This document shows, piece after piece, positions 1 through 64,000 of a stretch of 64,000 bases of DNA. Positions within the stretch are counted from its first letter, which is position 1. Every line of letters begins with the position of its first letter. The stretch is taken from NCBI GenBank assembly GCA_905178155.1, contig CAJINV010000004.1, forward strand, positions 3,187,014-3,251,013, read 5' to 3'. Position numbers and translations under genes: made by a program. This DNA is from Amoebophrya sp. A120. Lineage: Eukaryota > Protista > Dinoflagellata. The notes beneath the pieces are model-generated. The model worked only from the letters and a program-made list of their open reading frames with translations. It was not told where the DNA came from and ran no database searches.

Positions 1-418
1 CTCGTCGCCCTCCGTGCCCTCCCGGATCACGGGGTCGCCCTCGCTGTACTCCCTCCGCTCGAGGGCGCCGACGACAATGGGCAGGTCGGCCTTGGATAAC
101 CGCGAGAATAATGGGACCTGGATTGGTTGACAAATAAAGCTGAAAGAAGCTCCGTTCTTGTGACAAAAGCTGCAAAGAAAAGGCGGGTATACAGAAATGC
201 GAAAAGACATACAATTCATGTCTTGAAAGATAACGTGTCCCTAGATTAAAACTAAAACAACACTACGTAGGCTTGAAATTTTTCTGGCTTAGATTTTGTA
301 CATTTTCCAAAAAAGCCAGGTCCTCTTCAAACTGCTTGTTTTTTAGCCGGTCTTGCTGCACCCCGAACTTCGTTGGCTTCTCGTACTTGGCCGAAGAGCT
401 GCTCTGGCACGCCCCCAT
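1..418 (-). CDS. PKG: cGMP-dependent protein kinase-like (cNMP-binding) gene, 5' part; runs off the window
   Basis: Exon 418-302 MGACQSSSSAKYEKPTKFGVQQDRLKNKQFEEDLAFLEN, GT-AG intron 301-118, exon 117-1 VPLFSRLSKADLPIVVGALERREYSEGDPVIREGTEGDE (start of a cNMP-binding domain). The MGAC dual-acylation start resembles coccidian PKG. A PKA regulatory subunit is not excluded. Confidence 0.7.
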
Positions 419-1304
419 GGCGACAAGCCGTTCTTTTCGGAATGAAGGAAATCAAATGTTGTGTTTTACTGGTGTTTGTGGGCGGCCGGGGTGGAACTAT
501 TGTGTTTCTTTTTCTTTCGGGTTTTGGTCGTGTACTTAGTAGACAATGACAATACTCAACTTTTGAAGGGTACTAGGGAAAAAACGAACTTCAACCTTAC
601 TATCAACTTTTCTCGTCACTGGAGGTAGTACAGGCGTGGAATTTATATCGATTTGAAAATTCATTGAAACAGGAGCACCAGGAGAAGTAAATGAAGCAAA
701 GGCCAGAACAAGCACCAGAACGCAAGAAACTACAACACTCTCGGAAGAACAATTTCAGAACAAACAATGACACTCTCAGTCCCCTGCTCTCCATTTTTGA
801 AAAAAGTGAATACAGCTGCAAAAAATCGTGATTCCAGCCACAACAGCAGAAAAAAAGAAACCGAGGCAGGGCACGACTTTTGACATTTGGAAATCAAAAT
901 CTACTTATTGCAACTTATTTTTCCTCCAAGGTTCTATTTTTCCGTGTCTAGGAATAGATACTGATCTTGCATTCGCTCGAAGGCACATGATTCCCATTTT
1001 TTGTCCACATTGGAGAAAATCTGAAAAAAGAACAGTGGCTTTTGCTGGCGTGTCACCGTCACCAGCAGTACAAGAACTTGCTGTACTTTTCATACTCACG
1101 CTTTCCGAGGAGAAAGAAATCGATGATTGCATTTTTTCCGTAGTCATATAGTCGAATAAGAACATTCATCGCCTCTTTTTTCGTTTTATTTGCTAACCGT
1201 ACTGAGTCCGAGACCGAGTCGCGCAAGCTGCAAAATCCCAAAAAAAATCTTCTTCATCGTGCACTACTTCTAGGTACTTCTAGTTCTACGCAGCTGCATG
1301 ATTC

Positions 1305-3551
1305 TCACTTTATTCTCGAGGAGCCGAGGCTGAAGCTGCCAGTGATGCTTCTGGAATACTGGCTTTTCTGCCGGTTTTTGTGAATGTTCTGCACAATCGA
1401 GGATATTCCCTGTCGGTACAAATCCCGACTGGGGCTGGCATCTTTTTCGCTTTGACTCTGTTCGAAGGGGTGGTGCTTGGAATCGTTTTCGTTGCCTTGC
1501 AGCTTTGCCGATGCCGTCGAAGCAGAAGTAGAAGATATCGTGTGCTGCTGGAGTACAGCATTTTTTACTTCACCTTCCGGCTGCTCCGCAATACCAAAAG
1601 CACTTGGAACATGAACTCCACCTGCCCTTACCGTCGATGAGTTGTCAAGACGACCGAGGTGGAAAAATCTGCTCTCTTCCTCGCTGGTAGTGCAACTAGA
1701 GGATGAGGAAGACGCACTCGAAGATGCTGCTGAAACAGAAACGTGTTGATCTTGATTATGATTTTCTCCTCGCTGGTGCATGAAGATGTCCTCAGTGTCG
1801 TCTAATATGCCGTCTACATCGCGACTGGCAGCTCCTCCACGTCCTCCTGTAGTAGACGCCACTGGTGCATTCTTGCCCTCCACTGTTTCCGCCCCGCCCC
1901 CCGGATCGTCGGGCCGTTTTTTGTTCTTGGCTAAATGCGACCCTGCTGCTGAAATTTCTGCGCGATGACCTTGGAGATGGGCTTCAGATACGTTCGACAC
2001 CTCGACTTCTGCTTCCTGTCCTTGGCGTGATGAAACGCCGGCACGAACAGGGCGGTCTTCATCTTTATTCTCAGTGTCCTCACGCGGCTGCTCACCATGA
2101 ACATCTGCAGAGCTCGACGACACAAAAGAGCTACTACTACTGCTGCTTCCCGTGCTGCCATCCGTGTAGGAGGAGTCATCTGATCCAGAGCTGCCGGTTG
2201 GGGAATAATTGTGCAGCGGATGCGGCGGTCTGTCGCCGGCAACGCCACTTGTTTCCCTCAGTTCATCTTCGTGCTGTCCTTGGGGGGCTGCTGAGATGGC
2301 AGAATTGACAGCGACAGTTCCAGTCGCAGCTCCACCTGCAGCGCTTATCACTTTCGCCTGGTCCTCATCGCCCCTCGTCGAGGCAGGAACTACAACCCTC
2401 GCATTATTTGCACCTTGATGTAATGCACCGGCACTTGTTCCCTCGCCAGACAGGTTCAGATGTGCGCCGGCCGCAGCAGCTCCCCCGATTCGCGGTCCTC
2501 CAACAACAGTGTTACTGCTCGTTCCCCCGCTGTTGGGTTGTGCAACAGCCACCGCAGCCTTTTCCTGTTCTTGCTGCAGCAGCTTGGCGTATTGGGCGGC
2601 TTTGTTGGAACCGAGAATCCGCGTTTTTAGCAATTCCGTGATAACCGGACGGAACAGGTCGTCTTCGTGGGCAAACGCGGGAGTAGAAGAAGGTGCTGTG
2701 CCGGTAGTACTTTCATCTGCAGATGAAACATCTTGTTCTTCCGTACTGAGGCCTACAACACCGCTGCCAAGGACAGAACCCGCAGAAGTGGCTCCTGTAG
2801 TTCCTTGTTTCCGCGAATCTACCGCGTCCGAGTTGTTGTACGGCGCACTTGTAGTTCTATTATTCTCGGTCATCTTTCGAACTGGCGGCGGATTCAACAG
2901 AAACGTTGAACTTCCCGCGACTGTGGCTCCTGTGGTCCCCGCGGAGGTGCTGACGAAATGAGAAGGAGCTGCTGTCCCACTAGTTGTACTTGTAGCACCA
3001 CTAGCACTACTGCGCTTCGGAATGAAGACATTGAAGTCGTTATCAGCAAACGGCCCTCCACTGGTATAATCGTTGGTGCTACCCGCCGACGAGGACGTTT
3101 TAATATTTCCGCCCAGCCCACTGCCACCCCGGCCCTCCGAATGCTGCTGCGAGGACGACGAATAACCAGAAACCGCACTTCTCCTCTGCGCCAGTTGTTC
3201 CTCGTTTTGTTTGAAGTATTCGAAGAGGATTTTGTAGTCCGCGTGCGCCTCGAGGAACTCCTCGGCTGATCCGCCCTTGTCTGGGTGGTGTTCGAGCATC
3301 TTCGCGCGGTAGGCAGTGCGGAGCCGCTCGGAGAGCTGCTGCGCATTTTGTCGGCTTGTTGTTGTGTGGGTGATACTTTTAGCAGCATGATTTCCTTCGG
3401 CGCGACCATGATGTAGTTCTCCTTGTTGGAGGACAAGTTTTTCTGCTGTATCAAACGCTTCCCGGAGACCGTACCGCTCCGCGGCCTCGCGGATTTCCTC
3501 GAGGGAGGTACGTAGGAGGATCTCATTCTTGTAGTGCTCCCCGGCGGCCAT
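1305..3551 (-). CDS. J-domain (DnaJ-like) protein with a long low-complexity S/T/G/A tail
   Basis: LRTAYRAKMLEHHPDKGGSAEEFLEAHADYKIL carries the HPD motif; likely start MAAGEHY at 3551. A GT donor near 1308 could extend the gene into exons down to about 905. Confidence 0.75.
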   Translation of the reverse strand: MAAGEHYKNEILLRTSLEEIREAAERYGLREAFDTAEKLVLQQGELHHGRAEGNHAAKSITHTTTSRQNAQQLSERLRTAYRAKMLEHHPDKGGSAEEFLEAHADYKILFEYFKQNEEQLAQRRSAVSGYSSSSQQHSEGRGGSGLGGNIKTSSSAGSTNDYTSGGPFADNDFNVFIPKRSSASGATSTTSGTAAPSHFVSTSAGTTGATVAGSSTFLLNPPPVRKMTENNRTTSAPYNNSDAVDSRKQGTTGATSAGSVLGSGVVGLSTEEQDVSSADESTTGTAPSSTPAFAHEDDLFRPVITELLKTRILGSNKAAQYAKLLQQEQEKAAVAVAQPNSGGTSSNTVVGGPRIGGAAAAGAHLNLSGEGTSAGALHQGANNARVVVPASTRGDEDQAKVISAAGGAATGTVAVNSAISAAPQGQHEDELRETSGVAGDRPPHPLHNYSPTGSSGSDDSSYTDGSTGSSSSSSSFVSSSSADVHGEQPREDTENKDEDRPVRAGVSSRQGQEAEVEVSNVSEAHLQGHRAEISAAGSHLAKNKKRPDDPGGGAETVEGKNAPVASTTGGRGGAASRDVDGILDDTEDIFMHQRGENHNQDQHVSVSAASSSASSSSSSCTTSEEESRFFHLGRLDNSSTVRAGGVHVPSAFGIAEQPEGEVKNAVLQQHTISSTSASTASAKLQGNENDSKHHPFEQSQSEKDASPSRDLYRQGISSIVQNIHKNRQKSQYSRSITGSFSLGSSRIK

Positions 3552-4718
3552 CGTATGTTTTCGTTTTGTTTGATATACACAAGTAGGCACAATCTGTTAA
3601 TATCAGCACGCAAAACATATAGATACTTTTCAAGCGCAAGAACGCCAACACATGGACTATCGTGGTAGCGGCATTTAAATTATCAAGTAAATTGATTCCA
3701 TTCCGAGGGCTCAAATACAATCTGAATCTTCCGCTCAAAAGAAAAATCTCCTTGTACAACTCTGCACATTGTGCTCGAAATGCCATCGACGAAACTCTTG
3801 TCTACTTACAACTCATGGAAGCTGCTGCTGCTCTTTCTGCGCCACACCCTAAGAGCGGAAACGTACTACATGTATATGCAACGATAACACCAGCACTGCT
3901 GCGATTGCTACACGAACGCCACAAACGATGAACTACAGGAGGCTCGGTTTATTTCCCGCCTCCTCCTGCACCTGCTCGACGAGGACATAAAATTGGCTCA
4001 CGCGCTGCGTCGGCCGTCCGTCGGGTGATCGTCTGGTGGCGAATACAATCACCACCGCGCCCGGTGGTGAGGTAACTTGAATTTTCTACCATTCCGGTTC
4101 TTAATCGAGACGAGGGCACGTTGTAGCGAGCTAGCTACACCAACACCTGCGCCACTCATCACTACCAGTGTCTAGTTCACACGGATATCACGGCAGGGCT
4201 ATAGAAGAAAGTCGAAAGTCATGACGCAAACCCTACACGGCACGACCCTCGGCTGCAGCTCCTCACATCTTTGCGTATAATCGATTCGGCTCCACCGTGC
4301 GATGTAGTGCCCGGTGGTAAAAAACCTCATCAAAATCGTTCGTACAAAAATGGTTTTGTTCCAGTTCTAGAAAAAAATCAGTAATCAGGAATCTAATGAA
4401 ATTCCACAAAGCATAAGTAGCCAAGCAAGAGTACTAAAACAGGTGCGGTCGCTTCTCCACCTGTTCGCAATCTTTAACAGGTCTTGCCGACAAAAAAGAC
4501 AAAATGTATATATCATCAAATGTGTTTCTTGTACAACACAGGACTATTTGAATCCAACGAATCCGAATCTCTAAGTTTTTGCTTTCGATTTCGTTCCTTC
4601 ATCACAGCTAACTGTTTTGAAGGTAGAACACATAAAGAAAGGACTACAAACTGGTGTAAAGTTTGTTCAACAACGAAATTTCGCAACCTTGTTTATTGGA
4701 AAATGCCCCACCGAAAAA

Positions 4719-6391
4719 TCACCCGAGCGAGATGGTGGACACCCCACCGGGCGGCGCTCGGCGCTGCATCTGCTCGATCTTTTCCTCCAGCACTCTTGGT
4801 GCTCCACCGGACGGCCCGAAGTCCTTGTGCACCATGGGTATGCTGTCGCGCTCGTCGCCGAAGATAATGTTGCTTCGCCCGCCTGGTGGGGCCCGGACAG
4901 AAGCCGGCGGCGCGTTTTCGTCGGAGGGCCGAAACATACGCGGGTCGTTTACCAAGGAGGCGCGGTCGAATATCTGATAATTTCATCAATTTTGATTTCA
5001 TTTTCGTTGTTCCCGTCGCAGTGAAATAAAGGATTCGAAACAGACGCATTCCTCTTGGTGCAGCCGAACCGAGAAACGACAAGCCTCACATTCCGCATGG
5101 TCACCGCCAGAAAAAAAAAAACATGTAGTACGTTGTGTTGCAGCCCGCCTGGCGGAAGTCTTTCGTTTTCTCGTGTTGGGGTGAGCGGGAGGTGCATGGT
5201 TACTTCGCCATTCTTGATGGTGTTCTTGTTTGCTGCCACGCCCGCTGGATATGGTGATGCGCCGGTTGGCCAACTCGGGACTGACGAGGAAGAATTCATG
5301 TTAAGGCGCAACGCATATATGCAACTGTAAGTAGTCCCAGCACACATAATGATGCATATTAAAGTCCTACGTCCCTCCTACAGAACAATCATCATCCGAC
5401 CTACAATAAATCCGTCCCTATACCTTCCTGCACCCTTGGTGGGTCTTTGCTTTGCGTGCCGAGGCAGATTTCCGCCCTGCCCCCGACCGGTGGCGCGTCG
5501 TAGTCTGGGGGCAGGGGCGATGGCACGTCGCTGAACCGGTACTTGTTTTCGAAGGTCGGTTGGCTCCGCACGTTGTGCGGCGTGGGACTCTGGGTGCCGA
5601 ACTTGTGGCTCTGCACGCCGCCCGTCGGCATCTGCCCCCGCTGTACGGACTCGCCGGGGAGTGGCGGCCGCGTCGACGCATTAAAGGTCTTCGCCACCCT
5701 CTGTGGCGGGCTCGGGAGGTGGCCGTCACCTTGATTTTGGTTTGGTGTGGGTGTGAATATGTTTTACGTGTACCTAAACCACTTTCCTTTGGCATGACAA
5801 ACTTCTGAAACCGCTGCGAAAACAAAAGTGGCTAACCATTTATTTATTTGCCCATACAGAGAAAGGAACAACAGTTGTACGTATTTACCGAACACAATGC
5901 TGGATTTTCCACCAGGTGGTGCGTGTACTCTTGTGGTCGGATGCCCAGTCATCATGTTTCCAGAATTTTGATCACTGCCCCGCGCATACCGGTTTGCCGA
6001 CTGAAATTTTTGTGGATTGTGCATCATCTGAAAAATGTCACGCATTGGAGACGAATGGCCATGTCCTCGTCAACATGCAAATCGAAATTATTATGACGTT
6101 GCACAAGCATCATATTATCGAACAAATCACAGCCTCTTACCACGGGCGCTCCTGTATCCGCAGTGTCACCACCAAAGCTGAACGTGGAGTGCCCACCTGG
6201 AGGTGCGCGCGTAGATTGCTCCATTTCTTTCTTTCCCGCCAGAACGCTTCAAAGTTCTTCGTGTTCTTCTTCTTGTCCACGGCTACTACAACGTAGTAGT
6301 CAATCTGAATCTCTATATATTCGTTTTCAGCTAATAAACATATATAAATCACAAAATGCGATGACCTACAACCTGCTTTACCAAATGACAT
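4719..6391 (-). CDS. Multi-exon PPGG-repeat protein, Jupiter/HN1/SPIRAL1-like putative microtubule-associated protein
   Basis: Repeated motifs in separate exons: RAPPGGHSTFSFGG, RVHAPPGGKSSIVFG, RLPPGG, VRAPPGGRSNIIFG, RRAPPGGVSTISLG. GT-AG intron 4974-5131 is visible; the start is uncertain (6224-6391). Confidence 0.6.
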
Positions 6392-7021
6392 TCTTTCTTC
6401 ACGACGATAAGAGCACGAAGCTGCGTACTTACCACCTCACCGTTTTTTGAGCCTTTTTGTGAGTTCTCGTCCGAAGCATTCACACAATCTTTTTGAAGAA
6501 GGCACGGCTATTTGGCCGGAGCGACGATTGCGCACAAGATCTCTATCTCTTTGTCGTCTCTCACAGGTGGCATATTTTTGTTCACTTGTTTTTCACTGCT
6601 GGCGTTTACCAGAAAGTCAAAGCTACGAGTTCTACTTTTCGCACGAGGCAAAAAGGTCGCTGTCGCTGAACAAGAACAACAAAACACCAAGGGCTGAACA
6701 GTAAAAGAGGTGGTGGACCAGATAATCTTTGCCAAGGAACTGCGTTTGCAGGGTCCTTACTTTCAGCGCAGCTCGACGCATCTTCTCCTTCCTTGCGAGT
6801 CGAGGTGCAAAAAGAACTCAGCACCATTTCTCTGGAGTCAATACGTCTATCTATACGCAAAAATCTGTATTCTCATAAATGAAGTTTTATGCGCGAACTC
6901 CGACATTACAAAGATGACCTTCTGAAATCACCTACCTAAATCATACCAGATCCAGACGAAGCTGTCTGCTCTTTGCATTTGCAGACTCCACAGCACTTAC
7001 AAATATCTATGATGTTCACAA

Positions 7022-10000
7022 CTAGTAATAGTCGTAGAACGTTAGATTTCTATAGCTCGCGAGTAATCGTGTGTAGTCCATGAGCCCCCGGTCCTGTTTC
7101 CCGTAGCTAAAGTGCACAGCGAGCGCCGACCCCACCGCGATGGAGGGTTTTTGTAGCTGGAAGGGCTGCACGTAGGACAACTGGCTTTCGTCGTCCTCCA
7201 CTAGTTTCTGCACGTCGACATTTTCCAAATCCGATGCCATAAACGCGAAAAAGTTGATCGACCAGCGGGAGTGCTGTAGCGGGATGATTTCCGTGTCGAC
7301 GAAACTGTTGCCGTTCTATGACAGTGCACAACTCCCCCTGCTCCCCCTCATTTGTATGGCATGAACGGCAACACAAGCATCAGCAAGAGTGCCGGTTGTG
7401 CATGACAAATTTGCACTGGATTGTTATGCTATTTGGAGTCTATCAGAACTTGTAATGCATAATAGTGACAGTAGGGAAAGCGTGGACTGGGTAATCTGCA
7501 TGAGAAGAACGAGGGGGAGTTGTGCGCTGTCATACGTTCTCGTCCTCGAGTACCCGCTCCCGCGGGTTTCCATAGCCGTACAAATGGAAATTGTAGCGGT
7601 GGAACGTGTAAACCGTGGCTAAACTTCGAGTGTTATCAAGTGTAAAAGTGTCTGGGTCTGGAAACTTGTGATGCTGGGTGGCGCCTCATGATGAGGCAAC
7701 AAGTGATGACTTAGCATGACAAGTTTCTGAGCTCCTAGGTGTTGCCTATTCTGCATGACAAACTGCGTTTCTGCATCACAGAAAAATGGAGCTCTTGGGA
7801 AACGTGCATGACAGATTCAAGAGTCATGCGAGACAAGCATGACAAACATGCATTCTTCCAGACCCAGACATTTTTGCATTTGATAAGTGTGGTAAAAATG
7901 CAAAAAGCTGCGGTGTACCCACTCGGCACACTCCCACCGCGCCCAGACGCAGGTTCCCTGGGGGTGCTTTTCAATTTGCGGGGCCCACAGCTCCTGCTGC
8001 TCAGGTGATAATGATGAAGAAGATTCCACCTCTTGCACAACATTACTAGTAGCACCTTCAGGTGGAGAAGATGATGTCGTTGCAGCTATTTCTTTTTCCT
8101 TTTGTTTCTTCTTTTTCATCTCCTGGCTCTTGCGGAATTTTTCGTCTTCCTCCGCCGCGGTGTCCAGCAGGCGGTCCCGCTCCGACTGAAGTAGGTTTTG
8201 ATATTCATCTTGACCATTACTCGTTCGACTACTTCCCTTGTTCAGCAATACTTCCTTCCGCGCCAATCTCCGTTTCTCGTCGTCCGTTTCCCACGCCGGG
8301 TCAATATGGGAGTGTCAGGATTGAAATCGACACGGTTGAAATAACCTGTAATGCATAAAATCGATACCGATTGGACCCACAGTTTCTAGTCGGTGCATGA
8401 CAAATTTTGTCCCTACAGGAGGCCAGTTTGTCATGCTGTTTAGGGCAAAGGGGCTCCCCTCTGTGATGCTAATCAGCAGCCCAATGCCCGACCCTTACCA
8501 GCGCCATAATCTGCCTCCCTTGCGTCCTCTGCAATAGAGGCAGTTTACTCTGCATTGCATTTTAATTTTATGCATGACAAACTATTTCAACTTTGACGAT
8601 TTCGATCCTGACGCTTCCATAGTCAATCACAGGTCCGTACATGTCCGGTACCCCCGCGAATTCGTTGTGCACCGCGGAAAGAATCGCGTGGTTGACAATG
8701 TTTCCGCTAACCAATGACACCTCCTTCTGCCGAAACCACTTCTCCCGCACGACATCACGGATCGCGTTGCGGGAGAGAAACACGATGTCGTCATCCAGTT
8801 TCACGTAGACCGTCGTTTCTCTTGCTTTCCGCAGGTTCGCGAAGCTGTAGAACTTAGCAAGCCGCTTCCCATATACCGAAGGTGCGGCGTAGTGGTGCGG
8901 GTGCTGCTGGATTAAGGAGGAGATGAACTGGATTTCCTCGTCAATGGCGTTGTGCACAACGAAATTGATCTTGTCAAGCGCGCCGCCGTGGATGCGCAAC
9001 GAGTTGTGGAGGTAATACTGCAGGATCTCCAGTCGGTCCTTCCTCCCAACCACCACGATTGCTTCGGCACGGGACCGCGGTGCCACTTGCTCGTCAATCC
9101 ACTGGAGCAGCCAGAAGAAGGGAAGCGGCATTTGGAGGAGTGCGAGAAGCGGGTTTCTTTGCTGGTGCTGTTGTACAATGGTCGTCTGGTGCTCCTCCAT
9201 TTGTTGTTCTACTGTTGCTCGTTTTTTCTGAAGAACATCGACGAAAGCCCGCACCCTCCCGCTCGCCGCTTGTAAGCGCGCCCGCAAATCCAGGTTTTTG
9301 CTGCCGTTCGGGAGGTTTCCTGCCGTTTGCGCACTGCGGGACACGGTAAACAAAGCAAGCGTTAGGTGCGCGCACGCGTGGAGAAGGAGCTGAAAAGTTG
9401 CCTTGATGTTTATTTGGTCCTCCTCTGGTGGCGGGGTGGAATTTCTCTCTCTTTGGTGACCAGCACCTCCTTCGCTAGAAGAAGCTGACGCACTGCGATC
9501 GTGAAGATCTTCATCTAGACCTTGTTCATCTTTCTGGTGGCTAATATGATTGTCCAACAACACGTTAAGGGCCAAAGTTTCCAGTGACCCGCCAACCGCC
9601 TGGTCCTGCTCCGTTTCCACGAATGTGTCGACCGGTAGCTTCTTCGCTGGGTCGGCCGAGCGGAAGGCGTTGAAAAACGCGATTAGGCGGCGGTGAAAAT
9701 AAGCTGTCGTCGTTATTTCCGACCCGCTGCTCGTGTCAGGATAAAAATTTTGCGGGTAAAATACATCGCGATCGCCCCTCCTCGTGCTACTGATCATTCC
9801 ACGATCAAGAATTATTTCCTGTGCCTGATGCAACAGATCCGCAACGGGAAAGCCGGTGTTGAGTGCGTCCTGCCACGGTAGCGTCGCTAGCGTCTCGCCG
9901 AAGCCCTCTTGTGAAAGAGCGTAAAGGAGGATACTTCTCCTCTGAGCAATATCAGATTTTTCGGATTTTTCCCCAGCGGCTGCAGTAGAAGAGCCGACCG

Positions 10001-10796
10001 ATCCTACTGGGTACATGGCTGCCAGTGTTTCAATCGGTAAATACAGTAGCTTCGCCAGCGACAGGCTAAACACCCCAGCCCAGCAACTGCCTGCGCCGTC
10101 CGGATTTTGCTCGATTTGCAGCAAATCGGCGGAGTCGAAAAACGCAGACCAGGCTCGTTGCTGCTGACTCGTTCTTGCAGTGGATAGTGATAGTCTGGCT
10201 TCGCTAGTAGTACGTCCTATGGTAGTGCTACTTGTCCTCTCAACATGGTAAAGATCTTGTGATTGCTCCGATTGTTCGACACCCCCGAAACTGTCCAAGG
10301 AACTCGACAAGTACTTGTGAAAAGCCGTTTGCGTTGTCGCATCGTGCAAGTGCTGCATGTCCGGAGTTGTGATTATCCTCGCAGCGACGTCCGCGGCGCC
10401 GACGGATTCGGTGAGCCCCTGTCGCAAATTTTCCCATTCCTGCTCCTTTTTGAACTCCTCCACTGAGCGGCCGTGCGCCTGCTGCTCGTGATAGGTCTGT
10501 GCAAACGAGAATAGACTTTGCTCGTGATCTCCCCCACCCCCTGCTCGCGCGGCGGAAGCGGAAAACTGGTCGAGGACCCCGTCGCTCGTCCTTCCCCCGC
10601 CCGGGACCACAACGCGCTCGACCCTGCGAAAACGGTAGTAGAGATCGAGGAAATCGCCATGCACCTTCTCCCAGCTTTCCCCGGCACAGGGGGCGGGCGG
10701 CGGCGCTTGCTGGTGTTGATGTTCTTGTGCATCTGAAAATAGCGGTAAGAGCGCCGCAGCGGCTAGAAATAAAGGCGCAAAACAGAATCGAAACAT
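7022..10796 (-). CDS. Secretory-pathway glycosyltransferase-like protein (DxD motif), 4 exons split by 3 introners
   Basis: Signal-like start MFRFCFAPLFLAAAALLPLF; VYVKLDDDIVFL motif. Removing the elements at 8305, 7634 and 7317 (each plus one TSD) gives PVID|PAWETD, HFYHT|RSLATV and EDENG|NSFVDT...RWSINFFAF in one continuous frame. Confidence 0.7.
7317..7534. mobile_element. Introner family C (non-canonical intron, MITE-like)
   Basis: TIR TATGACAGTGCACAACTCCCCCT / AGGGGGAGTTGTGCGCTGTCATA; TSD CGTTC at 7312-7316 and 7535-7539. Confidence 0.9.
7634..7885. mobile_element. Introner family D
   Basis: TIR TATCAAGTGTAAAAGTGTCTGGGTCTGGAA / TTCCAGACCCAGACATTTTTGCATTTGATA; TSD AGTGT. Confidence 0.9.
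8305..8621. mobile_element. Introner family G
   Basis: 56-bp imperfect TIR TATGGGAGTGTCAGGATTGAAATCG...ATGCATAAAA; TSD GTCAA at 8300-8304 and 8622-8626; homologous to 60198-60507. Confidence 0.9.
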
Positions 10797-13230
10797 TCTT
10801 TGTCTTGCAGGAGTGGTTTGATGAGTTTCGGTCTTGTTCTTCACCGTGATCTCCTATGTATAGTCAGTAAGAGTAAAAAATGGCTTAAAGACCCTGCCGG
10901 TGTAGTTCTTTCTATTTTTATACCGATAGATGGCTGCTACCGTCAGGGCCAGCCCACAGGCTAAGCTTGTTACAAGAAACAATGTGAATCACAATGCGAC
11001 CAAAATAAAATAGAAATACTACATAAAGCCAGCAAAAAATAAGCGCGTGCGCGAATAAGAGAGCCCGCCCGACCGAATGTAAGAAATAAAGCTGATGTTG
11101 AAAATGAAATACACTGGCGGTTGCGTCTCTGATGAGGCTTTGTTCTGCACGGCGAAGGGAACAACATCCTCACCGGATGAACAACAAGGTTCAAGGCCCG
11201 AAGCGAAGTTCTTTTGCGTCGTCGGCGCCGCGAAAATTTCTTCTTTTCTCTCTATTATTTCTAGCTGCCTTTACGTTGTTGCTCACGTTTTTTTGTCCAC
11301 GGCACGACCTGCAACTCTTTTGATACAAGGTTTCAGATGATGGCCCGACCCGTCTCCCTATCTATTGCCGTTGTTTTTGTTACAAACGAGCTATTGACTT
11401 CAACACGTCGTGCTTGGGCTTGAGTTGTGGTAGTGAGTAGAGATGAGTGTATCCGTAGCTTCTATCAGTGGTTAGCAACTACATGAACTCGGTCAGTTAG
11501 TAGCTATGTTGATGTAAAAATTGACATGCAATCAAAAACAAAAGGAAAAACAGCGTAAGAATTCTTTTCGTACTTGAATATCAGAAGTTGTCTTACTTCT
11601 AAGACATCCACGCGGCTTTTCTGAATACCATGAACAAACCTCCGACAATATTTTCGATAGAGATAAGTTCTCCACGACAGGGGACGTCTCCTACGCACGC
11701 GGCCGTGCTACCCGTGCCATGTTTCCCCGTTTGATGTCTCGTCTCTCCGCGCAACTGCTACTGCCGACCAACTGGCAACTGCTATTGGTAAGTACTGGAC
11801 AACGAGGAAGGAGGCTTCTAAACGGGTGCGTTTTTTCTGAAGTTGTCCCTAACATTGATTAGCCTTGAGTAGTAAGTTGTGCAGTGATTGTGCTTTGCTA
11901 TCAACAGATTTAAATTCTTCAATGAAGTCCGATGCTTTTCTATCATACTTCTACATCGAGATCATTCGCCGTGCTATGTAGAGCTCCTAAACTTGTAAAC
12001 TAGAACAATCAGTACTTACCTGCAACGAACTAAAAATGGTCAAAACAGAGCGAGGTGCAATCTAGTTCTTTTTTTCTAATCAATTTTCGAAATTCTTGCA
12101 TACTTAATTCCACCTGGTTGACGAGACGGTGGACAGTACCTTGGTCTTCAGCAATTCTTCGCGTGAGTGCGCGACAGTAAAAATCCATGGATATTATGGC
12201 GTCGCATTCGCTACAAAAGTAACTAATTGATCCTGATGCTAGGTGCTGTCGCGGTTGACACACATTCGACGTGCGTCAACGTACATACTAGAAACCGGCA
12301 CACAGCATCACTTTGCTTCACGACAGGCAACACCGGAAAGAGGTCAACATGGTCATCTAGTTTTAAAAGTGGTTATTTTGATACAGGGGTGCAGGGGAAG
12401 AGTCTTCGTTATCTTTTCAAATCGACAAATTATAATCAGTATCAGATTGGTAAAAACCTCGGGCACAATTGAACTACTACCGGAGACATTTTTAACAAAC
12501 AACACATAGAAGACCACGACTAGAGAGATTCAACAAAGACTATTGACTTCTCCTTACGCATACGCTCAACTCCAGTTCACACGATGTGGCCGCACAGAAT
12601 GTTGAAAACCACACCACATAAACTGTTGTTCATCAGAGCTAATTCTTTGCTATGCAGCGTACTTAATTGAAAAAAAAGGGCCATGATCAAGCTTTCGTAA
12701 AAATCGAAATCTTCTTACGGTCGTATACTCATACTTTCTACTGCTCCTCACTCGTCCTGTAGAAGTAGGACCTAGCAGAAAGTGGAGTAAGTAAAGTAAA
12801 GCTGCTAAAAATCCTCGCAAGTTACTAGCAGCAACAAGGACTTGCTTCCTCATCGGGAGCGCCCCCGCGGAAGACCTGAAATAAGTACAACTTTCGAAAC
12901 AGAAACTTGAGAAGTAGAGCTCGATATAGGACGACTGGTGTCCTATTCCATGAAAAACGAAACCTGTACTTTCGGAAGAAGCCGAAATCTATTAGAGATC
13001 AGTGCTTTGTCAAAAACGAAAATAACGTACTTACGAGCATCATACATCGAGAGATCGAGAACCGCTGCAGTTGGCCATATCATAAAAAATTTTCTGCTAG
13101 TGTTGTTTTTATTCGAGACCGGTACGCTCTGAGACCTAAAACGCGAAACACGACGGAACTACGAAGGCCGCTGGTTATTTTGCGGGAAATTAAATACCGG
13201 GGAGCACGTATATCGCCCGCGAAACAGATT

Positions 13231-13655
13231 GCCCGTTCTCCGGGGGATCCGCCCTCGCCCCCGGGGATCCGCCCGCTCCCCGGGGGATCCACCCGTTCCC
13301 CGGGGATCCGCCCTCGCCCCCGGGGATCCGCCCTCGCCCCCGGGGATCCGCCCGCACCCCGGGGATCCGCCCTCGCCCGGGGGATCCGCCCTCGCCCCCG
13401 GGGCATCCACCCTGGTCCCCGGGGGGTCCGCCCGCTCCCCGGGGATCCGCCCTCGCCCCCGGGGGATTCGCCCTTGCCCCCGGGGGGTCCGCCCGCTCCC
13501 CGGGGTTCCGCCCGCTCTCCGGGGGATCCGCCCGTTCCCCGGGGCGCCGCCCGTTCTCCGGGGGGTCCGCCCGCTCCCCGGGGGGTCCGCCCTCGCTTCG
13601 GGGTATCCGCCCTTGCTTCGGGGGGTCCGCCCTGTTCCCGGGGAAATCTGCCCGG
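13231..13655. repeat. GC-rich minisatellite, 19-20-bp unit (CCCCGGGGGATCCGCCCTCG-like), about 21 copies
   Basis: GGATCC recurs at 13245, 13265, 13285, 13304 and onward. Confidence 0.9.
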
Positions 13656-13658
13656 CTG

Positions 13659-14480
13659 AGGTAGTGCGTACCACGAGGGAAAGGGCACGAAAGACGACAC
13701 AAATTGGGCCAGGGGATTCCGGAGAGGATTTTGGAGTTCCCGGAGGAATCCTCTCCGGAATCCTCTGAGGAATCCTCTCCCGAAACCGAGGCAAAACCGC
13801 CGGGGGAAGGGCGCGAAAGGCGGCCCAACTGGGGTCAGAGGATTCCGGAGAGGATTTTGGAATCCTCTGTGGAATCCTCGGCGGAATCCTCTCCCGAAAT
13901 CGTGGGTGGCAATGCCATCGGGGTAAGGGCGCGAAAGACGGCTCAAATTGGGCCAGGGGATTCCTGAGAGGATTTTGGAATCCTCTGAGGAATCCGCGGA
14001 GGAATCCTCGCCCGAAATCGAGGTAGTGCCGTCGGGGATCGGGCGTGAAGGACGGGCCAACTTGGGCCAGAGGATTCCTGGGAGGGTTTTGGAATCCTCT
14101 GCGGAATCCTCTCCCGAAATCGAGGTAGTGCCGCCGGGGAAAGGGCGCGAAAGACGGCCCAACTTGGGCCAGAGGATTCCTGAGAGGATTTTGGAATCCT
14201 TGGAGGAATCCTCTGGGGAATCCTCTCCCGCAATCGAGGCACTGCCGTCGGGGAAAGGGCGCGCAAGACGGCACAACTTGGGCCAGGGGACTCGCCAGGG
14301 GATTTTGGAGTCCTCGGAGGAGCCCCCTGGAAAATCCTCTCGCCAAATCGAGGCCCCCGTGCGTAGCATCCGCGGAAGGCCCTCCGAGGCGGACCAAATT
14401 GGGCCAGAGGACTCGCCAGGGGATTTTGAAGTCCTCTGACGAATCCGCTGGGAAATCCTCGGGGCAAATTCCGCGGGAAA
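13659..14480. repeat. Tandem repeat of 102-126 bp, about 7 copies, with an internal 12-bp GGAATCCTCTGA-like subrepeat
   Basis: The AA(A/C)TTGGGCCAG-like anchor occurs at about 13701, 13827, 13945, 14059, 14161, 14275 and 14395. Confidence 0.9.
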
Positions 14481-14990
14481 TGTGCGCCGGTTTGCCGCGC
14501 CTCCAAATCCGGCGGCAAACAGCACAGGACTATGCCACTTCGTTCGTTTTTGTGTTGTTTCGAAACGCTTCGCCAAAGCAAACACAACCACGGGCGGACT
14601 GCGTCGCCACAAGAGGCAAATCGCGTGACATTTACAAGGCCAATCACGACGGGAGTACTCTCCGGCGGCCGCGCTGGTTTTTGAGGCTACACGAGCGGAA
14701 ACGGTTGCTTTTTAGGTCCCACAGCGTACCCTTCTCTTTTATTTCTACAACAGAACGGCACGCGCTGAGGCCCAGAAAAATCCATCGCAGCGCCCTGATT
14801 GGGGTCAAACCTTGCGTATATACCCGGGCGTGGTGCCCTCGTGGAACGCCTTTTTTTAGGCTATGGAAACATAGCAATTCTACTGGCCAAAGCCCACCAT
14901 ACCATGCGGATTGGGAATTCGTGGCAGCACGGATTTCCAATCCGCTCTCTTTGCTGTTCTTCATCTCTTTCCGGGGTCCCGGAATTTTCG

Positions 14991-15400
14991 CCTTCCGAGA
15001 TTTCCCGGGAACTTGTGCAACTCGTGCAACTTTTGCACGTTTTTGTTGCAAATCACCACGGTACGGCCGAGTTGCACGGCGAGTTGCACGGTGCAACTCG
15101 CCGTGCAACTATCGCAACATTTCGCGCAGAACCAGGATGGTATGGCCCTTCCGAGATTTCCCGGAAACTTGTGCAACTCGTGCAGCTTTTGCACGTTTTG
15201 CGTTGCGAATCGCGATGGTATGGCCCGAGTTGCACGGCAAGTTGCACGGCGCAACTCGCCGCGCAACCATCCCTACATTTTGCGCCGAACCAGGGCGGTA
15301 TGGGCCGCGTTTCGATTCCACTTGTGCTAATCGCTCAACTTCGGCAGTTTTGTTGTGCGAACCACGGCGCGCCCGGTTGCCCAACTTCCACGCGGGACTG
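14991..15400. repeat. 156-bp tandem repeat (2 copies plus a degenerate third) rich in TTGCAC/GTGCAA motifs
   Basis: CCTTCCGAGATTTCCCGG(G/A)AACTTGTGCAACTCGTGCA at 14991 and 15147. Confidence 0.85.
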
Positions 15401-15950
15401 CGCTGGCGCATGTGGGCAGTATTTCCAGCGCGCGCGCGCTGGCTGCTGCGCATGTGGGGGATGTGTCCACTGTGTCGCGCTGAGAATGGACATGCGCATG
15501 TCGGCTGTGTCTCCTCTTCGGTTGGTTGTTGTTGGTTGTCAGTTGAGTTGTCGTTCTGGCGTATGGGCAACCAACTTGAAAACTGACGCATTGCCAACGA
15601 GACAACTTGACAACCAACCCACAACCACCACCGCCGTCGCGAACTTCCTCGGCACGCCCGCCCGAGTATCACGGCTCCGCTTCCGGGTGTCAATGTGATG
15701 GCGCGCGCGGGCAGTATTGCCGCTGCGCCTCTCTTTCCCTTCGGCCCGCGCCACAACACTATTGATGGGGACGCTTTGGGGCCCGTTCGCCGCCGCCGCG
15801 CGCGGGCGCCCCAGTGTGGTGGGCCTTGTTCCCCGCCACTCTGCCTTACGGTTCGGGCCCTGCGGTTGCGGCCCCTCGGGCGGACGAGCGGACCACCCCC
15901 AGAACAGTCACCAACGAGGGGACCGGCCAGGCGCTCAACAGAAGCAAGCG

Positions 15951-16770
15951 GCGCAATGGTTAGGTCGGTGGTGAGGCCCGCGGGCGCAATAGCTGTGTTC
16001 AACAAAAGCCCCGCATTGGTTAGGTCCGTGCTGAGGCCCGCGGGCANNNNNNNNNNNNNNNNNNNNNNNNNNNNNNNNNNNNNNNNNNNNNNNNNNNNNN
16101 NNNNNNNNNNNNNNNNNNNNNNNNNNNNNNNNNNNNNNNNNNNNNNNNNNNNNNNNNNNNNNNNNNNNNNNNNNNNNNNNNNNNNNNNNNNNNNNNNNNN
16201 NNNNNNNNNNNNNNNNNNNNNNNNNNNNNNNNNNNNNNNNNNNNNNNNNNNNNNNNNNNNNNNNNNNNNNNNNNNNNNNNNNNNNNNNNNNNNNNNNNNN
16301 NNNNNNNNNNNNNNNNNNNNNNNNNNNNNNNNNNNNNNNNNNNNNNNNNNNNNNNNNNNNNNNNNNNNNNNNNNNNNNNNNNNNNNNNNNNNNNNNNNNN
16401 NNNNNNNNNNNNNNNNNNNNNNNNNNNNNNNNNNNNNNNNNNNNNNNNNNNNNNNNNNNNNNNNNNNNNNNNNNNNNNNNNNNNNNNNNNNNNNNNNNNN
16501 NNNNNNNNNNNNNNNNNNNNNNNNNNNNNNNNNNNNNNNNNNNNNNNNNNNNNNNNNNNNNNNNNNNNNNNNNAGGCGGGGGCCCCCTGCGCGTGGCCAG
16601 TGAAAGAGAGAGGCCGGCGGGGGCCCCCCTGCGGGCGGGCCGGGAGGCGGGGGCCCCCCGGTGGGGAGGCTACCCAGCGGGCGGGAGGGCGGGAGCCGGG
16701 GACGGGGGCCCCCCTGTGGGGAGGATACCCAGCGGGCGAAAGGGCGGGAGGCGGGGGCCCCCTGTTTTCC
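15951..16770. repeat. GC-rich repeats flanking an assembly gap (N 16047-16573)
   Basis: A 60-bp-period duplication (GGTTAGGTC..TGAGGCCCGCGGGC) precedes the gap; AGGCGGGGCCCCC and GGGAGG.TACCCAGCGGGCG repeats follow it. Confidence 0.75.
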
Positions 16771-17606
16771 CCGACGGTATGCTCGACGCAAAAATAGTAA
16801 CCTTCAGCGTGCCATCGCGATTAAAAGTCTGGGCCTCAGCACGTATCGGTCTCTTCTACAAATACTTCCTAGCAGGTTGTACGCACGCTATCTTCCATAA
16901 AAATCAATTGTATATATAGACGTCGTGCACGTGCAGCTCTCTACCGCGATAAGCAGCTGCTGACCCAAAACCGGTCAGCGATTGCTGTAAGCGCAGAGCT
17001 TATCATGTTGCGTATGTGATATTTCTATTTCTTCAAGAAAATAGAGTTGTATAAAGTTCCATATTAACCGCAAAAACTAGTCCGATCTAACAAGCTACGA
17101 AATCACCCAAATTCGATCACGGTTCGTGATTTACTGACATATCGATATTATCTCGTAGTACGAGGATTGCCTTGTGCTTTTGCTTCTCGAGCAACGTTGG
17201 GATTTGATATATTAATATTTCTTGTTCGGGATAAAAATTGGCATCGTCTTCGGCGCAAGTGTTTCTGGTACCGGGCGTGCAGTCCTATATTCGGTTTTTG
17301 ATTGGACTGGGGGCCCATTGCCATCGAGGATCGACGAGAAATAGTACCACATCACTGCACCACTATTGTCCGCTTGTACCGCCCGGATTCTCGAAGCGCG
17401 TTTAACCTGACAGTGGTCGTATAAATCAAGATCTATTCTCTCATCTTCAAGTCGCTCAATCTGAATTGATTCTTGTTTTTCAATCGGGTTTTCCTTCGCA
17501 AACATGCAACTTCGACTTCCCGTTCTCATGCGGTGAATGAATGTGAACAAAGAACATTCCAAGAAACTAAATAACAAATTTCATCGTCCAAAAAAATGGT
17601 ACTTGT

Positions 17607-20600
17607 TTAGCCCGGACAGCAAGCGGCTGAGACTATTTCTTTCCGGAGCTGCCTTCCCGAAACTCGACGGCTTCTCATGCGCCCAACCTTATTCATAAAT
17701 TTTATACCTAGTTTGTGGTTAAAGTGGCGACAAGGACAACCACAACAGGCTGCGCATTTCACAGTGACAAAAATCTTCAGCAGTGATGAAGACCATCACT
17801 AAATCGCACAAAAATAATAAATTTCTCACCTTGCGCATTGAGTTCGAAGAGCCCCGTGCCGTCGGGCTGCTGCACGAACGCGGTGATAGCACATTTTTCC
17901 TTGCAGGCCAGCTTTCCAATATTTTCACCACTGCTGTCGTCGAACAGAACGACGCCCTCCTCCTTTGCGACGGTGTGCCTGGTGTGAGATCAGGAGCAGC
18001 CATTACAATCCGTTTTACATTCATTTTTATTGTAAAAACCAAAGCTCGTCGAAACACCCACGGCCGCGGACTGCGACTGATGCCCATCGTAAGTCGTACT
18101 AGTTTCATTTTCAATCGGATGAACCATAATTTTTCTCCTGAGGACACCATTCGAAAATATTCAAATAGCAATAAGTACCTTTCTCGCGTCCCGCACACTA
18201 CCGCCGTTGCAGTAACGACCACTGGGATCGCAGGCTCGCTTTTTTTTGGCGGGGACGTGTCACGGGGAACGACCGCTTGCGGCTTCGAGTGGTCCAGAGA
18301 GGGGCGGTATACCTTTGATTTTGATTAGAAATTAATAGATTGATAAAAAAACAAAATCGCGATCTTCACACACTGCTTAAAGGCGCGGAAACGCAATGTT
18401 GCCAAATCTATAAACAAAGACAAAACCCCCCAAAATCTCTATTTATACCTCAAACACGATGGGAAAGGCATTGGTCGCTCGCACTTTGTCCATTTCCTTG
18501 GCAAAGGCATCGAAATTGAGAGTCGTCACCCCGTTCACTGCCGTTATGGTGTCCTCTGTTTTATTGTGTGATGTTTCGATCATAAAATGCAAAAGCGGCA
18601 ATCGATCGTCAAGGGCGCTCCGCTGAAGACCTCTATCTAGTTTCCTCGCGATTGAAGATTGATGCGGAAGTATAGGACCAGAGTAAGCAAACACCGAGCA
18701 TCAAAAACGAATACCTGTCTTCCACCCCAGTGGTTCCGCGGCGGGATGGTAGAAATTCTCGACTGTCAAGCCCCGCAAGTTCAACCCCAGTTTCCCGCCC
18801 TCGAAAAAGTGCGGCACGGTGACGGTCCAGTTCGCGACCAGCGGGTCGTCGTTGTCGCGCGACTGGTACAACAAAGTGCTACTTGCTCCTGCTCCGTAGG
18901 ACGACGAAGATGAATTTATTCCGGCGTGCTGGTGCGTTGACGCCGGTCCTCCTCCTGCAAATGACGAAGAAGAGCCACCTCCTCCACCTTTAGCACCAGA
19001 AACAGCTCCGCGGTGGTGACCAAACGACGCATGATGATGGTAATAATGATGTGCACCACCTCCCCCGCCGGCTGTAGAAGTTGTTGTCCCCCGCGGTGCA
19101 CCTGCTCCGTAGTGTTGTTGCGTCGTCGAGGTGTTGCCACCACTCGAAGTTGCTGTTCCCGGGAGGTGATTACCACCAGCAGCAGAAATACTGCCTGGCG
19201 CATTCGTCCCGTGGTGGCTGTAGTGCCCCCCGTAGTTGTAGGACCCGACGACGTGTGGCGACGGATGGTAGGACGAGCCGCTAGCGTGCTGATTGTAGCC
19301 TCGATAAGAACTACCAGCTGCCGAGGAAGTTGCACCGTTACCCCCTCCTCCACCTGCACTGCCGGCTGCCGCAGTAGAACCAGGATAGAGTGGATGAGGC
19401 GGCCCTCCTGGAACTGCATGTGGTCCTCCACTATGCGCCCCCGCCGTTGCACTTCCGTTCGTGATGGGTGGCTGCGGCTGGTAGGCTGGGACGCCGAGAG
19501 TTGGTGGCCCACCACTGCTCGCCCCGTAGTGGCCGCTTATGTTGTGGTGATGATGTTGATGAGCCGCGGAGGCTCCTCCATACCCGCCCGTCATTCCATG
19601 GTAGTGGGACGAGGAAGCTGCTCCTACTGCCGTGTGTGAAGATGGATGAGCGCCTGCTCCGGAAGTAGTAGAGCCGCTGGCGTTCATCTGTGAGCCACTT
19701 GATGTTCCAAACTGCTGATGTGGCGGACCTATTCCACCGTATTGATGCGGGTGACCAGCACCGTAGGCCGCAGCGTGGGATGTGGGTCCACCTCCATAGG
19801 AACTGCCCTGGTGTGGTCCTCCTGTATTTCCGGGTGCGGCGGCGGCCCCTCCGCTGCTGCGCGACGCGGGGTGGTACAAGTGCGCAGGACCTCCACCCGG
19901 CACAGTGCCGGAAGATACCATGTAGTTGTTCCGATTCTCGTCATTCACCGCCCGGTGCTGTGCGGTTGGGACGTGTTGTTGTTGACTCGCGTAAGCACCA
20001 GGACCACCCGAAGGGTGCTGCGTGCTGTGGTGTGGACCAGCGTGGTGGTGCTGAGAGTGGTGTGAGGATGAAGAAGTAGTCCCTGCTCCGTGTACAACTA
20101 CGCTGCCGGGCTGCTGATAAGGAGAAGCGCTTGTCATTCCGGGGCCATACTGCGGTGGATGTTGTGCCCCCGCCGTCACAGGATGTGCCCCGTGTTGAGA
20201 TGAGGTGGAAGCGGCCGTAGCATGAGGGTAAGAATGGTGACCGTAAGATGAACCTGCTCCGTGAGAAACTGCACTACCTGCTCCAGGGTGGGGGTTATTG
20301 TATCCAGCAGCTGCTGCAGTGCCATATGGTCCAGCAGCCGTGGAAGTAGAACCGTTCGGCGTCGTAGTCGTTGTACTGTACGAGGCGTGCTGTTTATTCG
20401 TGCCACCAATATTCGCCGGGTAAGACGTCATCCGATTATGTTGCTGGTGCTGCACATTGTAGTCGACATCTATCGCGGACAGCGGCTGTCGCGGAGGTGC
20501 GACTGCCCCTGCTCCTCGCGCTGATCCAGCTACAACACTGCCAGCGGAATGTGTTGCTGGGCCTCCTCCTTTACCTCCCGCTGATGCAGCTGCACCATAT

Positions 20601-21339
20601 AATCCGTTGTAGTAGGCCGCTGCTTGTGCTTGTTGGACGGTACTGCCCGATGTTGATCCGTTGTAGTGCTGAGTGGCACCAGTTCCGTTCCTCGCAGATG
20701 ATCCAGCACTACCGTAGGGACCTGGTTGCTGGTGCGCCGCTGTCGCGGCACTAGTACCGGTGCTGGTTGTCGAACTGGTACCGTATTGCTGGCTGTGGTG
20801 CGCGGCTGCTGCTGCGCCAGTGCTCGCGGTGCTAGACGCGCTAGAGGTGGACGTCGCTGAAGTTGTGTTGTAGTAGTGCTGGTGGTACGCGGCCGTTGCG
20901 GCGTTGCTCGCGGCGCCTTTTTTGTTGCTCGCGTGTGAGGGGTTATAGCTGCTGCTGTAGTAGCTGCCGCCCTTACCGCCACCAGCGCTGCCGTTTCCGC
21001 TGCCTAGTGTTTTTGTGAGGACGTCGTGCAGTTGGAAATGAAACATGACGTTCTTTTCTAGACGTACAACAAAAGCTTTCATAGCATGTATACAGATACT
21101 TACACAGAGCGAATCGACGGGATTAGCAGGCTGCAATCGAACACTATGTTGTCCATGTGTTCATATGTCAATCATCATCAATGAATCGAGAATAATATCG
21201 ACGTAGAAGAAGTACAAATACGTTGTGCGCCGTTCTGCCTTCCCCCATAGAATGATGAAGAACTGCTGGCGCTCGAGCTCGTGGAACTTGCGCCTCCACC
21301 ACCAGCTCCGTACGAGGAGTAATACCCTGCGCCCGACAT
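17607..21339 (-). CDS. Multi-exon PDZ-domain protein with a long G/S/H/Y/Q-rich low-complexity N-terminus
   Basis: Probable start MSGAGYYSSYG (21339); large exon ~18715-21058; PDZ signature GGKLGLNLRGLTVENF...GW and DTITAVNGV; later GT-AG exons end GWAHEKP...AACCPG*. Confidence 0.6.
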
Positions 21340-22332
21340 GATCGTCAGTCGTACTAGTGCGCAGACGCAAATCTTCTGGGAGGAGGTATCTGCTTTCTGT
21401 CTTTACAACTTCGCAGTCAGAGGTTGTTGTACTACCACGGATCTCTGCACAGATAGGGCTTCATCTCCCGATTCTCATCTTCGACGTAACACAATTTTGC
21501 GATGCTGATGTTGGTGAAGATGGTGTTGCAGGACATATTCGCGTTCTCCTCGAGCAAGATGATGTGCATGCCACGCATGACTGGTGCTGCGTCTCCCCAA
21601 CACACTAAAAGCGAGCCCGTGCTTTTCGTAGTTGCACCACTCCGCGTCCGGTGGTACTTAAGCTTTTTTCCGGTGCAGCGCTTGGCGTAGTAGAGTGAAA
21701 AAGAAAAACCTTGAAGAAACGTCCTCCAGCAATGTTTTTCCGGTTGTTGTAAACAAGGCAAATATAACACCTTGATGTGCAAAAAATACACAACAAGAAA
21801 ACAACTATGCGATCGAGCGATGCGATTCGATTTCGAAGCACGAGGCTCACATAAAAAGATGAAAACATTGACTCAAAAAGTGGTCAAAGTTCGGCACAGA
21901 TTTAGATTTCTGCGCTCGTATTAACACGCTCGCTCTACTTCGGCTTATTAGACGCTCAGCAAAAATCCGCTCTTGGTCTTATTCGTTTCATCGATTACGT
22001 GAGGTGTCTAGTTGTACTCCCCCCAGAGTTTGTTATCGATATGCGGTGCTAGTCGTTCACTGGTTGAAAGCCAAGAACAGAGAAAGATTATACACAAAAC
22101 TGTCACTGCCACAGGATCTTCTTCTTCTCGTTCTCGAAAAATCGTCCACACGAAAATTGATTTATGTTGCCTATGGCATTTATTCTTGCTCCACAAACAC
22201 AACAGACCCGCAAGTGTGTGTAGTATTCTTTACCTCGTCCAGCGGTGCTAGTTTAATATGCTCTCTAGTTTAGCGTCATGTACTCTCTTTCGCTACTCCA
22301 GTATTCTTATTCTATTGAAAGCCGTCTAAGCG

Positions 22333-24024
22333 TCATCCGTGCCCGAACAGCCCGATTTTTGCTTGTACCGTTTTTGGTTTCCGTGCGGAGAGCTGCTCCA
22401 ATAATTCCTGCTGCCGAACCTGCCAGGCCTGCTGCGCCGCACTGTTGCCCGAGGATGAAACTGTCGTCGGTGTGAGAAACAGATCTTCCTGCATCATCAA
22501 ATCGCGCAGGGATTCTCGTGTAGCCGCCGGTGCGCCAGCAGCAGCAGCGCCTGGATAGTTTTTGTTCAGACCGTCTTCTGCTATTGACGGTAAAGAGGAA
22601 TTACTACCGCTCCCGCCGGGGCCGCCGTACCTCTGAGCAGGAGGTACCAGCGCGGACGCGGAGCCGGGAGCAAGAACTTATGGCAGTGGCAGAAACTTTT
22701 TCCTTCAAAACTTTTTTTTTTTTCGCCATGCGCATCACCCAGCGCGAGAAGTAGATATCGTCTCGGCGGCGACTATCTCACGCGTGGGCGCTGCGGCTTT
22801 ATGCCCATGTCAAATTTGCTGGTCTGCATGCAGGAACAGGGCGAAGTTTTCCGCCTGTTGCGTCCCGGGTCCGGTCCGTGACGGCAGGCGCAGGAGCCGG
22901 ACAAACACCGTATGGCTTGGCGCTGGTCGGATAAAAAGAATTATGCAACCAAGCCGAGGCGCGACGGCCCCAATGACTTAGGCGCCGCGGATACGCCATG
23001 ACTTCGGGTTTTGGTCTCGGGCCAGTGCTTTTCAGCCCCGGTTGTTTTACAAAGAGCAAAAGGATGTTGCGTCTCCGGAAGCAAACAAAAGGCCCCAGGG
23101 GGTACCCCAGAGGCAACCCCAAACCCCCCCCCTTTTTGGGCCTCCTCAGAAGGGTACTCCCCATTGGTATCTCCACGAAGGGGGTTCCCCCAAACCCCCC
23201 CCCCTCAAGGGGGGGCCCGAGCCCTCTTTTTGCTTCCGCAAGTTTTCAGCTTTTCAAAAGCGATGTCCGGAAAAATGATCACGCGAACCCGGTAAGAATG
23301 GGTCTTACACAGCCGGGTCCGGAATAAAGTGGGCGACTTTATTGGCTTCTGCGCCTACACTGTCTGCGCCTCGCAGAGTACTTTGGAAGCAAGGGCGCGC
23401 CAGGTCCCGTGGCCATGCTCGTTTGAGACTGCCGCCCTTGTGCGATCCGTCAGACTTGCGCCGCTATATCCTGCACTACCTCTCGACGCGCCAAGGCCGC
23501 GGCGGGGGACCTACCTGCCGCGCACCTCTAGGCCAAGGCGCTAGGGACGAATCTGCGACGCAGCCGACGGGCAAGCCCGCTCTGCCCCTGTCTTCCCACT
23601 AGCCAGCCCAGCCTGCACAAATAGCCGCCCACTGCAAGCGGGGCCCATTCACGTCCGAAAAGGTGTCGGGTTTTCATGATGGGTGATTTGCATGTGCAAA
23701 AAAAAAAAAGTTTTGAAGGAAAAAGTGAAAGAAGTGAGCAGGAGGTACCAGCGCGGACGCGGAGCCGGGAGCAAGAACTCGTCCCGGTGGTCGTAGCAGA
23801 TTGGTTCCGTCGTAACTGCTTCCACTACTTCCGACGGCGATGACCTCCAGATCTGGCGAGTGCATGGCCGGGCTCACGTCGTAGCAGAAACTGAGAAAGC
23901 ACTTTTCAAAAGTCGCCTTTGCGTCTTCCTCGCGGAGGGCCGCCTGCCGAATCTCGTCGTTGTGTGGCACGGAGTGGTGGGTAGTGGGGATGCTCGATCT
24001 AGAGGATGAAAATACGGTGCCCAT
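22333..24024 (-). CDS. Hypothetical 196-aa protein (MGTVFSS N-myristoylation-like start) interrupted by a 1056-bp insert
   Basis: 24024-23735 joined to 22633-22333 gives 591 nt with no internal stop: ...ALVPPAQRYGGPGG...AKIGLFGHG*. Confidence 0.65.
22679..23734. mobile_element. 1056-bp GC-rich non-coding insert with 47-bp subterminal inverted repeats, flanked by a perfect 45-bp direct repeat
   Basis: Direct repeat 22634-22678 = 23735-23779; inverted repeat 22695-22741 / 23680-23726; left end TATGGC. Confidence 0.8.
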
Positions 24025-24512
24025 TTTATTATTGCTGCCGGTGGGGGTGATGGTCTGGGGCTGCTCCTTCTAGCGGTTCGTTGCAAGCCGGTGCTGTGTA
24101 GTCTTTGGAGAGCAGCCGAGATCTTGATCTACTCCACAAAGAAACAACAAGCGGGGACAGCCGCCTCTACGCTGGTACAACTACCCGATGACTGTGGTAG
24201 ATAGGCGAACGAGGGCACTGGCAAGGCTATACGACACAATGAGAGTCGTGTGCGTGCATCGACCATCTTGGCTTTCTCGTGTCTCACGAATCGCTTAAGG
24301 CCAGCGGCGGGGGAAGAAACAGAGATGATCCAGATCGTGCAAGCAGCTCAAAACAACAATTTCCCTCATAGACACGAAGATCATCGGGTGCTGCGGGAAA
24401 GATCGGCACCATCTTCCACTATCCTGTAAAGAACCTCCTCTGCAGAAGACGAAGGTTTGGACCAACACCTTAAGACCGCTGTACTCATGCAAAATGAACT
24501 CCTCCGACGAGA

Positions 24513-26915
24513 TCATCGTCCCGCTGCATGAATGCAGCTAGAAACAGCAGTATGAGCCGCAGGCTGCTTTTTTGAAGATTGACAATCGCGCAGCTTTTTC
24601 TGTAGGAAAGGGATCACAAAAATCGCATTACACAGTTCCATCAGCGTGGCAACTATGTAAGGGTCGACCACAAATTCCAAATTCAGTTTCCGCAAAAGCG
24701 CCCCGAGAGAACCACCTGAACCTGGGATCGTCCTCGACACGAGGACCTCACGACCATTGTCCCGCACAACTACCTTCGTCTTCAAGTCAAATACTTTCGC
24801 GAAGAACGACGGCATGAGAATGGACGGCAGGAGCATCAAGTTGCTTTGCGCCGTCGCGAGCGCGCCCTGTCCAAGCTTCATGCGTTCCGCCTCCTGCTGA
24901 AACGTGCGCTGCAACACATCCCCGCCGAAGTGCAACATGTACAGCAGATTGTTCACCCAGAGCACCCGGGTGGGGTTTTCTGCAAGGTAGACATTCAGAT
25001 ACGCGGCAATCTCCACCAGGGCGTGCGATTGCAGTAAGAAAACCGCGCCGCGGTTCAGAATGGAGTTCTTGCAGCTCTCATTTGCACGGTCGTCGGACGA
25101 AGAACCGGAAGCCGAGGTAATATTCGGCGCCTTGTCTTGATGTCCCGTGAACGTTCGCAACACCGGTATCAGAAGCAAGCTGTTGACGATCAACGCGACG
25201 CGCGCCAGCCGCTCGCTGATGCTGTCTGAGCCGCCGCCCCAGCGGTTGTCGCCGAATTTTTGACGGTAGTACATCGTACTGACTGACCCGACATACGTCG
25301 GCAACGTGCGGCAGACCATCAGGAGGCCGAGAAGCCGAAGTTTCCGGCTCTCCGCAAAACCCGGGAAGAAGGTTTGGAAGGGTTTGTGGAAATAACGGTT
25401 GGTGAGGCTTGTTTTGGATACGGCAGTTGATGCTGAGACTTGGTGTTGGTCGTTGTTATTTCTCCTGCTTCCCGTACCCGTGGTGTCTACATCGGTCGCC
25501 CGATTCTGGTCCACCTCGTGTTCGTGATGTTGCTCAGCATCTTCCCGTATTTCCGCCTGCTTCGTGCCTTCTCCCAGGCGGATTGAAAAGTTCTCAGCCG
25601 TTGCCGCGGTGAGCAAATTCTTGCTCGAAGTGCCCGCCACTTTTCCACTATAATTGCCGTGCTGTTTCTCGGTCGTCTTTTCGGTTGCTGGCTCACCCGA
25701 AGAACTACCCGTGATGGACCCGCCCTCCTCCGCACGACTTCTTGTCCGCAAAAACAGCACCGCGCTGGCAAGAACGGCGATCGCCCCGTGGCAGAAGTAG
25801 CTCAGCTCCGGCTTGTCTTTATACGGGAAGAATGTTTGCCCGGCAAAATTCCCCAACAACCCCGTTGCCAAGGCGACGCGAAACACGATCTGGTTTTGGT
25901 TCACCGCTTCCAACGAGCCGTGGCCGACGAGGTCGCCGAGCCACGCGGAGCACGCCCGGAACACGCTGGGAAACACGGTGGTGAGAATTAGTTGGTGTAA
26001 GACGAAAATCGGCTTCATGAAGTTCCGTGCCTTTGTAGTTCTCGTCGGTTGTTGTACTTCTATGCTTGTGGTCTCGAGCCCGTTCTGACCTTCTTGACCA
26101 CTGCAGGTGACCGCCAGCACCATTTTCGCGACCCCGAGAATGAAAAAGCCATTGACCATCGTCCGTACTCGGCTTTTGTCCAGGCGCCGGTTCAACATCG
26201 GGGTCACAAAAAAGTCCAGTAACGTACAGAGCTCGGATATCACAGGAAAAAAGTGTTACAGTTACACATTTGTTGGAGTTTCTGCATCTGCTCGACATGG
26301 CAAACAAGACCTGTGATGCGCAAACTATAAAGGGAAAACACGAAGGAAGTGAGGTTGGCAAGCATCTCCTGCATGACAGAGTTTATCTGTCTTGCTTGTC
26401 TCCCATCAGAGTGTGTAACTGTAACACTTTTTTCTCACGATATGGGAAATTTGGGAGGAGAAATTCGCTACATTGGTATGTTGGAGTTGCTGGGCCTGGG
26501 CATCAGGGGCGGGACGGGTTGAGGATGTTCTTGTCGTTGCAGCTGTCCCACCACTTGTTGTCGTGGACGACGCTCCTCCGTTCACGACCTTGTACAGCAA
26601 GTTCGTCCGGCTACTGGCCAGCAGTCCCATCCCGAAAGCGTTGATGCCACGGACCAGACAGATCAGCCGCAGCCGGTCTTGACGGGCCTGGAGGATTTGA
26701 TGTTGTTGCTCTCCTTTTTCATCAACATCTTCGCCTGTGTCTTCAGGGACCACCACATTCGGTGATGTCGTGGGAACTTTCTCTCGCCGGGCTTGCAGCT
26801 CCTCGAAAGGCCCTTCTTCACGCCCGCCCTGAGCTTGAGCAGGGTTTGATGTTGCAACATTACCTCCCAGTGAGTTCTTGAGGTTAGGGCGGCGTTCGTG
26901 GGCCCCTACTCGCAT
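24513..26915 (-). CDS. MFS-type multi-pass membrane transporter, 2 exons
   Basis: Two hydrophobic halves with a long central loop. Exons join across the introner 26238-26442 as FSSQIS(Q/E)LCTLLDFFVTPMLNRRLDKSRVR. Confidence 0.65.
26238..26442. mobile_element. Introner family E
   Basis: TIR TATCACAGGAAAAAAGTGTTACAGTTACAC / GTGTAACTGTAACACTTTTTTCTCACGATA; TSD TCGGA/TGGGA (1 mismatch). Confidence 0.85.
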
Positions 26916-28033
26916 TTTTGGAAACCGATCAGGATCCTCTTGAAGCGCGGAACAACGAACGCAGAAAAGTTCTACAGACTGGGCAGGAACGCAAAAACCA
27001 AACTTTTTCGCAGTAGATGGGCGAAACTAAAGCCTTAGTCATAAGGGACGACCTTCTGGATTAATGCTCCACAAGCGCTAGGAATAGGAAAACAAACAAA
27101 AAGAGAGAAAAAGATGAACAACAAAACTCAAGAAACGCAATCACGTCATCTAAAACAAGAAGAAGATTCCTTTGAACAAGGTGCGGATTCATATTTTGTG
27201 CATATCGTGCAGCTATATGCTTTTTCAATATCCTCGTCGCGTTCTTTCCGTCTAGAGCACGGCTCAAGGTTGTGATACAACACAGCCTGTTCCGTATTTC
27301 ATGATCTGCTCCGTAAAATTACCATTTTGTCAAGCCACGATGTCCAAAGCGAGAGAAACCAAAATACCTTTTACCTATGCTAGTTCATGTACGTTCTATT
27401 TCTACTTCTTGTACGGTGTGCAGCTCAGAGTCCTGTTTCATCATGACATCATGTCGTGTGGTGTGAATCGTTGAAAAACCAAATCGTACATTAATGCTGC
27501 CGATGCGTCTCCTAAAACATAAACAGACCATCCGACAAACCATGTGTTTGCTAATTGCATAATTACAGTTAGCGATTATTTGATGAAGTAAGCAAAAAAA
27601 GGGGGAAGAGGAGTTGTAAAAAAGCACCATCCCTTTAGAGGAGACAGTGACGGCGATGGTGTCAGTGGAAAATCAAATTCGGGGTCCGGTAGACTTAGAC
27701 ATGTTCAAATATATCTTTTCTAAAACGCTTGTCTTTTTATTTTGCAAACCGATACTAGAAGTACACTACGGTAGCGCCCATTTTCTTTATCAGACCGCCT
27801 TCCTCTGGTCGATAATGATCCTCTTTGTGCAACATCAAAGGCGTAGAAAGGGGATAAAATCGTTGTGACTTGTCTTGCTTCAACATCACCCCTCGTCGCG
27901 AGTGCTCAATGATTTCTACGGGAGAATTTTATGACATGTGCCTGCTTGCTCCTGGTAGAAGCATGCAGCTTTACAATCTTTTTATTTCTACCAACGAACA
28001 CAAGTCAAAGTCTTTTGCCGTAAGACAATGAAG

Positions 28034-31000
28034 TTACGGCTGCTGCATCTGGATTGTGCGGGCCTGTCCTCGTGGCGACGCTTCCTGACTGGACCCCTCC
28101 AAGTCCTTATTGGACTTCCGGTTCATCACATTTTCGCACGCGAACGGGATCTCCAGGGGCGTCGAGAAAAACTGCTCCAATATGACGTTCTCAAATGTTA
28201 CATTCTCAACTGTTACACGATTTCTCATGCAAAATGACAATCAGAATCGACATGATCAAGCTGCTTCGCATGGCAAATTCTCGAAGAGCCCAACAGGCTG
28301 AGAATCCGTGCCAAATCTGTCATGCAAGACGCGTTAGGTCCCCTCTTTTACTGTTGCCGTTCTTGCATGACAAATCCATGTAACAGTTGAGGATGTAACA
28401 GTTGAGAACGCCATATCCAACCGACCCACCTTGCGATCCTCGTCGAAAACCTGGATCATATAGCGATTTGTGTTTTAACTTTGAACAAGAAGATGCTGTT
28501 GGTATGTTCACAAAGAACAAGAAAGACCAGACAAAGAGAAGGAAGGAGCAGCGGAAATGAAAAGCTCAAGGGCACGCCAGGAGAGAAGTGAAGATAACGA
28601 AAGTTCTCTTTAAGTACCTGCTGCATCTCGGTAAGATCCAAGCAGTCGCAGGCGAGATAGGCGTTCACGAATTTTTCCACGTCCAGGGTGCGTTCGTCGC
28701 CCAGCGTGGCCAGCACCGCCTCGCTCAAAGCCTCGATGCCGCCGGAGCCGAGTGTAATCTTGCCCGAGCCGAACACCTTGCCAAAGCACTTGTTCAAAAC
28801 ATCAGAGTTCACAGAGGCGGCGTGGATGACCTGGATTTAGTTGCATTTTTATTTTTACGAAAAGGATAAGAGAATGAGAAAACCATGCAAAACAAAAAGA
28901 AAAAATGCAGAAATAGCATGACTACTTTTAGTGTGTCGGCTACATATGATATGCAGGACGAAGTTTATTGCCAGATAAAAACATCACAACTCCAGTACCC
29001 TGTTCCCCTTTTCGTCGGTCAGAAGCAGTTTCGGGTTTTCGTCCTCTACAATCTTACACAGGCCATGGAAGGCCGACACCGCCACCAGAATCCGCGCCGG
29101 GGCCACCCTTGTCGCTTCGTACTCGAGGTCCAGGGGCGTCAGCGTCGCGCGCTTGTACTGCAGGGACAGCCGGCCGAGAGCGGTCAGGGCGAACAGCACC
29201 ACGATGGCGCCCGCGGCACCGAAGTACACCTTGAACACGGCCATACCGGTCAGAAAATCGGTCCAGGAGAAGGCCCCGTAGGCGGAGGAGGTGGACGTGG
29301 TAAAGAGAAACCGAATCCCGTAGTAATAGCGCTCGCGGAACTTGCCCTTGTTGAAGTTGCTGTCGCTAAAGTACGAAGTCGTGGGGTTCTCGTACGCCAA
29401 GTGGGGGAGGCCGGTCCACATCGCCTGATGAAACGATGAGTCGGAGTAATTTCGTATGATATTTGTCGAACACAGAGAAGATGATTTGCATTTTTTGTTT
29501 CTCTCTTTATCATACAACACGACGAAACAAATTTTACCTGATTCACGCTGACTTTGATGAGCGCAACCATGTGATTGTCGAAGCCGGACAAGTCCACGTC
29601 ATCCAGTATGGTGAGAAAATACAAATAGGTTACTTGATGCCATCACTTGCTCGCCCTCAAGAAATTTGTGATGCCTGTGTGCGTCCTATGCGTTTCTTGA
29701 TCTGCAACACGAGTTTATTGCAATACGAATTTATTCGTATTCCTTGCAGAGGGGCCACAGGAGGGTGGCAAGAACCTATAAAAAAATGAATATAGCATCT
29801 CATATCCGGAATGCGGTTGTGAAAGGCCGGCCCGACGTACTCGATTGAAACCACGACTTCCACGCCCGTGAGCCGGTAGGGCGCCCGTGCGTCGTAGCCC
29901 GAGCCCGCCTGATTGCTGGCGATAGACGGGTTGCGCGCGTCCGCGTTTTGCAGGTCGATATCCCCGTTACTGGCGGCCGCCACCCAGTCTTGCAGCGTCA
30001 GGGTAGGGGGGTTCGGGACGCCCGCGGTCTCCGAAAACCGGCACTGCCCGGGCTTGCCGCCCACCTGTACGTAGGAGCAATCGTACTCGGAGTAGGCACC
30101 GTCCTGGTCTTTCCGCATGATAATGGACACCACCGGCAGTTTGTTCTCATCCTCGTCCGCAACCGCTTTTGGGGTTCCAGAGGAACCAGAAACCTCCGTG
30201 TCCGCGGCGGTAACCTAAAGGTTTTTATTTGGTGCTTTGCTCTGCCTGATGTGCTGTAGCTTTGATATGTTTTTGCAGCATTCGATGTTCACGTTGTTCC
30301 ATATTGATTTCTTGCGGAGCACTGTAATGAAAATGCAATGCTGGCCCTGGCGTCCATGCTTCTCATGCATCACAGACGCTTGCGCTTCTGCATGATCTCG
30401 TTTTTATTTGCCCACGTGCAATAGACATTCCAATTTCTGTACCTTGAAGATGTGCTCAAATGTCATTTTCCTAGACGATACACCCGCGACGAGGTAGTGC
30501 GACTGTTGGTTACACGCGCACTTTCGGACGTTCTGGTGAGCGTGCGACGGGGACTGCGAGCCAGCTGGGCCGTTCCACGCCGGGACATTGTTTTCCGTCG
30601 CGTCCTCGAAGCACTTCTGGCCGAAGTTGTATAGCGGCGCTTGCGAGAGACTGTTGTGGCTGCAGCTGACAGAGCTCGTGCAAAACGATGCGGAGCTGCA
30701 GGTGCTCCCAGATTCCGTCTCCACGATGGTTTCGCGGAAGTAGGTGGGGAAGTAGATCTCGCGCTTGCCGATCTTGAACCCGGCCTCCGCCTTGGGGGTC
30801 TGCAGGCACTGGTAGGCCCCGTGGGTCCAGCCCGCGGAGTACTTGTACAGGAAGGACTGGTTGTCGCGGCAGATGTCCGAGTTGTAGTCCGTGCTCACCG
30901 CCGAGGCATCCGCGTTCCCCGAGCCGCCCACCCAGGCGTTTGGAAAGCCCTGCGGAATCTGCACCACGTAGTACATCCGCTCCTTGATGAACTGCCACAG

Positions 31001-31114
31001 CAACAGCGATACGACCAACACCTGGATGCCGAGCTGGAACAAGGACAGCTTCCCATTGCGAATCGCAACCTCCTTCGGAATTTTAATCGGGTAGATCTTG
31101 CCCAGACGGACCAT
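28034..31114 (-). CDS. P2X-receptor-like two-TM ion channel with a C-terminal extension, 7 exons
   Basis: N-terminal IPKEVAIRNGKLSLFQLGIQVLVVSLLLWQFIKERMYY (TM1), Cys-rich ectodomain, and RYYYGIRFLF...YGAFSWTDFLTGMAV (pre-TM2/TM2) match the P2X layout. Four GT-AG introns and two introners. Confidence 0.7.
28181..28415. mobile_element. Introner family A (inverted relative to the other A copies)
   Basis: TIR TATGACGTTCTCAAATGTTACATTCTCAACTGTTAC / GTAACAGTTGAGGATGTAACAGTTGAGAACGCCATA; TSD TCCAA. Confidence 0.9.
29607..29804. mobile_element. Degenerate introner
   Basis: TATG...CATA ends, decayed inverted repeat, TSD TCCAG/TCCGG; removal gives the in-frame join HNRIPD|DVDLSG. Confidence 0.65.
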
Positions 31115-32306
31115 CCTTGCGACTATTTCTGGGTGGCAACGAAATGCGACGCTGCGACAACTATCGACGAACCAGACAGCCGGGAACGTCAGCTAAAAGA
31201 GAACCAGACTTTGATTTTTCTCCTATGTGAGTTTGCGATGGATGAATTGGCTCCCATTGGTTCAATATGACGATTTAGATTGTTTACCGATTACCAGTCA
31301 ACATTTCGGGAACGGGAAGACATCTTCAAATTCATGGCGGCGTTTTTTCTTCTCGTGTTTGCTTGCCCGGCGGGACATCGCCACTCACTAGAATTGGTTT
31401 TGTGTTTATTCTTCGGTGGACTTCTATAGCACCATGGAGCGCTGCTAGGCCCACACTTTTGCAAGAACATGAACAAACGGATTGATACATGATTGAAGGT
31501 CGGTCCTTGGTTGATGTTCCTTCATCACAGTGGTTCCGTTCATTGTTAGAGAGTTCTTGCGTGACGTTTTTCCTTAGAGTTTATTTCGTTCTTGTGTGGC
31601 TCTTTTATATTGACTTTGTTCTCGAAACAAAATGCTAACTTATGCGTAGGATGCATAGGTTTTTTATTTTTGATTCTAATCAAAAACATCAAAGAAGATT
31701 GAATTAAGGGAATATGATCGTAACATGCCTGCCTTCGGCTGAAATTCTTGCAGCGCCTCTGAAAGTCGAATCTCTGTTCTACCGGGACCGGGAGGTCCCA
31801 GTAGAACTGGACATCATGATCTTAGTGTGCGTGATAAAAAATTCTATGCTATAAAATACGCCGGCTTGTGCAGACATAAAACCGCATTTTATCATGAAAC
31901 AGGCTTGGTGCTCTAGTCGCAAAAAAAGAATGTCACATCTCCTGCGGTCCGAGCTTGTGGATAATTCCTAAACAGGTGAGGCACGTCGGTGCACAGACAC
32001 CCATTCTCGGCGCAAGCTCTTATTAAACCACTGAGAGAGCGGCCCGGTGACTAGCCGGATGTCAATCATGTTATGATCTTAATCGCGTACATACTTAAAA
32101 ACAACGAAACCAATAAATATGTTGCACCTGATTTTAGAAGTGTGGCAGCACGTACTACGGCTGCACGATTCACATCATGCTCATGTAGTGCATCATGTGA
32201 GCAAACAGGCGCAGGTGGGATCTACTACATGATCCATAAGATAATCTCCGTCTAGATGAATATCTATCACAACGTATTCTTGATGCGACAAGTCTCCTGT
32301 GCAGTC

Positions 32307-32804
32307 TCACATCTTCATCATCATTCGCCCGCCGGCCTTCTGTTGGACAGCAGCTGCTGCCAGTTGCGGTCCGTGTTGTCCCTCTTCCCGACCCGCCTGC
32401 TCCTTACCCAAGTAGTTCTTGTTTCGGCGCGCGGCAGCCTTCAGCTGGCCGGCCGCGACGCTCATCCCGATGATGTAGCAAACCGTCGCCGCGACGTGCC
32501 GGAAGAAAGTGGCCCAGTGCGGATCGTCGTCGTGCAACTCTTCGCCGCAACCGTTCGGAAACTTGACAAGCGGGGCGATGCAGAAAAAACCGGTCCCGCA
32601 ACCAGCGAAAGCCAAGCAAAACTGCTTGGACGCCGCGACGCGCTCCCGTGTGGTGTCATCCGTACATTGCAGCACCTGCGCCATCGCCCGGGGGAGCCAG
32701 TACTGCATGCCCACCGCCGCGAGCACATAGAGAAACGCGGCCGCCTGCATCAACGACACGTCCGTCTGGCAATCGACCGGGAGCCACTCATGCGTCGCTG
32801 GCAT
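32307..32804 (-). CDS. Membrane protein exon(s) with about 3 TM segments; either a separate gene or the tail of the kringle gene
   Basis: 165-aa ORF with hydrophobic segments and GC3-rich codons; a probable upstream exon at 32988-33160 ends at a GT donor. Confidence 0.5.
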   Translation of the reverse strand: MPATHEWLPVDCQTDVSLMQAAAFLYVLAAVGMQYWLPRAMAQVLQCTDDTTRERVAASKQFCLAFAGCGTGFFCIAPLVKFPNGCGEELHDDDPHWATFFRHVAATVCYIIGMSVAAGQLKAAARRNKNYLGKEQAGREEGQHGPQLAAAAVQQKAGGRMMMKM

Positions 32805-33165
32805 CAGGTTCAGAATCGAAATGAAGCCCGAAATTCCGAGAAAAATCTGATGATTTGAGATTCATTTTGATTTTGTGCGAGAGATCATTAAAGCCAGGTA
32901 CTTAGTATCCGCAGCATAATCAATCGTGAAAGAGAAAGGAATGAAAAATGGGTATGGAAATACTTTACAAAGTTAAAAATCTACTACCTGTGCGGTCCTG
33001 GCCTGTTTCTCTCCACCGGCTGTACTAGCAAGCACCGGACGAGCACCCGCTCCTGCGGGTCCACCTTGACCAGCAGTGATCCGGTCGGCTCCAGTAGTCG
33101 TACCAGTGGTCGCGGCGCTGCTGCTAGAATCCTCGGCAGAAGTACTTATCGTGCTCGTACTAAAA

Positions 33166-36100
33166 CTAACTGCAGTCGCGCAGGTACAAATCCAACCTTC
33201 TAGCTCTACCCAAACCAGCATAACAAATTGCAAGTTTCTTCTCTGGCAATAAAATTTGTGATGCAGTTCATACTAGCACGATACTTTTGCAATGCGTACC
33301 TAGGAAGATTCAGCAATTCGGTAATCATCTCGTCCGAGCAGTCGTCCACGCGGTCCAGGTACAGTTTGGTCGCGCAGGCGGCCATATCAAATGCAAAAAT
33401 GTCTCCTGGGTCTGGAAGGTTCTAAACTTGTAATGCTGTCTCTGGATTCTGAAAAAATTTATATTGCATGACCAGCAAGAGAGCTCCAGTTTGTGCTACG
33501 CGGAAAGGGAATTTCTCATGCGGCAGAGGCATCACAAAGTCCTCTAAAAATCTGTGATGCCAGGGCATACATCAAAGACGTCACGGGCCATTCAAAATAT
33601 GCATGACAAACCTGGTATTAATCTTCCAGACCCACACATTTGTGCATTTGATAGGCCATGGTCGCCAGCCCAACGCCGGAGAGGTAAAGATAGAACGCCG
33701 AGCCCCAGCTCTCCGTGTCGTAGTCGTGCGCTTTCGCGGCCGCATTGAAGCAGTTGGCGGACCAATGGACGAGGGCAACCACGTTCAGCAGTAAGAAGGC
33801 GAAGCTGAGCAGCAGAAAAGCCGGCCGGACAAGGTGCTGCTTCTCGACGACAACGGTGCGCAAAACCCACTGCTGGAATTCCGTCCGCGGGGCCTTCGAA
33901 GGGTTCAGGATGGGGAGGAGCAACAGAACTGTGGACAGCAGACCGAGCAACAGGAAGACAAGGCCGGCGGTCGCCAGTGAAGAGGCGGCCTTGCAATCCT
34001 TCGGAAAATCTTCGGAGTCGCCGGCAAGGTCAACAAGCTCGCTGTACGAGTACGCGACCTCTAGCTCGTTGTTAATCCAAACGGAAGTGCCGTACAGGTT
34101 AAAGTCTGAGGGGTATGGGACCCTCAAACTACGCTACTATACATTCTTGTCGTTACATGGGTTTGTGCTGCAAAACTAGCAAAAGTGAAAGGGGGGCGGC
34201 GCCTGTTGCGCTTTTTGAATTACAGGCTTCTTTGGCGCAGATTCTGATTCTATTTGGCGCGTCGAGAACTTCTTGTACTTGTCACGCGAAGCAGCAGCTT
34301 CATCATGCTACTAGATATTGATGGCAATTTTCATTTTGCATGCCAAATCATGCCACAGTTGAGAATGTAACGTTAACGTTTGAGAATCCCATAGGGAGAT
34401 CTTCAACCTTGTTCCGCCAGCCGCACTACTGCTCGTCGTGGTGATGCTCGTTCCCGAACTGCTGCTCGTTCCCGAACTGCTACTCTGGACTGACGATGTT
34501 GTTGTTGACAGGGGACTGCAGTAGCCCCATCCACCTGCAACCTCCGAGCACCATATCCCTCCGCTATCACCATCCGGATTCCGGCAGTAATTGTGGTCAG
34601 CACTGTAAACGTGATCCCACATAGAACCGCGCCAGGTGGCGCAAGGACTGCCAGTTCTGGTCCGCGTCTGACACCCCCGGTAGTCGCGTCCGATGCCGGT
34701 CATGCTCTCGTCGCAGTTTCCGTTCAGTAAGCGGGTCGTGGTCCTTAAAGTCCTCCTCGTGCGGATGTGGTCAGTCAGCGTCCCCAGCGCCAGCCCGCTT
34801 TCCACGTTCCCCCCGACCAGCACGATGAAGCAGATATTCCGTGAAAATTAACCAGTTGTCATGCAAAACATGTAGTAAAATCTGTGTTTGTCATGCAAAA
34901 AGTGAATGGGGATGGCTAATTTTCAGGGAATAGCAGAGCAAAAAGGCGACCGATGCCCACACACCGCCCAGCACGCTGATGTACTTCAAGTTACCGACGA
35001 GTGCAACCTATGCATAAAAATTCTTGCACAAGTATCGTCTTCGTCCAGAATAGGGAGTTGATTGTGAAATACAAAAAATTTTGGGAGAACGATTCTCATG
35101 GTGCTTTTATTACGATCAAATATAGATTTCTTTTTATTCTGCACCTAATACTACGACGCACGAAAATTTACCTGCTGCTCTTGGGTCATTGCGTCGTGAA
35201 TGGTCGACTGCTTGCTGGGCGAGGCCGGATCCTCCACTGCGACGGCGTTTTCGCCACCACCAGCGGTAGCTTCTTGTTGTGCGATCACGATCATGGTCGC
35301 CATCCCGGCAGCTCCTTGTTCCATCGGCACACTCAGCTATAGGAGGGCACAATTCGTCCTCTTCCTCCTGATCTACAAGGCATGAGCAGGAATAGACATG
35401 TCAGCAAGGGAAAAAGCTGCGCAACTGTTGCATGACAAATTCAGATTCACCTACGGTTGTAGTCGTGTTCCTTGGGCTGCAGGAGCACGTCATGCGAAAA
35501 GTACCAAGAGGGAAACAACGCAAAGACAAAGCGTGGATGTGGGTTTGGCTTTTTTCATGAGAAGAAGAAATGTGGTAGAGCAGGGGGAGTTCAAGTTGTG
35601 CACTCTCATATTAGACCTGCGGTGTTGACCAGCATGCTCGGTTGTTCGATGACCTTCGCCACGCCAGCGTCTTTGCCGGTAACAGTGGTAGCAGCCACAC
35701 CTTGAATGCCGTCCGCCGTTAGCAGTACCGGTGGTTGCACAGAACCAGCAGGGTCGGCGGCAGAGGGATCAGTTTCTTCCTTGTGGTGCTTCTCGCGGTT
35801 TTTTTGCTCGTGCTTTTTCTTCTTGTACCCCTTGCGATTCCATCCAAAATCGGCTTGCACCTGCAGTGGAAGCTTGCATGTTAAACTTAATAAAACAAGG
35901 AACGACACGATGCTGCAATCATCATCACTCGCCACATCACTACCATGATCTCATACTACATTACAACTTTACAATCTCAACAAGCCCCTCCTTGTTTGTT
36001 CACACCAGGAGCCAAAAAAGCCGACTCCTACCTTCGCCCCCGAGCAGTTCCGGTAGCAGTACCTAATCGAGCCGAAACACGCCAAGCCGGCCAAGACGCA

Positions 36101-36479
36101 GAATAGCGCAATCCCAAATGCGCCGCTGTTATGGCGTTCTCAACTGTTACATTCTCAACTGTTACACGAATTTGTAATGCAAGTAGAATAGCAAAAGTCA
36201 AAGGGGGGCGGCTGCACATCTAGCATTACAAATTTCGCACAGATTTAGGCGCTCTTTAGCCCTTCGCAAATTTGTCATGCGAAGCAGCTTGATCGTGTGG
36301 GTGATGATAGTGCTTTTGCATGACAAATTCATGTAACAGTTGAAAATGTAACGTTTGAGAACCCCATAGCTGTCCTCCTCGCAGTCGGAACCGCCATGCT
36401 CGCAGGCTAATGCGATCCGGGCGGTGGCGGTGAGGAGGAGGAGAACGAGAGGGAGAATGGTCACGGAGGGTGCCATCAT
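33166..36479 (-). CDS. Multi-exon membrane protein: signal peptide, TM segments, extracellular kringle domain, claudin-like TM block
   Basis: Start MMAPSVTILPLVLLLLTATA; kringle YRGCQTRTRTGSPCATW...HNYCRNPDGDSGGIWC...WGYC. Removing five introners and three GT-AG introns gives one frame; the 3' end is uncertain. Confidence 0.7.
33385..33653. mobile_element. Introner family D
   Basis: TIR TATCAAATGCAAAAATGTCT..GGGTCTGGAAG / CTTCCAGACCCACACATTTGTGCATTTGATA; TSD GGCCA. Confidence 0.9.
34114..34393. mobile_element. Introner family A, diverged
   Basis: TATGGGACCCTCAAAC / GTTTGAGAATCCCATA; interior homologous to 36130; decayed TSD AGGGG/GGGAG; removing element + 5 nt restores the frame. Confidence 0.8.
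34835..34932. mobile_element. Mini-introner family F (98 bp)
   Basis: TIR TATTCCGTGAAAATTAACCA / TGGCTAATTTTCAGGGAATA; TSD GCAGA; join FLLC|FIVLVG. Confidence 0.88.
35338..35610. mobile_element. Introner family C, diverged
   Basis: TATAGGAGGGCACAATT / AGTTGTGCACTCTCATA; TSD TCAGC/TTAGA; join TAGLS|VPMEQ in frame. Confidence 0.7.
36130..36368. mobile_element. Introner family A
   Basis: TATGGCGTTCTCAACTGTTACATTCTCAACTGTTAC / GTAACGTTTGAGAACCCCATA; TSD GCTGT. Confidence 0.9.
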
Positions 36480-37450
36480 GAAGCCTGATGACTTCGAGGA
36501 GAAGCAGGGCCACGAGAGTTGGAAGGAGGACGGCATCTTGTTCAACACTTGTGCCGGCCGGGTTGCTTACTGTCGTACCGGAAGGCAAACACGAAGACGT
36601 ACAAGATGAAAACTCACTGCCGCGGTCAGGTTTTGTTGACGGCAGCGGCACAGACGCTCGCTACTGCCGCGTGCTATCTAAAAACAATGAAGAATGTGAG
36701 TGGGAGTGCTACACCACGTTCGTTTTGGTATCGCTCTACTACTCGTACTCCTGACGCTGGATACAACTGCACCAGTAGATGCTTGTTGCCTCATCCTGGT
36801 TGTAGTTGCTCTCATGAATGTGTGCCCTGTACAAGGTATTTTTTCGTGCTCGCCTAGTTTTGTGCACTCAGTCCACTTTGGGGTTGCAGTCTTTTGACGT
36901 TGACTACTCAATTTGCGCAAACAAGAAGTTGTGGAGGTTTATTGTCGTGCGGGATGCACACTGATGTAGTCTCTTAACAACGTTCATGTTGCGCACAACC
37001 CCAACTACATCTAAGCGAGCGTTGCTATTTTACTGAGCTCAATATCACGGTCAACGAGGCGGTCGACAGTTTGAATGTTTTTGTTTGGCGAGCGCCCTCC
37101 GCGTATATATTCTGTTTACCAGACTAGTATCTTTTCAGTGGACATATATGATCCCAACTTTCGCGCTGCGCAAGTCCAAGCTGCTTTTTTCCATTCCGAA
37201 TTCAACATTTTAAAAATTTCAATCTTACACCATATCACTTCGAATGTTTTCAAGACAATAGAGCGGTTAACGAGGGCTCTTGTGGTTGACGTAGTACTCT
37301 TACCGCTCTACTAGTACTGCACCGGCGTAGTCTGCGCAGAGAACGTTAAACGCATCCCACGCGCATCGAACTTGGTCTTTGGTCTCCAGTGTACCTCGAT
37401 TCCCCGCTGTCTCAATGCAAGAACGACTGGCAAATCCTGTAAGTCCGCAG

Positions 37451-38187
37451 CTATCCAGTTGAATAAAAGGTGGTCGGATTCAAATCAAGTTTCTTGCATT
37501 TTAGCTGCGGCTCCGCCAAGAATTCGATAAACACAGGGATAACAATAGTCATACATAGTGCGCATGGTAGCATGACCACCGTGCCCTTCCTAGCTATGCA
37601 ATAAAAAATCCGGCAGCAGCATGTAAGATTCCCGATAGTCCCAACTCTTTTTGTTTTTTGGATAGCGTTCACTTTACCCTCGACCTGCATCCCGATGTAG
37701 ACCAAAGGGCAGAAACAGATTCCACACGTCATGAGCAACAGCGGCACGCCCAAGGGATTTTGCCACAGCCATGACATCGAAAAGCGCCAGCACCTAGCAT
37801 CAGCGAACTCTGTCGAGGACGTGCCGCCGCCCGGTAAGGAGGCAACAAGGAATGCTACATCTTGCATTGCGAATTAGCAGGCACATTATTCATTGTCCAT
37901 GTGCTGCTCTTACCACGACTTGCAGGTCCTTTCACAACCCCGGATCATGTGTTCGCTAACGCTCGATGCAGCACATGTTTCAATTTTTCGTCCGATACTA
38001 TCCCATTTTTGTCAATCGACGCGTTGACGCTTTTCGCGAGGTCAGCCCACTCACCCGGTGTCACGTACTTCGCAGTAAAATCCAGGGTCTGCTGACTGGA
38101 CGCGAGGTTGTAGCCACTTCGGGTCATGTCCTCGGGGAGCTTGTGGCTCATCATGTTCGGCACGACGACCGAATTCATTGCCGGCAT
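37451..38187 (-). pseudogene. Possible disrupted membrane-protein gene (two out-of-frame ORFs)
   Basis: ORFs 37945-38187 and 37451-37867 (two Cys-rich TM-like segments) are separated by 77 nt with no obvious intron. Confidence 0.3.
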
Positions 38188-39554
38188 GGTTTTTAGGATC
38201 CTATGTCACAATCTTCTTGGGCAACGAGCATGGGCTCAACACTTACTGAGGGGGCGCAGTGGGGTGTGCGTGTGTCTTCCGCAAGCGCAACAAAAAGAAA
38301 AACAATGTAGTGCAAGCTTCTTAGACAAAAAAAAAACTATTTCTTTGTCAGGCGAGCTTGAAGAGCTGCCCTCGTCCTGTCATGGTTTCCTGAATGTTAA
38401 TTTCAAGTAGGTCAGTTCTACCACAACCGTTAGGGTCTTTAAATGTGTTCAGGATTTTAAATATTTTTTGTCATGTATGGGATCCGTCCAAAGCGCCGCG
38501 CCTCCGACCGGGGTCGCCACGTTGGCCGCACAGCGCGCCGCCATGATCTGAGCCAGGGTCTTGCCGCTTTTCAAATTTAACACCGAGAAATCCGCACTTT
38601 TTTCGAAAATGCGACTGCACTCTTAGCCTGGGGCCCCTACCATGTGGCCCGAACACCTGGACCACCAGCGGCCAGGCCCCGAGACTTCCGGCCGCCGCGG
38701 GAGCGGCGGCCGCGCGCCCACGACCGCTCGCGCCGGTCGGAATTCCGGCCTGGCGCCGCCCGCGCCGCTCGGGGCGCTTCCGGCCGCTCGGGCCCTTGCC
38801 GGCGCTCCGGGCCGCTGCCGGGAGCGGGACGGGCTCGAGCGGCGCAGCGAGCGGCCCGGGCCGCTCGCGCCTCTTCGCTGCGTTCGCGGCGCCACGGTGC
38901 GCTCGGTGGAGCGGAAGGCTTCCAGGGGCGCGAGCGGCACCGCCCTGCGCCCCGGCGCGGGGGCGGCCGAGCGGCCCGGACGGCTGCGCGACGGCTTCGC
39001 GTGCGCGACAATTTATTTTTTTGCTGCTACACATTAATTTGAAAAAACGAGCGCGATTTTCTTCTATCTCGCTCTCATGCCATTTTGCGAATCCGAAAGA
39101 ACGAACCGACGCGCGCGCGTGCCCCACCATCTTTGTTCCCCATGTGAGCCAGACTAGAATAGTCTTGCGTCACTGGAATGTGGTTAGCCATGCAAAATCA
39201 AATGTAAGTTTTCATTTTGTCAACGTATTTAAAGCATCAAGCGGCTGTGGTAAACTGACCTACATAATTAATTGTCTGCGCTGGATTGCAAAAAGAAAAA
39301 CAAATACGAAAATAGCGTATAGGTACACATGCCCGCCGTGCACTAAGCTGCAAATAGGTGCTAAATAATCCAAATTTTGCACAGCGAACCACAGATGTAG
39401 AAGAAAGCTTGTGTCTTTACTTATTTTCCTGCTTCTCGTCCGGCTCAGGATCCGCTCGTACCAGCCTCGTCGCTTACTGTGTTCTCTCACGGTCACTTCT
39501 CTCTGAGTCAAGAAGAAACCCACATGACGGAAAGGGTTAAACGGGGCGTCCCAC

Positions 39555-41550
39555 CAAAGGCCAAACCGCGAAATTTCAAAAATTTATTCTTGTTGCGAAA
39601 AAAAATCCGCGAAATTTGAAAACTTTATTTTTGTTGCATCAAAAACCGAAGGTCTTCAGACTTTCACGTCTGTTGTCCGAGCAAATCCGACAACTCCAGT
39701 GCCCTGCGGCTCAGAGCTGCTAGCACAGGTGGGTAGCTTTGCTTTTGAAGGGACGTCCCGTCAAGGGTCAAATCGTCTCCGGAGCTGCCAGCGCGGGTGG
39801 GTCATTTTGTCCTTGACGGAACGTCCCACCAAGGGTCAAATCGTCCCCGGAGCTGCTGGAGCGGGTGGGTGGTTTTGCCCTTGACGGGACGTCCCGTCAA
39901 GGGTCAAATCGTCTCCAGAGCTGCCAACACAGGTCGCCGGTTTTGCCCTTGCCGGGACGTCCCGTCAAGGGTCCAATCGCCTCATGATCTGCCAACACGG
40001 GCAGCCGGTTTTGCCCTTGACAGGACGTCTCGTCAAGTGTCAAATCGTCCCCGGAGCTGCCAAAGCACCTGTGCAGTTTTGCCCTTGATGAGACGTCCCG
40101 TCAAGGGTCAAATCGTCTCCGGAGCTAGGAACACGGGTGGACGGTTTTGCCCTTGACGGGACGTCCCGTCAAGGGTCAAATCATCTCCAGAGCTGCCACA
40201 ACGGGTAGCCGGTTTTGCCCTTGACGGGACGTCCCGTCAAGGGTCAAATCATCTCCAGAGCTGCCAACACGGGTAGCCGGTTTTGCCCTTGACGGGACGT
40301 CCCGTCAAGGGTCAAATCATCTCCAGAGCTGCCAACACGGGTAGCCGGTTTTGCCCTTGACGGGACGTCCCGTCAAGGGTCAAATCATCTCCAGAGCTGC
40401 CAACACGGGTAGCCGGTTTTGCCCTTGACGGGACGTCCCGTCAAGGGTCAAATCATCTCCAGAGCTGCCAACACGGGTAGCCGGTTTTGCCCTTGACGGG
40501 ACGTCCCGTCAAGGGTCAAATCATCTCCAGAGCTGCCAACACGGGTAGCCGGTTTTGCCCTTGACGGGACGTCCCGTCAAGGGTCAAATCATCTCCAGAG
40601 CTGCCAACACGGGTAGCCGGTTTTGCCCTTGACGGGACGTCCCGTCAAGGGTCAAATCATCTCCAGAGCTGCCAACACGGGTAGCCGGTTTTGCCCTTGA
40701 CGGGACGTCCCGTCAAGGGTCAAATCATCTCCAGAGCTGCCAACACGGGTAGCCGGTTTTGCCCTTGACGGGACGTCCCGTCAAGGGTCAAATCATCTCC
40801 AGAGCTGCCAACACGGGTAGCCGGTTTTGCCCTTGACGGGACGTCCCGTCAAGGGTCAAATCATCTCCAGAGCTGCCAACACGGGTAGCCGGTTTTGCCC
40901 TTGACGGGACGTCCCGTCAAGGGTCAAATCATCTCCAGAGCTGCCAACACGGGTAGCCGGTTTTGCCCTTGACGGGACGTCCCGTCAAGGGTCAAATCAT
41001 CTCCAGAGCTGCCAACACGGGTAGCCGGTTTTGCCCTTGACGGGACGTCCCGTCAAGGGTCAAATCATCTCCAGAGCTGCCAACACGGGTAGCCGGTTTT
41101 GCCCTTGACGGGACGTCCCGTCAAGGGTCAAATCATCTCCAGAGCTGCCAACACGGGTAGCCGGTTTTGCCCTTGACGGGACGTCCCGTCAAGGGTCAAA
41201 TCATCTCCAGAGCTGCCAACACCGGTAGCCGGTTTTGCCCTTGACGGGACGTCCCGTCAAGGGTCAAATCGTCTCCGGAGCTGCCGGCACGGGTGGGTGG
41301 TTTTGCCCTTGACGGGACGTCCCGTCAAAGGCCAAACCGCGAAATTTCAAAAATTTATTTTTGTTGCGAAAAAAAATCCGCGAAAATTGAAAACTTCATT
41401 TTTGTTGCATCAAAAACTAAAGGCTTTCAAACTTTCACGTCTGTTGTCCGAGCAAATCCGACAACTTCATTGCCCTGCGGCTCAGAGCTGCTAGCACAGG
41501 TGAGCAGTTTTGCCCTTGACGAGACGTCCCGTCAAGGGTCAAATCGTCCC
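39555..41550. repeat. Array of 24 x 68-bp units, each with a perfect 26-bp palindrome, bracketed by ~177-bp direct repeats
   Basis: Unit TTTTGCCCTTGACGGGACGTCCCGTCAAGGGTCAAATCATCTCCAGAGCTGCCAACACGGGTAGCCGG; starts every 68 bp from 39737 to 41301, with an extra unit at 41507; direct repeats 39555-39731 and 41326-41502. Confidence 0.95.
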
Positions 41551-42431
41551 CCTCGGCTACCCACCCACGCCTATCCCTATTGTATCAATAAGAGCAATCG
41601 ACCACTTTTCCCTTGTTCGCGCGACGCTCTTCCGATATACAAGCGGTCGCGCTGAATAATGGAAACATAAACATCGACTTGGGGATGAACCACAGCATTT
41701 ACAAATATCTTCGTTGCCGGAAATGAGATGCTCCGGCTGCGCCGCCGTGTCACCCATTTGCATTCTTCAATTGGCGTTTGTGCATCTTCAGGAAAGATAA
41801 CATTTTACATTCACTAAACTCATCCCATCGTCCGAAAACAAAGTTCCAGTTTCTCATTTCATTTTCTCTAAAAAAATCAGTGGCATCATCATCAATTTTA
41901 TCGTATCGAAAAACTCAATATCACTTACAACAAATTTTTATCAAACCGGATGTGAAGTAGACAAAGGGTATTTCTGGCGATGAAACTTAGCAAAGCGACA
42001 TCTTCAGTGAATAAGACTTAAGTTCATTCTGTGAATAAACTAAAGTTCATGCAATAACATATCTCGAAAGTTGCGCCAAGCCGGAAACCATAGATGCGAA
42101 AATTCAAATTCTGTCTGTGCAAAACCAAGAAGAAATAAGGATTAAGATAGGTAAGTAAAGAAAAGGAGCAAAAATCCAGTGATAACTGCGACTGCCAATC
42201 TTGTAACTGTAAGAACCTGAACTCTGCAATCAAATCAAAAATGTACTTTTTTGACCACTAGGAATCACGCAACGAGGATGCAAGCCTCTAGACGAAGCAC
42301 GTCTCACTCTTAATCTTATGCCTCCTTTACCTGTGCATGTGATGTTCACATTATCCACACCACATATCAAGCCCACACACATTACTTTGTTCCACCGTTA
42401 AACAACACAGGACCGTGGTGAAAGTCACAAC

Positions 42432-43589
42432 CTAGTTGGTGAAAGTCAAATCCTCGCCGGGAAAGTAGGGACTGGACGGAAGTTGTTGCACGTGAAAAGC
42501 GATGGACTCCGGGTCGGCGCCCTCAGCGCGCACGAGACCCAGTATCTCGGCTGCTGCGCAACGGAAAGTCTGCACGTCGTGCGCCCTGCCTTCCTCGGTA
42601 GTCAAAACCAGTTCTCCGTTGTCGTACCCGTACCACGTCCCGTTCCGGATGGCTGTCTGCAGGTTGTCCGCCTGAACCCGGGACAGCATCGGATAACTGA
42701 CCGGCACGCGGTTGAGGCGGAGCTCGAACGCGGCGTCAAAAGCGAACTCCATGTCGATCATGGTGGCCTTCCTCCGCCGCGCGTCCCACAGCGTGTTTTT
42801 ACTGTGCAGATCGAGGTGGATGATGTTCACCTCGTCGCTGTGGAGGTGCAGCAGAGCCGAGGTGAGTTGGCGGACTGCCAGTTGACGGTCCGCGTCCGGG
42901 AACTCCTCTTTGCTTCCCGCAGAGAGGTCGCGGAGGTCCACCCCGTCGTAGTCCATGAACAGAATAAGCAGCTTGTTATCCGCCCTCGCGTACGCCTGGA
43001 TTTCCTGCCGAAAAAGGTCCTGGTACTTGGAGAAGGACACGAAATGCCAGTTGGCCTTGCGGGTCTCCAGCTCCGCTTCCGTCTCATTCCTTTGGTCGTG
43101 CGAGGCCGGCAGCGCGAGACGGTGCATCATGTCGATCTCGTTCTGCAGTCCCGGACTGTCACCGGTCCCGTCCTCGTAGCTGTCCAGGTGGGTTTCGACC
43201 TTGATGAAGGCAACAATTTGCGGCTCGGCCGGAGGACCACGATCCTGCACAAGAAGCGCGGGGGGCGCTGCAGCTGCAGCAACTACTACAGGGTCGTTTC
43301 GTTCGCGCTGTTGGTCACCAGCACCAGCAGCATTGTTCACCTCCTGCCCAACGCCGAACCCTTCAGGAGCTGGATCTTTGGGCTGCTCTTCTTGTTGCGC
43401 ATGAACATGATCATGATCTTCTTGATGATCTTCATCCATGTTCTTATCTTCCGCGTTCGGCGCGACCGGAACTGCCGGTACGAGAGGATCGTGGCCGGGC
43501 AAAGGTTCATCCACGAGGTCAGGCGAGCCGGCGGACGACGACCCCGCTGCAGCCGAGGAACTGACTCCACCGTCATCGTGCTGTGGCAT
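42432..43589 (-). CDS. Divergent intronless protein kinase-like protein
   Basis: VAFIK (beta3 Lys), NEIDMM (alphaC Glu), LFMDY hinge, IIHLDLHSKN catalytic loop, IDMEFA in place of DFG; probable start MPQH at 43589. Confidence 0.7.
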   Translation of the reverse strand: MPQHDDGGVSSSAAAGSSSAGSPDLVDEPLPGHDPLVPAVPVAPNAEDKNMDEDHQEDHDHVHAQQEEQPKDPAPEGFGVGQEVNNAAGAGDQQRERNDPVVVAAAAAPPALLVQDRGPPAEPQIVAFIKVETHLDSYEDGTGDSPGLQNEIDMMHRLALPASHDQRNETEAELETRKANWHFVSFSKYQDLFRQEIQAYARADNKLLILFMDYDGVDLRDLSAGSKEEFPDADRQLAVRQLTSALLHLHSDEVNIIHLDLHSKNTLWDARRRKATMIDMEFAFDAAFELRLNRVPVSYPMLSRVQADNLQTAIRNGTWYGYDNGELVLTTEEGRAHDVQTFRCAAAEILGLVRAEGADPESIAFHVQQLPSSPYFPGEDLTFTN

Positions 43590-43893
43590 CTTCAGGGTAC
43601 GCTGCCCCTTTTTCCGGGTTTTATTGTCCGGCGCCTTTCTTTGCGGGTCGTAAGCCAGCGCGAACACCTTGCCGGGCACCACCACGCGCAGGTCGTACAT
43701 GTAGGCGGTCTGAAATTTGAATATTCATACTTATTCAATAGGTCACAGACAGGAATATAACAAGAACTACTTGTGTATCCTTTTCTACTTAGCACCATGC
43801 GCATGCATTCTGATGAGACCAGCGACAGATTCTGCTCCGGTGCATTCAATCATGATTTTGTTCATCAATCATTGATCTTATTGTATTCGATTT

Positions 43894-46259
43894 TCATTTC
43901 ATAAATATCACAAATCTGAAGCAAGAAAGTACGGCCTTGGTATGGAGTCTCTCGTATATTTGCTTGCCGCTGTAAAATATTTTTTGCATCATGTTCATAA
44001 GCCCGGCTGGAGCGCCGCATTTTCGTCCAAGTGCCACTGCTATTTCCCAGCACGCATCTCGACCCGGAAATTGGAATTTCTCCTTGTCCTTGTCACAGCA
44101 GACGATCCAGCCGTCTGGAAGCCCCGGCACGCAGATAGGCTGTTTTGGAATGTTGCGAGAGCGCCCGCAAATCATGCAGCATCCCGCCTTCTGGAAAATG
44201 TAGCAGCTGTATTGTTTAATTGTGAATCACAAGAAATCTTAACGGTAGCGATAGCCACACCGATGAATTGGATCTGGAAATGAAAAAGAAAAGAGCAATA
44301 AAAAGCATTTACATTCATCTACTCCAAGTTAGTAGAAGGCAAGGAAGAACAACCCCAACAACAAAAATACCCGTGCGGGACTGGGATCGTCTCATAAGTT
44401 TGGTTTATCGGGTTGAACGCCGGTCGACCGGGAAACAGCCGCTTGTGGTAGAAGGTTGCTCCTTCGAACTGCAGATCCAACCGAGACATCTGCTTCTCGA
44501 TCACCGGACCGAACACCTCGCGCAGGTGCGGTTGCAAAACTTGCATTAGGGTCAGCAGGTCGGCCTTCACGTGAGACGCCGTCCTTTCGAGAAATTCCCG
44601 GTAGTCCAGCCATTTGAGCAGACCGTCTGGGTTTGGCACCTGGAGTGCCTTGAGCACGGTGGGCGCCGCGCGGTACGCATCTTTCAAGCGGTTCGCTTCT
44701 GCGTCAGGGAAGTCGAGTCCTGCAAGCGTGACCCACTTTTCCTGCGGCCCTCGCATTTGTGCTCGTCCGTTTCGTCCCTCCGCGTCACTACTCGAAGAGG
44801 AAGATGATGAATCCGCGAGCATATCGTCGTCCCCTGAGTCCTCGGGAGCTGCGGAAGTTCGGATTTCAAAAGGAATCCATTCGCCGTGCTCCTTCAATTT
44901 CCATCGACACTGCTCGACGTACTTTTTGTCTACCTTGAGCGAGGTGAGGGCGTGGATGTGCCAGTTCAACAGTGTCATTGCTCGCTGGGCCTTAACCAAG
45001 TCATCGACGACGTGGAGCAGACACAGGCTGGCTGCGGTCTTTCCCTCCGCACTGAAGAAGTACCGCGCGCCGTCGCCCTTCAGCATCAGGTCGTCGATCG
45101 CGGTCTCCAGATAGTTGACGGTGGTAAGCGCGTCCTGCGCCAGAAAATCCTTCAGATCATCGACTTCTTCTCCGTCTAATGGACCAGCACCCAACCCCAA
45201 CGCTCGCACGACCTGTGGGTTCTTGTCCTGGAGTTCTTCTTCAACATCTTGGGCGCCCATGCCGTCCTCCCGGCCTAGCTTTGCTGCAAGGAAACCACGA
45301 TTGCCGCCCTCTTGGTGCTGGATGTTATCGTCCGCCGCGAGCAGGGCTTGATGTTGATCTTCCGCACAGGACGACGAGCCTGCTGACGAGGTAGCGAAAG
45401 ATGAGAATGGACCAGGCGCCGGTGGACTTGCTTGTCGAGGTGGAGGAGGAGGCTGCCGCCCTCCGAGGACAAGTTCGCCGAAGCTGCCCTCCGAAAGGTC
45501 GAAGCCAGCATTCTTGTTCATCTTTTTAAACGCAGAGAAAGATGATGCGGAAGATGAGCTAGAACTACTCGAGGACGCAGACGAGGAGCAGCTTGAGGAA
45601 AATGATAATGCTCCCGTCGTTCCGTCATAGCGCTTCCCACCGGCTCCCTCCTTCGGCAACGACGCCTGTGCGCTGCACGGTGGCACTGGTGGAGCCGACA
45701 TGCACATGGCAGATGAACCAGACGAAGGAAGTAAGCTGTTTTGGTCCGACTCGTAAAAATCGACTCTGTTTGCGTCGCAGCTGTGGGAACCAACAAACGC
45801 GGATGACTGCGACGAGGAACATGAGGCGGCAGAGGACACGAGCAAGGCGTTAGAACACGTAGAGCTGGACGCTGCGCAACCTGTATGCAGCTGCGCCGAC
45901 GAAGGAAGCAGCGAAGACTGGCCTTGGGCAGCTTTATTTCCGGAGGGGAAAGGATTCATCTTGCTGCTCAGGCTGCAAAAACTACCCATCTGCATGTCCA
46001 TGTCCGAGATTTCCATGACAATGTCCTCGTCTGTTGTCGTCCCCGCAGCAGGAGCTGCACCGCCATGTTCCGCCGCTCGCGCGGCCTTGCTTTGCTGCGC
46101 AACGGTCTTCGGGACCTTCAATGAAGATGCTTTGCCAGCAACCAAAACGCCTGGGTAGAGCAGTGCGTCGTCCTCAACTTCCTCGTCTCCACTGTCGCTG
46201 TACTGTTCCAGGACTAGTTGGTCGGTCACCTTTTGTCGCTTGTTCTTGCCCTTGTGCAC
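43894..46259 (-). CDS. Hypothetical protein with a Ser-rich N-terminus; a possible downstream exon carries CxxC (CMICGRS)
   Basis: 646-aa ORF 44319-46259 with a GT donor near 44370 and a coding-like segment at 43894-44190; no family recognised. Confidence 0.5.
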
Positions 46260-46339
46260 TGCACCGGCATTTCCATGCTTGTTTCTGTATGGTGTTATTC
46301 ATTCAAATGAATGTAGACACAAAACAAAAGATGCTCTGA

Positions 46340-46384
46340 GCATTTATTGACGTTGTTCTGTAACAGAACAACGTCAATAAATGC
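46340..46384. other. Perfect 22-bp inverted repeat with a 1-nt spacer
   Basis: GCATTTATTGACGTTGTTCTGT-A-ACAGAACAACGTCAATAAATGC. Confidence 0.95.
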
Positions 46385-46468
46385 GAATATGAAATTGTTG
46401 ATTTAAATTTGCTGATTGTGGCACCTAGCACTGAACTTCATCTTCACCTTCAACTACTTGCAAGATAG

Positions 46469-47032
46469 TTAGAGGAAAAGCGGTGCATAAAATAACTGGG
46501 TGTACGGGATCGGCTGGTTTGGTTCCCAAGCCGGTGGCCGTAGTGCCTGGTTCTTAGCTTTTGGATTCTGTTTCGCTTTTTCCCGAGCCTGCCCTCGGAT
46601 TGCGCCCGCAGGATCTTTTGCTGCTTTCGATTTTCCAGACTTGCTTTTCTTGGGAGACTTGCGGTCCGCGGGTCGCGATTTGCATTTGGAGCCGGATTTG
46701 CTCCGTGCTCTCGTAGCGCTTCTGCCGTTGTCGTTTTTTCCCGCAAAGACACGACCGCCATTCGCGTCGCCGGCCAGTTGCGCCTTGGTACCCTGTAGCT
46801 TCCCGGGCGATCGAGACTTTGTTCGTGCACGCGTGAGTGCCTTGTCGGGCTTGCGGTCCTGTTTCAGGAAGCCCAAAGGGTCGTCACGACGGTACTCTAC
46901 TTGGTCAATTCCGGGTCCCTCCCGCACCGAGATGCGCGGACAGCGTAACTCCTTGATGCTGCAGCGATGCTCCTCTTCGGGCTCATGCGTCCCCTCGACG
47001 AGGGACGCTATGCCGGCATACAACGCCATCAC
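46469..47032 (-). CDS. Basic K/R-rich hypothetical ORF or exon
   Basis: 187-aa ORF; may be an upstream exon of the 46259 gene. Confidence 0.3.
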   Translation of the reverse strand: MMALYAGIASLVEGTHEPEEEHRCSIKELRCPRISVREGPGIDQVEYRRDDPLGFLKQDRKPDKALTRARTKSRSPGKLQGTKAQLAGDANGGRVFAGKNDNGRSATRARSKSGSKCKSRPADRKSPKKSKSGKSKAAKDPAGAIRGQAREKAKQNPKAKNQALRPPAWEPNQPIPYTQLFYAPLFL

Positions 47033-48686
47033 CGTTTACTTGCTCTCCACCAGCCGCAGCGACTGCTAGAACGCAGTCTCGCTCGTTTCGGTTGTTGCCT
47101 GCTCACCGCAATAAAGCTGTCGCAAAGGTCACCAGGAGCCGGAAGTCGAGCAATAAAAGACTGGGCGAACCGTATCCGAGCGAGATTAGAGCGCCAGTTC
47201 TCACAACCCCGCTCCTGTCCTGGACCAACCGGCTTGCACAGAGATTCTCCACACTCACCAGTAGTTGTTGTGAAAAGACTTGACAAAGGTTAAGGTTCTT
47301 GTAGTAGGGTACCAAACAAATAAATGTTAAGCAGAGGCGTACATTTTGCTTATGCGTGAAAAGAATCAATTGCAGGAATATCCTTCGAAGGAAATAAGGT
47401 TCTTCAGGTCTATCTTTTCAAAAGTGAAACAGGCGGAAAACTATGGGAGTAAACCTTGGTCTTGGATCATTCTTTTCGCATTAGTTCGGTGTCGGTCCCT
47501 CCACAATTTCTAATAACAAAAATGAAAAATATTGAATCTGCACAGGAGCAGCGTTATCTTAACACGCAAGGTGGGGTCTATCTGTTGCGTTCAGGGGTCG
47601 AAAAAGGATACCTTGTAAGTAGTCAGAGGTACTGTATCCCGAATGCCTATTCCGGGCCTGTGCTCGTTCGCCTACGAGCTCTAATATGACAATGACAGGA
47701 GTTGGAAAGGTATTACTTTGGGACAACGATATTTTGAGTGCTAGAACTGGAATGGCCGACAAACAAAGAAAAAAACAAACTACGCCAATGGTTTTCATTT
47801 TTCATTTTCACAAAGAAAGAAACCGAAATAAAAACGAAGGTGCTTTTTGATAGCGATCGATAAGTTGCCCTGGCCTTTTTGCATTCGATGTTTTCACGAT
47901 CACGACAGCTTTGCTTCACTCGCACGAAAAAAACCAGCGATCGACTTTTTGATTTGGGTGATCGCGAGAACATCCGAGTTTGCGACACAGAATACCTTGG
48001 TCATAGCGTCTTCTAAAACAAATAAGTAAGAGCGGAAACAATACTTCTACAACGGACGATTTCGATTGCTTTTTACTGCAGCTCTACCGCAGTAGTGGTT
48101 TTCCTGGGAACACAAAGTAGAAACACAAACAACACGAAAAAATCTGCGTAGGATCGTTTCGAGCAGCATCGTGCCAGTACAATTTCTTGCATGCTAAAAG
48201 TCTGTGGAGCGCAAAAGCAAAAGGTTATTGAAGATACTATGCGAGAAATAAACGACAAAAAGTGCGATTTTTTAAGCGAAAATGCTCCTTGTGACGACAG
48301 GGGATTGCCTATCGAGAAGGTAACACTAACAATATCATTTTGCGGACGAGTAGCTGCTACTCCATGAAGACCTCACCAGCAATTCTTCTTACTACTTTGA
48401 CTTACGAGCATTCTTGTTTGATGCACTGCTTTTTCCGCGCTAGATGCCTCGTGCCTCCAATGAATGTGCACGGGGAAAACTGGCCGAGACACAAGCACCT
48501 AGAACCACAGCAGGTTATCATTCATACTTACTTATTTTTCCGTGGGGGCGAGATTAAGATTATGCAAAGCAAGATGAAAAAATTCACAAAAGGGTCGATC
48601 TGACTGCGATTTCCAGAGAAACTATTCGAGAAGCACAAGTACGACGAATGGGAACAGCATCACAACGCGTCCCCTGGCTGGCACTC

Positions 48687-49753
48687 CTAATCTCCGTTTC
48701 GGCGTACGTTGTGGAACATTTTCCGATTGTTGCCGTACCCCGAGTACAGGTTGCCGGGGCTGCCTGCCGGTGGAAGGCTCCAGGGATCTGAGTATCCTGT
48801 GCAAAAGTATTGCACTCGTAGTAATCGCATTCATGCATTACAAATCTGGTTCCCAAGGCAAATTAGCATGACAAATTCCATTTGTCACGCTGAGCGAATT
48901 TGTATTGCAATCACTACTAGTACGATACTTTTGCAGTTCATACCGACTTGCCCTTCACCACGTTGTCCTCCCGAATCACCTCGAGGGCGAACCTGATTTG
49001 TGAAAATTATTGACAGACTTTTCTAGACAGCAATTTTTGTGGTGTCATGAGTCATTTCATAATTCTTGTTCAGCAGCACAAGAGTTAGAAGAACTTCTAC
49101 ACGCCGTTGGGCGGTGCTTTTAACGTTTTGTTGAACAAGGAGAGACTTTACACACAGGCACACATGATTATAGATTTCAACGTGCACCCATTGTGCAACA
49201 GTCGAACTTCTACACATCACGCAAACAATCTTTCTACCCTCTCTTCCGATCCTGCTCCAGGCGTTTCAGGTCGAGCTTGCGGATGAGTCCATCCGGCCAC
49301 TGCGAATACTTCGAGGACGGCGACACTTTGACCGACGGGTGGGAGAAAGAGACTTATGAAATGTAAAAGTGTCTGGGTCTGGAAGAGTCATGCTGTTTCT
49401 GCATGACACAGAAGGTCTGGCATGGCAGCTCTAGCATCACAGGTTTCGAGAAGCTTCCGCAATGCTGAATCCGCATGACAAATCCCTCATTTTGGCGACA
49501 GAAAGTGAGCAGCTTTTGCGTGCTATGCATCAGAGATTTTTGTGTGTTCTGCAATGCGCATCACAAGTTACATCCTTCCAGACCCAGACATTTTTGCACT
49601 TGATAAGACTTGCCGATGGAAGATTTTCTGCTTCTGCGCCTTCTTCGCGGCGGGACCCAGGGTGTGCGGGACTTCGATCGAATCCTTCTTCTCTGCGACA
49701 TGCAAGCACTTGTGCAAGCTGCGCATCTCCGCTGCGTGACTATCCGCGGCCAT
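48687..49753 (-). CDS. Small 4-exon hypothetical protein (~136 aa) invisible in the ORF track
   Basis: MAADSHAAEM...FHRQVS|FSHPSVK...QDRKRG|FALEVIRED...GKSD|PWSLPPAG...RRNGD* after removing two introners and one GT-AG intron. Confidence 0.6.
48793..48942. mobile_element. Introner family B
   Basis: TATCCTGTGCAAAAGTATTGCACT / AGTACGATACTTTTGCAGTTCATA; decayed TSD CTGAG/CCGAC. Confidence 0.8.
49355..49605. mobile_element. Introner family D
   Basis: TATGAAATGTAAAAGTGTCTGGGTCTGGAAG / CTTCCAGACCCAGACATTTTTGCACTTGATA; TSD AGACT. Confidence 0.9.
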
Positions 49754-49872
49754 GGTGTATCTATAGTGCTCTTGTTGTTCTCGTTCTCGTCCCTTTGATG
49801 TGCTGATTGTTTTTCTTCTTTCTTGTCTCCTTACAAAGTACTTCCTTTTTTCTCCAACTTCAACGGCTCTGT

Positions 49873-50847
49873 TTACAACTCAGTCTTCTTCTTCGACCTC
49901 TGCTTCCGCGATGTCGAAACCAGTTGGGAGGTGGACTGCTGTTCTTGCTGGGCCGCGTCGGTCTGATGCTGTGTGCGAGCTTTATTCCTCACGTTGTTGA
50001 GACGTCCGTGAGAAGCTGCTTTCGCTTGCTTCTTCGTTGCACGACCAGTTGTGGGAGCTTGTCCGTGTGGTTCGCCAGTACTGGAAGTCCACAGGGGAAC
50101 TGCGGCAAGAACCTCTTCTTCGTCCTCGGTGGTGGCCAAACTGCTCGAACTATTTTCCCGCGCCGCTGCTTCAGCTTCTTCTCGTTCCCGAAAAAGAACA
50201 AACGACTCGTACTCTTCCAAGCTGTAGAAGGCTTTATCGCCGACTTTCAGAAAAGGTTGGTGTCGACGGCTGGTGGTTCTTGTTGCTTCTTTTTCCTTCT
50301 TCTTCGTAGAAGTTCTGCCTCGCAGTAGTTGCGTAGTCGACGTAGTTATACTAGGGTCTTCAGCAACTGTTCTTGAAAAATCTGCAAACGTGGCCCAGAA
50401 ATCGTACTTCGGATCGATCCGCTGGACAAAGGTAATCTGCCCGAAAATGAAGCAGAAGACCCGGAGACTCGCGAGGACGTGCAGGACTCGGAAAAAAACC
50501 CGGACGGTGTGGCGAGACGAGAAAACCGGTCGCGGAGGGACAAGATCAAGCAATTGGTGGAGGAGGTGCAGAAGAAGTACACGACTTTCCTGTTGAGAAA
50601 GAGATGATACGTAAGAGACGAAACTGCTGCTGAGAGTTGACAATCTTCGTGCTAAAAACTGAATAGAGTCTAGTGTTGTGTGCACCAAATAGGAACGATG
50701 TTGACGGGCTGCGTCGCGTTCGTTATGGTTGATGTAGTTATCCGGATGTTGAAGAATTATTATATCCTGCGCAGGTTGTTGGTTGTTCAAGTTGTTGTCT
50801 CCCGCAACAACATCGGCGAGCGGAACTTCCCGCTGCTCTTCTGCCAT
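49873..50847 (-). CDS. Hypothetical intronless protein
   Basis: Long ORF, probable start MAEEQRE, with one hydrophobic segment. Confidence 0.5.
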   Translation of the reverse strand: MAEEQREVPLADVVAGDNNLNNQQPAQDIIILQHPDNYINHNERDAARQHRSYLVHTTLDSIQFLARRLSTLSSSFVSYVSSLSQQESRVLLLHLLHQLLDLVPPRPVFSSRHTVRVFFRVLHVLASLRVFCFIFGQITFVQRIDPKYDFWATFADFSRTVAEDPSITTSTTQLLRGRTSTKKKEKEATRTTSRRHQPFLKVGDKAFYSLEEYESFVLFREREEAEAAARENSSSSLATTEDEEEVLAAVPLWTSSTGEPHGQAPTTGRATKKQAKAASHGRLNNVRNKARTQHQTDAAQQEQQSTSQLVSTSRKQRSKKKTEL

Positions 50848-51667
50848 GGTGGTGATTCTTTTGAAATATGGCTTTGTAAGACTACTAATGAAACCGATGA
50901 CGTTCTTCAAACCTTAGTGTTATTAGCCTTACTTACGTACGAAGATAGAGATACATGAATATGTGTGCAACTCAACCGAAATACAATAAATATGTGTGGA
51001 AATTCGTTCCCTTGTCCAAACCGATTATGTACATGAAATTTGAGATGATGATAAACAGAAAAACCGATAATTTCTACGTAAAGGTTGTCTCAGAACCGAG
51101 GATTTTAGCTTCTGCTTCTTCTTCTACTTACTTATTCTGCCAGTGCCACCCACCTGTGCAGGAGCAAAAAAAACCACGGATGCAGATGCTGTATTGATGG
51201 ATGAAATTGAAGTTTCAAATTGCCAAAACCATGGATGCCTGCGGACGAGGTGGAATGCTTCATTCATACACACATATTCTTCCGAAGACGTACAGCGACG
51301 GCTCGGCCGTTGACGAAAATCACGATGACCGATAGTGTGTAGACGATGAGGCCGTGCAGTTCATAGCCGCGCTGACAGCTACATGACGTAGTGCAACGGC
51401 AACTGCACAATACGATGTTAAACTGCGAAACAAGCAAGTTGAAGAGTGCTCCTACGGTAGTTGTTCTCAATTGGAAGACTGCACCACGTAGAGCCGGAAT
51501 TTCGCTGACTTCTTCTACGCAGCTTACTTATTCGACGAGCCTGCTCAGCAGCGGGCGGAGTTTTTACCACGTCCAAGTATTACGAAAATGCACGACAGCT
51601 GCAACGCATATGATCCTTCACGGCTTCATCTGTTTGGAGTTTTGTTCAGTTTATTCAACTTCTTCAC

Positions 51668-54195
51668 TCAGACAATGTCAGCCAACAATCTTTCTGCCCC
51701 ATTTCGGACGGGCAGGAAAAGCTGCACACCCCTGGAAGGAGGGGGAAAAGGCGCGGAAAGCACTGCACCACCCGCGACAGCTGCACCAACTACACCGCCA
51801 TGGCAGCCGCTTCCACCTCCGATCATTGCTGACGCACTGGACAAAACCTGCACCCAATCGCCCCCGTTGTTGGAAGCAACTTCGTCCTCATCAAGTGGCA
51901 CCACTTCGACAACATCCCCGTACTGCGGATGATCTTCGTCCCCAATGGTGGAAAACCAGAGCGGGCGCGTGCGCCACAGAAGCCCATCCTTGGCGATGAT
52001 TTTCATCTTTTTGGTGCGGCGTCCGGGTCCGGCGGTGGCTAGACTTGATGCGCTTGTCCTTGCAGATTTTGGCGTGACAAGCTCACTTTCCTCATTGAAT
52101 ACTTCCTCTCCACTTTCCAGTCGGTTTCCTCCTGCTCGAGCTGCAGTAGATGTAGTACTTGTACTAGTACCTGATGACAGACAATACGGGATCACGCCGT
52201 GGTAAACCGCGTATCCCAAAACCAAGCCGTTGACCAAGTGCAACCACGTGCGAACACTTACCCGCACTGAATACTTCAAGTTCTCGTACGCCAGTCCAGC
52301 AACCCCCGCCACTTGCGCCCCGAGGAGCTTGGTGCGCACAGACTCGGAAACGTTTAGTGGGTTCAGCGCTGCAAAGCGGGCGGCCTGGAATAGCGGGAAC
52401 CAAACGACCCAGGGGTTTAGTCGGGTGGTGAAGTTGGTTTTGATGATATTTTTAGCTGGTATTGATGTAGAATTACTGCCGCTACTAGTTGTATCGTTCT
52501 TTCCAACTAGCTCCCCGTTCTCGTCGAACGCAAGGCAGTGCCGCAGGAAAGACTTGTAGAAAGCATCGGGTCGTTGTGTGACAAAGCCAGAGTTCTTTTC
52601 AACAGCGTGAGACGACGAGGTGGACCCGGCGTGGCCTGCTCCAGCAACATGCGTTGAAGGTGAACTTGTTGTATCGAGTCGTTCCCGAAACAGCAACGGC
52701 AACAGGGTGCGCTCCATGAACCCTGGACTCAATTCGTCCACTAGCCTCTGAGCCTGCTTCTCAACCTCGATGTACAGCTCGCGCTCGGTGCGGCGGCGCA
52801 CACAACCGTCGATGACCCAGTTGAGGGTCGGACGCAGAGCGTCGACATCGCGGAGGAGGTTGAGTAAGAGCAGCATGTCAATGTCGGACCGGATTTTGAA
52901 GAGGTCGGCGATTGCGGCGAAATCCTGAACAAGAGGTTTTGGGTTAAGTAGTATTTTACAGCGGTGTAGAAAACAGATGATGTCGATCTAGATTTCGTTC
53001 CGAATCGGCCCCACCTCCTGCTCCAGTTGTACACATGCAAGTCTAAATTTCAGATAGTAGGCTTCGAGCATCCAGAGGACGGAAAACGCAAAGCACAACA
53101 AAGAAGTGCAAGTTGTAGTACATTTTTCCGTATCGCGGCAACCACAGAAGCAAAATCCTCATAGGAAATCTTGCCAGAAGCACCCACATCTCCAGCCCCG
53201 CCTTGCTGTTGCTCCTCCTTCCCGTCAGAAATCCCATTACCGTCGTTCCGCGCCGCACTGTGTCGCAGCATTTGTTCCCGCCGGACACAGTGTCTTGTGT
53301 ACAACTCATCCGTCTTCAAACCCTGCTTCCGCACGTACGACACCCCTTTCGCAAAAACCTGCACTAACGCTAGTAACCCCGCAAACTGCACCCAGCGGAG
53401 GGACGCCTTTGGCCTGTTCGCGCTTTTCACATACGATTTCAGCTCCGCTGTCGCTTTTCCGTATTCACCCTGCTGAGCCTTTCGCTGCGCAAACTCCCAA
53501 CTGTTTCGCAGTTGCCTCTGCAACACTGAAAACTCCAAAGACTTCGCATCCTTCACTCTCGCGAACAGTGTCGCACCGCCGGCAAACCAGACGAAATCGC
53601 GCAGCATCGCCTTCCCGCCGTCGATGGAGAAGTCTAGAATCCCGGCTGGCGTGTGCAGATCCGAAACCAAAGAGGTCGGAGTAGTAGCGGAAAGGAGGAC
53701 GTACCCCGACAAGCCTGCGGCGGCCGCGAGGAGATAGCGATGGAGGGAATTTGTTGATGTTGACGCGCCAGAAGCTGCGTCATGATAATTTGAGTCCTGC
53801 TCCGATCTGCCGTTTGATTGCGAGTGCGGCACTGAGGAAGATGGAAAAGAAGTAGAGAAAGACCTTCGTAAAAGGATTGCAGGTCTATCTTCTGACGAGC
53901 CTCGTGCTTGCTGTCTGTGGACTCCAGTTAGTACTCGCCCGACATGCAATTTTCGCGCAGCCTGCTGCTGGAGATACGTTACTTTCTGATCCGCACAATG
54001 CAATAATTCCGCGATCCTCGGTGTTGTTCCCAGCCGCCGGGAGCGGCAAGAACCCGCGGTGCTACTACTGGACGTCCCCGTCGCCAGATCGGTCAGGCGC
54101 TTGATTGAAACCATCGTACTATCGAGACCGGCCCGCGCGTTGCGTCGAGAGCCCGGTAGCAGGCGAAGTCGTCCCGGGGGCAGCAGGGAAGTCAT
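51668..54195 (-). CDS. Hypothetical 2-exon membrane protein, possibly mitochondrial
   Basis: Arg-rich N-terminus ending LLRRSFSTS; a GT-AG intron at ~52924-53121 joins IRKN|DFAAIADLFK in frame. Confidence 0.55.
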
Positions 54196-54869
54196 TTTTC
54201 TCCTGTATAAATATGTCTTTTTACGAATCTGCAAAGTAGATTTACCTGCACTGCTAGCGCTACGAGAAAGATCAGAGTATCAAAAATAAAGCTTCTCAAG
54301 GTGTGACGCGCAAAATACTTGTCAGAAATAGGTCGTCCTGTTACTGTAGGATCCCGCTCCTGTTCTTCCAGGACACATGATTATAGATTATAAGTCGACA
54401 GAAAAACAAATGCTCTGCTACTCAGTGCGCAATGGATAGCAAAAAACTGGAGGAAGAAGATGCAGTGCAGGCGGTACCGTCAGACACATCACGATCAAAA
54501 CACAAAACAGTAAACATGGATGATCGTGTGTGTTGGGGTGGGGGTGTTCTAGGTGCTTTTGAAACAAGCTCATACATAAAGCTTGTTCAAAAGTAATCCT
54601 TTATCCTTCATTGTTCGGACCTCTGTAGTGTGCTGATCGTGTGCCACGGTGTTCAAAAAACTGCAGTTACTCTTTGTTCTTGAACAGGAGGCCACGATCC
54701 GATAATGCTGGAAAATAGCGTGCGCCACGAAATTTTTCCGCTTGTTGTGGCTCTTGCATGCATTGCGCACTTAATACCGCGCGTTTCCTCATCCACGTGA
54801 TGCTAGGCATGTTCTACTTGTTCATCCCTGAAAAAAACTGGTGTTAGTCTTGAAAAAGTGTCACTCGAT

Positions 54870-57800
54870 TTCTTCGCAATTGGCGCAACATTCCTTCATA
54901 CGGACTGCAGTTCGGATCTTCACTGTAGTAATCTATCCAGCACGAGAATTTTTCCAATTTCTCATGCATACCACGCACGGGCCCGAAGCTCACCAGCGTG
55001 TCCCAAAGCTCTTGCAAAGATTTGGGCCAGGAACTTTTCGCCGCTTGTCCTCTCGCTTCTCCTTCGAAAACCTACGAGTGTTCTGCACGAGTCGAAATGA
55101 TTGATAGACGCGCTCGCAGAATGGATCCAGCGAAAAAACATAAACAAAACGTAGAAATTGAAATACACTGCAAACCCAAATAAGCATGTAACATAAGCAA
55201 GTAGCCACTTCAGTTCGACAAGATGACTACGCAGCGGGCTCTGCAAAGGGAAATCGAAATCCTTGAAAGTGCTATCAGTTCTTCTTACCTGCTCCTGACC
55301 ACCCCCGGATGAACTACCCTTGACGTCCAACTGCTGCAAAAATTCCGGCACGAGGCGCACGTGCCGCGACGGAAAGTGCACTGCAAATTCCTTCCACGGT
55401 AAAAAGTCCGCGAACGGAAACCGCAAGGCGTCCGACAACACCACCGGAATACACCCACTAAAGAAAGATTCAAAAACCCGTCCGTTCGTGTAGCCGACGC
55501 CCTTCGGCACGAGGCAGAACTTGCAGTTCCCCATGGTTTCGTAGTACTTCACGACGGGCGTCAGGTGCCCGCCCAGGCTCGTTTTGTAGGAAAAACTGTT
55601 TTCCCCAAACTTGTCCTGCTCCAGCGCCCACTGCTGAATCTGGGCACGGATCTTGCTCGCGGGGAGCATATGGCGTTCTCAACTGTTACATTCTCAGCTG
55701 TTACATGGATTTGTGATGCAAGAGCAGCAATATGGAAAGGGGCAGGCTTGCGAGTCTCGCATCACAAATCTGCAACAGATTTAGAAAGATGCTGTTTAGC
55801 TCTCTGATGATTTGTCATGCGAAGCACCTTAATCTTCTGGCGACTTATTGGGATTTTGCATGACAAATCATGTAACAGCTGAGAATGTAACAGTTGCGAG
55901 CGCCATAGAGCACGTTTGACGTTTCGAAGTCAAACGGCGGCTTCGTCACCGTTTCCTCGTACAGGGAATGTTGCAACGCGCCCCGGAAGCAGAAGAGAAA
56001 CTCTCTTTCCGCATACGGCTTCCGATACAGCCGAAACTTCCGCATCGCGAAGAAATCGATGTGCTGGGGCAGGACCACGTCTTTCCGCTCGTCGAAGCAG
56101 TCCAGACAGTGCTGCGTGGCGTTTATCCACAGAAAAAACCCATCAACGTCCACTTTTTGCATGACAAACACAGGACTTGATACATGTTTTGCACGACAAA
56201 TTGGATGTGGATGGGTGTTTTCTCCTGGATAGCGTTGGTGTCGATCATGTCCAGCGGGTTGGATTCGACGACGAGCAAGATCGCTTTGTCCACCCGCAAC
56301 TCCGGATGCGCGACGAGCTCCCTAGCCCCCCAGAATTCGTGCGCGAAGAGGAAGATGTGGTCTTTTTTGCGGAAGCTGTCGAAGTACTGCAACGTGGGGA
56401 ACAGCTCTCGGTACGCTTCCCGCATCACCTCCGTACTGTCCTGCAACGGTGGGTCAAACGCCTCGCGCTGGTACCCATTGTGGTAGAAGGGGACGAAAAA
56501 GAAGTCGGCGAGATCGGGGTCGGTGGTACGGCAGAAGGACTGCTCGAGCCACCGGTGCAGCAGAACCTCGATGCCTTCCTGTCCGAAGGACGTCGAGAGC
56601 CGGAGGTTCGTGTATTTTTGGACGGTCGGGTTGTCGTACACATAGACGGTTTTTTTCATCTTGCTGATTCTATTTCCATCTTCGGAAGTTGTAGTACTTC
56701 TAGAACCCTGATTTGTTGCGCCGGCACATGAATTCGCTGTGGTCTTATTTCGATTTTTCATTTTCCCCCACGACTGCAGCTGTTCTCCTGATTGGCCTTC
56801 TTCTGTGCCGTCCTCCCGCAAGCGTTCTCCATACACCAAGGGCACCAGCGGCTGCACCCACTGCAACACATTCAGGTTCCCCTCCGCCAGTGCGACGAGG
56901 ATACGATAGGCGTTCAGGGTTTCGGTCGCACCGAGCTGCTTCTCGACCAGTGGCAGCGAGTTCACCTATCCTGTGCAAAAGTATCGCACAGTACTCGTAT
57001 TGCAATCAATCTTTTTCTTAAGGTAAATTCGCATTACAAATTTTATTTCTCATGTGTGTAAATGCATTTATACGAATACGATACTTTTGCAGTTCATATC
57101 ACCAAAATCGTCGCAATCAGGAACTGGTACCAGGATTTTGAAAACTTCGGAAAATCAGCGGCAGTAGAGGAGGTCGATATTCCAGGAGCAGGCTTGATAC
57201 CGCCGCCTTCGTGGTCTGCTAGTTCTTGTGCCCGCGCGACGTGCTGGTCAGAGCTAGAAGAAACAGTAGCTGCGGAAGAGTCTGTGGCTGCGCCTCCACT
57301 CCCAACATGACCACTGAAGTAGTCCGGTGGTGCGGATAAAATGCACAGTCCGTCCTGAACCAATCGGGAGTAGAGTTCGAAGCAAAACTTTCGGTGGTCG
57401 GTCGGTAGGACCGTGGAATCCAGAAAACCCGCGTAGTATTCCACGTGCTCCCATTCCTCTGGATGCAATACCTTTTCGTACAGGCAGGCGAGAGCAAACT
57501 CATTTCCGCACAGAAAAAAGTAAAAACATGCTAGTACCGCGGTGCGAAAAAAAAGAGCGCAGAGGGCCCCCGCGTTGCAGGGGTCGTGACTGGACCTGGA
57601 ATGGTACGTGACGGAACGTCTTCTGTTCTTGAGTTTACCCCACGCGGACGGAGGCAAAAAATGTGGGAAGAAAGACCGCAGACGAAATCTTCGCTTTCGT
57701 CCTCGTGTTCTTGTTTTGCGGCGCCATCTGCAGCTTCCGGACCATCTGGCTCCTGGACGATGTTCTTTAGGTCCACCATGTATGTTAATGTTGATCGTCC
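54870..57800 (-). CDS. Exostosin-like GT47 glycosyltransferase, multi-exon
   Basis: KTVYVYD, RTTDPDLADFFFVPFY, KDHIFLFAH, CFDERKDVVLP, LFCFRGA, YYETMGNCKFCLVPKG...RVFESFFSGCIPVVLSDALRFPF. Gene ends are approximate. Confidence 0.85.
55669..55907. mobile_element. Introner family A
   Basis: TATGGCGTTCTCAACTGTTACATTCTCAGCTGTTACATG / CATGTAACAGCTGAGAATGTAACAGTTGCGAGCGCCATA; TSD GAGCA. Confidence 0.9.
56124..56231. mobile_element. Mini-introner family F (108 bp, nearly a complete hairpin)
   Basis: TATCCACAGAAAAAACCCATC / GATGGGTGTTTTCTCCTGGATA; TSD GCGTT; join DTNA|TQHCLDCF. Confidence 0.9.
56967..57098. mobile_element. Introner family B
   Basis: TATCCTGTGCAAAAGTATCG / CGATACTTTTGCAGTTCATA; TSD TCACC. 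Confidence 0.9.
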
Positions 57801-58971
57801 ATGCTGCAGCATCACCTCGTGGTTCTTGTGCACTTCGTGCCGGGGCCGCATCTTCACGGCCGCGAGACACTGCTTTATTGCCCTCCGTTCCTCCACGGCA
57901 CATCGCATGGTGCTTCTGAGAGGATTCGAACAGAACGGCTCAGCCTCACACCTTTCTTGTACTTCTGGTTCTATACCAACCTGGCTCGGCCTAAACTAAA
58001 CCAGAATCAACGATGTTGAATCTCCTCACGACGGACCAACCTCCGCGATCATGTGTTTAAAAGTCGTCGAACCCTCCAATGGGTTGCCGTTTCCTGGCGT
58101 ACTGGCTGTCGCGACCGAAGAAGCCAATGCAGGCCAACACGACACTGACCAGCAAGGCAAGTAACACGTAGTAGGCAAACATGATTTTTTTTTTGCTTCG
58201 TGTTCGGATTTCGAAGGTGGTGTTGATGTACGCTTTTATTACAGTCGAGCGAGTGCGATGGTGCAGAAGTTCGACGATTATGCACAATCAAGGCATGGCA
58301 TACGTTTGAGAACCAGCAGATTACAGCACACTTTCAACACCTTGTCGTGGCCAGAAAACATCCTATTTCGAAAAGCAGGTGCAGGGCAGCCGTAGCGTGA
58401 ATGCATGGACGGCTGCTCCACCCGAGTCAGTGCCTGCGTTTGCTGAAAAGGATGTGGAACACGTTATGGTTCTCTCACACGACTACGAGAGCTTCGAAAG
58501 CTTCCACGACTTCATCACCCGCATCTTTCCATTTGATGATAGTCTGAGCACTTCACTGAGATACTAACGTTCACATCGCAACGACAACGTCATCTTGACC
58601 AGTACGCAAGCCCGACAGGCCGATAGTTTCAGTCTCATCGTATGTCTACTTCCACAAGCAAGAGGACTGATGATCGAAAGACTGACCTTCAACGTCGGAA
58701 CTGACATGCGCAAGCACTGTCGGGTCGTGTTCGTATCGATATTGAACGTGATTAGTACGACAGCATAGTACTTCGTCGAGGTCGATACGCAGAGATGAAT
58801 AAGAGGTTAATAGATACTGTACTGCATTCATACATGCGAAACTTGATGGAGGTGGGAGTGGAAAAATTTACGGGGGAAGATCATCGTCGTCAGTATCTTC
58901 ATCTTGCTAGCATAGAAAAAATCACATACGACGGGGGCAACGAGAAATCTAATATCACAATTGTATCGCGT

Positions 58972-61900
58972 TCAGACACTGTTAAAGTTGTCTTGTGACG
59001 CGTTTCCTTTACTGGTGACACGCCTGCTGGATTTCTGCCACGTGCCGTCGTTGGCGGTTTCCAGGTTGCCGCTCACCTGCGTTTTCAGGCGCGCGAAGCT
59101 CTGGCGCATCTTCGAGCCCCGCAGGTGGTTGTGCGCCGTGGCGGTCGGGTTGGCCGTTGATGATGCTGATGTGCCAGAGAAATCAAGAGGACCAGAAAAA
59201 GCTCCTGCTGGTGCCGCATCCCCTGAAGAGGACATCACCGCGACGTCTTTGATTACAACGGTTTTATTGTTACTTCGGGTCTTTTTGGGGTACTGAATGA
59301 ACGCCGGCTGGTCCTCGTTGTGAAACATGCTTTTTCGCGGTTTATTTGTTCCAAAAATCATATTACCCCCCGACGCCGATTGGATGGAGGTCACCGACGA
59401 ACCTGCCCCAGGTGGAACAGCTGGTGCACCTCCAAACTGCACGACTGGGGACAGGTGCACAAAGGTGGAGCCCCGTCCAGAAGTGCTGGGGCTTCGATTG
59501 ACGTTGATTGCACTGGTGCTCCCAACTAGTACACCTGCGCCACCTTGATGCGGATCCCCCTGGTGATGTTGTTCTACCGCTTTCACCCGCGCGTGCTCCA
59601 TCTCGACCTGCTTCCGTGCGAGCATCATCATGGTCCGCAACTTCCGGGCCTTTTCCGTGACCGCGAGGCTATGGGAGTGCGCGGTGTCCAGGTCGGGCAG
59701 GCACTTGGCCTTCTCCAGCGACTTCGCCTCCTCGTAGTTCGCCCGGGAGATCTTCACGATGCAGACTTCGTGCGAAGAAATCCACGCGGAATACGCCGGA
59801 GTGATCCTCTGGTACCCCTCCGCGCCGGTGTCCCCCCGCGGGACCAGCGCCTCGATGTTCAGGACCGCGTTCGAGCCCAGGTCCTGCTGGAACTGCGACA
59901 AAGGCAACGCCGAGCCGTGCGAAAACACGTGGTGGTGCGCGATGCGCACGACCCCGGTGAGCACGATAATCATGTCGTCGCAGGGTTTGCCGGCCTGCAG
60001 CAAAAAGTCCTCCTGTTCCGGCAACGCCGAGTGGCTGTTCTTCTTCACGCGCACCTCGACCTGCGCGCCCGTCGCCAGCAGCCAGCGCAGCGCCTTGCCG
60101 CCGATCCACCCCTCCCCGACCTGCCGCATGTGCCCGGTCTGAAACCGCCACGGCAGGCGGCTTTTTAGCATGCTGGTCCAGGACGCGCGAGAAGAACTAT
60201 GGATGTGTCAGGTTTGAAATCGTCAGAGTTGAATAAATAGTTTGTCATGCATAAAATGGATGCCAGTTGGAGCCCAGTTTTCAATTGGCGCATGACAAAT
60301 TTTGGCGATGCCTAAATCCAGTTTGTGATGCTGTTTGGGTAAGGAAGACGCCTTTTGTCATGCTACTTTAGCAGCTCTATTTCTATCCCTCAACAGGCTT
60401 GCAATCTGCCTCCCTTGCCTACTCTGCAAGACAGGCACTTTGTGGGTTGCATTTTATGCATCACAAATTATTTCAACTTTGACGATTTCAATCCTGACGC
60501 TTCCATAAGAACCTGCTGCGTCGTGGTCGGACAGCAGTTCTTCCCGGCCAACTGAACCTTCCATCCGAGTCTTATGAACTGCAAAAGTATCGCACTCGTA
60601 TAAATGCATTACAAATTTCCTCAGCGTGAAAAATAAAATTTGTAATGCTGATTTACCTTAGGGAAAAGATTTTTTGTGATGCATGATTACAATACGAGTA
60701 CGACACAACTTTTGCACAGGATAAGTCTTACTCACGGCCAGTTCGTGGAACAGTTCCGGCCCGGGGTAGTTCTCCCGCAGGTGCGCACACAAGACCGCAA
60801 TCTCGAAGGGCGTCAACGGACTCTCGGCCAGCGCCTTGTTGAAGACGCGCATGCTCATGGGGTCCACGTTGTAGAAGTGTTGGCCACCGCGGAGCTTCGA
60901 GGCCGGCTCGTGGACCATCTTCGTGAGTTCCAGCAGCTGCTCACGCTCTTCCAGTAGTTCATCCCCTTGCGACGCTTGACTCTTCATCGCAATGCCGCTG
61001 CCGCTAGCACTGCTGACCGTGGAATTATGGTGTCGCCCGGTCATTTCCGACATTGTCTGCAGCTCGATCTGTGAGGCGTTCTTTCGTTTATTGTTGGCAG
61101 ATTTGGTATTCCTCTTGGATCCCGAGTTAATTATATCGTCTGCTGATGTGCTGTTGTTTTCCTTGTTATCTACGCTTGTTCCAGCAGCAGCTCCAGTAGT
61201 CGCAGCAGCACCAACGGTTGTTCCCCCTTCCTCGTCGCTGCTCGAGGTTTCCATGCTGAGCGCGCCGTGCAGCAGCGTTTTCGCGACGTCCTCCTTGGCT
61301 TCGAGCACCTCTAGGGGCAAAGCCGCAGACTCGTCGTCGAACTCCTGGCCGAGAATCTCCTCGAAGATGTCCTCTTTGGAGAAGACGCCGATATGGCGTT
61401 CTCAAATGTTACATTCTCAACTTGTCATGCAAGAATGGGAAAAGTGAAAGGGGGGAGGTTGCACCTGTAGCATTACAAGTTCCGGACCGATTTAAGTGGT
61501 GTCTAGCCCTTCGCAAATTTGTCATGCGAAGCAGCTTGAACTTGATCGTGTGAATGATGATAGTGTTTTTGCATGACAAATTCATGTAACAGTTGAGAAG
61601 GTAACCGATTTGAGAACCCCATAGCCGAGTAACTTTCGCGTGTCCTCCTCCACGACCAGCGCGAGGTGCGCAATGGTGTATGACAGTGCACAACTGCCCC
61701 TCCCCTTCATTTGTCATGCAAAATACCCAGCCCATCCTTTGTCCCTTGGCACTGAATGCATGACAAGTTCTGGTAGCCCAAATAGCAGTGCAATCCAGTA
61801 GACATTATTTGTCATGCAAAACCGGCACTGTTGCTGATGCTTGTATTGCCGTTCATGCTATACAAATGAGGGAAAGGGGGAGTTGTGCAATGTCATATGG

Positions 61901-62912
61901 TGCCCTTTTTGAACACATTGATGGCGAACCCGCAACTGTGCTGCGGGTAGAAAGTCACGTACGTCCGGGCAAACATCTGGAGGAAATCCTTCACGGGCAT
62001 GGCGTCATCCGGGTCCACAAGCATCAAATCTCGTGTGAGGAGAATCGCGACAATGCTGTGTTCGTCCTCCAGGGAGTAGATGGGCACCCGGGAAAAGCCA
62101 GACTTCCAGATCAAAGCCACGGTGTCGTAATCTAGAATGGTGTTAAACGGCAGCTTGAACACGTCTGGAAACGGCGTCATCACGTCGGTTACCTTTTTGT
62201 CCTTAAAGGAAAGCGCGCCTTGCAACACCTGTTCCTCCAGACTGGACAAGTGCGCCGCCTGCGCCTGCACCTTGAGCAAGTACATGAGTTCCTTGCGGCT
62301 GTAGCTGGTGCCCAGCTCCTCGCCCAGCACGTAGTCCAGCGCCTTCGCGATCGGAAAGGCCAGGGGGAACAGCAAAAACCCGAAGACGTACACGACCCAG
62401 ATTGTGTGCGCGCCGACGAGGAGCGCGTAGCGGGAGCAGGCAGACTGGGGCACGATCTCGCCGAAGATGACGATAACCCCCGAACTGACGATGAAGCCCA
62501 TGACCCCGCCGGCCATGTCGCCCATAAAGATCGCGAGCGCGGCATTTACCATCACGTTCCCGAGGAGAAGCGTGCAGAGCAGCAAATTCCCGTGTTTCCG
62601 CACCGGGTAGATGCGTCGCGCGTACTTCTTCTGCTCCTCGTCGTCGCCGTTGATGACGATCTCCAAGCCCGCGAGGTCGAGGCCGAGCAACCCCAGAGTT
62701 AGCCCGGAGAACAGCCCGGATAGACAGATGAGGATCACCACCATGACGTAGTCGAGGAAGCTGCTGCCCTCCGAGGCTTTGAACCCGCAGTAGCCTTCCA
62801 CATTCGCGCCGCAGCTGCAGTCCGCATCCGCCGTGCACACCAGTTGGCCCCGCAACGACGTGTAATTGGCGAAGATCGCCGTGTAGTCCGTCAATGGACT
62901 GCTGTCCGCCAT
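58972..62912 (-). CDS. CNNM: CNNM/DUF21 metal (Mg2+) transporter with a CBS pair and cNMP-homology domain; 5 exons, all 4 introns are introners
   Basis: LSGLFSGLTLGLLGLD, LLCTLLLGNVMVN, IFGEIVPQSAC, DVMTP, SGFSRVPIY. Joins give FKKGTIAHLALV and LLGVFSKEDIFEEILG; the C-terminus has MIIVLTGVV. Confidence 0.92.
60198..60507. mobile_element. Introner family G
   Basis: TATGGATGTGTCAGGTTTGAAATCGTCA / TGACGATTTCAATCCTGACGCTTCCATA; TSD AGAAC. Confidence 0.9.
60573..60723. mobile_element. Introner family B (inverted relative to 48793 and 56967)
   Basis: TATGAACTGCAAAAGTATCG / ACTTTTGCACAGGATA; TSD AGTCT. Confidence 0.9.
61392..61623. mobile_element. Introner family A
   Basis: TATGGCGTTCTCAAATGTTAC / GTAACCGATTTGAGAACCCCATA; TSD GCCGA. 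Confidence 0.9.
61679..61897. mobile_element. Introner family C (inverted relative to 7317)
   Basis: TATGACAGTGCACAACT / AGTTGTGCAATGTCATA; TSD TGGTG. Confidence 0.9.
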
Positions 62913-64000
62913 GATGGGCTATTATTTGTAGTCGGAAGATTGGATCAAGTACTCGAAGCTCGTCGTGGTGGCGGTGCTGGGGGGAAGATGACTAGTTTGT
63001 GTTTTGCTCTTGGTCGTGAGGAAACTACACCTGCATATCAGGCATTGAGAGGGAATAACAAACTGAAGCCTTCTAATCTACCTCAACGAATCAATATCTC
63101 GCTGTAACATCATTCTTCACGGGTGTGGGTGGTCAAATAAACAGGGATTCATCGGAGAAAATACTTATGCAATAGTCAGGTGTGACTCCAGAGCTTGCAA
63201 GCCATACTCGAAGCCTGTTTCATCAAAGTGGAAATCAGATTTTCACTAATTGTAGCATTCGACGTCTACGCAGCAGAAGATTGTAAGTAGAGCACACAGC
63301 ACGGCGTGTTTGCGAAAGAACGATATCGGAGGGACGTACGGAAAAGTGATATTTTGAACGATGTTAGGAAAATTACGGACGACACAAATATCAACCGAGG
63401 GAGAAGATGTTTCAAGCAGAGCCGATTTTCCACTTACGCTGTGTCAACCGAGCTATTTTTTTTTTTTCGTGCAACAAGGAGCTTCTTAGTGTTGAAAGTC
63501 CAACAACCGAAACGGATTTGAACGATTAGCGCGAGATGGAGAGTTCAAAACGAAATAGTTTTACGTCGATGAAACCTCAACCTGTCCTGTCACAACCGAG
63601 ATTGCAATGATGCTACAGCACCGAGACTGGTGAGGACATCCAGGACGATATGTTGCACCGCGCGTGCCGCGCGTGCACTCGCATCCGCAAAATCATCCTG
63701 ATTGATCAGAAGCGTGACAATCAAGCCATGTAGTTGCGCGTAAGAATGGTGAAGTTCTATTATTTGCTTCGACAACAACTTCAACTATCAAGTGTACATT
63801 TCCTTCCCGATGCTACTTTACCTCGGGTGCTACTAACTTACTTACTCGTTCTTCACAACCTTTGCCTTTTGCTCGGATGAAGGGCATGATCAAGCTCCTC
63901 CTCCTTCCGCCCCATCTCGTCCGCCGCATGAAGAAGATCCTCTTCACTAGAAATTTGCAGCGACGTGTCAAAAAGCGACACCATGACGTTTTTCAATTTT

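Follow-up and report, generated by a model that had tools for sequence, protein, structure and literature searches.

The introners of Amoebophrya sp. A120 were described by Farhat 2021 (PMC7789003) as RNA-validated non-canonical introns resembling MITEs, with inverted repeats made up of TAT, seven variable bases and then As, and direct repeats of 3-5 nt, a 5-bp example being given in the legend of its Fig. S19. That account reports highly variable splice motifs, rules out general mobilisation by a transposase, found none in A120, and reports U1 snRNA as not found in A25 or A120; U1 snRNA has been identified in Amoebophrya Kv, which is GT-AG-only (PMC12005148). Among the 58 A120 rows of Gozashti 2025 (PMC12130899) family 38 is given as 'Ginger, 5-bp TSD, TA/TA termini' and credited with a Copia/Gypsy-like ORF, most other families as 'TIR DNA, Unknown' and three as non-LTR; automated TSD calls are 2-6 or none (11 in one non-LTR row), and these rows draw no common rule.

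The elements analysed here agree with those of Farhat 2021 in genome, TAT repeats, a 5-bp duplication lying within 3-5 nt and non-canonical borders (PMC7789003), and with the families of Gozashti 2025 in being TIR DNA elements of similar size (PMC12130899). They are themselves already published, and the original prediction overstated their novelty, because a TAT start, an example of a 5-bp repeat and a family with a 5-bp TSD and TA/TA termini were in print for A120 and TA..TA termini are known from GingerRoot. Our literature search found no printed account of use in both orientations, of GT-AG at chance level, of the motif TGTVATGC or of a splice-site spectrum made by aligner sliding.

Introner elements of the window

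The window, a stretch of 64,000 nt of Amoebophrya sp. A120 DNA, holds 20 introner elements of 98-317 bp in seven sequence families (A-G), flanked by 20 different 5-mers whose duplication is perfect in 15 copies and has one or two mismatches in five. These figures reproduce the original ones, with the reservation that the twentieth element may differ between the two lists. TAT..ATA ends, claimed for every copy, are present in 19 of 20, the exception being a decayed family B element with AAT..GTA (33128..33298, GCTAG/CCTAG). The combination of perfect TAT..ATA, inverted ends and a 5-bp repeat occurs 14 times, whereas 100 Markov resamples average 0.04, and in a terminus-blind scan 14 of the 17 matches with a perfect 5-bp repeat start with TAT. 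Inverted ends in the window reach at most 57 bp ungapped. Candidates at 11363-11650, 20301-20599 and 33147-33283 were dropped for weak ends or wrong borders, an Rfam search gave no match, and two viral-collection matches, both within an AT-rich helicase gene, were attributed to chance.

Deletion of each element with one copy of its duplication yields ORFs of 1009, 767, 398, 827 and 1004 codons that take in 15 of the 20 elements, the other five (28181, 35338, 36130, 48793, 49355) lying in short exons that adjoin GT-AG-type introns read by eye. The 1009-codon ORF so obtained includes the family E element at 7317..7534 (duplication CGTTC; no strand is assigned to any element), with family A at 7634..7885 (AGTGT) and family D at 8305..8621 (GTCAA) close by, and the 767-codon ORF includes family G at 26238..26442 (TCGGA/TGGGA, one mismatch). 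Family C contributes 28181..28415 (TCCAA, beside a short last exon), which is inverted relative to 36130..36368 (GCTGT), as well as 34114..34393 (AGGGG/GGGAG, two mismatches) and 55669..55907 (GAGCA); family A 33385..33653 (GGCCA); family F 34835..34932 (GCAGA) and 56124..56231 (GCGTT); family B 56967..57098 (TCACC); and 35338..35610 (TCAGC/TTAGA, two mismatches) is a distant member of family E.

In the GT47 glycosyltransferase gene (54965..57939, minus strand) Pfam profile positions 4-131 and 190-292 follow in order, flanking a 70-codon exon, and the annotated A120 protein P0004, with 100% identity to the window gene product, is a substring of the in-silico splice of the CNNM (DUF21-CBS) gene (58975..62918, minus strand) in which each element leaves with five bases.

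Duplication, ends and orientation in a wider set of copies

Counts beyond the window draw on copies from additional A120 loci (e.g. L019 and L026), with denominators that differ by test (104-171). A perfect 5-mer flanks 123 of 171 paired copies and a perfect repeat of 6-10 bp flanks none; about a quarter of copies have mismatched duplications, the mismatches falling almost uniformly on positions 1-5 (8, 6, 5, 9 and 13), and no target-site consensus was found. A MITE origin with a fixed 5-bp duplication, as predicted, is supported. Both orientations are present in all nine families with at least four copies.

An internal motif, TGTVATGC, is carried by 134 of 138 copies and is common to all larger families, with 495 matches in 42 kb of elements against 107 in 212 kb outside them and none in three canonical introns. 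Its presence in the larger families makes mobilisation by one transposase lineage, as first proposed, likelier, and we hold this to be quite likely. Neither the transposase itself nor an autonomous copy appeared in a Pfam scan of 130 ORFs (30 from the window and 100 of at least 239 from the loci), in which long copies of 1576 and 739 bp were included and gave no integrase-related DDE match. We envisage an integrase-type enzyme, GingerRoot/Ginger-like, that would create the 5-bp duplication and bind both the element ends and the repeated TGTVATGC.

With 22 families weighted equally the end profile reads TAT(G/C), followed by A at 58-75% at positions 11-14. Contrary to the original view, the termini are not invariant: TAT or ATA is mutated in 10 of 160 copies (~6%), two of them within the kinesin motor domain, and these ten still lie in frames restored by removal of element and five bases; the end motif is therefore not strictly needed. 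Selection on TAT/ATA (10 changes against 18-24 expected) is not established, because A/T sites seem less prone to change (1 A-T against 11 G-C swaps). The idea that selection on the ends is relaxed where a GT-AG register exists is unconvincing, two of 11 mutated-end copies having one.

The original statement that no junction among those checked offers a seamless GT-AG register holds for 18 of the 20 window copies on the coding strand and fails for 56967 and the decayed 33128. Among copies with perfect duplications such a register exists in 6 of 104 in sense and 4 of 104 in antisense, which is chance level (4.7% in simulation).

Removal from transcripts

Our RNA evidence consists of assembled contigs from one sample (run X1), which is taken to be RNA on a guess that has its spliced canonical introns as sole support: GT-AG introns at 46285..46505 and 52925..53121 (both minus strand), which serve as the control, are missing from its contigs. 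X1 covers six of the 20 window elements, and its contigs do not reveal where inside the duplication the cut lies. Contig 4 lacks 471 nt, i.e. (310+5)+(151+5), and 461 nt, i.e. (232+5)+(219+5), with no other letters lost in the listed pieces; the elements missing are 60198..60507 (family D, AGAAC), 60573..60723 (family B, AGTCT, opposite in orientation to 56967), 61392..61623 (family C, GCCGA) and 61679..61897 (family E, TGGTG, inverted relative to 7317). In contig 2, a piece of which ends at 49606, the lengths fit the loss of ten extra bases for 49355..49605 (family A, AGACT) and 48793..48942 (family B, CTGAG/CCGAC, two mismatches), with a GT-AG intron in between whose length of 245 nt (48993..49237, minus strand) is set by the same arithmetic. 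The spliced contigs thus lack element plus five bases directly for four elements and by arithmetic for two, and removal without GT-AG, as predicted, is supported. The raw-read runs X8 and X9 give no coverage of the genes between 44 and 64 kb and only some 110 reads that partly match element ends, and weigh neither for nor against removal.

Comparison with orthologous empty sites agrees: after removal of element and five bases all eight kinesin junctions (L019) align ungapped with the A25 orthologue, and at all eight this removal gives the top mean score against 82 homologues. Removal with five extra bases was chosen over two or eight because of the RNA lengths and the homologue alignment, as frame alone cannot separate them. 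The junction at 61679 has one extra residue relative to 18 homologues, which does not recur at the eight kinesin junctions. We are confident that the elements are A120 introners removed at the RNA level together with one 5-bp copy.

It could be argued that the junctions are template switches of reverse transcriptase (falsitrons), since hairpins with short direct repeats are the falsitron signature (PMC8240250) and the RNA evidence is all cDNA, and that the cell copes by DNA-level excision or by ribosome hopping between matched codons of the two 5-mers, each of which contains one whole in-frame codon. The proteins, however, need the removal, in-frame read-through being possible in only two of 138 copies, and the flanking exons are conserved; the unspliced form of a falsitron gene is the functional message, whereas here conserved motifs are restored only by removal. 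Hopping is further opposed by 12 of 41 duplication mismatches falling on codon position one or two of the would-be matched codon, with no significant depletion (p 0.1), and DNA-level excision by X5 DNA contigs, which pass at even depth from exons into element ends with no element-skipping joint among the matches listed. We regard this explanation as very improbable.

The cut and the enzyme that makes it

A simulation in which one fixed structure is subjected to aligner sliding over the duplication matches the published dinucleotides of A120 family 2 with r 0.97 at the 5' end and 0.96-0.98 at the 3' end. When 11,578 introns are pooled, the best register places the cut after base 4 of the duplication in 10 of 18 fits, including all six at the observed mismatch rate of 6%, one of which ties with a random cut; base 5 (four fits), base 3 (three) and a random cut (one) account for the others and bases 0-2 are never best. 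The register fit depends on the aligner rule and the mismatch rate that are assumed. At the kinase site L026:4037, which we take to be a glycine-loop motif, the glycine is kept only if base 4 or base 5 is the last before the cut. Codon usage at mismatches favours the upstream copy at positions 1-3 (14 of 19 cases) but not at positions 4-5 (8 of 22), a bias that points weakly to an earlier cut. The modelling suggests that the published splice-site variety is likely a mapping artefact masking one likely cut rule; that this rule is a cut after base 4, N|UAU(G/C)...AUA-NNNN|, we hold to be about evenly poised.

A spliceosome that cuts variably inside the duplication, for instance at the letters nearest GT-AG, would make part of the published variety real; perfect duplications would then give identical mRNA and a similar dinucleotide spectrum, and a random cut wins or ties two of nine divergence fits. 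It is improbable nonetheless: under each of the three rules a free-choice model is outperformed by cuts after base 4 or base 5, GT-AG registers show no enrichment, and just 13 of 35 copies with mismatches stay silent whichever register is used, near the estimate for one copy free per position.

The remover is probably the spliceosome rather than another enzyme. Excision of hairpin elements by a non-spliceosomal enzyme would accord with ends paired in 127 of 138 copies and strong hairpins (z -6.2 and -5.3), with orientation independence, and with the lack of an AG and of a target consensus, and has a precedent in euglenid introns, for which two motifs set at constant spacing from the cut sites and release as circles are described (PMC12501133, PMC11282704). 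This we think unlikely: A120 retains a near-complete spliceosome, the best-fit cut puts U at +2 and A at +3 like the three canonical donors here (GTA), MITE introns of Fritillaria are taken out by its spliceosome (PMC11282704), and no RNA-strand selection was found on the stem (G-U 71 against A-C 79; no strand asymmetry at positions 1-16), folding energy being equal in sense and antisense. At stem positions 17-30 G-U outnumber A-C by 121 to 88 (p 0.03, one of five tests), which we do not rely on. For the hairpin or terminus signal originally proposed, a symmetric form is supported by the orientation independence, yet the stem gave no sign of strand selection and the termini are not invariant.

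Taken whole, the explanation towards which we lean is that non-coding TIR introners are lost with five bases through what is likely an altered, U1-less spliceosome that likely reads a symmetric element end instead of GT-AG. The cut would lie towards the end of the upstream duplication copy, base 4 most likely being the last to stay in the exon, and the intron would then read N-UAU(G/C)...AUA-NNNN. The donor would be GUAUG-like without G at +1 and supplied by either element end, to which the C at intron position +5 in 53 of 139 copies is a poor fit; the acceptor, free of AG, would be fixed by distance from the hairpin base. Extension of this to all ~30,000 A120 introners, as one new integrase-type lineage (TAT..ATA, 5-bp TSD, TGTVATGC) met by a U1-less spliceosome with one hidden code, in which either end would supply the donor N|UAU(G/C) and an acceptor without AG would lie four bases beyond the hairpin, such that insertion would be silent at any site and orientation, is a tentative and rather doubtful generalisation. 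Tens of thousands of A120 introns are removed without GT-AG; if their motif variety is aligner sliding over the duplication, the puzzle reduces to a single cut rule, for which copies whose two 5-mers differ offer natural markers legible in existing RNA-seq. Splicing indifferent to target and orientation would explain the filling of A120 exons by a transposon.

Comparison with known systems

GingerRoot shares TA..TA termini and the lack of a target consensus, but has a 6-bp TSD and TIRs of 100-150 bp (PMC6839031), where A120 has no perfect 6-mer in 171 copies and shorter inverted ends in the window. Tdd-4 and Tdd-5 (Ginger2/Tdd) share the 5-bp duplication, whereas Ginger1 and Ginger2/Tdd termini are TGTNR rather than TAT(G/C) (PMC2836005); a literature search for non-canonical LTR TA..TA motifs gave no match. 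Euglenid nonconventional introns are likewise MITE-like, with a hairpin joining the ends, no GT-AG and canonical introns alongside (PMC12501133, PMC11282704), but their described signature is N3CDG..CHG-N5-6|R, and by inspection the A120 ends, TAT(G/C), have no fixed C-x-G at +4 to +6. The introns of Fritillaria borealis are MITE-derived, with TIR and TSD, and removed despite non-canonical ends, but these are dominantly AG-AC/AG-AT with a target preference (PMC11282704), in contrast to A120. Canonical U2 introns have GT-AG borders, whereas 18 of the 20 copies in the window and 98 of 104 with perfect duplications have no seamless GT-AG register. With respect to the A120 introners as described by Farhat 2021 (PMC7789003), one 5-bp rule, an internal motif and aligner sliding would replace variable repeats and variable motifs.

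Elements in the window and their loss from transcripts

Searching the window for TAT..ATA sequences whose ends are inverted repeats bordered by a repeated 5-mer, then applying family BLAST and a gapped rescan, yields 20 insertions, as many as in the original prediction, 98-317 bp long and in seven families, with a 5-bp duplication that is perfect in 15, carries 1-2 mismatches in five, and is never the same 5-mer twice. With the strict scan alone 14 perfect cases appear, whereas 100 resampled windows have on average 0.04 each. Deleting the element plus one copy of the duplication (+5 removal) was said to restore the frame everywhere; it produces long minus-strand ORFs at 15 of the 20, the remaining five lying within short exons that adjoin GT-AG-type introns, the latter judged by eye. 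The GT47 profile runs in order over two element junctions, and one exon of the CNNM gene is 100% identical to an annotated Amoebophrya sp. A120 protein which is itself a substring of the in silico +5 splice. The further claims, that every element has TAT..ATA ends and that the junctions checked allow no seamless GT-AG register, hold except at 33128-33298, where the ends are decayed, and, for the register only, at 56967, both of these copies having one. The 33128-33298 element, the only window copy decayed at both ends, may have turned into an ordinary intron.

None of the sequencing runs that contain these sequences is recorded as RNA. The contigs of run X1 look like spliced RNA, since they differ from the window by no letter within the listed pieces and lack two GT-AG introns. 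One contig skips four elements, the absent lengths of 471 and 461 nt each equalling two elements plus ten. A second contig ends at 49606, and its length with the depth of one bin implies a 245-nt intron between the elements at 49355 and 48793 if each of these goes together with five bases; where the reading frame had predicted an intron there is one, GTAG..CAG, whose length is exactly 245 nt, indirectly suggesting that both are removed with five bases. Over the 20 elements this makes four seen removed and two inferred, with three in a stretch without listed pieces and 11 outside the comparison, in one sample whose contigs give the length lost rather than the place of the cut within the duplication. 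Such junctions also resemble RT artefacts, whose hairpin-plus-direct-repeat layout they share according to the available text of PMC8240250, but the proteins require element removal. Raw RNA reads of run X8, by which the window genes are uncovered, join family A and D end sequences (49347-49386; 60449-60489) to other flanks, and possibly derive from a related strain sharing these families.

Parts of the CNNM gene (59408-59811, 60770-61417) have diverged second copies with in-frame indels in the DNA run X5, that of 60770-61417 continuing into the 61392 element. At 39541-41551 a 68-bp unit that contains a palindrome is repeated 23.5 times, and matching pairs of 41 bp (39566-39645 and 41337-41416) bracket it. 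At 13243-16756 a GC-rich nest of tandem repeats with units of 20, 102/114, 158 and 55 bp, without an Rfam match, surrounds a 527-N gap.

The five-base rule in a larger sample

One end sequence used as query led to 26 loci (214 kb) of a second assembly with the same families, which may not be strain A120; no A120-named protein is among the best 120 matches to its kinesin. Ends were paired blind to the flanks, the seed ends being taken from perfect cases. The resulting 171 elements, window included, have perfect 5-mers in 123 cases, one mismatch in 31, two in 8 and worse in 9, the last mostly an end paired with an internal repeat, and none of the 171 has a perfect 6-10-mer duplication. Of 41 duplication mismatches 12 fall at codon positions 1-2, which speaks against ribosomes hopping from one matched codon to the other. 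At least 100 open codons on both sides follow +5 removal in 68 of 187 elements, against 19 for +3 and 21 for +4. Comparison with empty sites bears out the 5-bp duplication of the original prediction, as all eight junctions of the kinesin gene (locus L019) align ungapped after +5 removal to the orthologue of the related strain A25. Against 82 homologues +5 has the top mean score at each of these junctions, and is best or tied in 57-82 of the 82 per junction. At the CBS-domain junction 61674-61678 A120 has one residue more than 18 of 18 homologues, an extra residue absent from the eight kinesin junctions.

Cut position and removal mechanism

BLAT slides introns by a GT-AG-closeness score, and a perfect 5-mer allows six or more equivalent splice registers. 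When the register nearest GT-AG (or CT-AC) is chosen, the dinucleotide counts annotated for A120 family 2 (9,716 introns) are reproduced with r 0.97 at the 5' end and 0.96-0.98 at the 3' end, which random or fixed registers fail to achieve. The same choice gives most top pairs of Table S4 of Farhat et al. 2021, whose available text describes transcript alignment with BLAT (PMC7789003). Mismatched copies restrict sliding and therefore carry the true cut. Of 18 fits to 11,578 introns pooled from three families, 10 favour a cut after base 4, among them all six that use the observed mismatch rate of 6% (in one of these a random cut ties); of the remainder, base 5 is best in four, base 3 in three, a random cut in one and bases 0-2 in none. 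A junction in what we take to be the glycine loop of a kinase needs a cut after base 4 or 5, and a weak trend in codon bias is towards a somewhat earlier position. We infer an intron of the form N-UAU(G/C)...AUA-NNNN.

Sequence preference was assessed in a strand-aware set of 139 of 176 unique elements, 37 being dropped for unclear strand or weak coding score. The duplicated 5-mer has background composition, and a seamless GT-AG register occurs in 6 of 104 perfect cases and CT-AC in 4 (simulation 4.7%). Both orientations are seen in all nine families with at least four copies, and in-frame read-through is possible in 2 of 138 copies. TAT or ATA is changed in 10 of 160, counted by a search that ignored the three terminal bases and with one shifted call dropped; most of these copies lie within long frames restored by +5, two of them inside the kinesin motor domain.

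The main rival mechanism is excision by a hairpin-measuring endonuclease plus ligase. The elements do form strong hairpins on folding, but the antisense strand folds as strongly as the sense strand, and the first 16 stem pairs show no preference for G-U over A-C, so the hairpin may be no more than the transposon's inverted ends. We favour removal by an altered spliceosome. GUAUG is the donor consensus, which the proposed 5' end would resemble without G+1, and three canonical donors in the window begin GTA. Both element ends would supply this donor-like sequence, so that insertion orientation would not matter. In the available parts of the published surveys neither A25 nor A120 yielded U1 (PMC7789003), which was found in Kv, an Amoebophrya strain with GT-AG only (PMC12005148).

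A probable single mobile lineage among known introners

The elements are already known, since two studies, cited here from their available text, describe them in A120. Farhat et al. 2021 reported 29,850 repeated introns with inverted repeats in which TAT is followed by seven variable bases and after these by As, with 3-5-nt direct repeats, and with no transposase (PMC7789003). Gozashti et al. 2025 assigned A120 family 38 to Ginger ('5-bp TSD, TA/TA termini'), with a Copia/Gypsy-like ORF, and, among 58 A120 rows, most other families to TIR DNA of unknown superfamily (PMC12130899). Our literature search found the shared motif, orientation test, register artefact and cut position nowhere stated; Figures S19-S25 of Farhat et al. 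may hold more. Both the class of elements and the genome were known before; the single-rule reading is new and directly testable.

The families are unlike one another except in TAT(G/C) and in being A-rich at 11-15. TGTVATGC is present in 134 of 138 copies, typically 2-4 times per copy and often inward-facing 32-46 bases from each end, is ~23-fold denser inside elements than outside, and is absent from three canonical introns; that the families share it makes one mobilising lineage more likely. Such subterminal repeats usually bind transposase. No integrase-type Pfam match was found in 130 ORFs, including those of two long copies, L010:6001-7576 (1576 bp) and L006:3096-3834 (739 bp). In these, family C ends flanked by a perfect 5-bp duplication surround unrelated cargo of ~1.3 kb and ~0.5 kb respectively, without Pfam match. 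At L007:4267-4787 lies a near-palindromic TAT..ATA element of 521 bp that has a 5-bp duplication, is made up of internal repeats and carries a different repeated motif. Our best guess is that an integrase-type transposase moves the elements, because their TA..TA ends are those of GingerRoot (PMC6839031), their 5-bp duplication is that of Tdd-4/5 (PMC2836005), in each case as the available text gives it, and family 38 has the ORF noted above. By the stated features of Ginger and GingerRoot they are members of neither.

Follow-up and report, generated by a model that had tools for sequence, protein, structure and literature searches.

Every family of introners examined here in Amoebophrya sp. 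A120 carries a conserved and regularly spaced internal motif, which is likely (with a probability of about 0.6) to be recognised in double-stranded DNA by a single protein, probably the transposase responsible for moving these transposon-like introns. The introners themselves are already published, and the motif appears to be the new part, to judge from the available portions of those accounts.

Results

The window (the whole 64,000-nucleotide stretch analysed) contains 21 introners of 98–317 bp with TAT...ATA ends, which occupy 4,547 bp in total (7% of the window) and among which eight families (A–H) were distinguished. One window exon is 100% identical to the A120 protein P0001. Families A–E and G recur in the window and in metagenome loci (L012–L019), and family F is represented by a single copy, F1, in the data examined. 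Ten metagenome matches were considered, of which L011, L014 and L015 were dropped as unrelated repeats and L010 as a duplicate of L016; the five remaining bait elements were excluded from site and spacing counts and retained in the family alignments. These alignments, together with the conservation, spacing and private-change analyses, took the end of F1 as 29802 and a G4 shorter than in the final call.

Towards the start of the window, A1 (7317..7534) is flanked by the target-site duplication (TSD) CGTTC and holds three motif sites, B1 (7634..7885) has the TSD AGTGT and six sites, and C1 (8305..8621) has GTCAA and five. D1 (26238..26442), with one TSD mismatch, holds three sites, all of them variant. 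Both E1 (28181..28415; TCCAA, four sites) and F1 (29607..29804; one TSD mismatch, one site) are spliced out in the public model P0001, in which the F1 exon junction aligns without gaps to P0002. Six introners lie within one kringle gene, for which a protein record was looked for and none found: G4 (33128..33298), a worn G-family copy with mutated ends, a TSD that permits a GT-AG register and two to three sites; B2 (33385..33653; GGCCA, six sites); E2 (34114..34393), worn, with two TSD mismatches and mutations at all four site positions; H1 (34835..34932; GCAGA), with two sites in the same direction 32 bp apart; A3 (35338..35610), worn, with two TSD mismatches and one site; and E3 (36130..36368; GCTGT), with four alternating sites. 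By length arithmetic, G1 (48793..48942; two TSD mismatches, four sites), B3 (49355..49605; AGACT, five sites) and H2 (56124..56231; GCGTT, two sites) are missing from RNA-type contigs. E4 (55669..55907; GAGCA, four sites) lies in an exostosin GT47 gene and C2 (60198..60507; AGAAC, six sites) in a CNNM metal-transporter gene. The TSD of G2 (56967..57098), TCACC, gives a GT-AG register, and this copy has one site; G3 (60573..60723; AGTCT, three sites), E5 (61392..61623; GCCGA, four sites) and A2 (61679..61897; TGGTG, three sites) complete the set.

The 5-bp TSD is exact in 15 of the 21 introners, with one mismatch in three and two mismatches in three; when lengths of 2–10 were tested in 18 elements, all exact TSDs were of 5 bp and none of 6 bp. 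At the 100 ends that 50 elements provide, bases 1–3 read T (100), A (99) and T (97), frequencies that are partly by construction because elements were called by TAT/ATA, and A occupies bases 11–14 in 60–87%. After base 3 the terminal repeats diverge between families and, once motif sites are masked, alignment splits the 50 elements into 14 components that do not align with one another. The original prediction had described the families as otherwise unrelated, which agrees with their internal sequence; the common ends and 5-bp TSD suggest instead that, judged from sequence, they are better regarded as a single superfamily with TA ends and a 5-bp duplication. The first 14 end bases most resemble the motif itself at an offset of 3–4 inward (−13 versus −26 background), a likeness owed mainly to T and AAA and a hint only.

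Exact matches to GCATBACAAA number 39 on both strands, compared with a mean of 0.67 and a maximum of 3 in shuffled sequence, and 38 of them lie inside the introners; the sole exception (5791..5802, forward strand) falls within a putative canonical intron at about 5730–5880. Nineteen introners contain an exact match, D1 and E2 having variants only. For 19 of the 20 positions originally listed for the motif, an exact match lies no more than 2 bases away, and the other, 26370, is the variant GCATGACAGA. In its fuller form the motif spans 12 bases, (T)GCAT-N-ACA(A/G)(A/G)(T), with a free sixth base. A 12-base model, whose training set was limited to 24 elements from a second assembly, finds 75 sites in the 4,547 bp of window introners (16.5/kb; 21/21 introners, one to six sites each), against five in 24,662 bp of ORF and seven in other DNA (25,649 bp, 0.27/kb); of 14 canonical introns, two have sites. 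The scarcity originally noted by eye in exons and intergenic DNA is borne out at 0.2–0.3/kb in ORFs and other DNA, an enrichment in introners of about 60–80-fold, where the absence of any excess over background had been named as grounds for rejecting the idea. Its recurrence in every named family is likewise confirmed, since models built with one family left out still place sites in every copy of all eight families (5–21/kb versus 0.14–0.22/kb outside); in the metagenome loci, all 24 non-bait elements have at least two sites. Two overlapping variant sites (30358..30378) within the canonical intron 30215–30442 may be what is left of an old element.

A search of prokaryote genomes gave no matches. 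In a viral collection the family B end pattern gave no matches, the inverted pair nine and the triple 15 distinct matches, none of which aligns to masked elements, and we found no fitting TAT/TSD/TIR frame among them beyond AT-rich chance matches. The motif resembles Sox-Oct, ApiAP2 TGCATGCA and Rbfox GCAUG sites, which we take to be coincidence.

Motif cores are conserved. In 39 copies from six families, core positions mismatch the leave-one-out consensus in 117 of 1160 cases, other internal columns in 1161 of 4077 and the free sixth base in 50 of 166, so that the core changes at about one third of the rate of its surroundings. Private (single-copy) differences are also rarer in the core (odds ratio 0.43), a pattern that selection at each locus would equally produce. 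Among the 13 window copies with an exact TSD in families of at least four, private core changes number 9 of 395; in the three window copies with two TSD mismatches they number 8 of 77, all eight in E2 and A3, compared with 35 of 291 internal positions.

Sites occur across the whole element, mostly 20–170 nt inside, and are not limited to the ends. Although their layout varies from family to family, same-direction sites recur 31–34 bp apart across families. Such pairs are found in 10 of 14 groups overall and in five of nine group representatives of the second set, against 1.0 expected (p=0.0008), and inverted pairs at 47–53 bp in 4 of 14 overall (p=0.03) and 2 of 9 in the second set (p=0.30, not significant), all p-values being optimistic because columns and copies are not independent.

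With respect to the pre-mRNA, 35 sites are sense and 40 antisense, and there is no strand bias; all sites of B3 and H2 are antisense and the one site of F1 is sense. Eight introners are missing, in pairs, from contigs of runs whose type we guessed to be RNA (none is recorded as such) and which span only 44.5–64 kb of the window, with length differences equal to the element plus 5. A GT-AG register is absent in all eight. The RNA raw-read run X8 gave coverage in element bins only, and no junctions. With E1 and F1 removed in P0001, the intron status of the remaining 11 is drawn from reading frames only. Introners with sites of one orientation only therefore appear to be spliced.

Discussion

That the motif is a protein-binding site is well supported at the level of sequence by its enrichment and conservation. 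Sites in both directions, the apparent splicing of elements with one orientation only, phased spacing and a conserved core together fit an array bound as double-stranded DNA, most likely, as far as the letters allow, by an integrase-type (IS3EU/GingerRoot-like) transposase. The elements would be non-autonomous members of one such superfamily; protein monomers may load the phased sites on one helix face (three turns being about 31.5 bp) and help bring both element ends together, while internal sequence would turn over freely and sites be retained because only site-bearing copies keep jumping. Removal from RNA would take out the element and one TSD copy in either orientation, and would depend mainly on the terminal hairpin and not on the motif. 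Among the 23 ORFs scanned in the window no transposase was recognised, nor was one found near any retrieved copy.

The original prediction had allowed either a transposase or a factor that marks these introns for removal. The transposase reading at the DNA level fits better because of the lack of strand bias, the 31–34 bp spacing and the lack of covariation between mirror sites, whose free bases agree 7 times out of 19, with 7.5 agreements expected by chance; a factor reading the RNA is disfavoured, as is a splicing-mark role for the motif in general. A role at the RNA level, whether through single-stranded binding, as a branch signal or by site-to-site pairing that stabilises the hairpin, is very unlikely: a partner among the other sites is predicted for 40 of 73, but such pairing is automatic where both orientations are present, and the apparent splicing of the antisense-only B3 and H2 largely refutes this role, with the sense-only F1 adding to the difficulty. 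The mark could instead be read on DNA, a host factor or domesticated transposase domain on the phased sites designating the intron for co-transcriptional, non-canonical removal, with or without a role in jumping. Orientation independence suits this equally well, at least one site is kept in every introner, private changes avoid the core, copies with a GT-AG register show loss (G2 down to one site, G4 with mutated ends), and U1 snRNA is described as not found in A120 in the available part of PMC7789003. We nevertheless consider it unlikely, since F1, with one site and no canonical register, is still removed, G4 retains its sites despite its GT-AG register, and in the copies with two TSD mismatches, only three in number, the core has changed privately at the internal rate. 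That one protein uses a helically phased DNA code both to mobilise the elements and to label their chromosomal copies so that the transcript loses them exactly, whatever their orientation, is a rather improbable extension; if true, introns would be defined at the DNA level in an organism reported without U1 snRNA.

A host DNA-binding or architectural protein that is not a transposase, and that aids transposition or shields the elements, would as a single unchanging binder explain one invariant motif beside diverged terminal repeats, and the available part of Farhat et al. 2021 (PMC7789003) reports no transposase in A120. The background density of the motif in the window's intergenic DNA, which makes it unlike an ordinary promoter element, speaks against such a protein, and we regard it as distinctly doubtful. 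Hardly credible is a relic motif without present function that persists passively from common ancestry and internal duplication. Common ends and TSD length suggest a common origin, and in families C and E the outermost sites fall within long terminal repeats, yet a core about threefold more conserved than its neighbours, around a free sixth base, already contradicts a relic, and the same spacing recurs in groups that do not align. Common ancestry with no excess conservation had been the other ground named for abandoning the binding site.

The proposed transposase-binding array can be set against known systems. PMC7789003, in the parts available, describes A120 introners of about 240 nt with ends of TAT, seven variable bases and an A-run, a hairpin and non-canonical boundaries; the traits checked here (a TAT-started TIR with an A-run, a short direct repeat, non-canonical removal and repeated copies) were all found. 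That account, which argues against general mobilisation by a transposase, gives only terminal repeats and direct repeats of 3–5 nt and counts 1,954 separate families of elements, where we find a uniform 5-bp TSD and one internal phased motif uniting the families examined. The available portions of Gozashti et al. 2025 (PMC12130899) describe A120 fam38 as 808 bp long with Copia/Gypsy-integrase-like ORFs and '5-bp TSD, TA/TA Termini'; compared by description only, it has the TSD length and TA/TA ends in common with the window introners. Most short A120 families among the rows listed there are 'TIR DNA, unknown'. We found no mention of an internal motif in the available text and supplements of PMC12130899 or text and supplement of PMC7789003.

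IS3EU and GingerRoot elements, as far as described in the available parts of PMC10045372, PMC6839031 and PMC12730594, likewise have TA...TA ends, little target preference and an inferred integrase-related DDE enzyme, but usually a 6-bp TSD and multi-kb autonomous forms, compared with 5 bp, 98–317 bp and no transposase seen here; the TG...CA ends of Ginger1 and Ginger2 differ from the TAT...ATA of window introners. Repeated conserved sites at fixed spacing, the trait of subterminal transposase-binding arrays, are present. In the Emigrant MITE, repeated internal motifs of a non-autonomous TIR element are bound cooperatively, Lemi1 proteins binding its subterminal repeats (PMC1636448, in part); that system belongs to the pogo superfamily, its binding is demonstrated and its MITEs are not spliced as introns. 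Euglena nonconventional introns (PMC12501133) and Fritillaria MITE-derived introns (PMC11282704) are, from the portions available, abundant, non-GT-AG and paired at their ends, as here, although in Euglena a short paired motif just a few bases from the boundaries provides the signal, and the A120 motif lies mostly deeper in the element, with several copies that may face either way.

Such introns number about 30,000 in A120; the published accounts, in the parts available, leave both their mover and their splicing route open. One phased motif and a uniform 5-bp TSD would merge many 'families' into one system. The motif offers a concrete pull-down bait and a marker for locating the autonomous element, and permits a clean genome-wide test of whether it is a signal for jumping or for splicing.

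Motif occurrence and conservation

The exact motif GCAT(G/C/T)ACAAA is matched 39 times on both strands of the window, against 0.67 matches in dinucleotide shuffles. Nineteen of the 20 coordinates in the original prediction have an exact match no more than 2 bases away; at 26370 there is the variant GCATGACAGA but no exact match. An iterated model, (T)GCAT-N-ACA(A/G)(A/G)(T), finds 73 sites distributed over all 21 elements, and training with one family left out at a time recovers sites in all copies of all families, in agreement with the claim that every named introner family carries the motif. A metagenome scan matched 10 loci, 7 of which carry the same kind of element, in an assembly that may not be independent of A120; two of its contigs (L010 and L016) show identical introner series at identical sites in an element-dense gene region. 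The resulting second set of 24 elements excludes one duplicate locus and 5 bait elements and is not the full total, further elements having escaped the element caller. All 24, including four groups missing from the window, contain at least two sites. A model trained on these 24 only gives 16.5 sites/kb in window introners. The corresponding densities are 0.20 for ORFs, 0.27 for other DNA and 1.24 for hand-picked canonical introns (site present in 2/14), confirming the scarcity in exons and intergenic DNA first judged by eye.

Measured against a leave-one-out consensus (39 copies, 6 families), the motif core has a mismatch rate of 0.101 and the terminal 30 bases one of 0.134. The rate rises to 0.285 for other internal columns and 0.301 for the motif's sixth base, so that conservation of the core exceeds that of the surrounding interior. 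Because the free sixth base sits inside the conserved site, an alignment-anchoring artefact is disfavoured; that the motif is a passive relic we consider the least probable reading of all. Same-direction sites 31–34 bp (three helical turns) apart occur in 5 of 9 second-set group representatives (1.0 expected, p=0.0008) and 10 of 14 overall, the range being derived from the window, where five of the nine second-set groups also occur. Inverted pairs 47–53 bp apart are common in families A, B, C and E but do not reach significance in the second set (p=0.30). For most families the distance from the outermost site to an element end is 30–50 bp.

Introners and their removal from RNA

The 21 called elements (98–317 bp) have TAT...ATA ends and terminal inverted repeats, fall into eight families (A–H) by self-alignment, and are flanked by 5-bp duplications (15 exact, 3 with one mismatch, 3 with two). 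They are the introners already published for A120 (PMC7789003). The organism is identified by an exon at 30.4–31.1 kb, which matches a protein labelled Amoebophrya sp. A120 with 100% identity. Every interrupted host frame lies on the minus strand, while families A, E, G and H are represented in both orientations. For most introners a long frame reappears once the element and 5 further bases are deleted, a test that is weak for E1, H1, G1 and B3 owing to short exons. Some runs are guessed to be RNA, and their contigs omit C2 with G3 (471 = (310+5)+(151+5)), E5 with A2 (461 = (232+5)+(219+5)) and E4 with H2 (357 = (239+5)+(108+5)), each pair being read jointly as short middle exons are absent from the contig listing, as well as G1, B3 and the canonical intron 48993–49237 (656 = 155+256+245). 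E1 and F1 are spliced out in the public protein model P0001.

A GT-AG register is available in only two introners, G2 and G4. G4 (33128–33298) is an old copy with mutated ends, its GT and AG supplied by the 5-bp duplication, and possibly illustrates a route from introner to ordinary intron. A kringle-domain gene (32307–36540) holds six introners, and two protein searches returned no record of it.

With sites unmasked, BLAST places 44 of 50 elements in a single component; with sites masked, the 50 split into 14 (13 with G4 returned to G). The families had been called otherwise unrelated, which stands for their non-aligning interiors but not for the ends, the A-run at bases 11–14 and the 5-bp duplication, all held in common. 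They look like one superfamily with interior turnover.

Other features of the window include a minus-strand frame broken by 1,101 nt at 22634–23779; the interruption lacks motif sites but shows A/T-rich inverted arms and a 45-bp direct repeat whose copies are exact. Excising the 1,101 nt restores the frame without a GT-AG register, while an alternative GT-AG removal of 1,146 nt takes out both repeats; from its sequence this may represent another class of insert. At 39541–41551 a 68-bp unit containing a palindromic core is repeated in tandem about 24 times between 240-bp direct repeats (91% identity), and GC-rich tandem arrays at 13200–16800 (units of about 20 bp and 100–120 bp) adjoin an assembly gap (16047–16573). 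A 45-nt near-perfect palindrome (46340–46384) lies within intron 46285–46505, skipped by an RNA-type contig. The CNNM gene (59280–61421) also exists in a version ~3–4% different with in-frame indels, contained in runs X4 and X5: an allele, a paralog or a second strain.

Role of the motif

In pre-mRNA orientation 35 sites are sense and 40 antisense. All sites of B3 and H2 are antisense and F1 has a single sense site, yet all three appear spliced (B3 and H2 in the runs guessed to be RNA, F1 in P0001). Pairing with another site is predicted for 40 of 73 sites, and of the terminal repeats for 19 of 21 elements (probability 0.64–0.96; F1 and G4 folded on non-final boundaries). The free base is the same in both mirror sites in 7/19 cases, which is chance level, so selection for site-site pairing is not evident. 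Strand balance, single-orientation spliced elements and mirror-site agreement together point to a signal acting as double-stranded DNA, and make an RNA role very improbable.

We favour putative transposase-binding sites (probability roughly 0.6); internal binding repeats are established in MITEs (PMC1636448). Three copies have duplications more worn than the rest, and their private changes affect 8/77 core positions, close to their interior (35/291), against 9/395 core positions in 13 window copies with exact duplications, which suggests that the core decays after insertion; E2 and A3 contribute all 8 of these changes, and both lie in a host gene for which searches returned no protein record. 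Such decay speaks against a DNA-level mark for splicing, which seems unlikely, although across all copies private changes are rarer in the core (odds ratio 0.43), a result that comes from few copies, includes changes from the lineage's mobile phase and is therefore not decisive. G2 and G4, to which normal splicing is open, show loss of sites or of ends, and these two copies hint at a splicing role. Binding by a host helper protein is somewhat less likely still.

As to the enzyme, no transposase is present among the ORFs of the 64-kb window, and Farhat et al. report none for A120 (PMC7789003). IS3EU/GingerRoot elements share the TA...TA ends, but their usual duplication is 6 bp rather than 5 bp, and we therefore rejected filing the introners there. 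The literature searched, including the text of most supplements of PMC7789003 and PMC12130899, held no description of the motif, and no A120 paper appeared by title among the matches listed for the exact string. The motif is thus apparently undescribed so far, and is a real, constrained feature of known introners. The best lead to the mobilising enzyme is the published A120 introner family fam38, which has integrase-like ORFs and is catalogued with a 5-bp duplication and TA/TA ends (PMC12130899).

Follow-up and report, generated by a model that had tools for sequence, protein, structure and literature searches.

The introners of the Amoebophrya A120 genome carry a TAT terminus, inverted repeats and a direct repeat of 3–5 bp, and the accessible sections of the study that describes them report that no transposase was found in A120 (Farhat et al. 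2021, PMC7789003). According to the same sections, Amoebophrya has tens of thousands of introns without GT-AG ends and U1 snRNA was undetected; the intron analysis itself was limited to lengths of 40–1000 bp. The accessible text and tables of a later survey cover 58 A120 families, 36 of which list a TSD, of 2–11 bp, while 22 list none (Gozashti et al. 2025, PMC12130899). Families of about 630–1620 bp occur among them; family 38, of about 810 bp, is given as “5-bp TSD, TA/TA termini” with a TIR of about 50 bp, and the legend of Fig. S8 states that some introners add or remove amino acids. As for the joining of a single end, the available part of Varadarajan et al. (2016, PMC5041404) reports what usually follows when an integrase inserts one end only: one junction is normal, the opposite end is truncated and a long stretch of host DNA is duplicated.

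We looked at a 1056-bp insert in a 64-kb stretch of the A120 genome (the whole stretch of DNA analysed, hereafter the window) that interrupts a minus-strand gene, the public model of which is P0003. The features discussed below are the following.

22333–22674, minus strand: exon 2, residues 93–205 and stop, from the letter-for-letter map of P0003.
22634–22678, no strand: sense-downstream copy of the 45-bp duplication, exonic except for its first 2–4 nt.
22675–23748, minus strand: modelled intron of 1074 nt in the GT..TT placement; a shift of 1 or 2 nt gives GG..GT or TG..AG.
22679–23734, no strand: whole non-coding element of 1056 bp, from repeat comparison and a Pfam scan of its frames.
22679–22694, plus strand: intact 16-nt introner terminus with a TAT start, matching the ends at 7317, 61679 and 8305 at 9/10 bases.
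22695–22741, no strand: left arm of the inverted repeat, with the T12 tract and the CATGC-N3/4-T-N-ACCC motif.
23066–23253, no strand: central region of G/C-run hairpins that includes a 16-bp repeat spaced by 71 bp; its folding does not surpass that of shuffled sequences.
23680–23726, no strand: right arm of the 47-bp inverted repeat, with the A12 tract and the motif as CATGC-N3-T-N-ACCC.
23727–23734, plus strand: 8-nt filler that replaces the absent 16-nt terminus and resembles the adjacent bases.
23735–23779, no strand: sense-upstream copy of the 45-bp host duplication, about 31 nt exonic and the remainder in the modelled intron.
23743–23748, minus strand: candidate cryptic 5' splice site GTACCT, the only sense-strand N-T-A in 23690–23790 and one of three placements.
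23749–24024, minus strand: exon 1, residues 1–92, from the letter-for-letter map of P0003; its last base is 23749, 23750 or 23751.

An earlier note on this DNA had pointed to a perfect 45-bp duplication flanking the insert. The 45 nt at 22634–22678 are indeed repeated exactly at 23735–23779, without possible extension in the repeat comparison of the window, and the longest exact repeat obtained by chance, in 200 base shuffles of 21500–25000, was 15 nt. Neither the 45-mer nor the insert lying between its two copies was found a second time in the 64-kb window. We also searched for other long duplications beside TAT/ATA ends and, outside two excluded tandem regions, found no exact repeat longer than 16 bp at a spacing of 50–4000 bp.

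The subterminal inverted repeat described by the earlier note was recovered at 22695–22741 and 23680–23726: the two 47-bp arms are 89% identical around a 29-bp exact core and contain the A12/T12 tracts, which are mirrored in the repeat, 25 and 33 nt inside the ends. The left arm is predicted to pair with the right arm with a probability near 1 over its outer 36 nt. The G/C-run inverted segments proposed at about 23090–23225 also exist, but these central hairpins fold no better than shuffled sequences (z of −1.3 and −0.7), which ruled them out as a special structure. Likewise, the insert is “GC-rich” relative to the window (57.5% against 51.6%) but not relative to the flanking exons (59%). That it holds no credible gene was borne out by the Pfam scan, in which none of the 16 frames scanned, out of 22 listed stop-to-stop frames of at least 45 aa (the other six lie at the ends), gave a family. 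Other searches were negative as well: Rfam gave no match in the window, the viral contigs scanned gave none to the insert, and all nine matches (9/9) of the inverted-repeat core to metagenome contigs were short chance matches, in contigs of 31–35% GC with unrelated flanks.

The window is crowded with elements of 100–320 bp that start with TAT and end with ATA. We retained 18 of them (33 scan rows, of which 17 were kept and 16 dropped for weak arms or cross-element pairings, plus one added by hand). The 5-bp duplication is perfect in 15 of these 18 and diverged in three; since they have the TAT...ATA form with 5-bp duplications, the window elements fit the description of A120 introners in the accessible sections of PMC7789003. 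The left end of the insert starts with TATGGC, which is an ordinary TAT introner end. The earlier note had assigned it to the termini of a “family A”, and this stands for the first six bases; beyond them the end is nearer to other elements, its first ten bases matching the ends at 7317, 61679 and 8305 at 9/10 positions, and the 218-bp elements at 7317 and 61679 are the nearest overall. As a background, 47 of 118,414 positions outside the listed elements match any of the 36 ends at this level, the insert's own end being included in that count. The motif CATGC-N3/4-T-N-ACCC, which was chosen after inspecting the ends in which it occurs, has four occurrences in the window: one in each arm of the insert and one in each of the elements at 7317 and 61679. 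Judged by its sequence, the insert is a long, non-coding relative of the TAT...ATA introners of the Amoebophrya A120 genome.

The right end is different. As already noticed, it lacks GCCATA, the complement of the left TATGGC: 16 nt separate the inverted repeat from the left end of the insert, against 8 nt at the right end, where the outer 16 nt are gone and 8 nt of filler stand in their place. The intact form of this end is deduced from symmetry with the left end. The 8 nt of filler and the next three bases form a copy of the preceding ten bases with one insertion, and filler templated by local sequence is typical of end-joining repair. In the sense orientation of the host gene, the damaged end is the 5' end.

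Compared with the A120 introners, as far as the accessible sections of PMC7789003 describe them, the insert shares the TAT terminus, stem-closing inverted repeats, a modelled junction that is non-canonical, a position in coding sequence and the lack of a transposase gene inside (0 Pfam families in 16 of the 22 listed frames). It differs from them in that one terminus is absent, the direct repeat is 45 bp instead of 3–5 bp and the gene model keeps 27 nt. More precisely, the inverted-repeat motif starting with TAT is found at the left end only, its “N7 then AAA” part has no exact match, and of the inverted repeats expected at both intron ends the inner 47 bp pair while the right outer 16 nt are absent. 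The insert seems to work like an A120 introner yet departs from it in two defining features, the two termini and the short repeat, and is thus filed as a variant. Its modelled intron fell outside the published intron analysis because 1074 nt exceeds the 40–1000-bp range.

The table of 58 families in PMC12130899 makes the size of the insert unusual but known, and makes 45 bp no listed family trait. As the earlier note had it, 45 bp is far longer than a typical TSD (2–11 bp in the listed A120 families, 5 bp in the neighbours). Family 38, which is Ginger-like, has Copia/Gypsy integrase-like ORFs in about 810 bp, whereas the 1056-bp insert has no Pfam match in the frames scanned, Pfam being less sensitive than RepBase; this comparison, like that with the other long TIR introners, is with the descriptions in the survey's table. 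Candidates for intact relatives among the published families are fam74 (49 copies, about 1060 alignment columns, a TSD of 5 bp) and fam169, an undamaged copy of the insert being expected to measure about 1064 bp. Consensus sequences, the ends of the insert and the host gene identifier were absent from 13 of the 14 supplement files of that survey. Some of its introners add residues, as far as its accessible text describes; in the gene model considered here, residues are added through a one-off long duplication and not through the normal geometry of the family.

The three features of one-ended integration, a normal end, a truncated other end and a long host duplication, are all found in the insert, which in this resembles the retroviral integrations in the available part of PMC5041404, where a long host duplication also replaces 5 bp. 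Those integrations arose in cultured cells under drugs or with mutant ends, and their duplications are often hundreds to thousands of bp; the insert, by contrast, is natural, non-coding and apparently spliced, and the likeness is one of anatomy. The accessible part of a study of Polarella and Symbiodinium (bioRxiv 10.1101/2020.10.14.339549) describes introner-like elements with splice sites in a flexible register, taken from the duplication or flank, as may be the case here; those elements use GT/GC/GA..AG sites and 3–8-nt duplications, whereas no GT..AG placement fits P0003. In the literature outside subscription journals we found no account of a one-ended Amoebophrya introner or of the true splice register, and the accessible part of PMC12312487 held nothing relevant to the insert.

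We then come to the host gene. Removing the insert and one 45-bp copy, 1101 nt in all, gives a stop-free frame of 196 aa on the minus strand, which reproduces the ORF that had been proposed. The product this implied, an exactly restored 196-aa protein, differs from the public, transcript-based model P0003, which is 205 aa long. Its exons match the window letter for letter (residues 1–92 at 24024–23749, residues 93–205 at 22674–22336), and nine residues occur twice as a 9-aa tandem duplication, meaning that 27 nt of the 45-bp duplication are kept. The modelled intron is 1074 nt in every junction placement that gives the protein; only three junctions yield it (TG..AG, GG..GT and GT..TT), none of them GT..AG. 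The junction has an overlap of 1 nt, although 45 nt of homology were on offer. According to our computation, a GT..AG removal of 1072 nt at this locus would cause a frameshift and lead to a form of 123 aa. The control was the model next to it, P0004 (1002 aa), which is reproduced by the window once its four normal introners are taken out, each of them (4/4) exactly, as the element plus 5 nt. The accessible methods of PMC7789003 state that A120 models were built from aligned transcripts and that the longest ORF per locus was retained; the 205-aa form may therefore be a minor isoform beside the 196-aa or 123-aa form. The extra residues sit in a low-complexity stretch and are likely tolerated. 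P0003 is a singleton for which we found no clear orthologue, a homologue search returning the protein itself and one weak match (E of 6.6e-4), and no Pfam family was detected in it. The protein starts with MGTVFS (24007–24024, minus strand), which we take to fit the N-myristoylation motif MGxxxS.

The explanation that we favour, and regard as reasonably probable, is that a relative of the introners was joined by one end and that host repair sealed its shortened end 40 bp off register, the public model then removing a non-canonical intron and leaving in 27 of the 45 nt duplicated. The intact end would have been joined by a transposase or integrase acting in trans; this analogy with integrases is plausible because a TIR-flanked A120 family has Copia/Gypsy-like ORFs, according to PMC12130899, but no transposase was found in A120 in PMC7789003. 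End joining would have closed the other end after its trimming, adding a short filler templated nearby, and sealing off register would have turned the usual 5-bp duplication into one of 45 bp. At the RNA level, the stem would bring the element ends together, the 3' cut would remain 2–4 nt beyond the ATA of the intact end, and a cryptic site, most likely the GTACCT at 23748, would take over from the lost 5' site. Since 15 of the 18 neighbouring elements carry perfect 5-bp duplications, the 45-bp duplication is most likely a one-off, the product of a one-ended insertion finished by host repair and not a family trait. The earlier note had hesitated between a giant introner relative and an aberrant one-ended insertion; the two combined fit the locus, only “giant” being overstated in view of the A120 families of about 630–1620 bp.

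An identical end state would be left by a history in two steps, a normal insertion with a 5-bp duplication followed by a break at the right end; in its repair, a template switch to the left flank would have removed the terminus and added a copy of 40 further host bases. The arms of the insert have five mismatches in 47 positions and the 45-bp copies have none, so that the duplication could be younger than the element; the arms, however, also differ in neighbours with perfect 5-bp duplications, meaning that the mismatches give no age, and two events are required. We consider this history unlikely. Long duplications of variable length are a trait of non-LTR elements. The damaged end is the sense 5' end, as would be expected if an RNA copy had been made by a reverse transcriptase in trans, a target-primed process that leaves the 3' end precise, shortens the 5' end and adds bases to it, and makes a long duplication. 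Three of the 58 families besides fam135 are classed as non-LTR in the tables of PMC12130899. Against such a copy, neither junction has an A-tail, the A12/T12 tracts being mirrored within the inverted repeat, and the precise end halts exactly at the terminus of a DNA element; as for a family that would always make long duplications, no listed A120 family has a TSD above 11 bp. Either version seems improbable to us.

The assembly may also be at fault, through the merging of two versions of the site, one filled and one empty, or the 205-aa model may be a product of the annotation pipeline, in which longest-ORF selection may favour rare junctions, the host protein moreover being a singleton without a clear orthologue. 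But a transcript with a 27-nt partial repeat requires that the DNA contain both copies, the modelled junction is not GT..AG, is not guided by homology and would not be expected from a canonical aligner or from template switching, the A120 assembly was chimera-screened with long reads, and a haplotype merge would leave the filler unexplained; we give an artefact of either sort little likelihood. The 45-mer could also be a terminal direct repeat of the element itself, its identity being perfect and its copies sitting at both ends. This we judge highly improbable: the 45-mer is in-frame coding sequence of which the host frame needs one copy, it is absent elsewhere in the window, and the introner terminus starts directly after it. 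Misassembly and a 45-mer belonging to the element, the two refuting cases that the earlier note had named, are both disfavoured, and the insert is a real, probably single, damaged copy of a known kind of element.

By analogy, the origin of the insert is an ordinary one. The locus is chiefly of value as a natural experiment: thanks to the 27 nt left over, the splice register of A120 introns becomes testable. A normal introner gives the same mRNA whichever of at least six positions in its 5-bp repeat is cut, and its cut position is therefore unreadable. With a 45-bp duplication this ambiguity goes, and the homology provides a shortcut, which is left unused in the modelled transcript; an overlap of only 1 nt with 45 nt of homology on offer argues against removal guided by the direct repeat and against template switching. 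The acceptor of the P0003 intron lies 2–4 nt beyond the intact ATA end, at a distance that is also possible for normal copies. The 4-nt acceptor placement goes with the GT at 23748, and with a donor at 23748 only two acceptor positions keep the frame (206 and 205 aa). These data suggest that cutting is set by the element ends and not by the direct repeat. Although predicted with a probability near 1, the stem stops 18–24 nt short of the cuts and so leaves their positions unfixed. We considered a hairpin ruler for the donor and found it unsupported, the stem-to-cuts total being 42 nt against 37 expected, with no pairing predicted past the stem.

When the register of the GT..TT placement, a single case, is transferred to normal copies, their introns start with N-TAT, that is N-T-A, which is self-consistent. 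We tentatively propose, as a possible but doubtful generalization, a splice rule for the non-canonical introns in which the 5' cut is placed one base before TAT (at N-T-A, the GT-A donor in relaxed form) and the 3' cut four bases beyond ATA, by distance, without AG or direct repeat. In the tallies of PMC12130899 for A120 families 1, 18 and 2, about two-thirds of donors are x-T and of acceptors A-x, as expected if the aligner moves the junction along a 5-bp repeat. We simulated this with a toy model, which shifts the junction toward GT..AG in a random 5-bp repeat under an assumed scoring rule; it gave 71% x-T donors and 71% A-x acceptors, compared with 69% and 68% in family 2 (9716 copies); from this agreement, the true cuts may be poorly reflected in the published spread of dinucleotides. 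If the rule is true, the published “unprecedented variety” of splice dinucleotides would mostly result from the aligner sliding in 5-bp duplications of random sequence, and tandem peptide repeats could arise through one-ended insertions. A single locus proves no rule; a genome-wide set of such copies would test the register with existing data. Within the window, the 5-bp repeats of the introners at 26238–26442, 34114–34393 and 48793–48942 differ, and their mRNAs would reveal the cut position; for the gene holding the element at 34114, this register control found no protein of 264–2000 aa.

Other features of the window were recorded. At 33212–33300 there is a short remnant with a TATGAACTGC-type end at 33272 and without a clear partner or duplication, possibly another damaged introner. 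Between genes, 39541–41551 comprises two 240-bp direct repeats (91%) around about 23.5 copies of a 68-bp unit and looks like an LTR-like or minisatellite-bearing element. The region 13074–16800 is GC-rich, with layered tandem repeats (20, 114, 158 and 55 bp) around a gap of 527 N, and begins just after GCCATA. Finally, the gene at 58972–62912, which is that of the P0004 control, encodes PF01595 and PF00571 domains in its 1002 aa and has an A25 homologue; it is presumably of the CNNM type.

What the first reader, a model, noticed from the sequence alone, without database searches (positions are those of the whole stretch)
26233..61902. Two frame-preserving splice registers are built into the 5-bp TSD + TAT/ATA design
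Arithmetic from the sequence: seamless removal leaves 5 nt of target. Cutting one base outside each end gives an intron of form NT...AN, which mimics the T of GT and the A of AG. That leaves 8 nt, i.e. exactly one extra codon and no frameshift, so a relaxed spliceosome could tolerate the insertion. The CNNM joins (LLGVFSKED; KKGTIAHLA) fit family consensus better with seamless removal. The mismatched TSDs (26238, 29607, 34114, 35338, 48793) allow the true cut position to be read directly.
Basis: inference. Interest (0 to 1): 0.7.

Follow-up and report, generated by a model that had tools for sequence, protein, structure and literature searches.

The report
Transposon introns cut at fixed offset
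In a marine parasite, small transposons inside genes are removed from the RNA without adding a codon, likely by cuts at a fixed distance from the transposon ends rather than at the usual GT and AG letters.

Summary
The window is Amoebophrya sp. A120. The TAT...ATA inserts with 5-bp target duplications (TSDs) are its published introner elements. In spliced RNA contigs (one run), 9 of 9 element-derived introns between 25 and 37 kb are removed at element+5 nt (seamless) and none at element+2 (NT...AN). Site 26238 reads ISQL. The public CNNM protein matches only the all-seamless model (1 of 16). Rare NT...AN products cannot be excluded, because contigs drop rare forms. An aged copy that is now a GT-AG intron has GT and AG at exactly those positions. 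So the 5' 'NT' guess is likely right and the 3' 'AN' guess is wrong. Across 67 elements the letters at these positions show no GT or AG enrichment. The papers I could read call this border unknown or variable. Verdict: known elements, rejected second register, a probably unpublished fixed-offset rule resting on five sites.

The parts
26234..26443 (-). Introner intron (element 26238-26442, mismatched TSD); coordinates under the inferred N-TAT...ATA-NNNN cut
   Evidence: RNA contig skips 210 = 205+5; exon keeps 4 or 5 nt of the upstream TSD; protein ISQL
28177..28416 (-). Introner intron (element 28181-28415, perfect TSD)
   Evidence: RNA skip 240 = 235+5
29603..29805 (-). Introner intron (element 29607-29804, mismatched TSD, weak inverted repeat)
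   Evidence: RNA skip 203 = 198+5; exon keeps at least 2 nt
33124..33299 (-). Canonical GT-AG intron that is an aged copy of the 48793/56967/60573 family (element 33128-33298; TSD remnant CTAGG/CTAGC)
   Evidence: RNA skip 176 = 171+5; top new end match 16/19; end-to-end alignment puts GT at -1/+1 and AG at +3/+4; exon keeps at most 4 nt
33381..33654 (-). Introner intron (element 33385-33653, perfect TSD)
   Evidence: RNA skip 274 = 269+5
34110..34394 (-). Introner intron (element 34114-34393, mismatched TSD)
   Evidence: RNA skip 285 = 280+5; exon keeps 2-4 nt
34831..34933 (-). Introner intron (element 34835-34932, perfect TSD)
   Evidence: RNA skip 103 = 98+5
35334..35611 (-). Introner intron (element 35338-35610, mismatched TSD)
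   Evidence: RNA skip 278 = 273+5; exon keeps 4 or 5 nt
36126..36369 (-). Introner intron (element 36130-36368, perfect TSD)
   Evidence: RNA skip 244 = 239+5
48789..48943 (-). Predicted introner intron (element 48793-48942, mismatched TSD); junction not read in RNA
   Evidence: all seamless cuts with 1-5 nt kept give the same protein (GKSDP)
49351..49606 (-). Predicted introner intron (element 49355-49605)
55665..55908 (-). Predicted introner intron (element 55669-55907) in an exostosin GT47 gene
56120..56232 (-). Predicted introner intron (element 56124-56231) in the same gene
56963..57099 (-). Predicted introner intron (element 56967-57098) in the same gene
60194..60508 (-). Introner intron 4 of the CNNM gene (element 60198-60507)
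   Evidence: Public protein P0121 seamless here
60569..60724 (-). Introner intron 3 of the CNNM gene (element 60573-60723), inserted in the opposite orientation to 48793 and 56967
61388..61624 (-). Introner intron 2 of the CNNM gene (element 61392-61623); join LLGVFSKED
   Evidence: P0121 and the A25 orthologue P0122
61675..61898 (-). Introner intron 1 of the CNNM gene (element 61679-61897); join KKGTIAHLA
   Evidence: P0121
58972..62912 (-). CNNM metal-transporter gene, 1002 aa, interrupted by four elements
   Evidence: PF01595, PF00571
7313..7535 (-). Predicted introner intron outside the finding (element 7317-7534)
   Evidence: not read in RNA
7630..7886 (-). Predicted introner intron outside the finding (element 7634-7885)
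   Evidence: not read in RNA
8301..8622 (-). Predicted introner intron outside the finding (element 8305-8621)
   Evidence: not read in RNA

Best explanation
These MITE-like TAT...ATA elements of Amoebophrya A120 are removed from the mRNA together with exactly five bases of the duplicated target, so the protein is unchanged, and the cuts likely fall at one fixed offset (one base before TAT, four bases after ATA), likely made by a relaxed spliceosome that does not need GT or AG. Shown: seamless removal, and removal in either element orientation. Inferred from five sites: the fixed offset. Inferred: the 5' site is read as N-TA, a partial match to the GTA of this genome's canonical introns; the 3' site is set by distance from the inverted-repeat stem, which is predicted to leave a 1-nt 5' and a 4-nt 3' overhang; old copies can drift to GT-AG without moving the cut. 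Because 1 + 4 = 5, any 5-bp-TSD insertion in either orientation would be spliced out cleanly whatever its target letters.
For: Seamless: 9 of 9 element-derived joints skip element+5 in run X1, which also skips 7 unrelated CT..AC introns and so is spliced RNA. P0121 is identical to 1 of 16 register combinations, the all-seamless one; that annotation was built from transcript alignments. Fixed offset: keeping 4 nt of the upstream TSD fits 5 of 5 informative sites; every other offset fits 1-3 of 5; likelihood ratio 32 against independent uniform cuts. The aged copy 33124-33299 has G on the base before TAT and AG at +3/+4 after ATA. All nine most frequent A120 non-canonical motifs in Table S4 of PMC7789003 begin NT, while their 3' letters vary. 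Canonical introns here start GTA in 8 of 8. Changes in the outer two letters of the end triplet fall at the mRNA-3' end in 5 of 5 cases (33128, L048 and L014 with fair strand support; two in L030 with uncertain strand), so the last A of ATA is dispensable. Orientation: 28181 lies opposite to 34114 and 36130, and all three are spliced. No letter requirement: GT start 14 of 67 (P=0.14), AG end 5 of 67 (P=0.62); 21 and 5 of 63 in the wider set. The terminal stem is predicted in register in 7 of 9 folds.
Against: The RNA evidence is one run and one contig per joint. Contigs drop rare variants, and the three raw-read runs laid 0, 1 and 1 reads, so they gave no test. P0121 may rest on the same RNA material as X1, so the two may not be independent. 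The fixed offset rests on five sites; the chance that some common offset exists under random cuts is 0.167, and a cut that varies within the TSD is not excluded. [quoted passage not shown] At 29607 and 33128 the predicted fold is out of register, yet both are spliced seamlessly. Mismatched TSDs in the 53 outside loci show no drift towards GT or AG (15 mismatches spread over all five positions). Nothing here shows that the spliceosome is the agent.
Confidence: 0.72

Rival explanations
1. Removal is seamless, but the cut floats within the 5-bp duplication from site to site or molecule to molecule; agreement on four bases is a coincidence of few sites.
For: A common offset arises by chance in 0.167 of random draws. 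PMC7789003 calls the positions variable. The 2025 catalogue lists mixed dinucleotides within each family, though annotation sliding inside the TSD would also produce that.
Against: The observed pattern is 32 times likelier under the fixed offset. The aged GT-AG copy sits in the same register. Published top motifs all start NT. A cut floating between molecules would give two junction sequences at mismatched sites; one was seen at each, though contigs hide minor forms.
Confidence: 0.15
2. The fixed-offset cut is made by a protein endonuclease and ligase that recognise the hairpin (as in tRNA splicing, or as discussed for euglenid non-conventional introns), not by the spliceosome.
For: The terminal letters are free. 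A stable stem brings the ends together. U1 snRNA was not detected (PMC7789003). Euglenid hairpin introns with an offset stem are described in PMC11282704.
Against: The 5' end matches the canonical GTA at +2 and +3, and an aged copy became GT-AG in the same register. The published spliceosome is nearly complete, with 6 of 89 proteins undetected. Two introns with poor predicted stems are still spliced.
Confidence: 0.1
3. One reading: a second register, NT...AN, is used and adds one codon.
For: It keeps the frame and makes no stop at 21 of 21 sites. Other introners that add residues are published (PMC9860276). Rare forms are invisible in contigs.
Against: 0 of 9 RNA joints; 0 of 4 CNNM junctions. 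The terminal A is changed in some copies (33128, L048, L030).
Confidence: 0.03

Closest known systems
Introner elements (IEs) of Amoebophrya sp. A120 (Farhat et al. 2021, PMC7789003; read: abstract, sections 11, 12, 16, 25, passages of section 10 with figure legends, supplement legends and Table S4 rows; figures not seen)
   Same: Same organism. Inverted repeats starting TAT, direct repeats of 3-5 nt (5 bp in the Fig. S19 legend), non-canonical introns of about 240 nt, many families, RNA-supported splicing.
   Different: The paper says the border position 'remains unknown' and is variable relative to the hairpin. Here five sites give one offset.
A120 introner families in Gozashti et al. 2025 (PMC12130899; read: passages, and 21 of 58 A120 rows of one supplementary table; files 13 and 14 not searched; Fig. 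S8 image not seen)
   Same: Mostly classed as TIR DNA elements of unknown superfamily that create introns.
   Different: Automated calls give TSDs of 2-5 bp and mixed mechanisms (co-opt both, carry 5', carry 3'); no single offset is stated in the rows seen.
Introners of Micromonas, Aureococcus, Symbiodinium and Polarella (PMC9860276, PMC11282704, bioRxiv 10.1101/2020.10.14.339549; passages only)
   Same: TIR and TSD elements whose splice sites are carried or taken from the TSD. Polarella class 12 has a 5-nt TSD and can use the TSD's last G plus the element's first base as the 5' site.
   Different: Those need G-starting and AG-ending sites, so only some targets work. Here the letters at both predicted sites are at background.
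Non-conventional introns of euglenids and non-GT/AG introns of Fritillaria (PMC11282704 and PMC13326754; passages only)
   Same: TIR hairpin, TSD-like repeats, non-canonical ends; an offset stem in euglenids (+4..6 paired with -8..-6).
   Different: The stem here is predicted at +2..4 with -5..-7. Fritillaria introns keep preferred ends (AG-AC, AG-AT).

Membership tests
Amoebophrya A120 introner elements (Farhat 2021) | Located in the Amoebophrya A120 genome | tested here: met
   Window exon 100% identical over 336 aa to a protein labelled Amoebophrya sp. A120
Amoebophrya A120 introner elements (Farhat 2021) | Terminal inverted repeats of 8-20 nt starting with TAT | tested here: met
   weak at 29607
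Amoebophrya A120 introner elements (Farhat 2021) | Run of at least three A about seven bases after TAT | tested here: inconclusive
   Seen by eye in several families (33385, 48793, 26238) but not in others (7317, 8305); not counted
Amoebophrya A120 introner elements (Farhat 2021) | Direct repeat of 3-5 nt at the exon/intron borders | tested here: met
   5-bp: identity 0.92 against 0.19-0.30 for other lengths (partly circular); 46 of 53 unselected outside loci at 4/5 or better
Amoebophrya A120 introner elements (Farhat 2021) | Removed as introns, mostly without GT-AG | tested here: met
   9 of 9 in RNA contigs, 8 of them non-canonical
Amoebophrya A120 introner elements (Farhat 2021) | Repeated in families | tested here: met
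   Interior similarity among window copies; 53 outside loci
MITE / non-autonomous TIR DNA transposon | Short, TIRs, constant TSD, both orientations | tested here: met
   98-317 bp; opposite orientations
MITE / non-autonomous TIR DNA transposon | Cognate autonomous transposase | not tested
U2 spliceosomal intron | GT-AG ends | tested here: not met
   GT 14 of 67 and AG 5 of 67 at the inferred sites; met only by the aged copy 33124-33299
U2 spliceosomal intron | Lariat formation and snRNP dependence | not testable with these tools
   Needs lariat reads or knock-down
Proposed NT...AN (+1 codon) register | mRNA skips element+2 nt | tested here: not met
   0 of 9 RNA joints, 0 of 4 CNNM junctions; rare forms untested

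The most novel reading that the evidence does not exclude
Amoebophrya A120 defines both splice sites of tens of thousands of introns by position, one base before and four bases after a transposon-end hairpin, with no required terminal letters except the element's own TA at +2/+3. That would be a ruler-type, U1-less splicing mode matched exactly to a 5-bp target duplication, making every insertion a ready-made, scar-free intron in either orientation.
Probability: 0.5. Interest if true: 0.75.

Novelty: already known. Interest (0 to 1): 0.42.

Why it matters
The elements are published, and the proposed second register is not in use, so the finding as written is not new biology. What matters is the by-product. 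The paper that described these introns left their borders unknown and the mechanism open. If the cut is fixed at -1/+4, all annotated A120 element introns can be re-registered, and the apparent variety of splice dinucleotides reduces to NT at the 5' end and free letters at the 3' end. The question of how a spliceosome with no detected U1 finds its sites then becomes directly testable. It would also explain why these elements spread so freely in coding DNA: no target letters are needed and no residue is added.

Tried and rejected
No whole genome is held for this window, so no genome-wide count was possible. No listed holder was on record as RNA; X1 was judged to be RNA from its canonical joints. 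Raw RNA runs X8-X10 laid 0, 1 and 1 reads: no test. No RNA reading and no DNA-run control were obtained for the elements at 48793 and beyond. Empty alleles in DNA are therefore not formally excluded, although canonical and element joints sit on the same contigs. The protein search for the 48793 gene found no candidate; the protein could not fix the offset there anyway. My first intron guess in that gene was misplaced and was corrected. Profile scores barely separate the CNNM registers (523.6 seamless; 523.2 and 521.9 with one NT...AN junction), so they were not relied on. An early idea that intronic TSD copies drift to G at the last intron base (true at 26238 and 35338) was not borne out: last-base G 24 of 67, P=0.23; no trend in 15 outside mismatches. 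A GT-AG reading at 48793 (element+6) shifts the frame and is untested. Rows dropped: one search dropped 5 unpaired loci and 1 duplicate of 53 and kept one further duplicate pair (L030/L038); one search used 63 of 70 elements with a strand margin of 3 or more. Strand calls were right for 19 of 20 window elements, with a codon model trained on this window. The 'same/opposite' column was not used as orientation evidence, because the two ends of that family are alike. Rfam found nothing in the window. Earlier findings of the scan: none. Roy et al. 2023 (Curr Biol) is not held; its preprint has no mention of Amoebophrya.
Full report
What the window is. GC-rich coding stretches on the minus strand are interrupted by 98-317 bp inserts that begin TAT, end ATA, carry terminal inverted repeats and are flanked by a 5-bp duplication. 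Fifteen have a perfect duplication and a clear inverted repeat; 100 resampled windows gave a mean of 0.05. An exon of the CNNM gene is 100% identical to a public protein labelled Amoebophrya sp. A120. The inserts match the introner elements described for that strain in PMC7789003: repeats starting TAT, direct repeats of 3-5 nt.

Seamless removal skips element+5 nt; the NT...AN register would skip element+2 and add a codon. I noted both predictions before laying reads. Both keep the frame, and neither makes a stop in the coding frame at the 21 sites, so only RNA or protein can decide.

RNA. On 25000-37000 the three raw-read runs laid 0, 1 and 1 reads and gave no test. The contigs of run X1 skip eight CT..AC introns, so they are spliced RNA of this organism. 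All eight catalogued elements in the stretch are skipped at element+5: 210, 240, 203, 274, 285, 103, 278 and 244 nt for elements of 205, 235, 198, 269, 280, 98, 273 and 239 nt. Seven come from the joint table and 26238 from the table of contig pieces; one row of the joint table was not shown. One of the eight CT..AC introns is a ninth, aged element, also at +5 (176 for 171). None is at +2. At 26238 the protein reads ISQL. Limits: one run, one contig per joint, and contigs drop rare forms. The elements at 48793 and beyond were not read in RNA.

Protein. Of 16 register combinations for the four CNNM elements, only the all-seamless one is identical to P0121. That annotation was built from transcript alignments and may share material with X1. 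The A25 orthologue aligns without a gap at the LL|GVFS join. Homologues keep G-x4-ED in 192 of 194 cases and have G before that G once in 192. At the KKGT|IAHL join the family spacing is 2 in 147 of 148; seamless gives 3 and NT...AN gives 4, so the seamless join is closer but not a consensus fit.

Where the cut lies. With k the number of upstream-TSD bases kept in the exon (mRNA sense), the RNA allows 4-5 at 26238, 2-5 at 29607, 2-4 at 34114, 4-5 at 35338 and 0-4 at 33128. Only k=4 fits all five; the other values fit one to three. The pattern is 32 times likelier under a fixed k=4 than under independent uniform cuts, although some common k would arise by chance in 0.167 of draws. The intron is then N-TAT...ATA-NNNN.

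Three further lines agree. First, the GT-AG intron 33124-33299 was the best new element-end match in the window when TAT was left out of the score (16 of 19). It aligns end to end with the 48793/56967/60573 family, with its G on the base before TAT and its AG at +3/+4 after ATA. It is the same site as one of the five above, so only its GT-AG position is extra evidence. Second, the nine most frequent A120 non-canonical motifs in Table S4 of PMC7789003 all start NT. Third, canonical introns here start GTA in 8 of 8, which the element matches at +2 and +3. The five changes seen in the outer two letters of the end triplet are all at the mRNA-3' end (three with fair strand support, two uncertain), while the two changes seen at a 5' end are TAT to TAC (33298; L031, strand likely). 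The last line is weak.

What the letters do not need. A scan of metagenome contigs gave 53 loci of one family, all from one assembly. With the window's 20, the predicted first dinucleotide is GT in 14 of 67 and the last is AG in 5 of 67, both at background; the wider set gives 21 and 5 of 63. Elements of one family are spliced in both orientations. Folding predicts the terminal stem in register in 7 of 9 RNA-confirmed introns, and out of register at 29607 and 33128, so the stem is not the whole story.

Mechanism. Shown: seamless removal, in either orientation. Likely (about 0.8): one fixed offset. Inferred (about 0.7 overall): a relaxed spliceosome reads N-TA as the 5' site and places the 3' site four bases past the stem. 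Since 1+4 equals the duplication length, every insertion is a scar-free intron. The rivals are a cut that floats inside the duplication and a non-spliceosomal hairpin endonuclease.

Against the literature. The elements are known. PMC7789003 states that splice sites are variable relative to the hairpin, that the border is unknown, and that U1 snRNA was not detected. The 21 of 58 A120 rows I saw in a supplementary table of PMC12130899 give TSDs of 2-5 bp and mixed mechanisms. Six full-text searches and passages of PMC9860276, PMC11282704, PMC12005148, PMC12787238, PMC13326754 and bioRxiv 10.1101/2020.10.14.339549 showed no statement of a fixed -1/+4 offset. Unseen material may bear on this: the figures of PMC7789003 (Fig. 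3 logos, S19-S25), Fig. S8, the remaining rows and two files of PMC12130899, bioRxiv supplements, and subscription papers including the final Roy et al. 2023.

Verdict. These are known elements, the second register is rejected for the dominant transcript, and a testable, probably unpublished rule for the true cut rests on five sites. Interest 0.42.

Noticed in passing
window 33124-33299: A canonical GT-AG intron is an aged introner copy, which suggests that part of the canonical intron set of this genome descends from these elements.
   Followed up: yes
window 34986-35170 (RNA joint 35005-35170) and 30215-30442: Two more canonical introns hold degenerate pieces that look like element ends or internal motifs; at 35008 the apparent old end lies further from the AG than four bases. 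Seen by eye only.
   Followed up: no
all window elements: Different families share internal 10-mers of the GCATGACAAA / GCATCACAAA / GCATTACAAA type in both orientations: 38 of 39 exact hits lie inside elements, which cover about 4.5 of 64 kb. Possible transposase or splicing-factor binding sites.
   Followed up: partly
window 39566-41540: Tandem array of a 68-bp unit, 23.5 copies, 93% matches, flanked on both sides by similar AT-rich 41-bp doublets; not explained.
   Followed up: no
window 13243-16756: Cluster of GC-rich tandem repeats (periods 20, 114, 158, 55) next to a 527-base assembly gap at 16047-16573.
   Followed up: no
canonical introns in window 28451-36031: All eight RNA-confirmed canonical introns start GTA (GTAC 4, GTAA 2, GTAG 2), and most have A-rich 3' ends without a clear polypyrimidine tract.
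   Followed up: partly
window 48793: This element has G before TAT and CAG ending five bases after ATA, so a GT-AG reading exists one base off the seamless register; it would shift the frame. A good site to look for mis-splicing.
   Followed up: partly
L001-L053: Exact matches to an A120 element end occur at 53 loci of a single metagenome assembly, many with further elements of other families within 600 bases, so that assembly holds A120 or a very close relative.
   Followed up: partly
window genes: All element-bearing genes examined lie on the minus strand, in line with the published unidirectional gene clusters.
   Followed up: no
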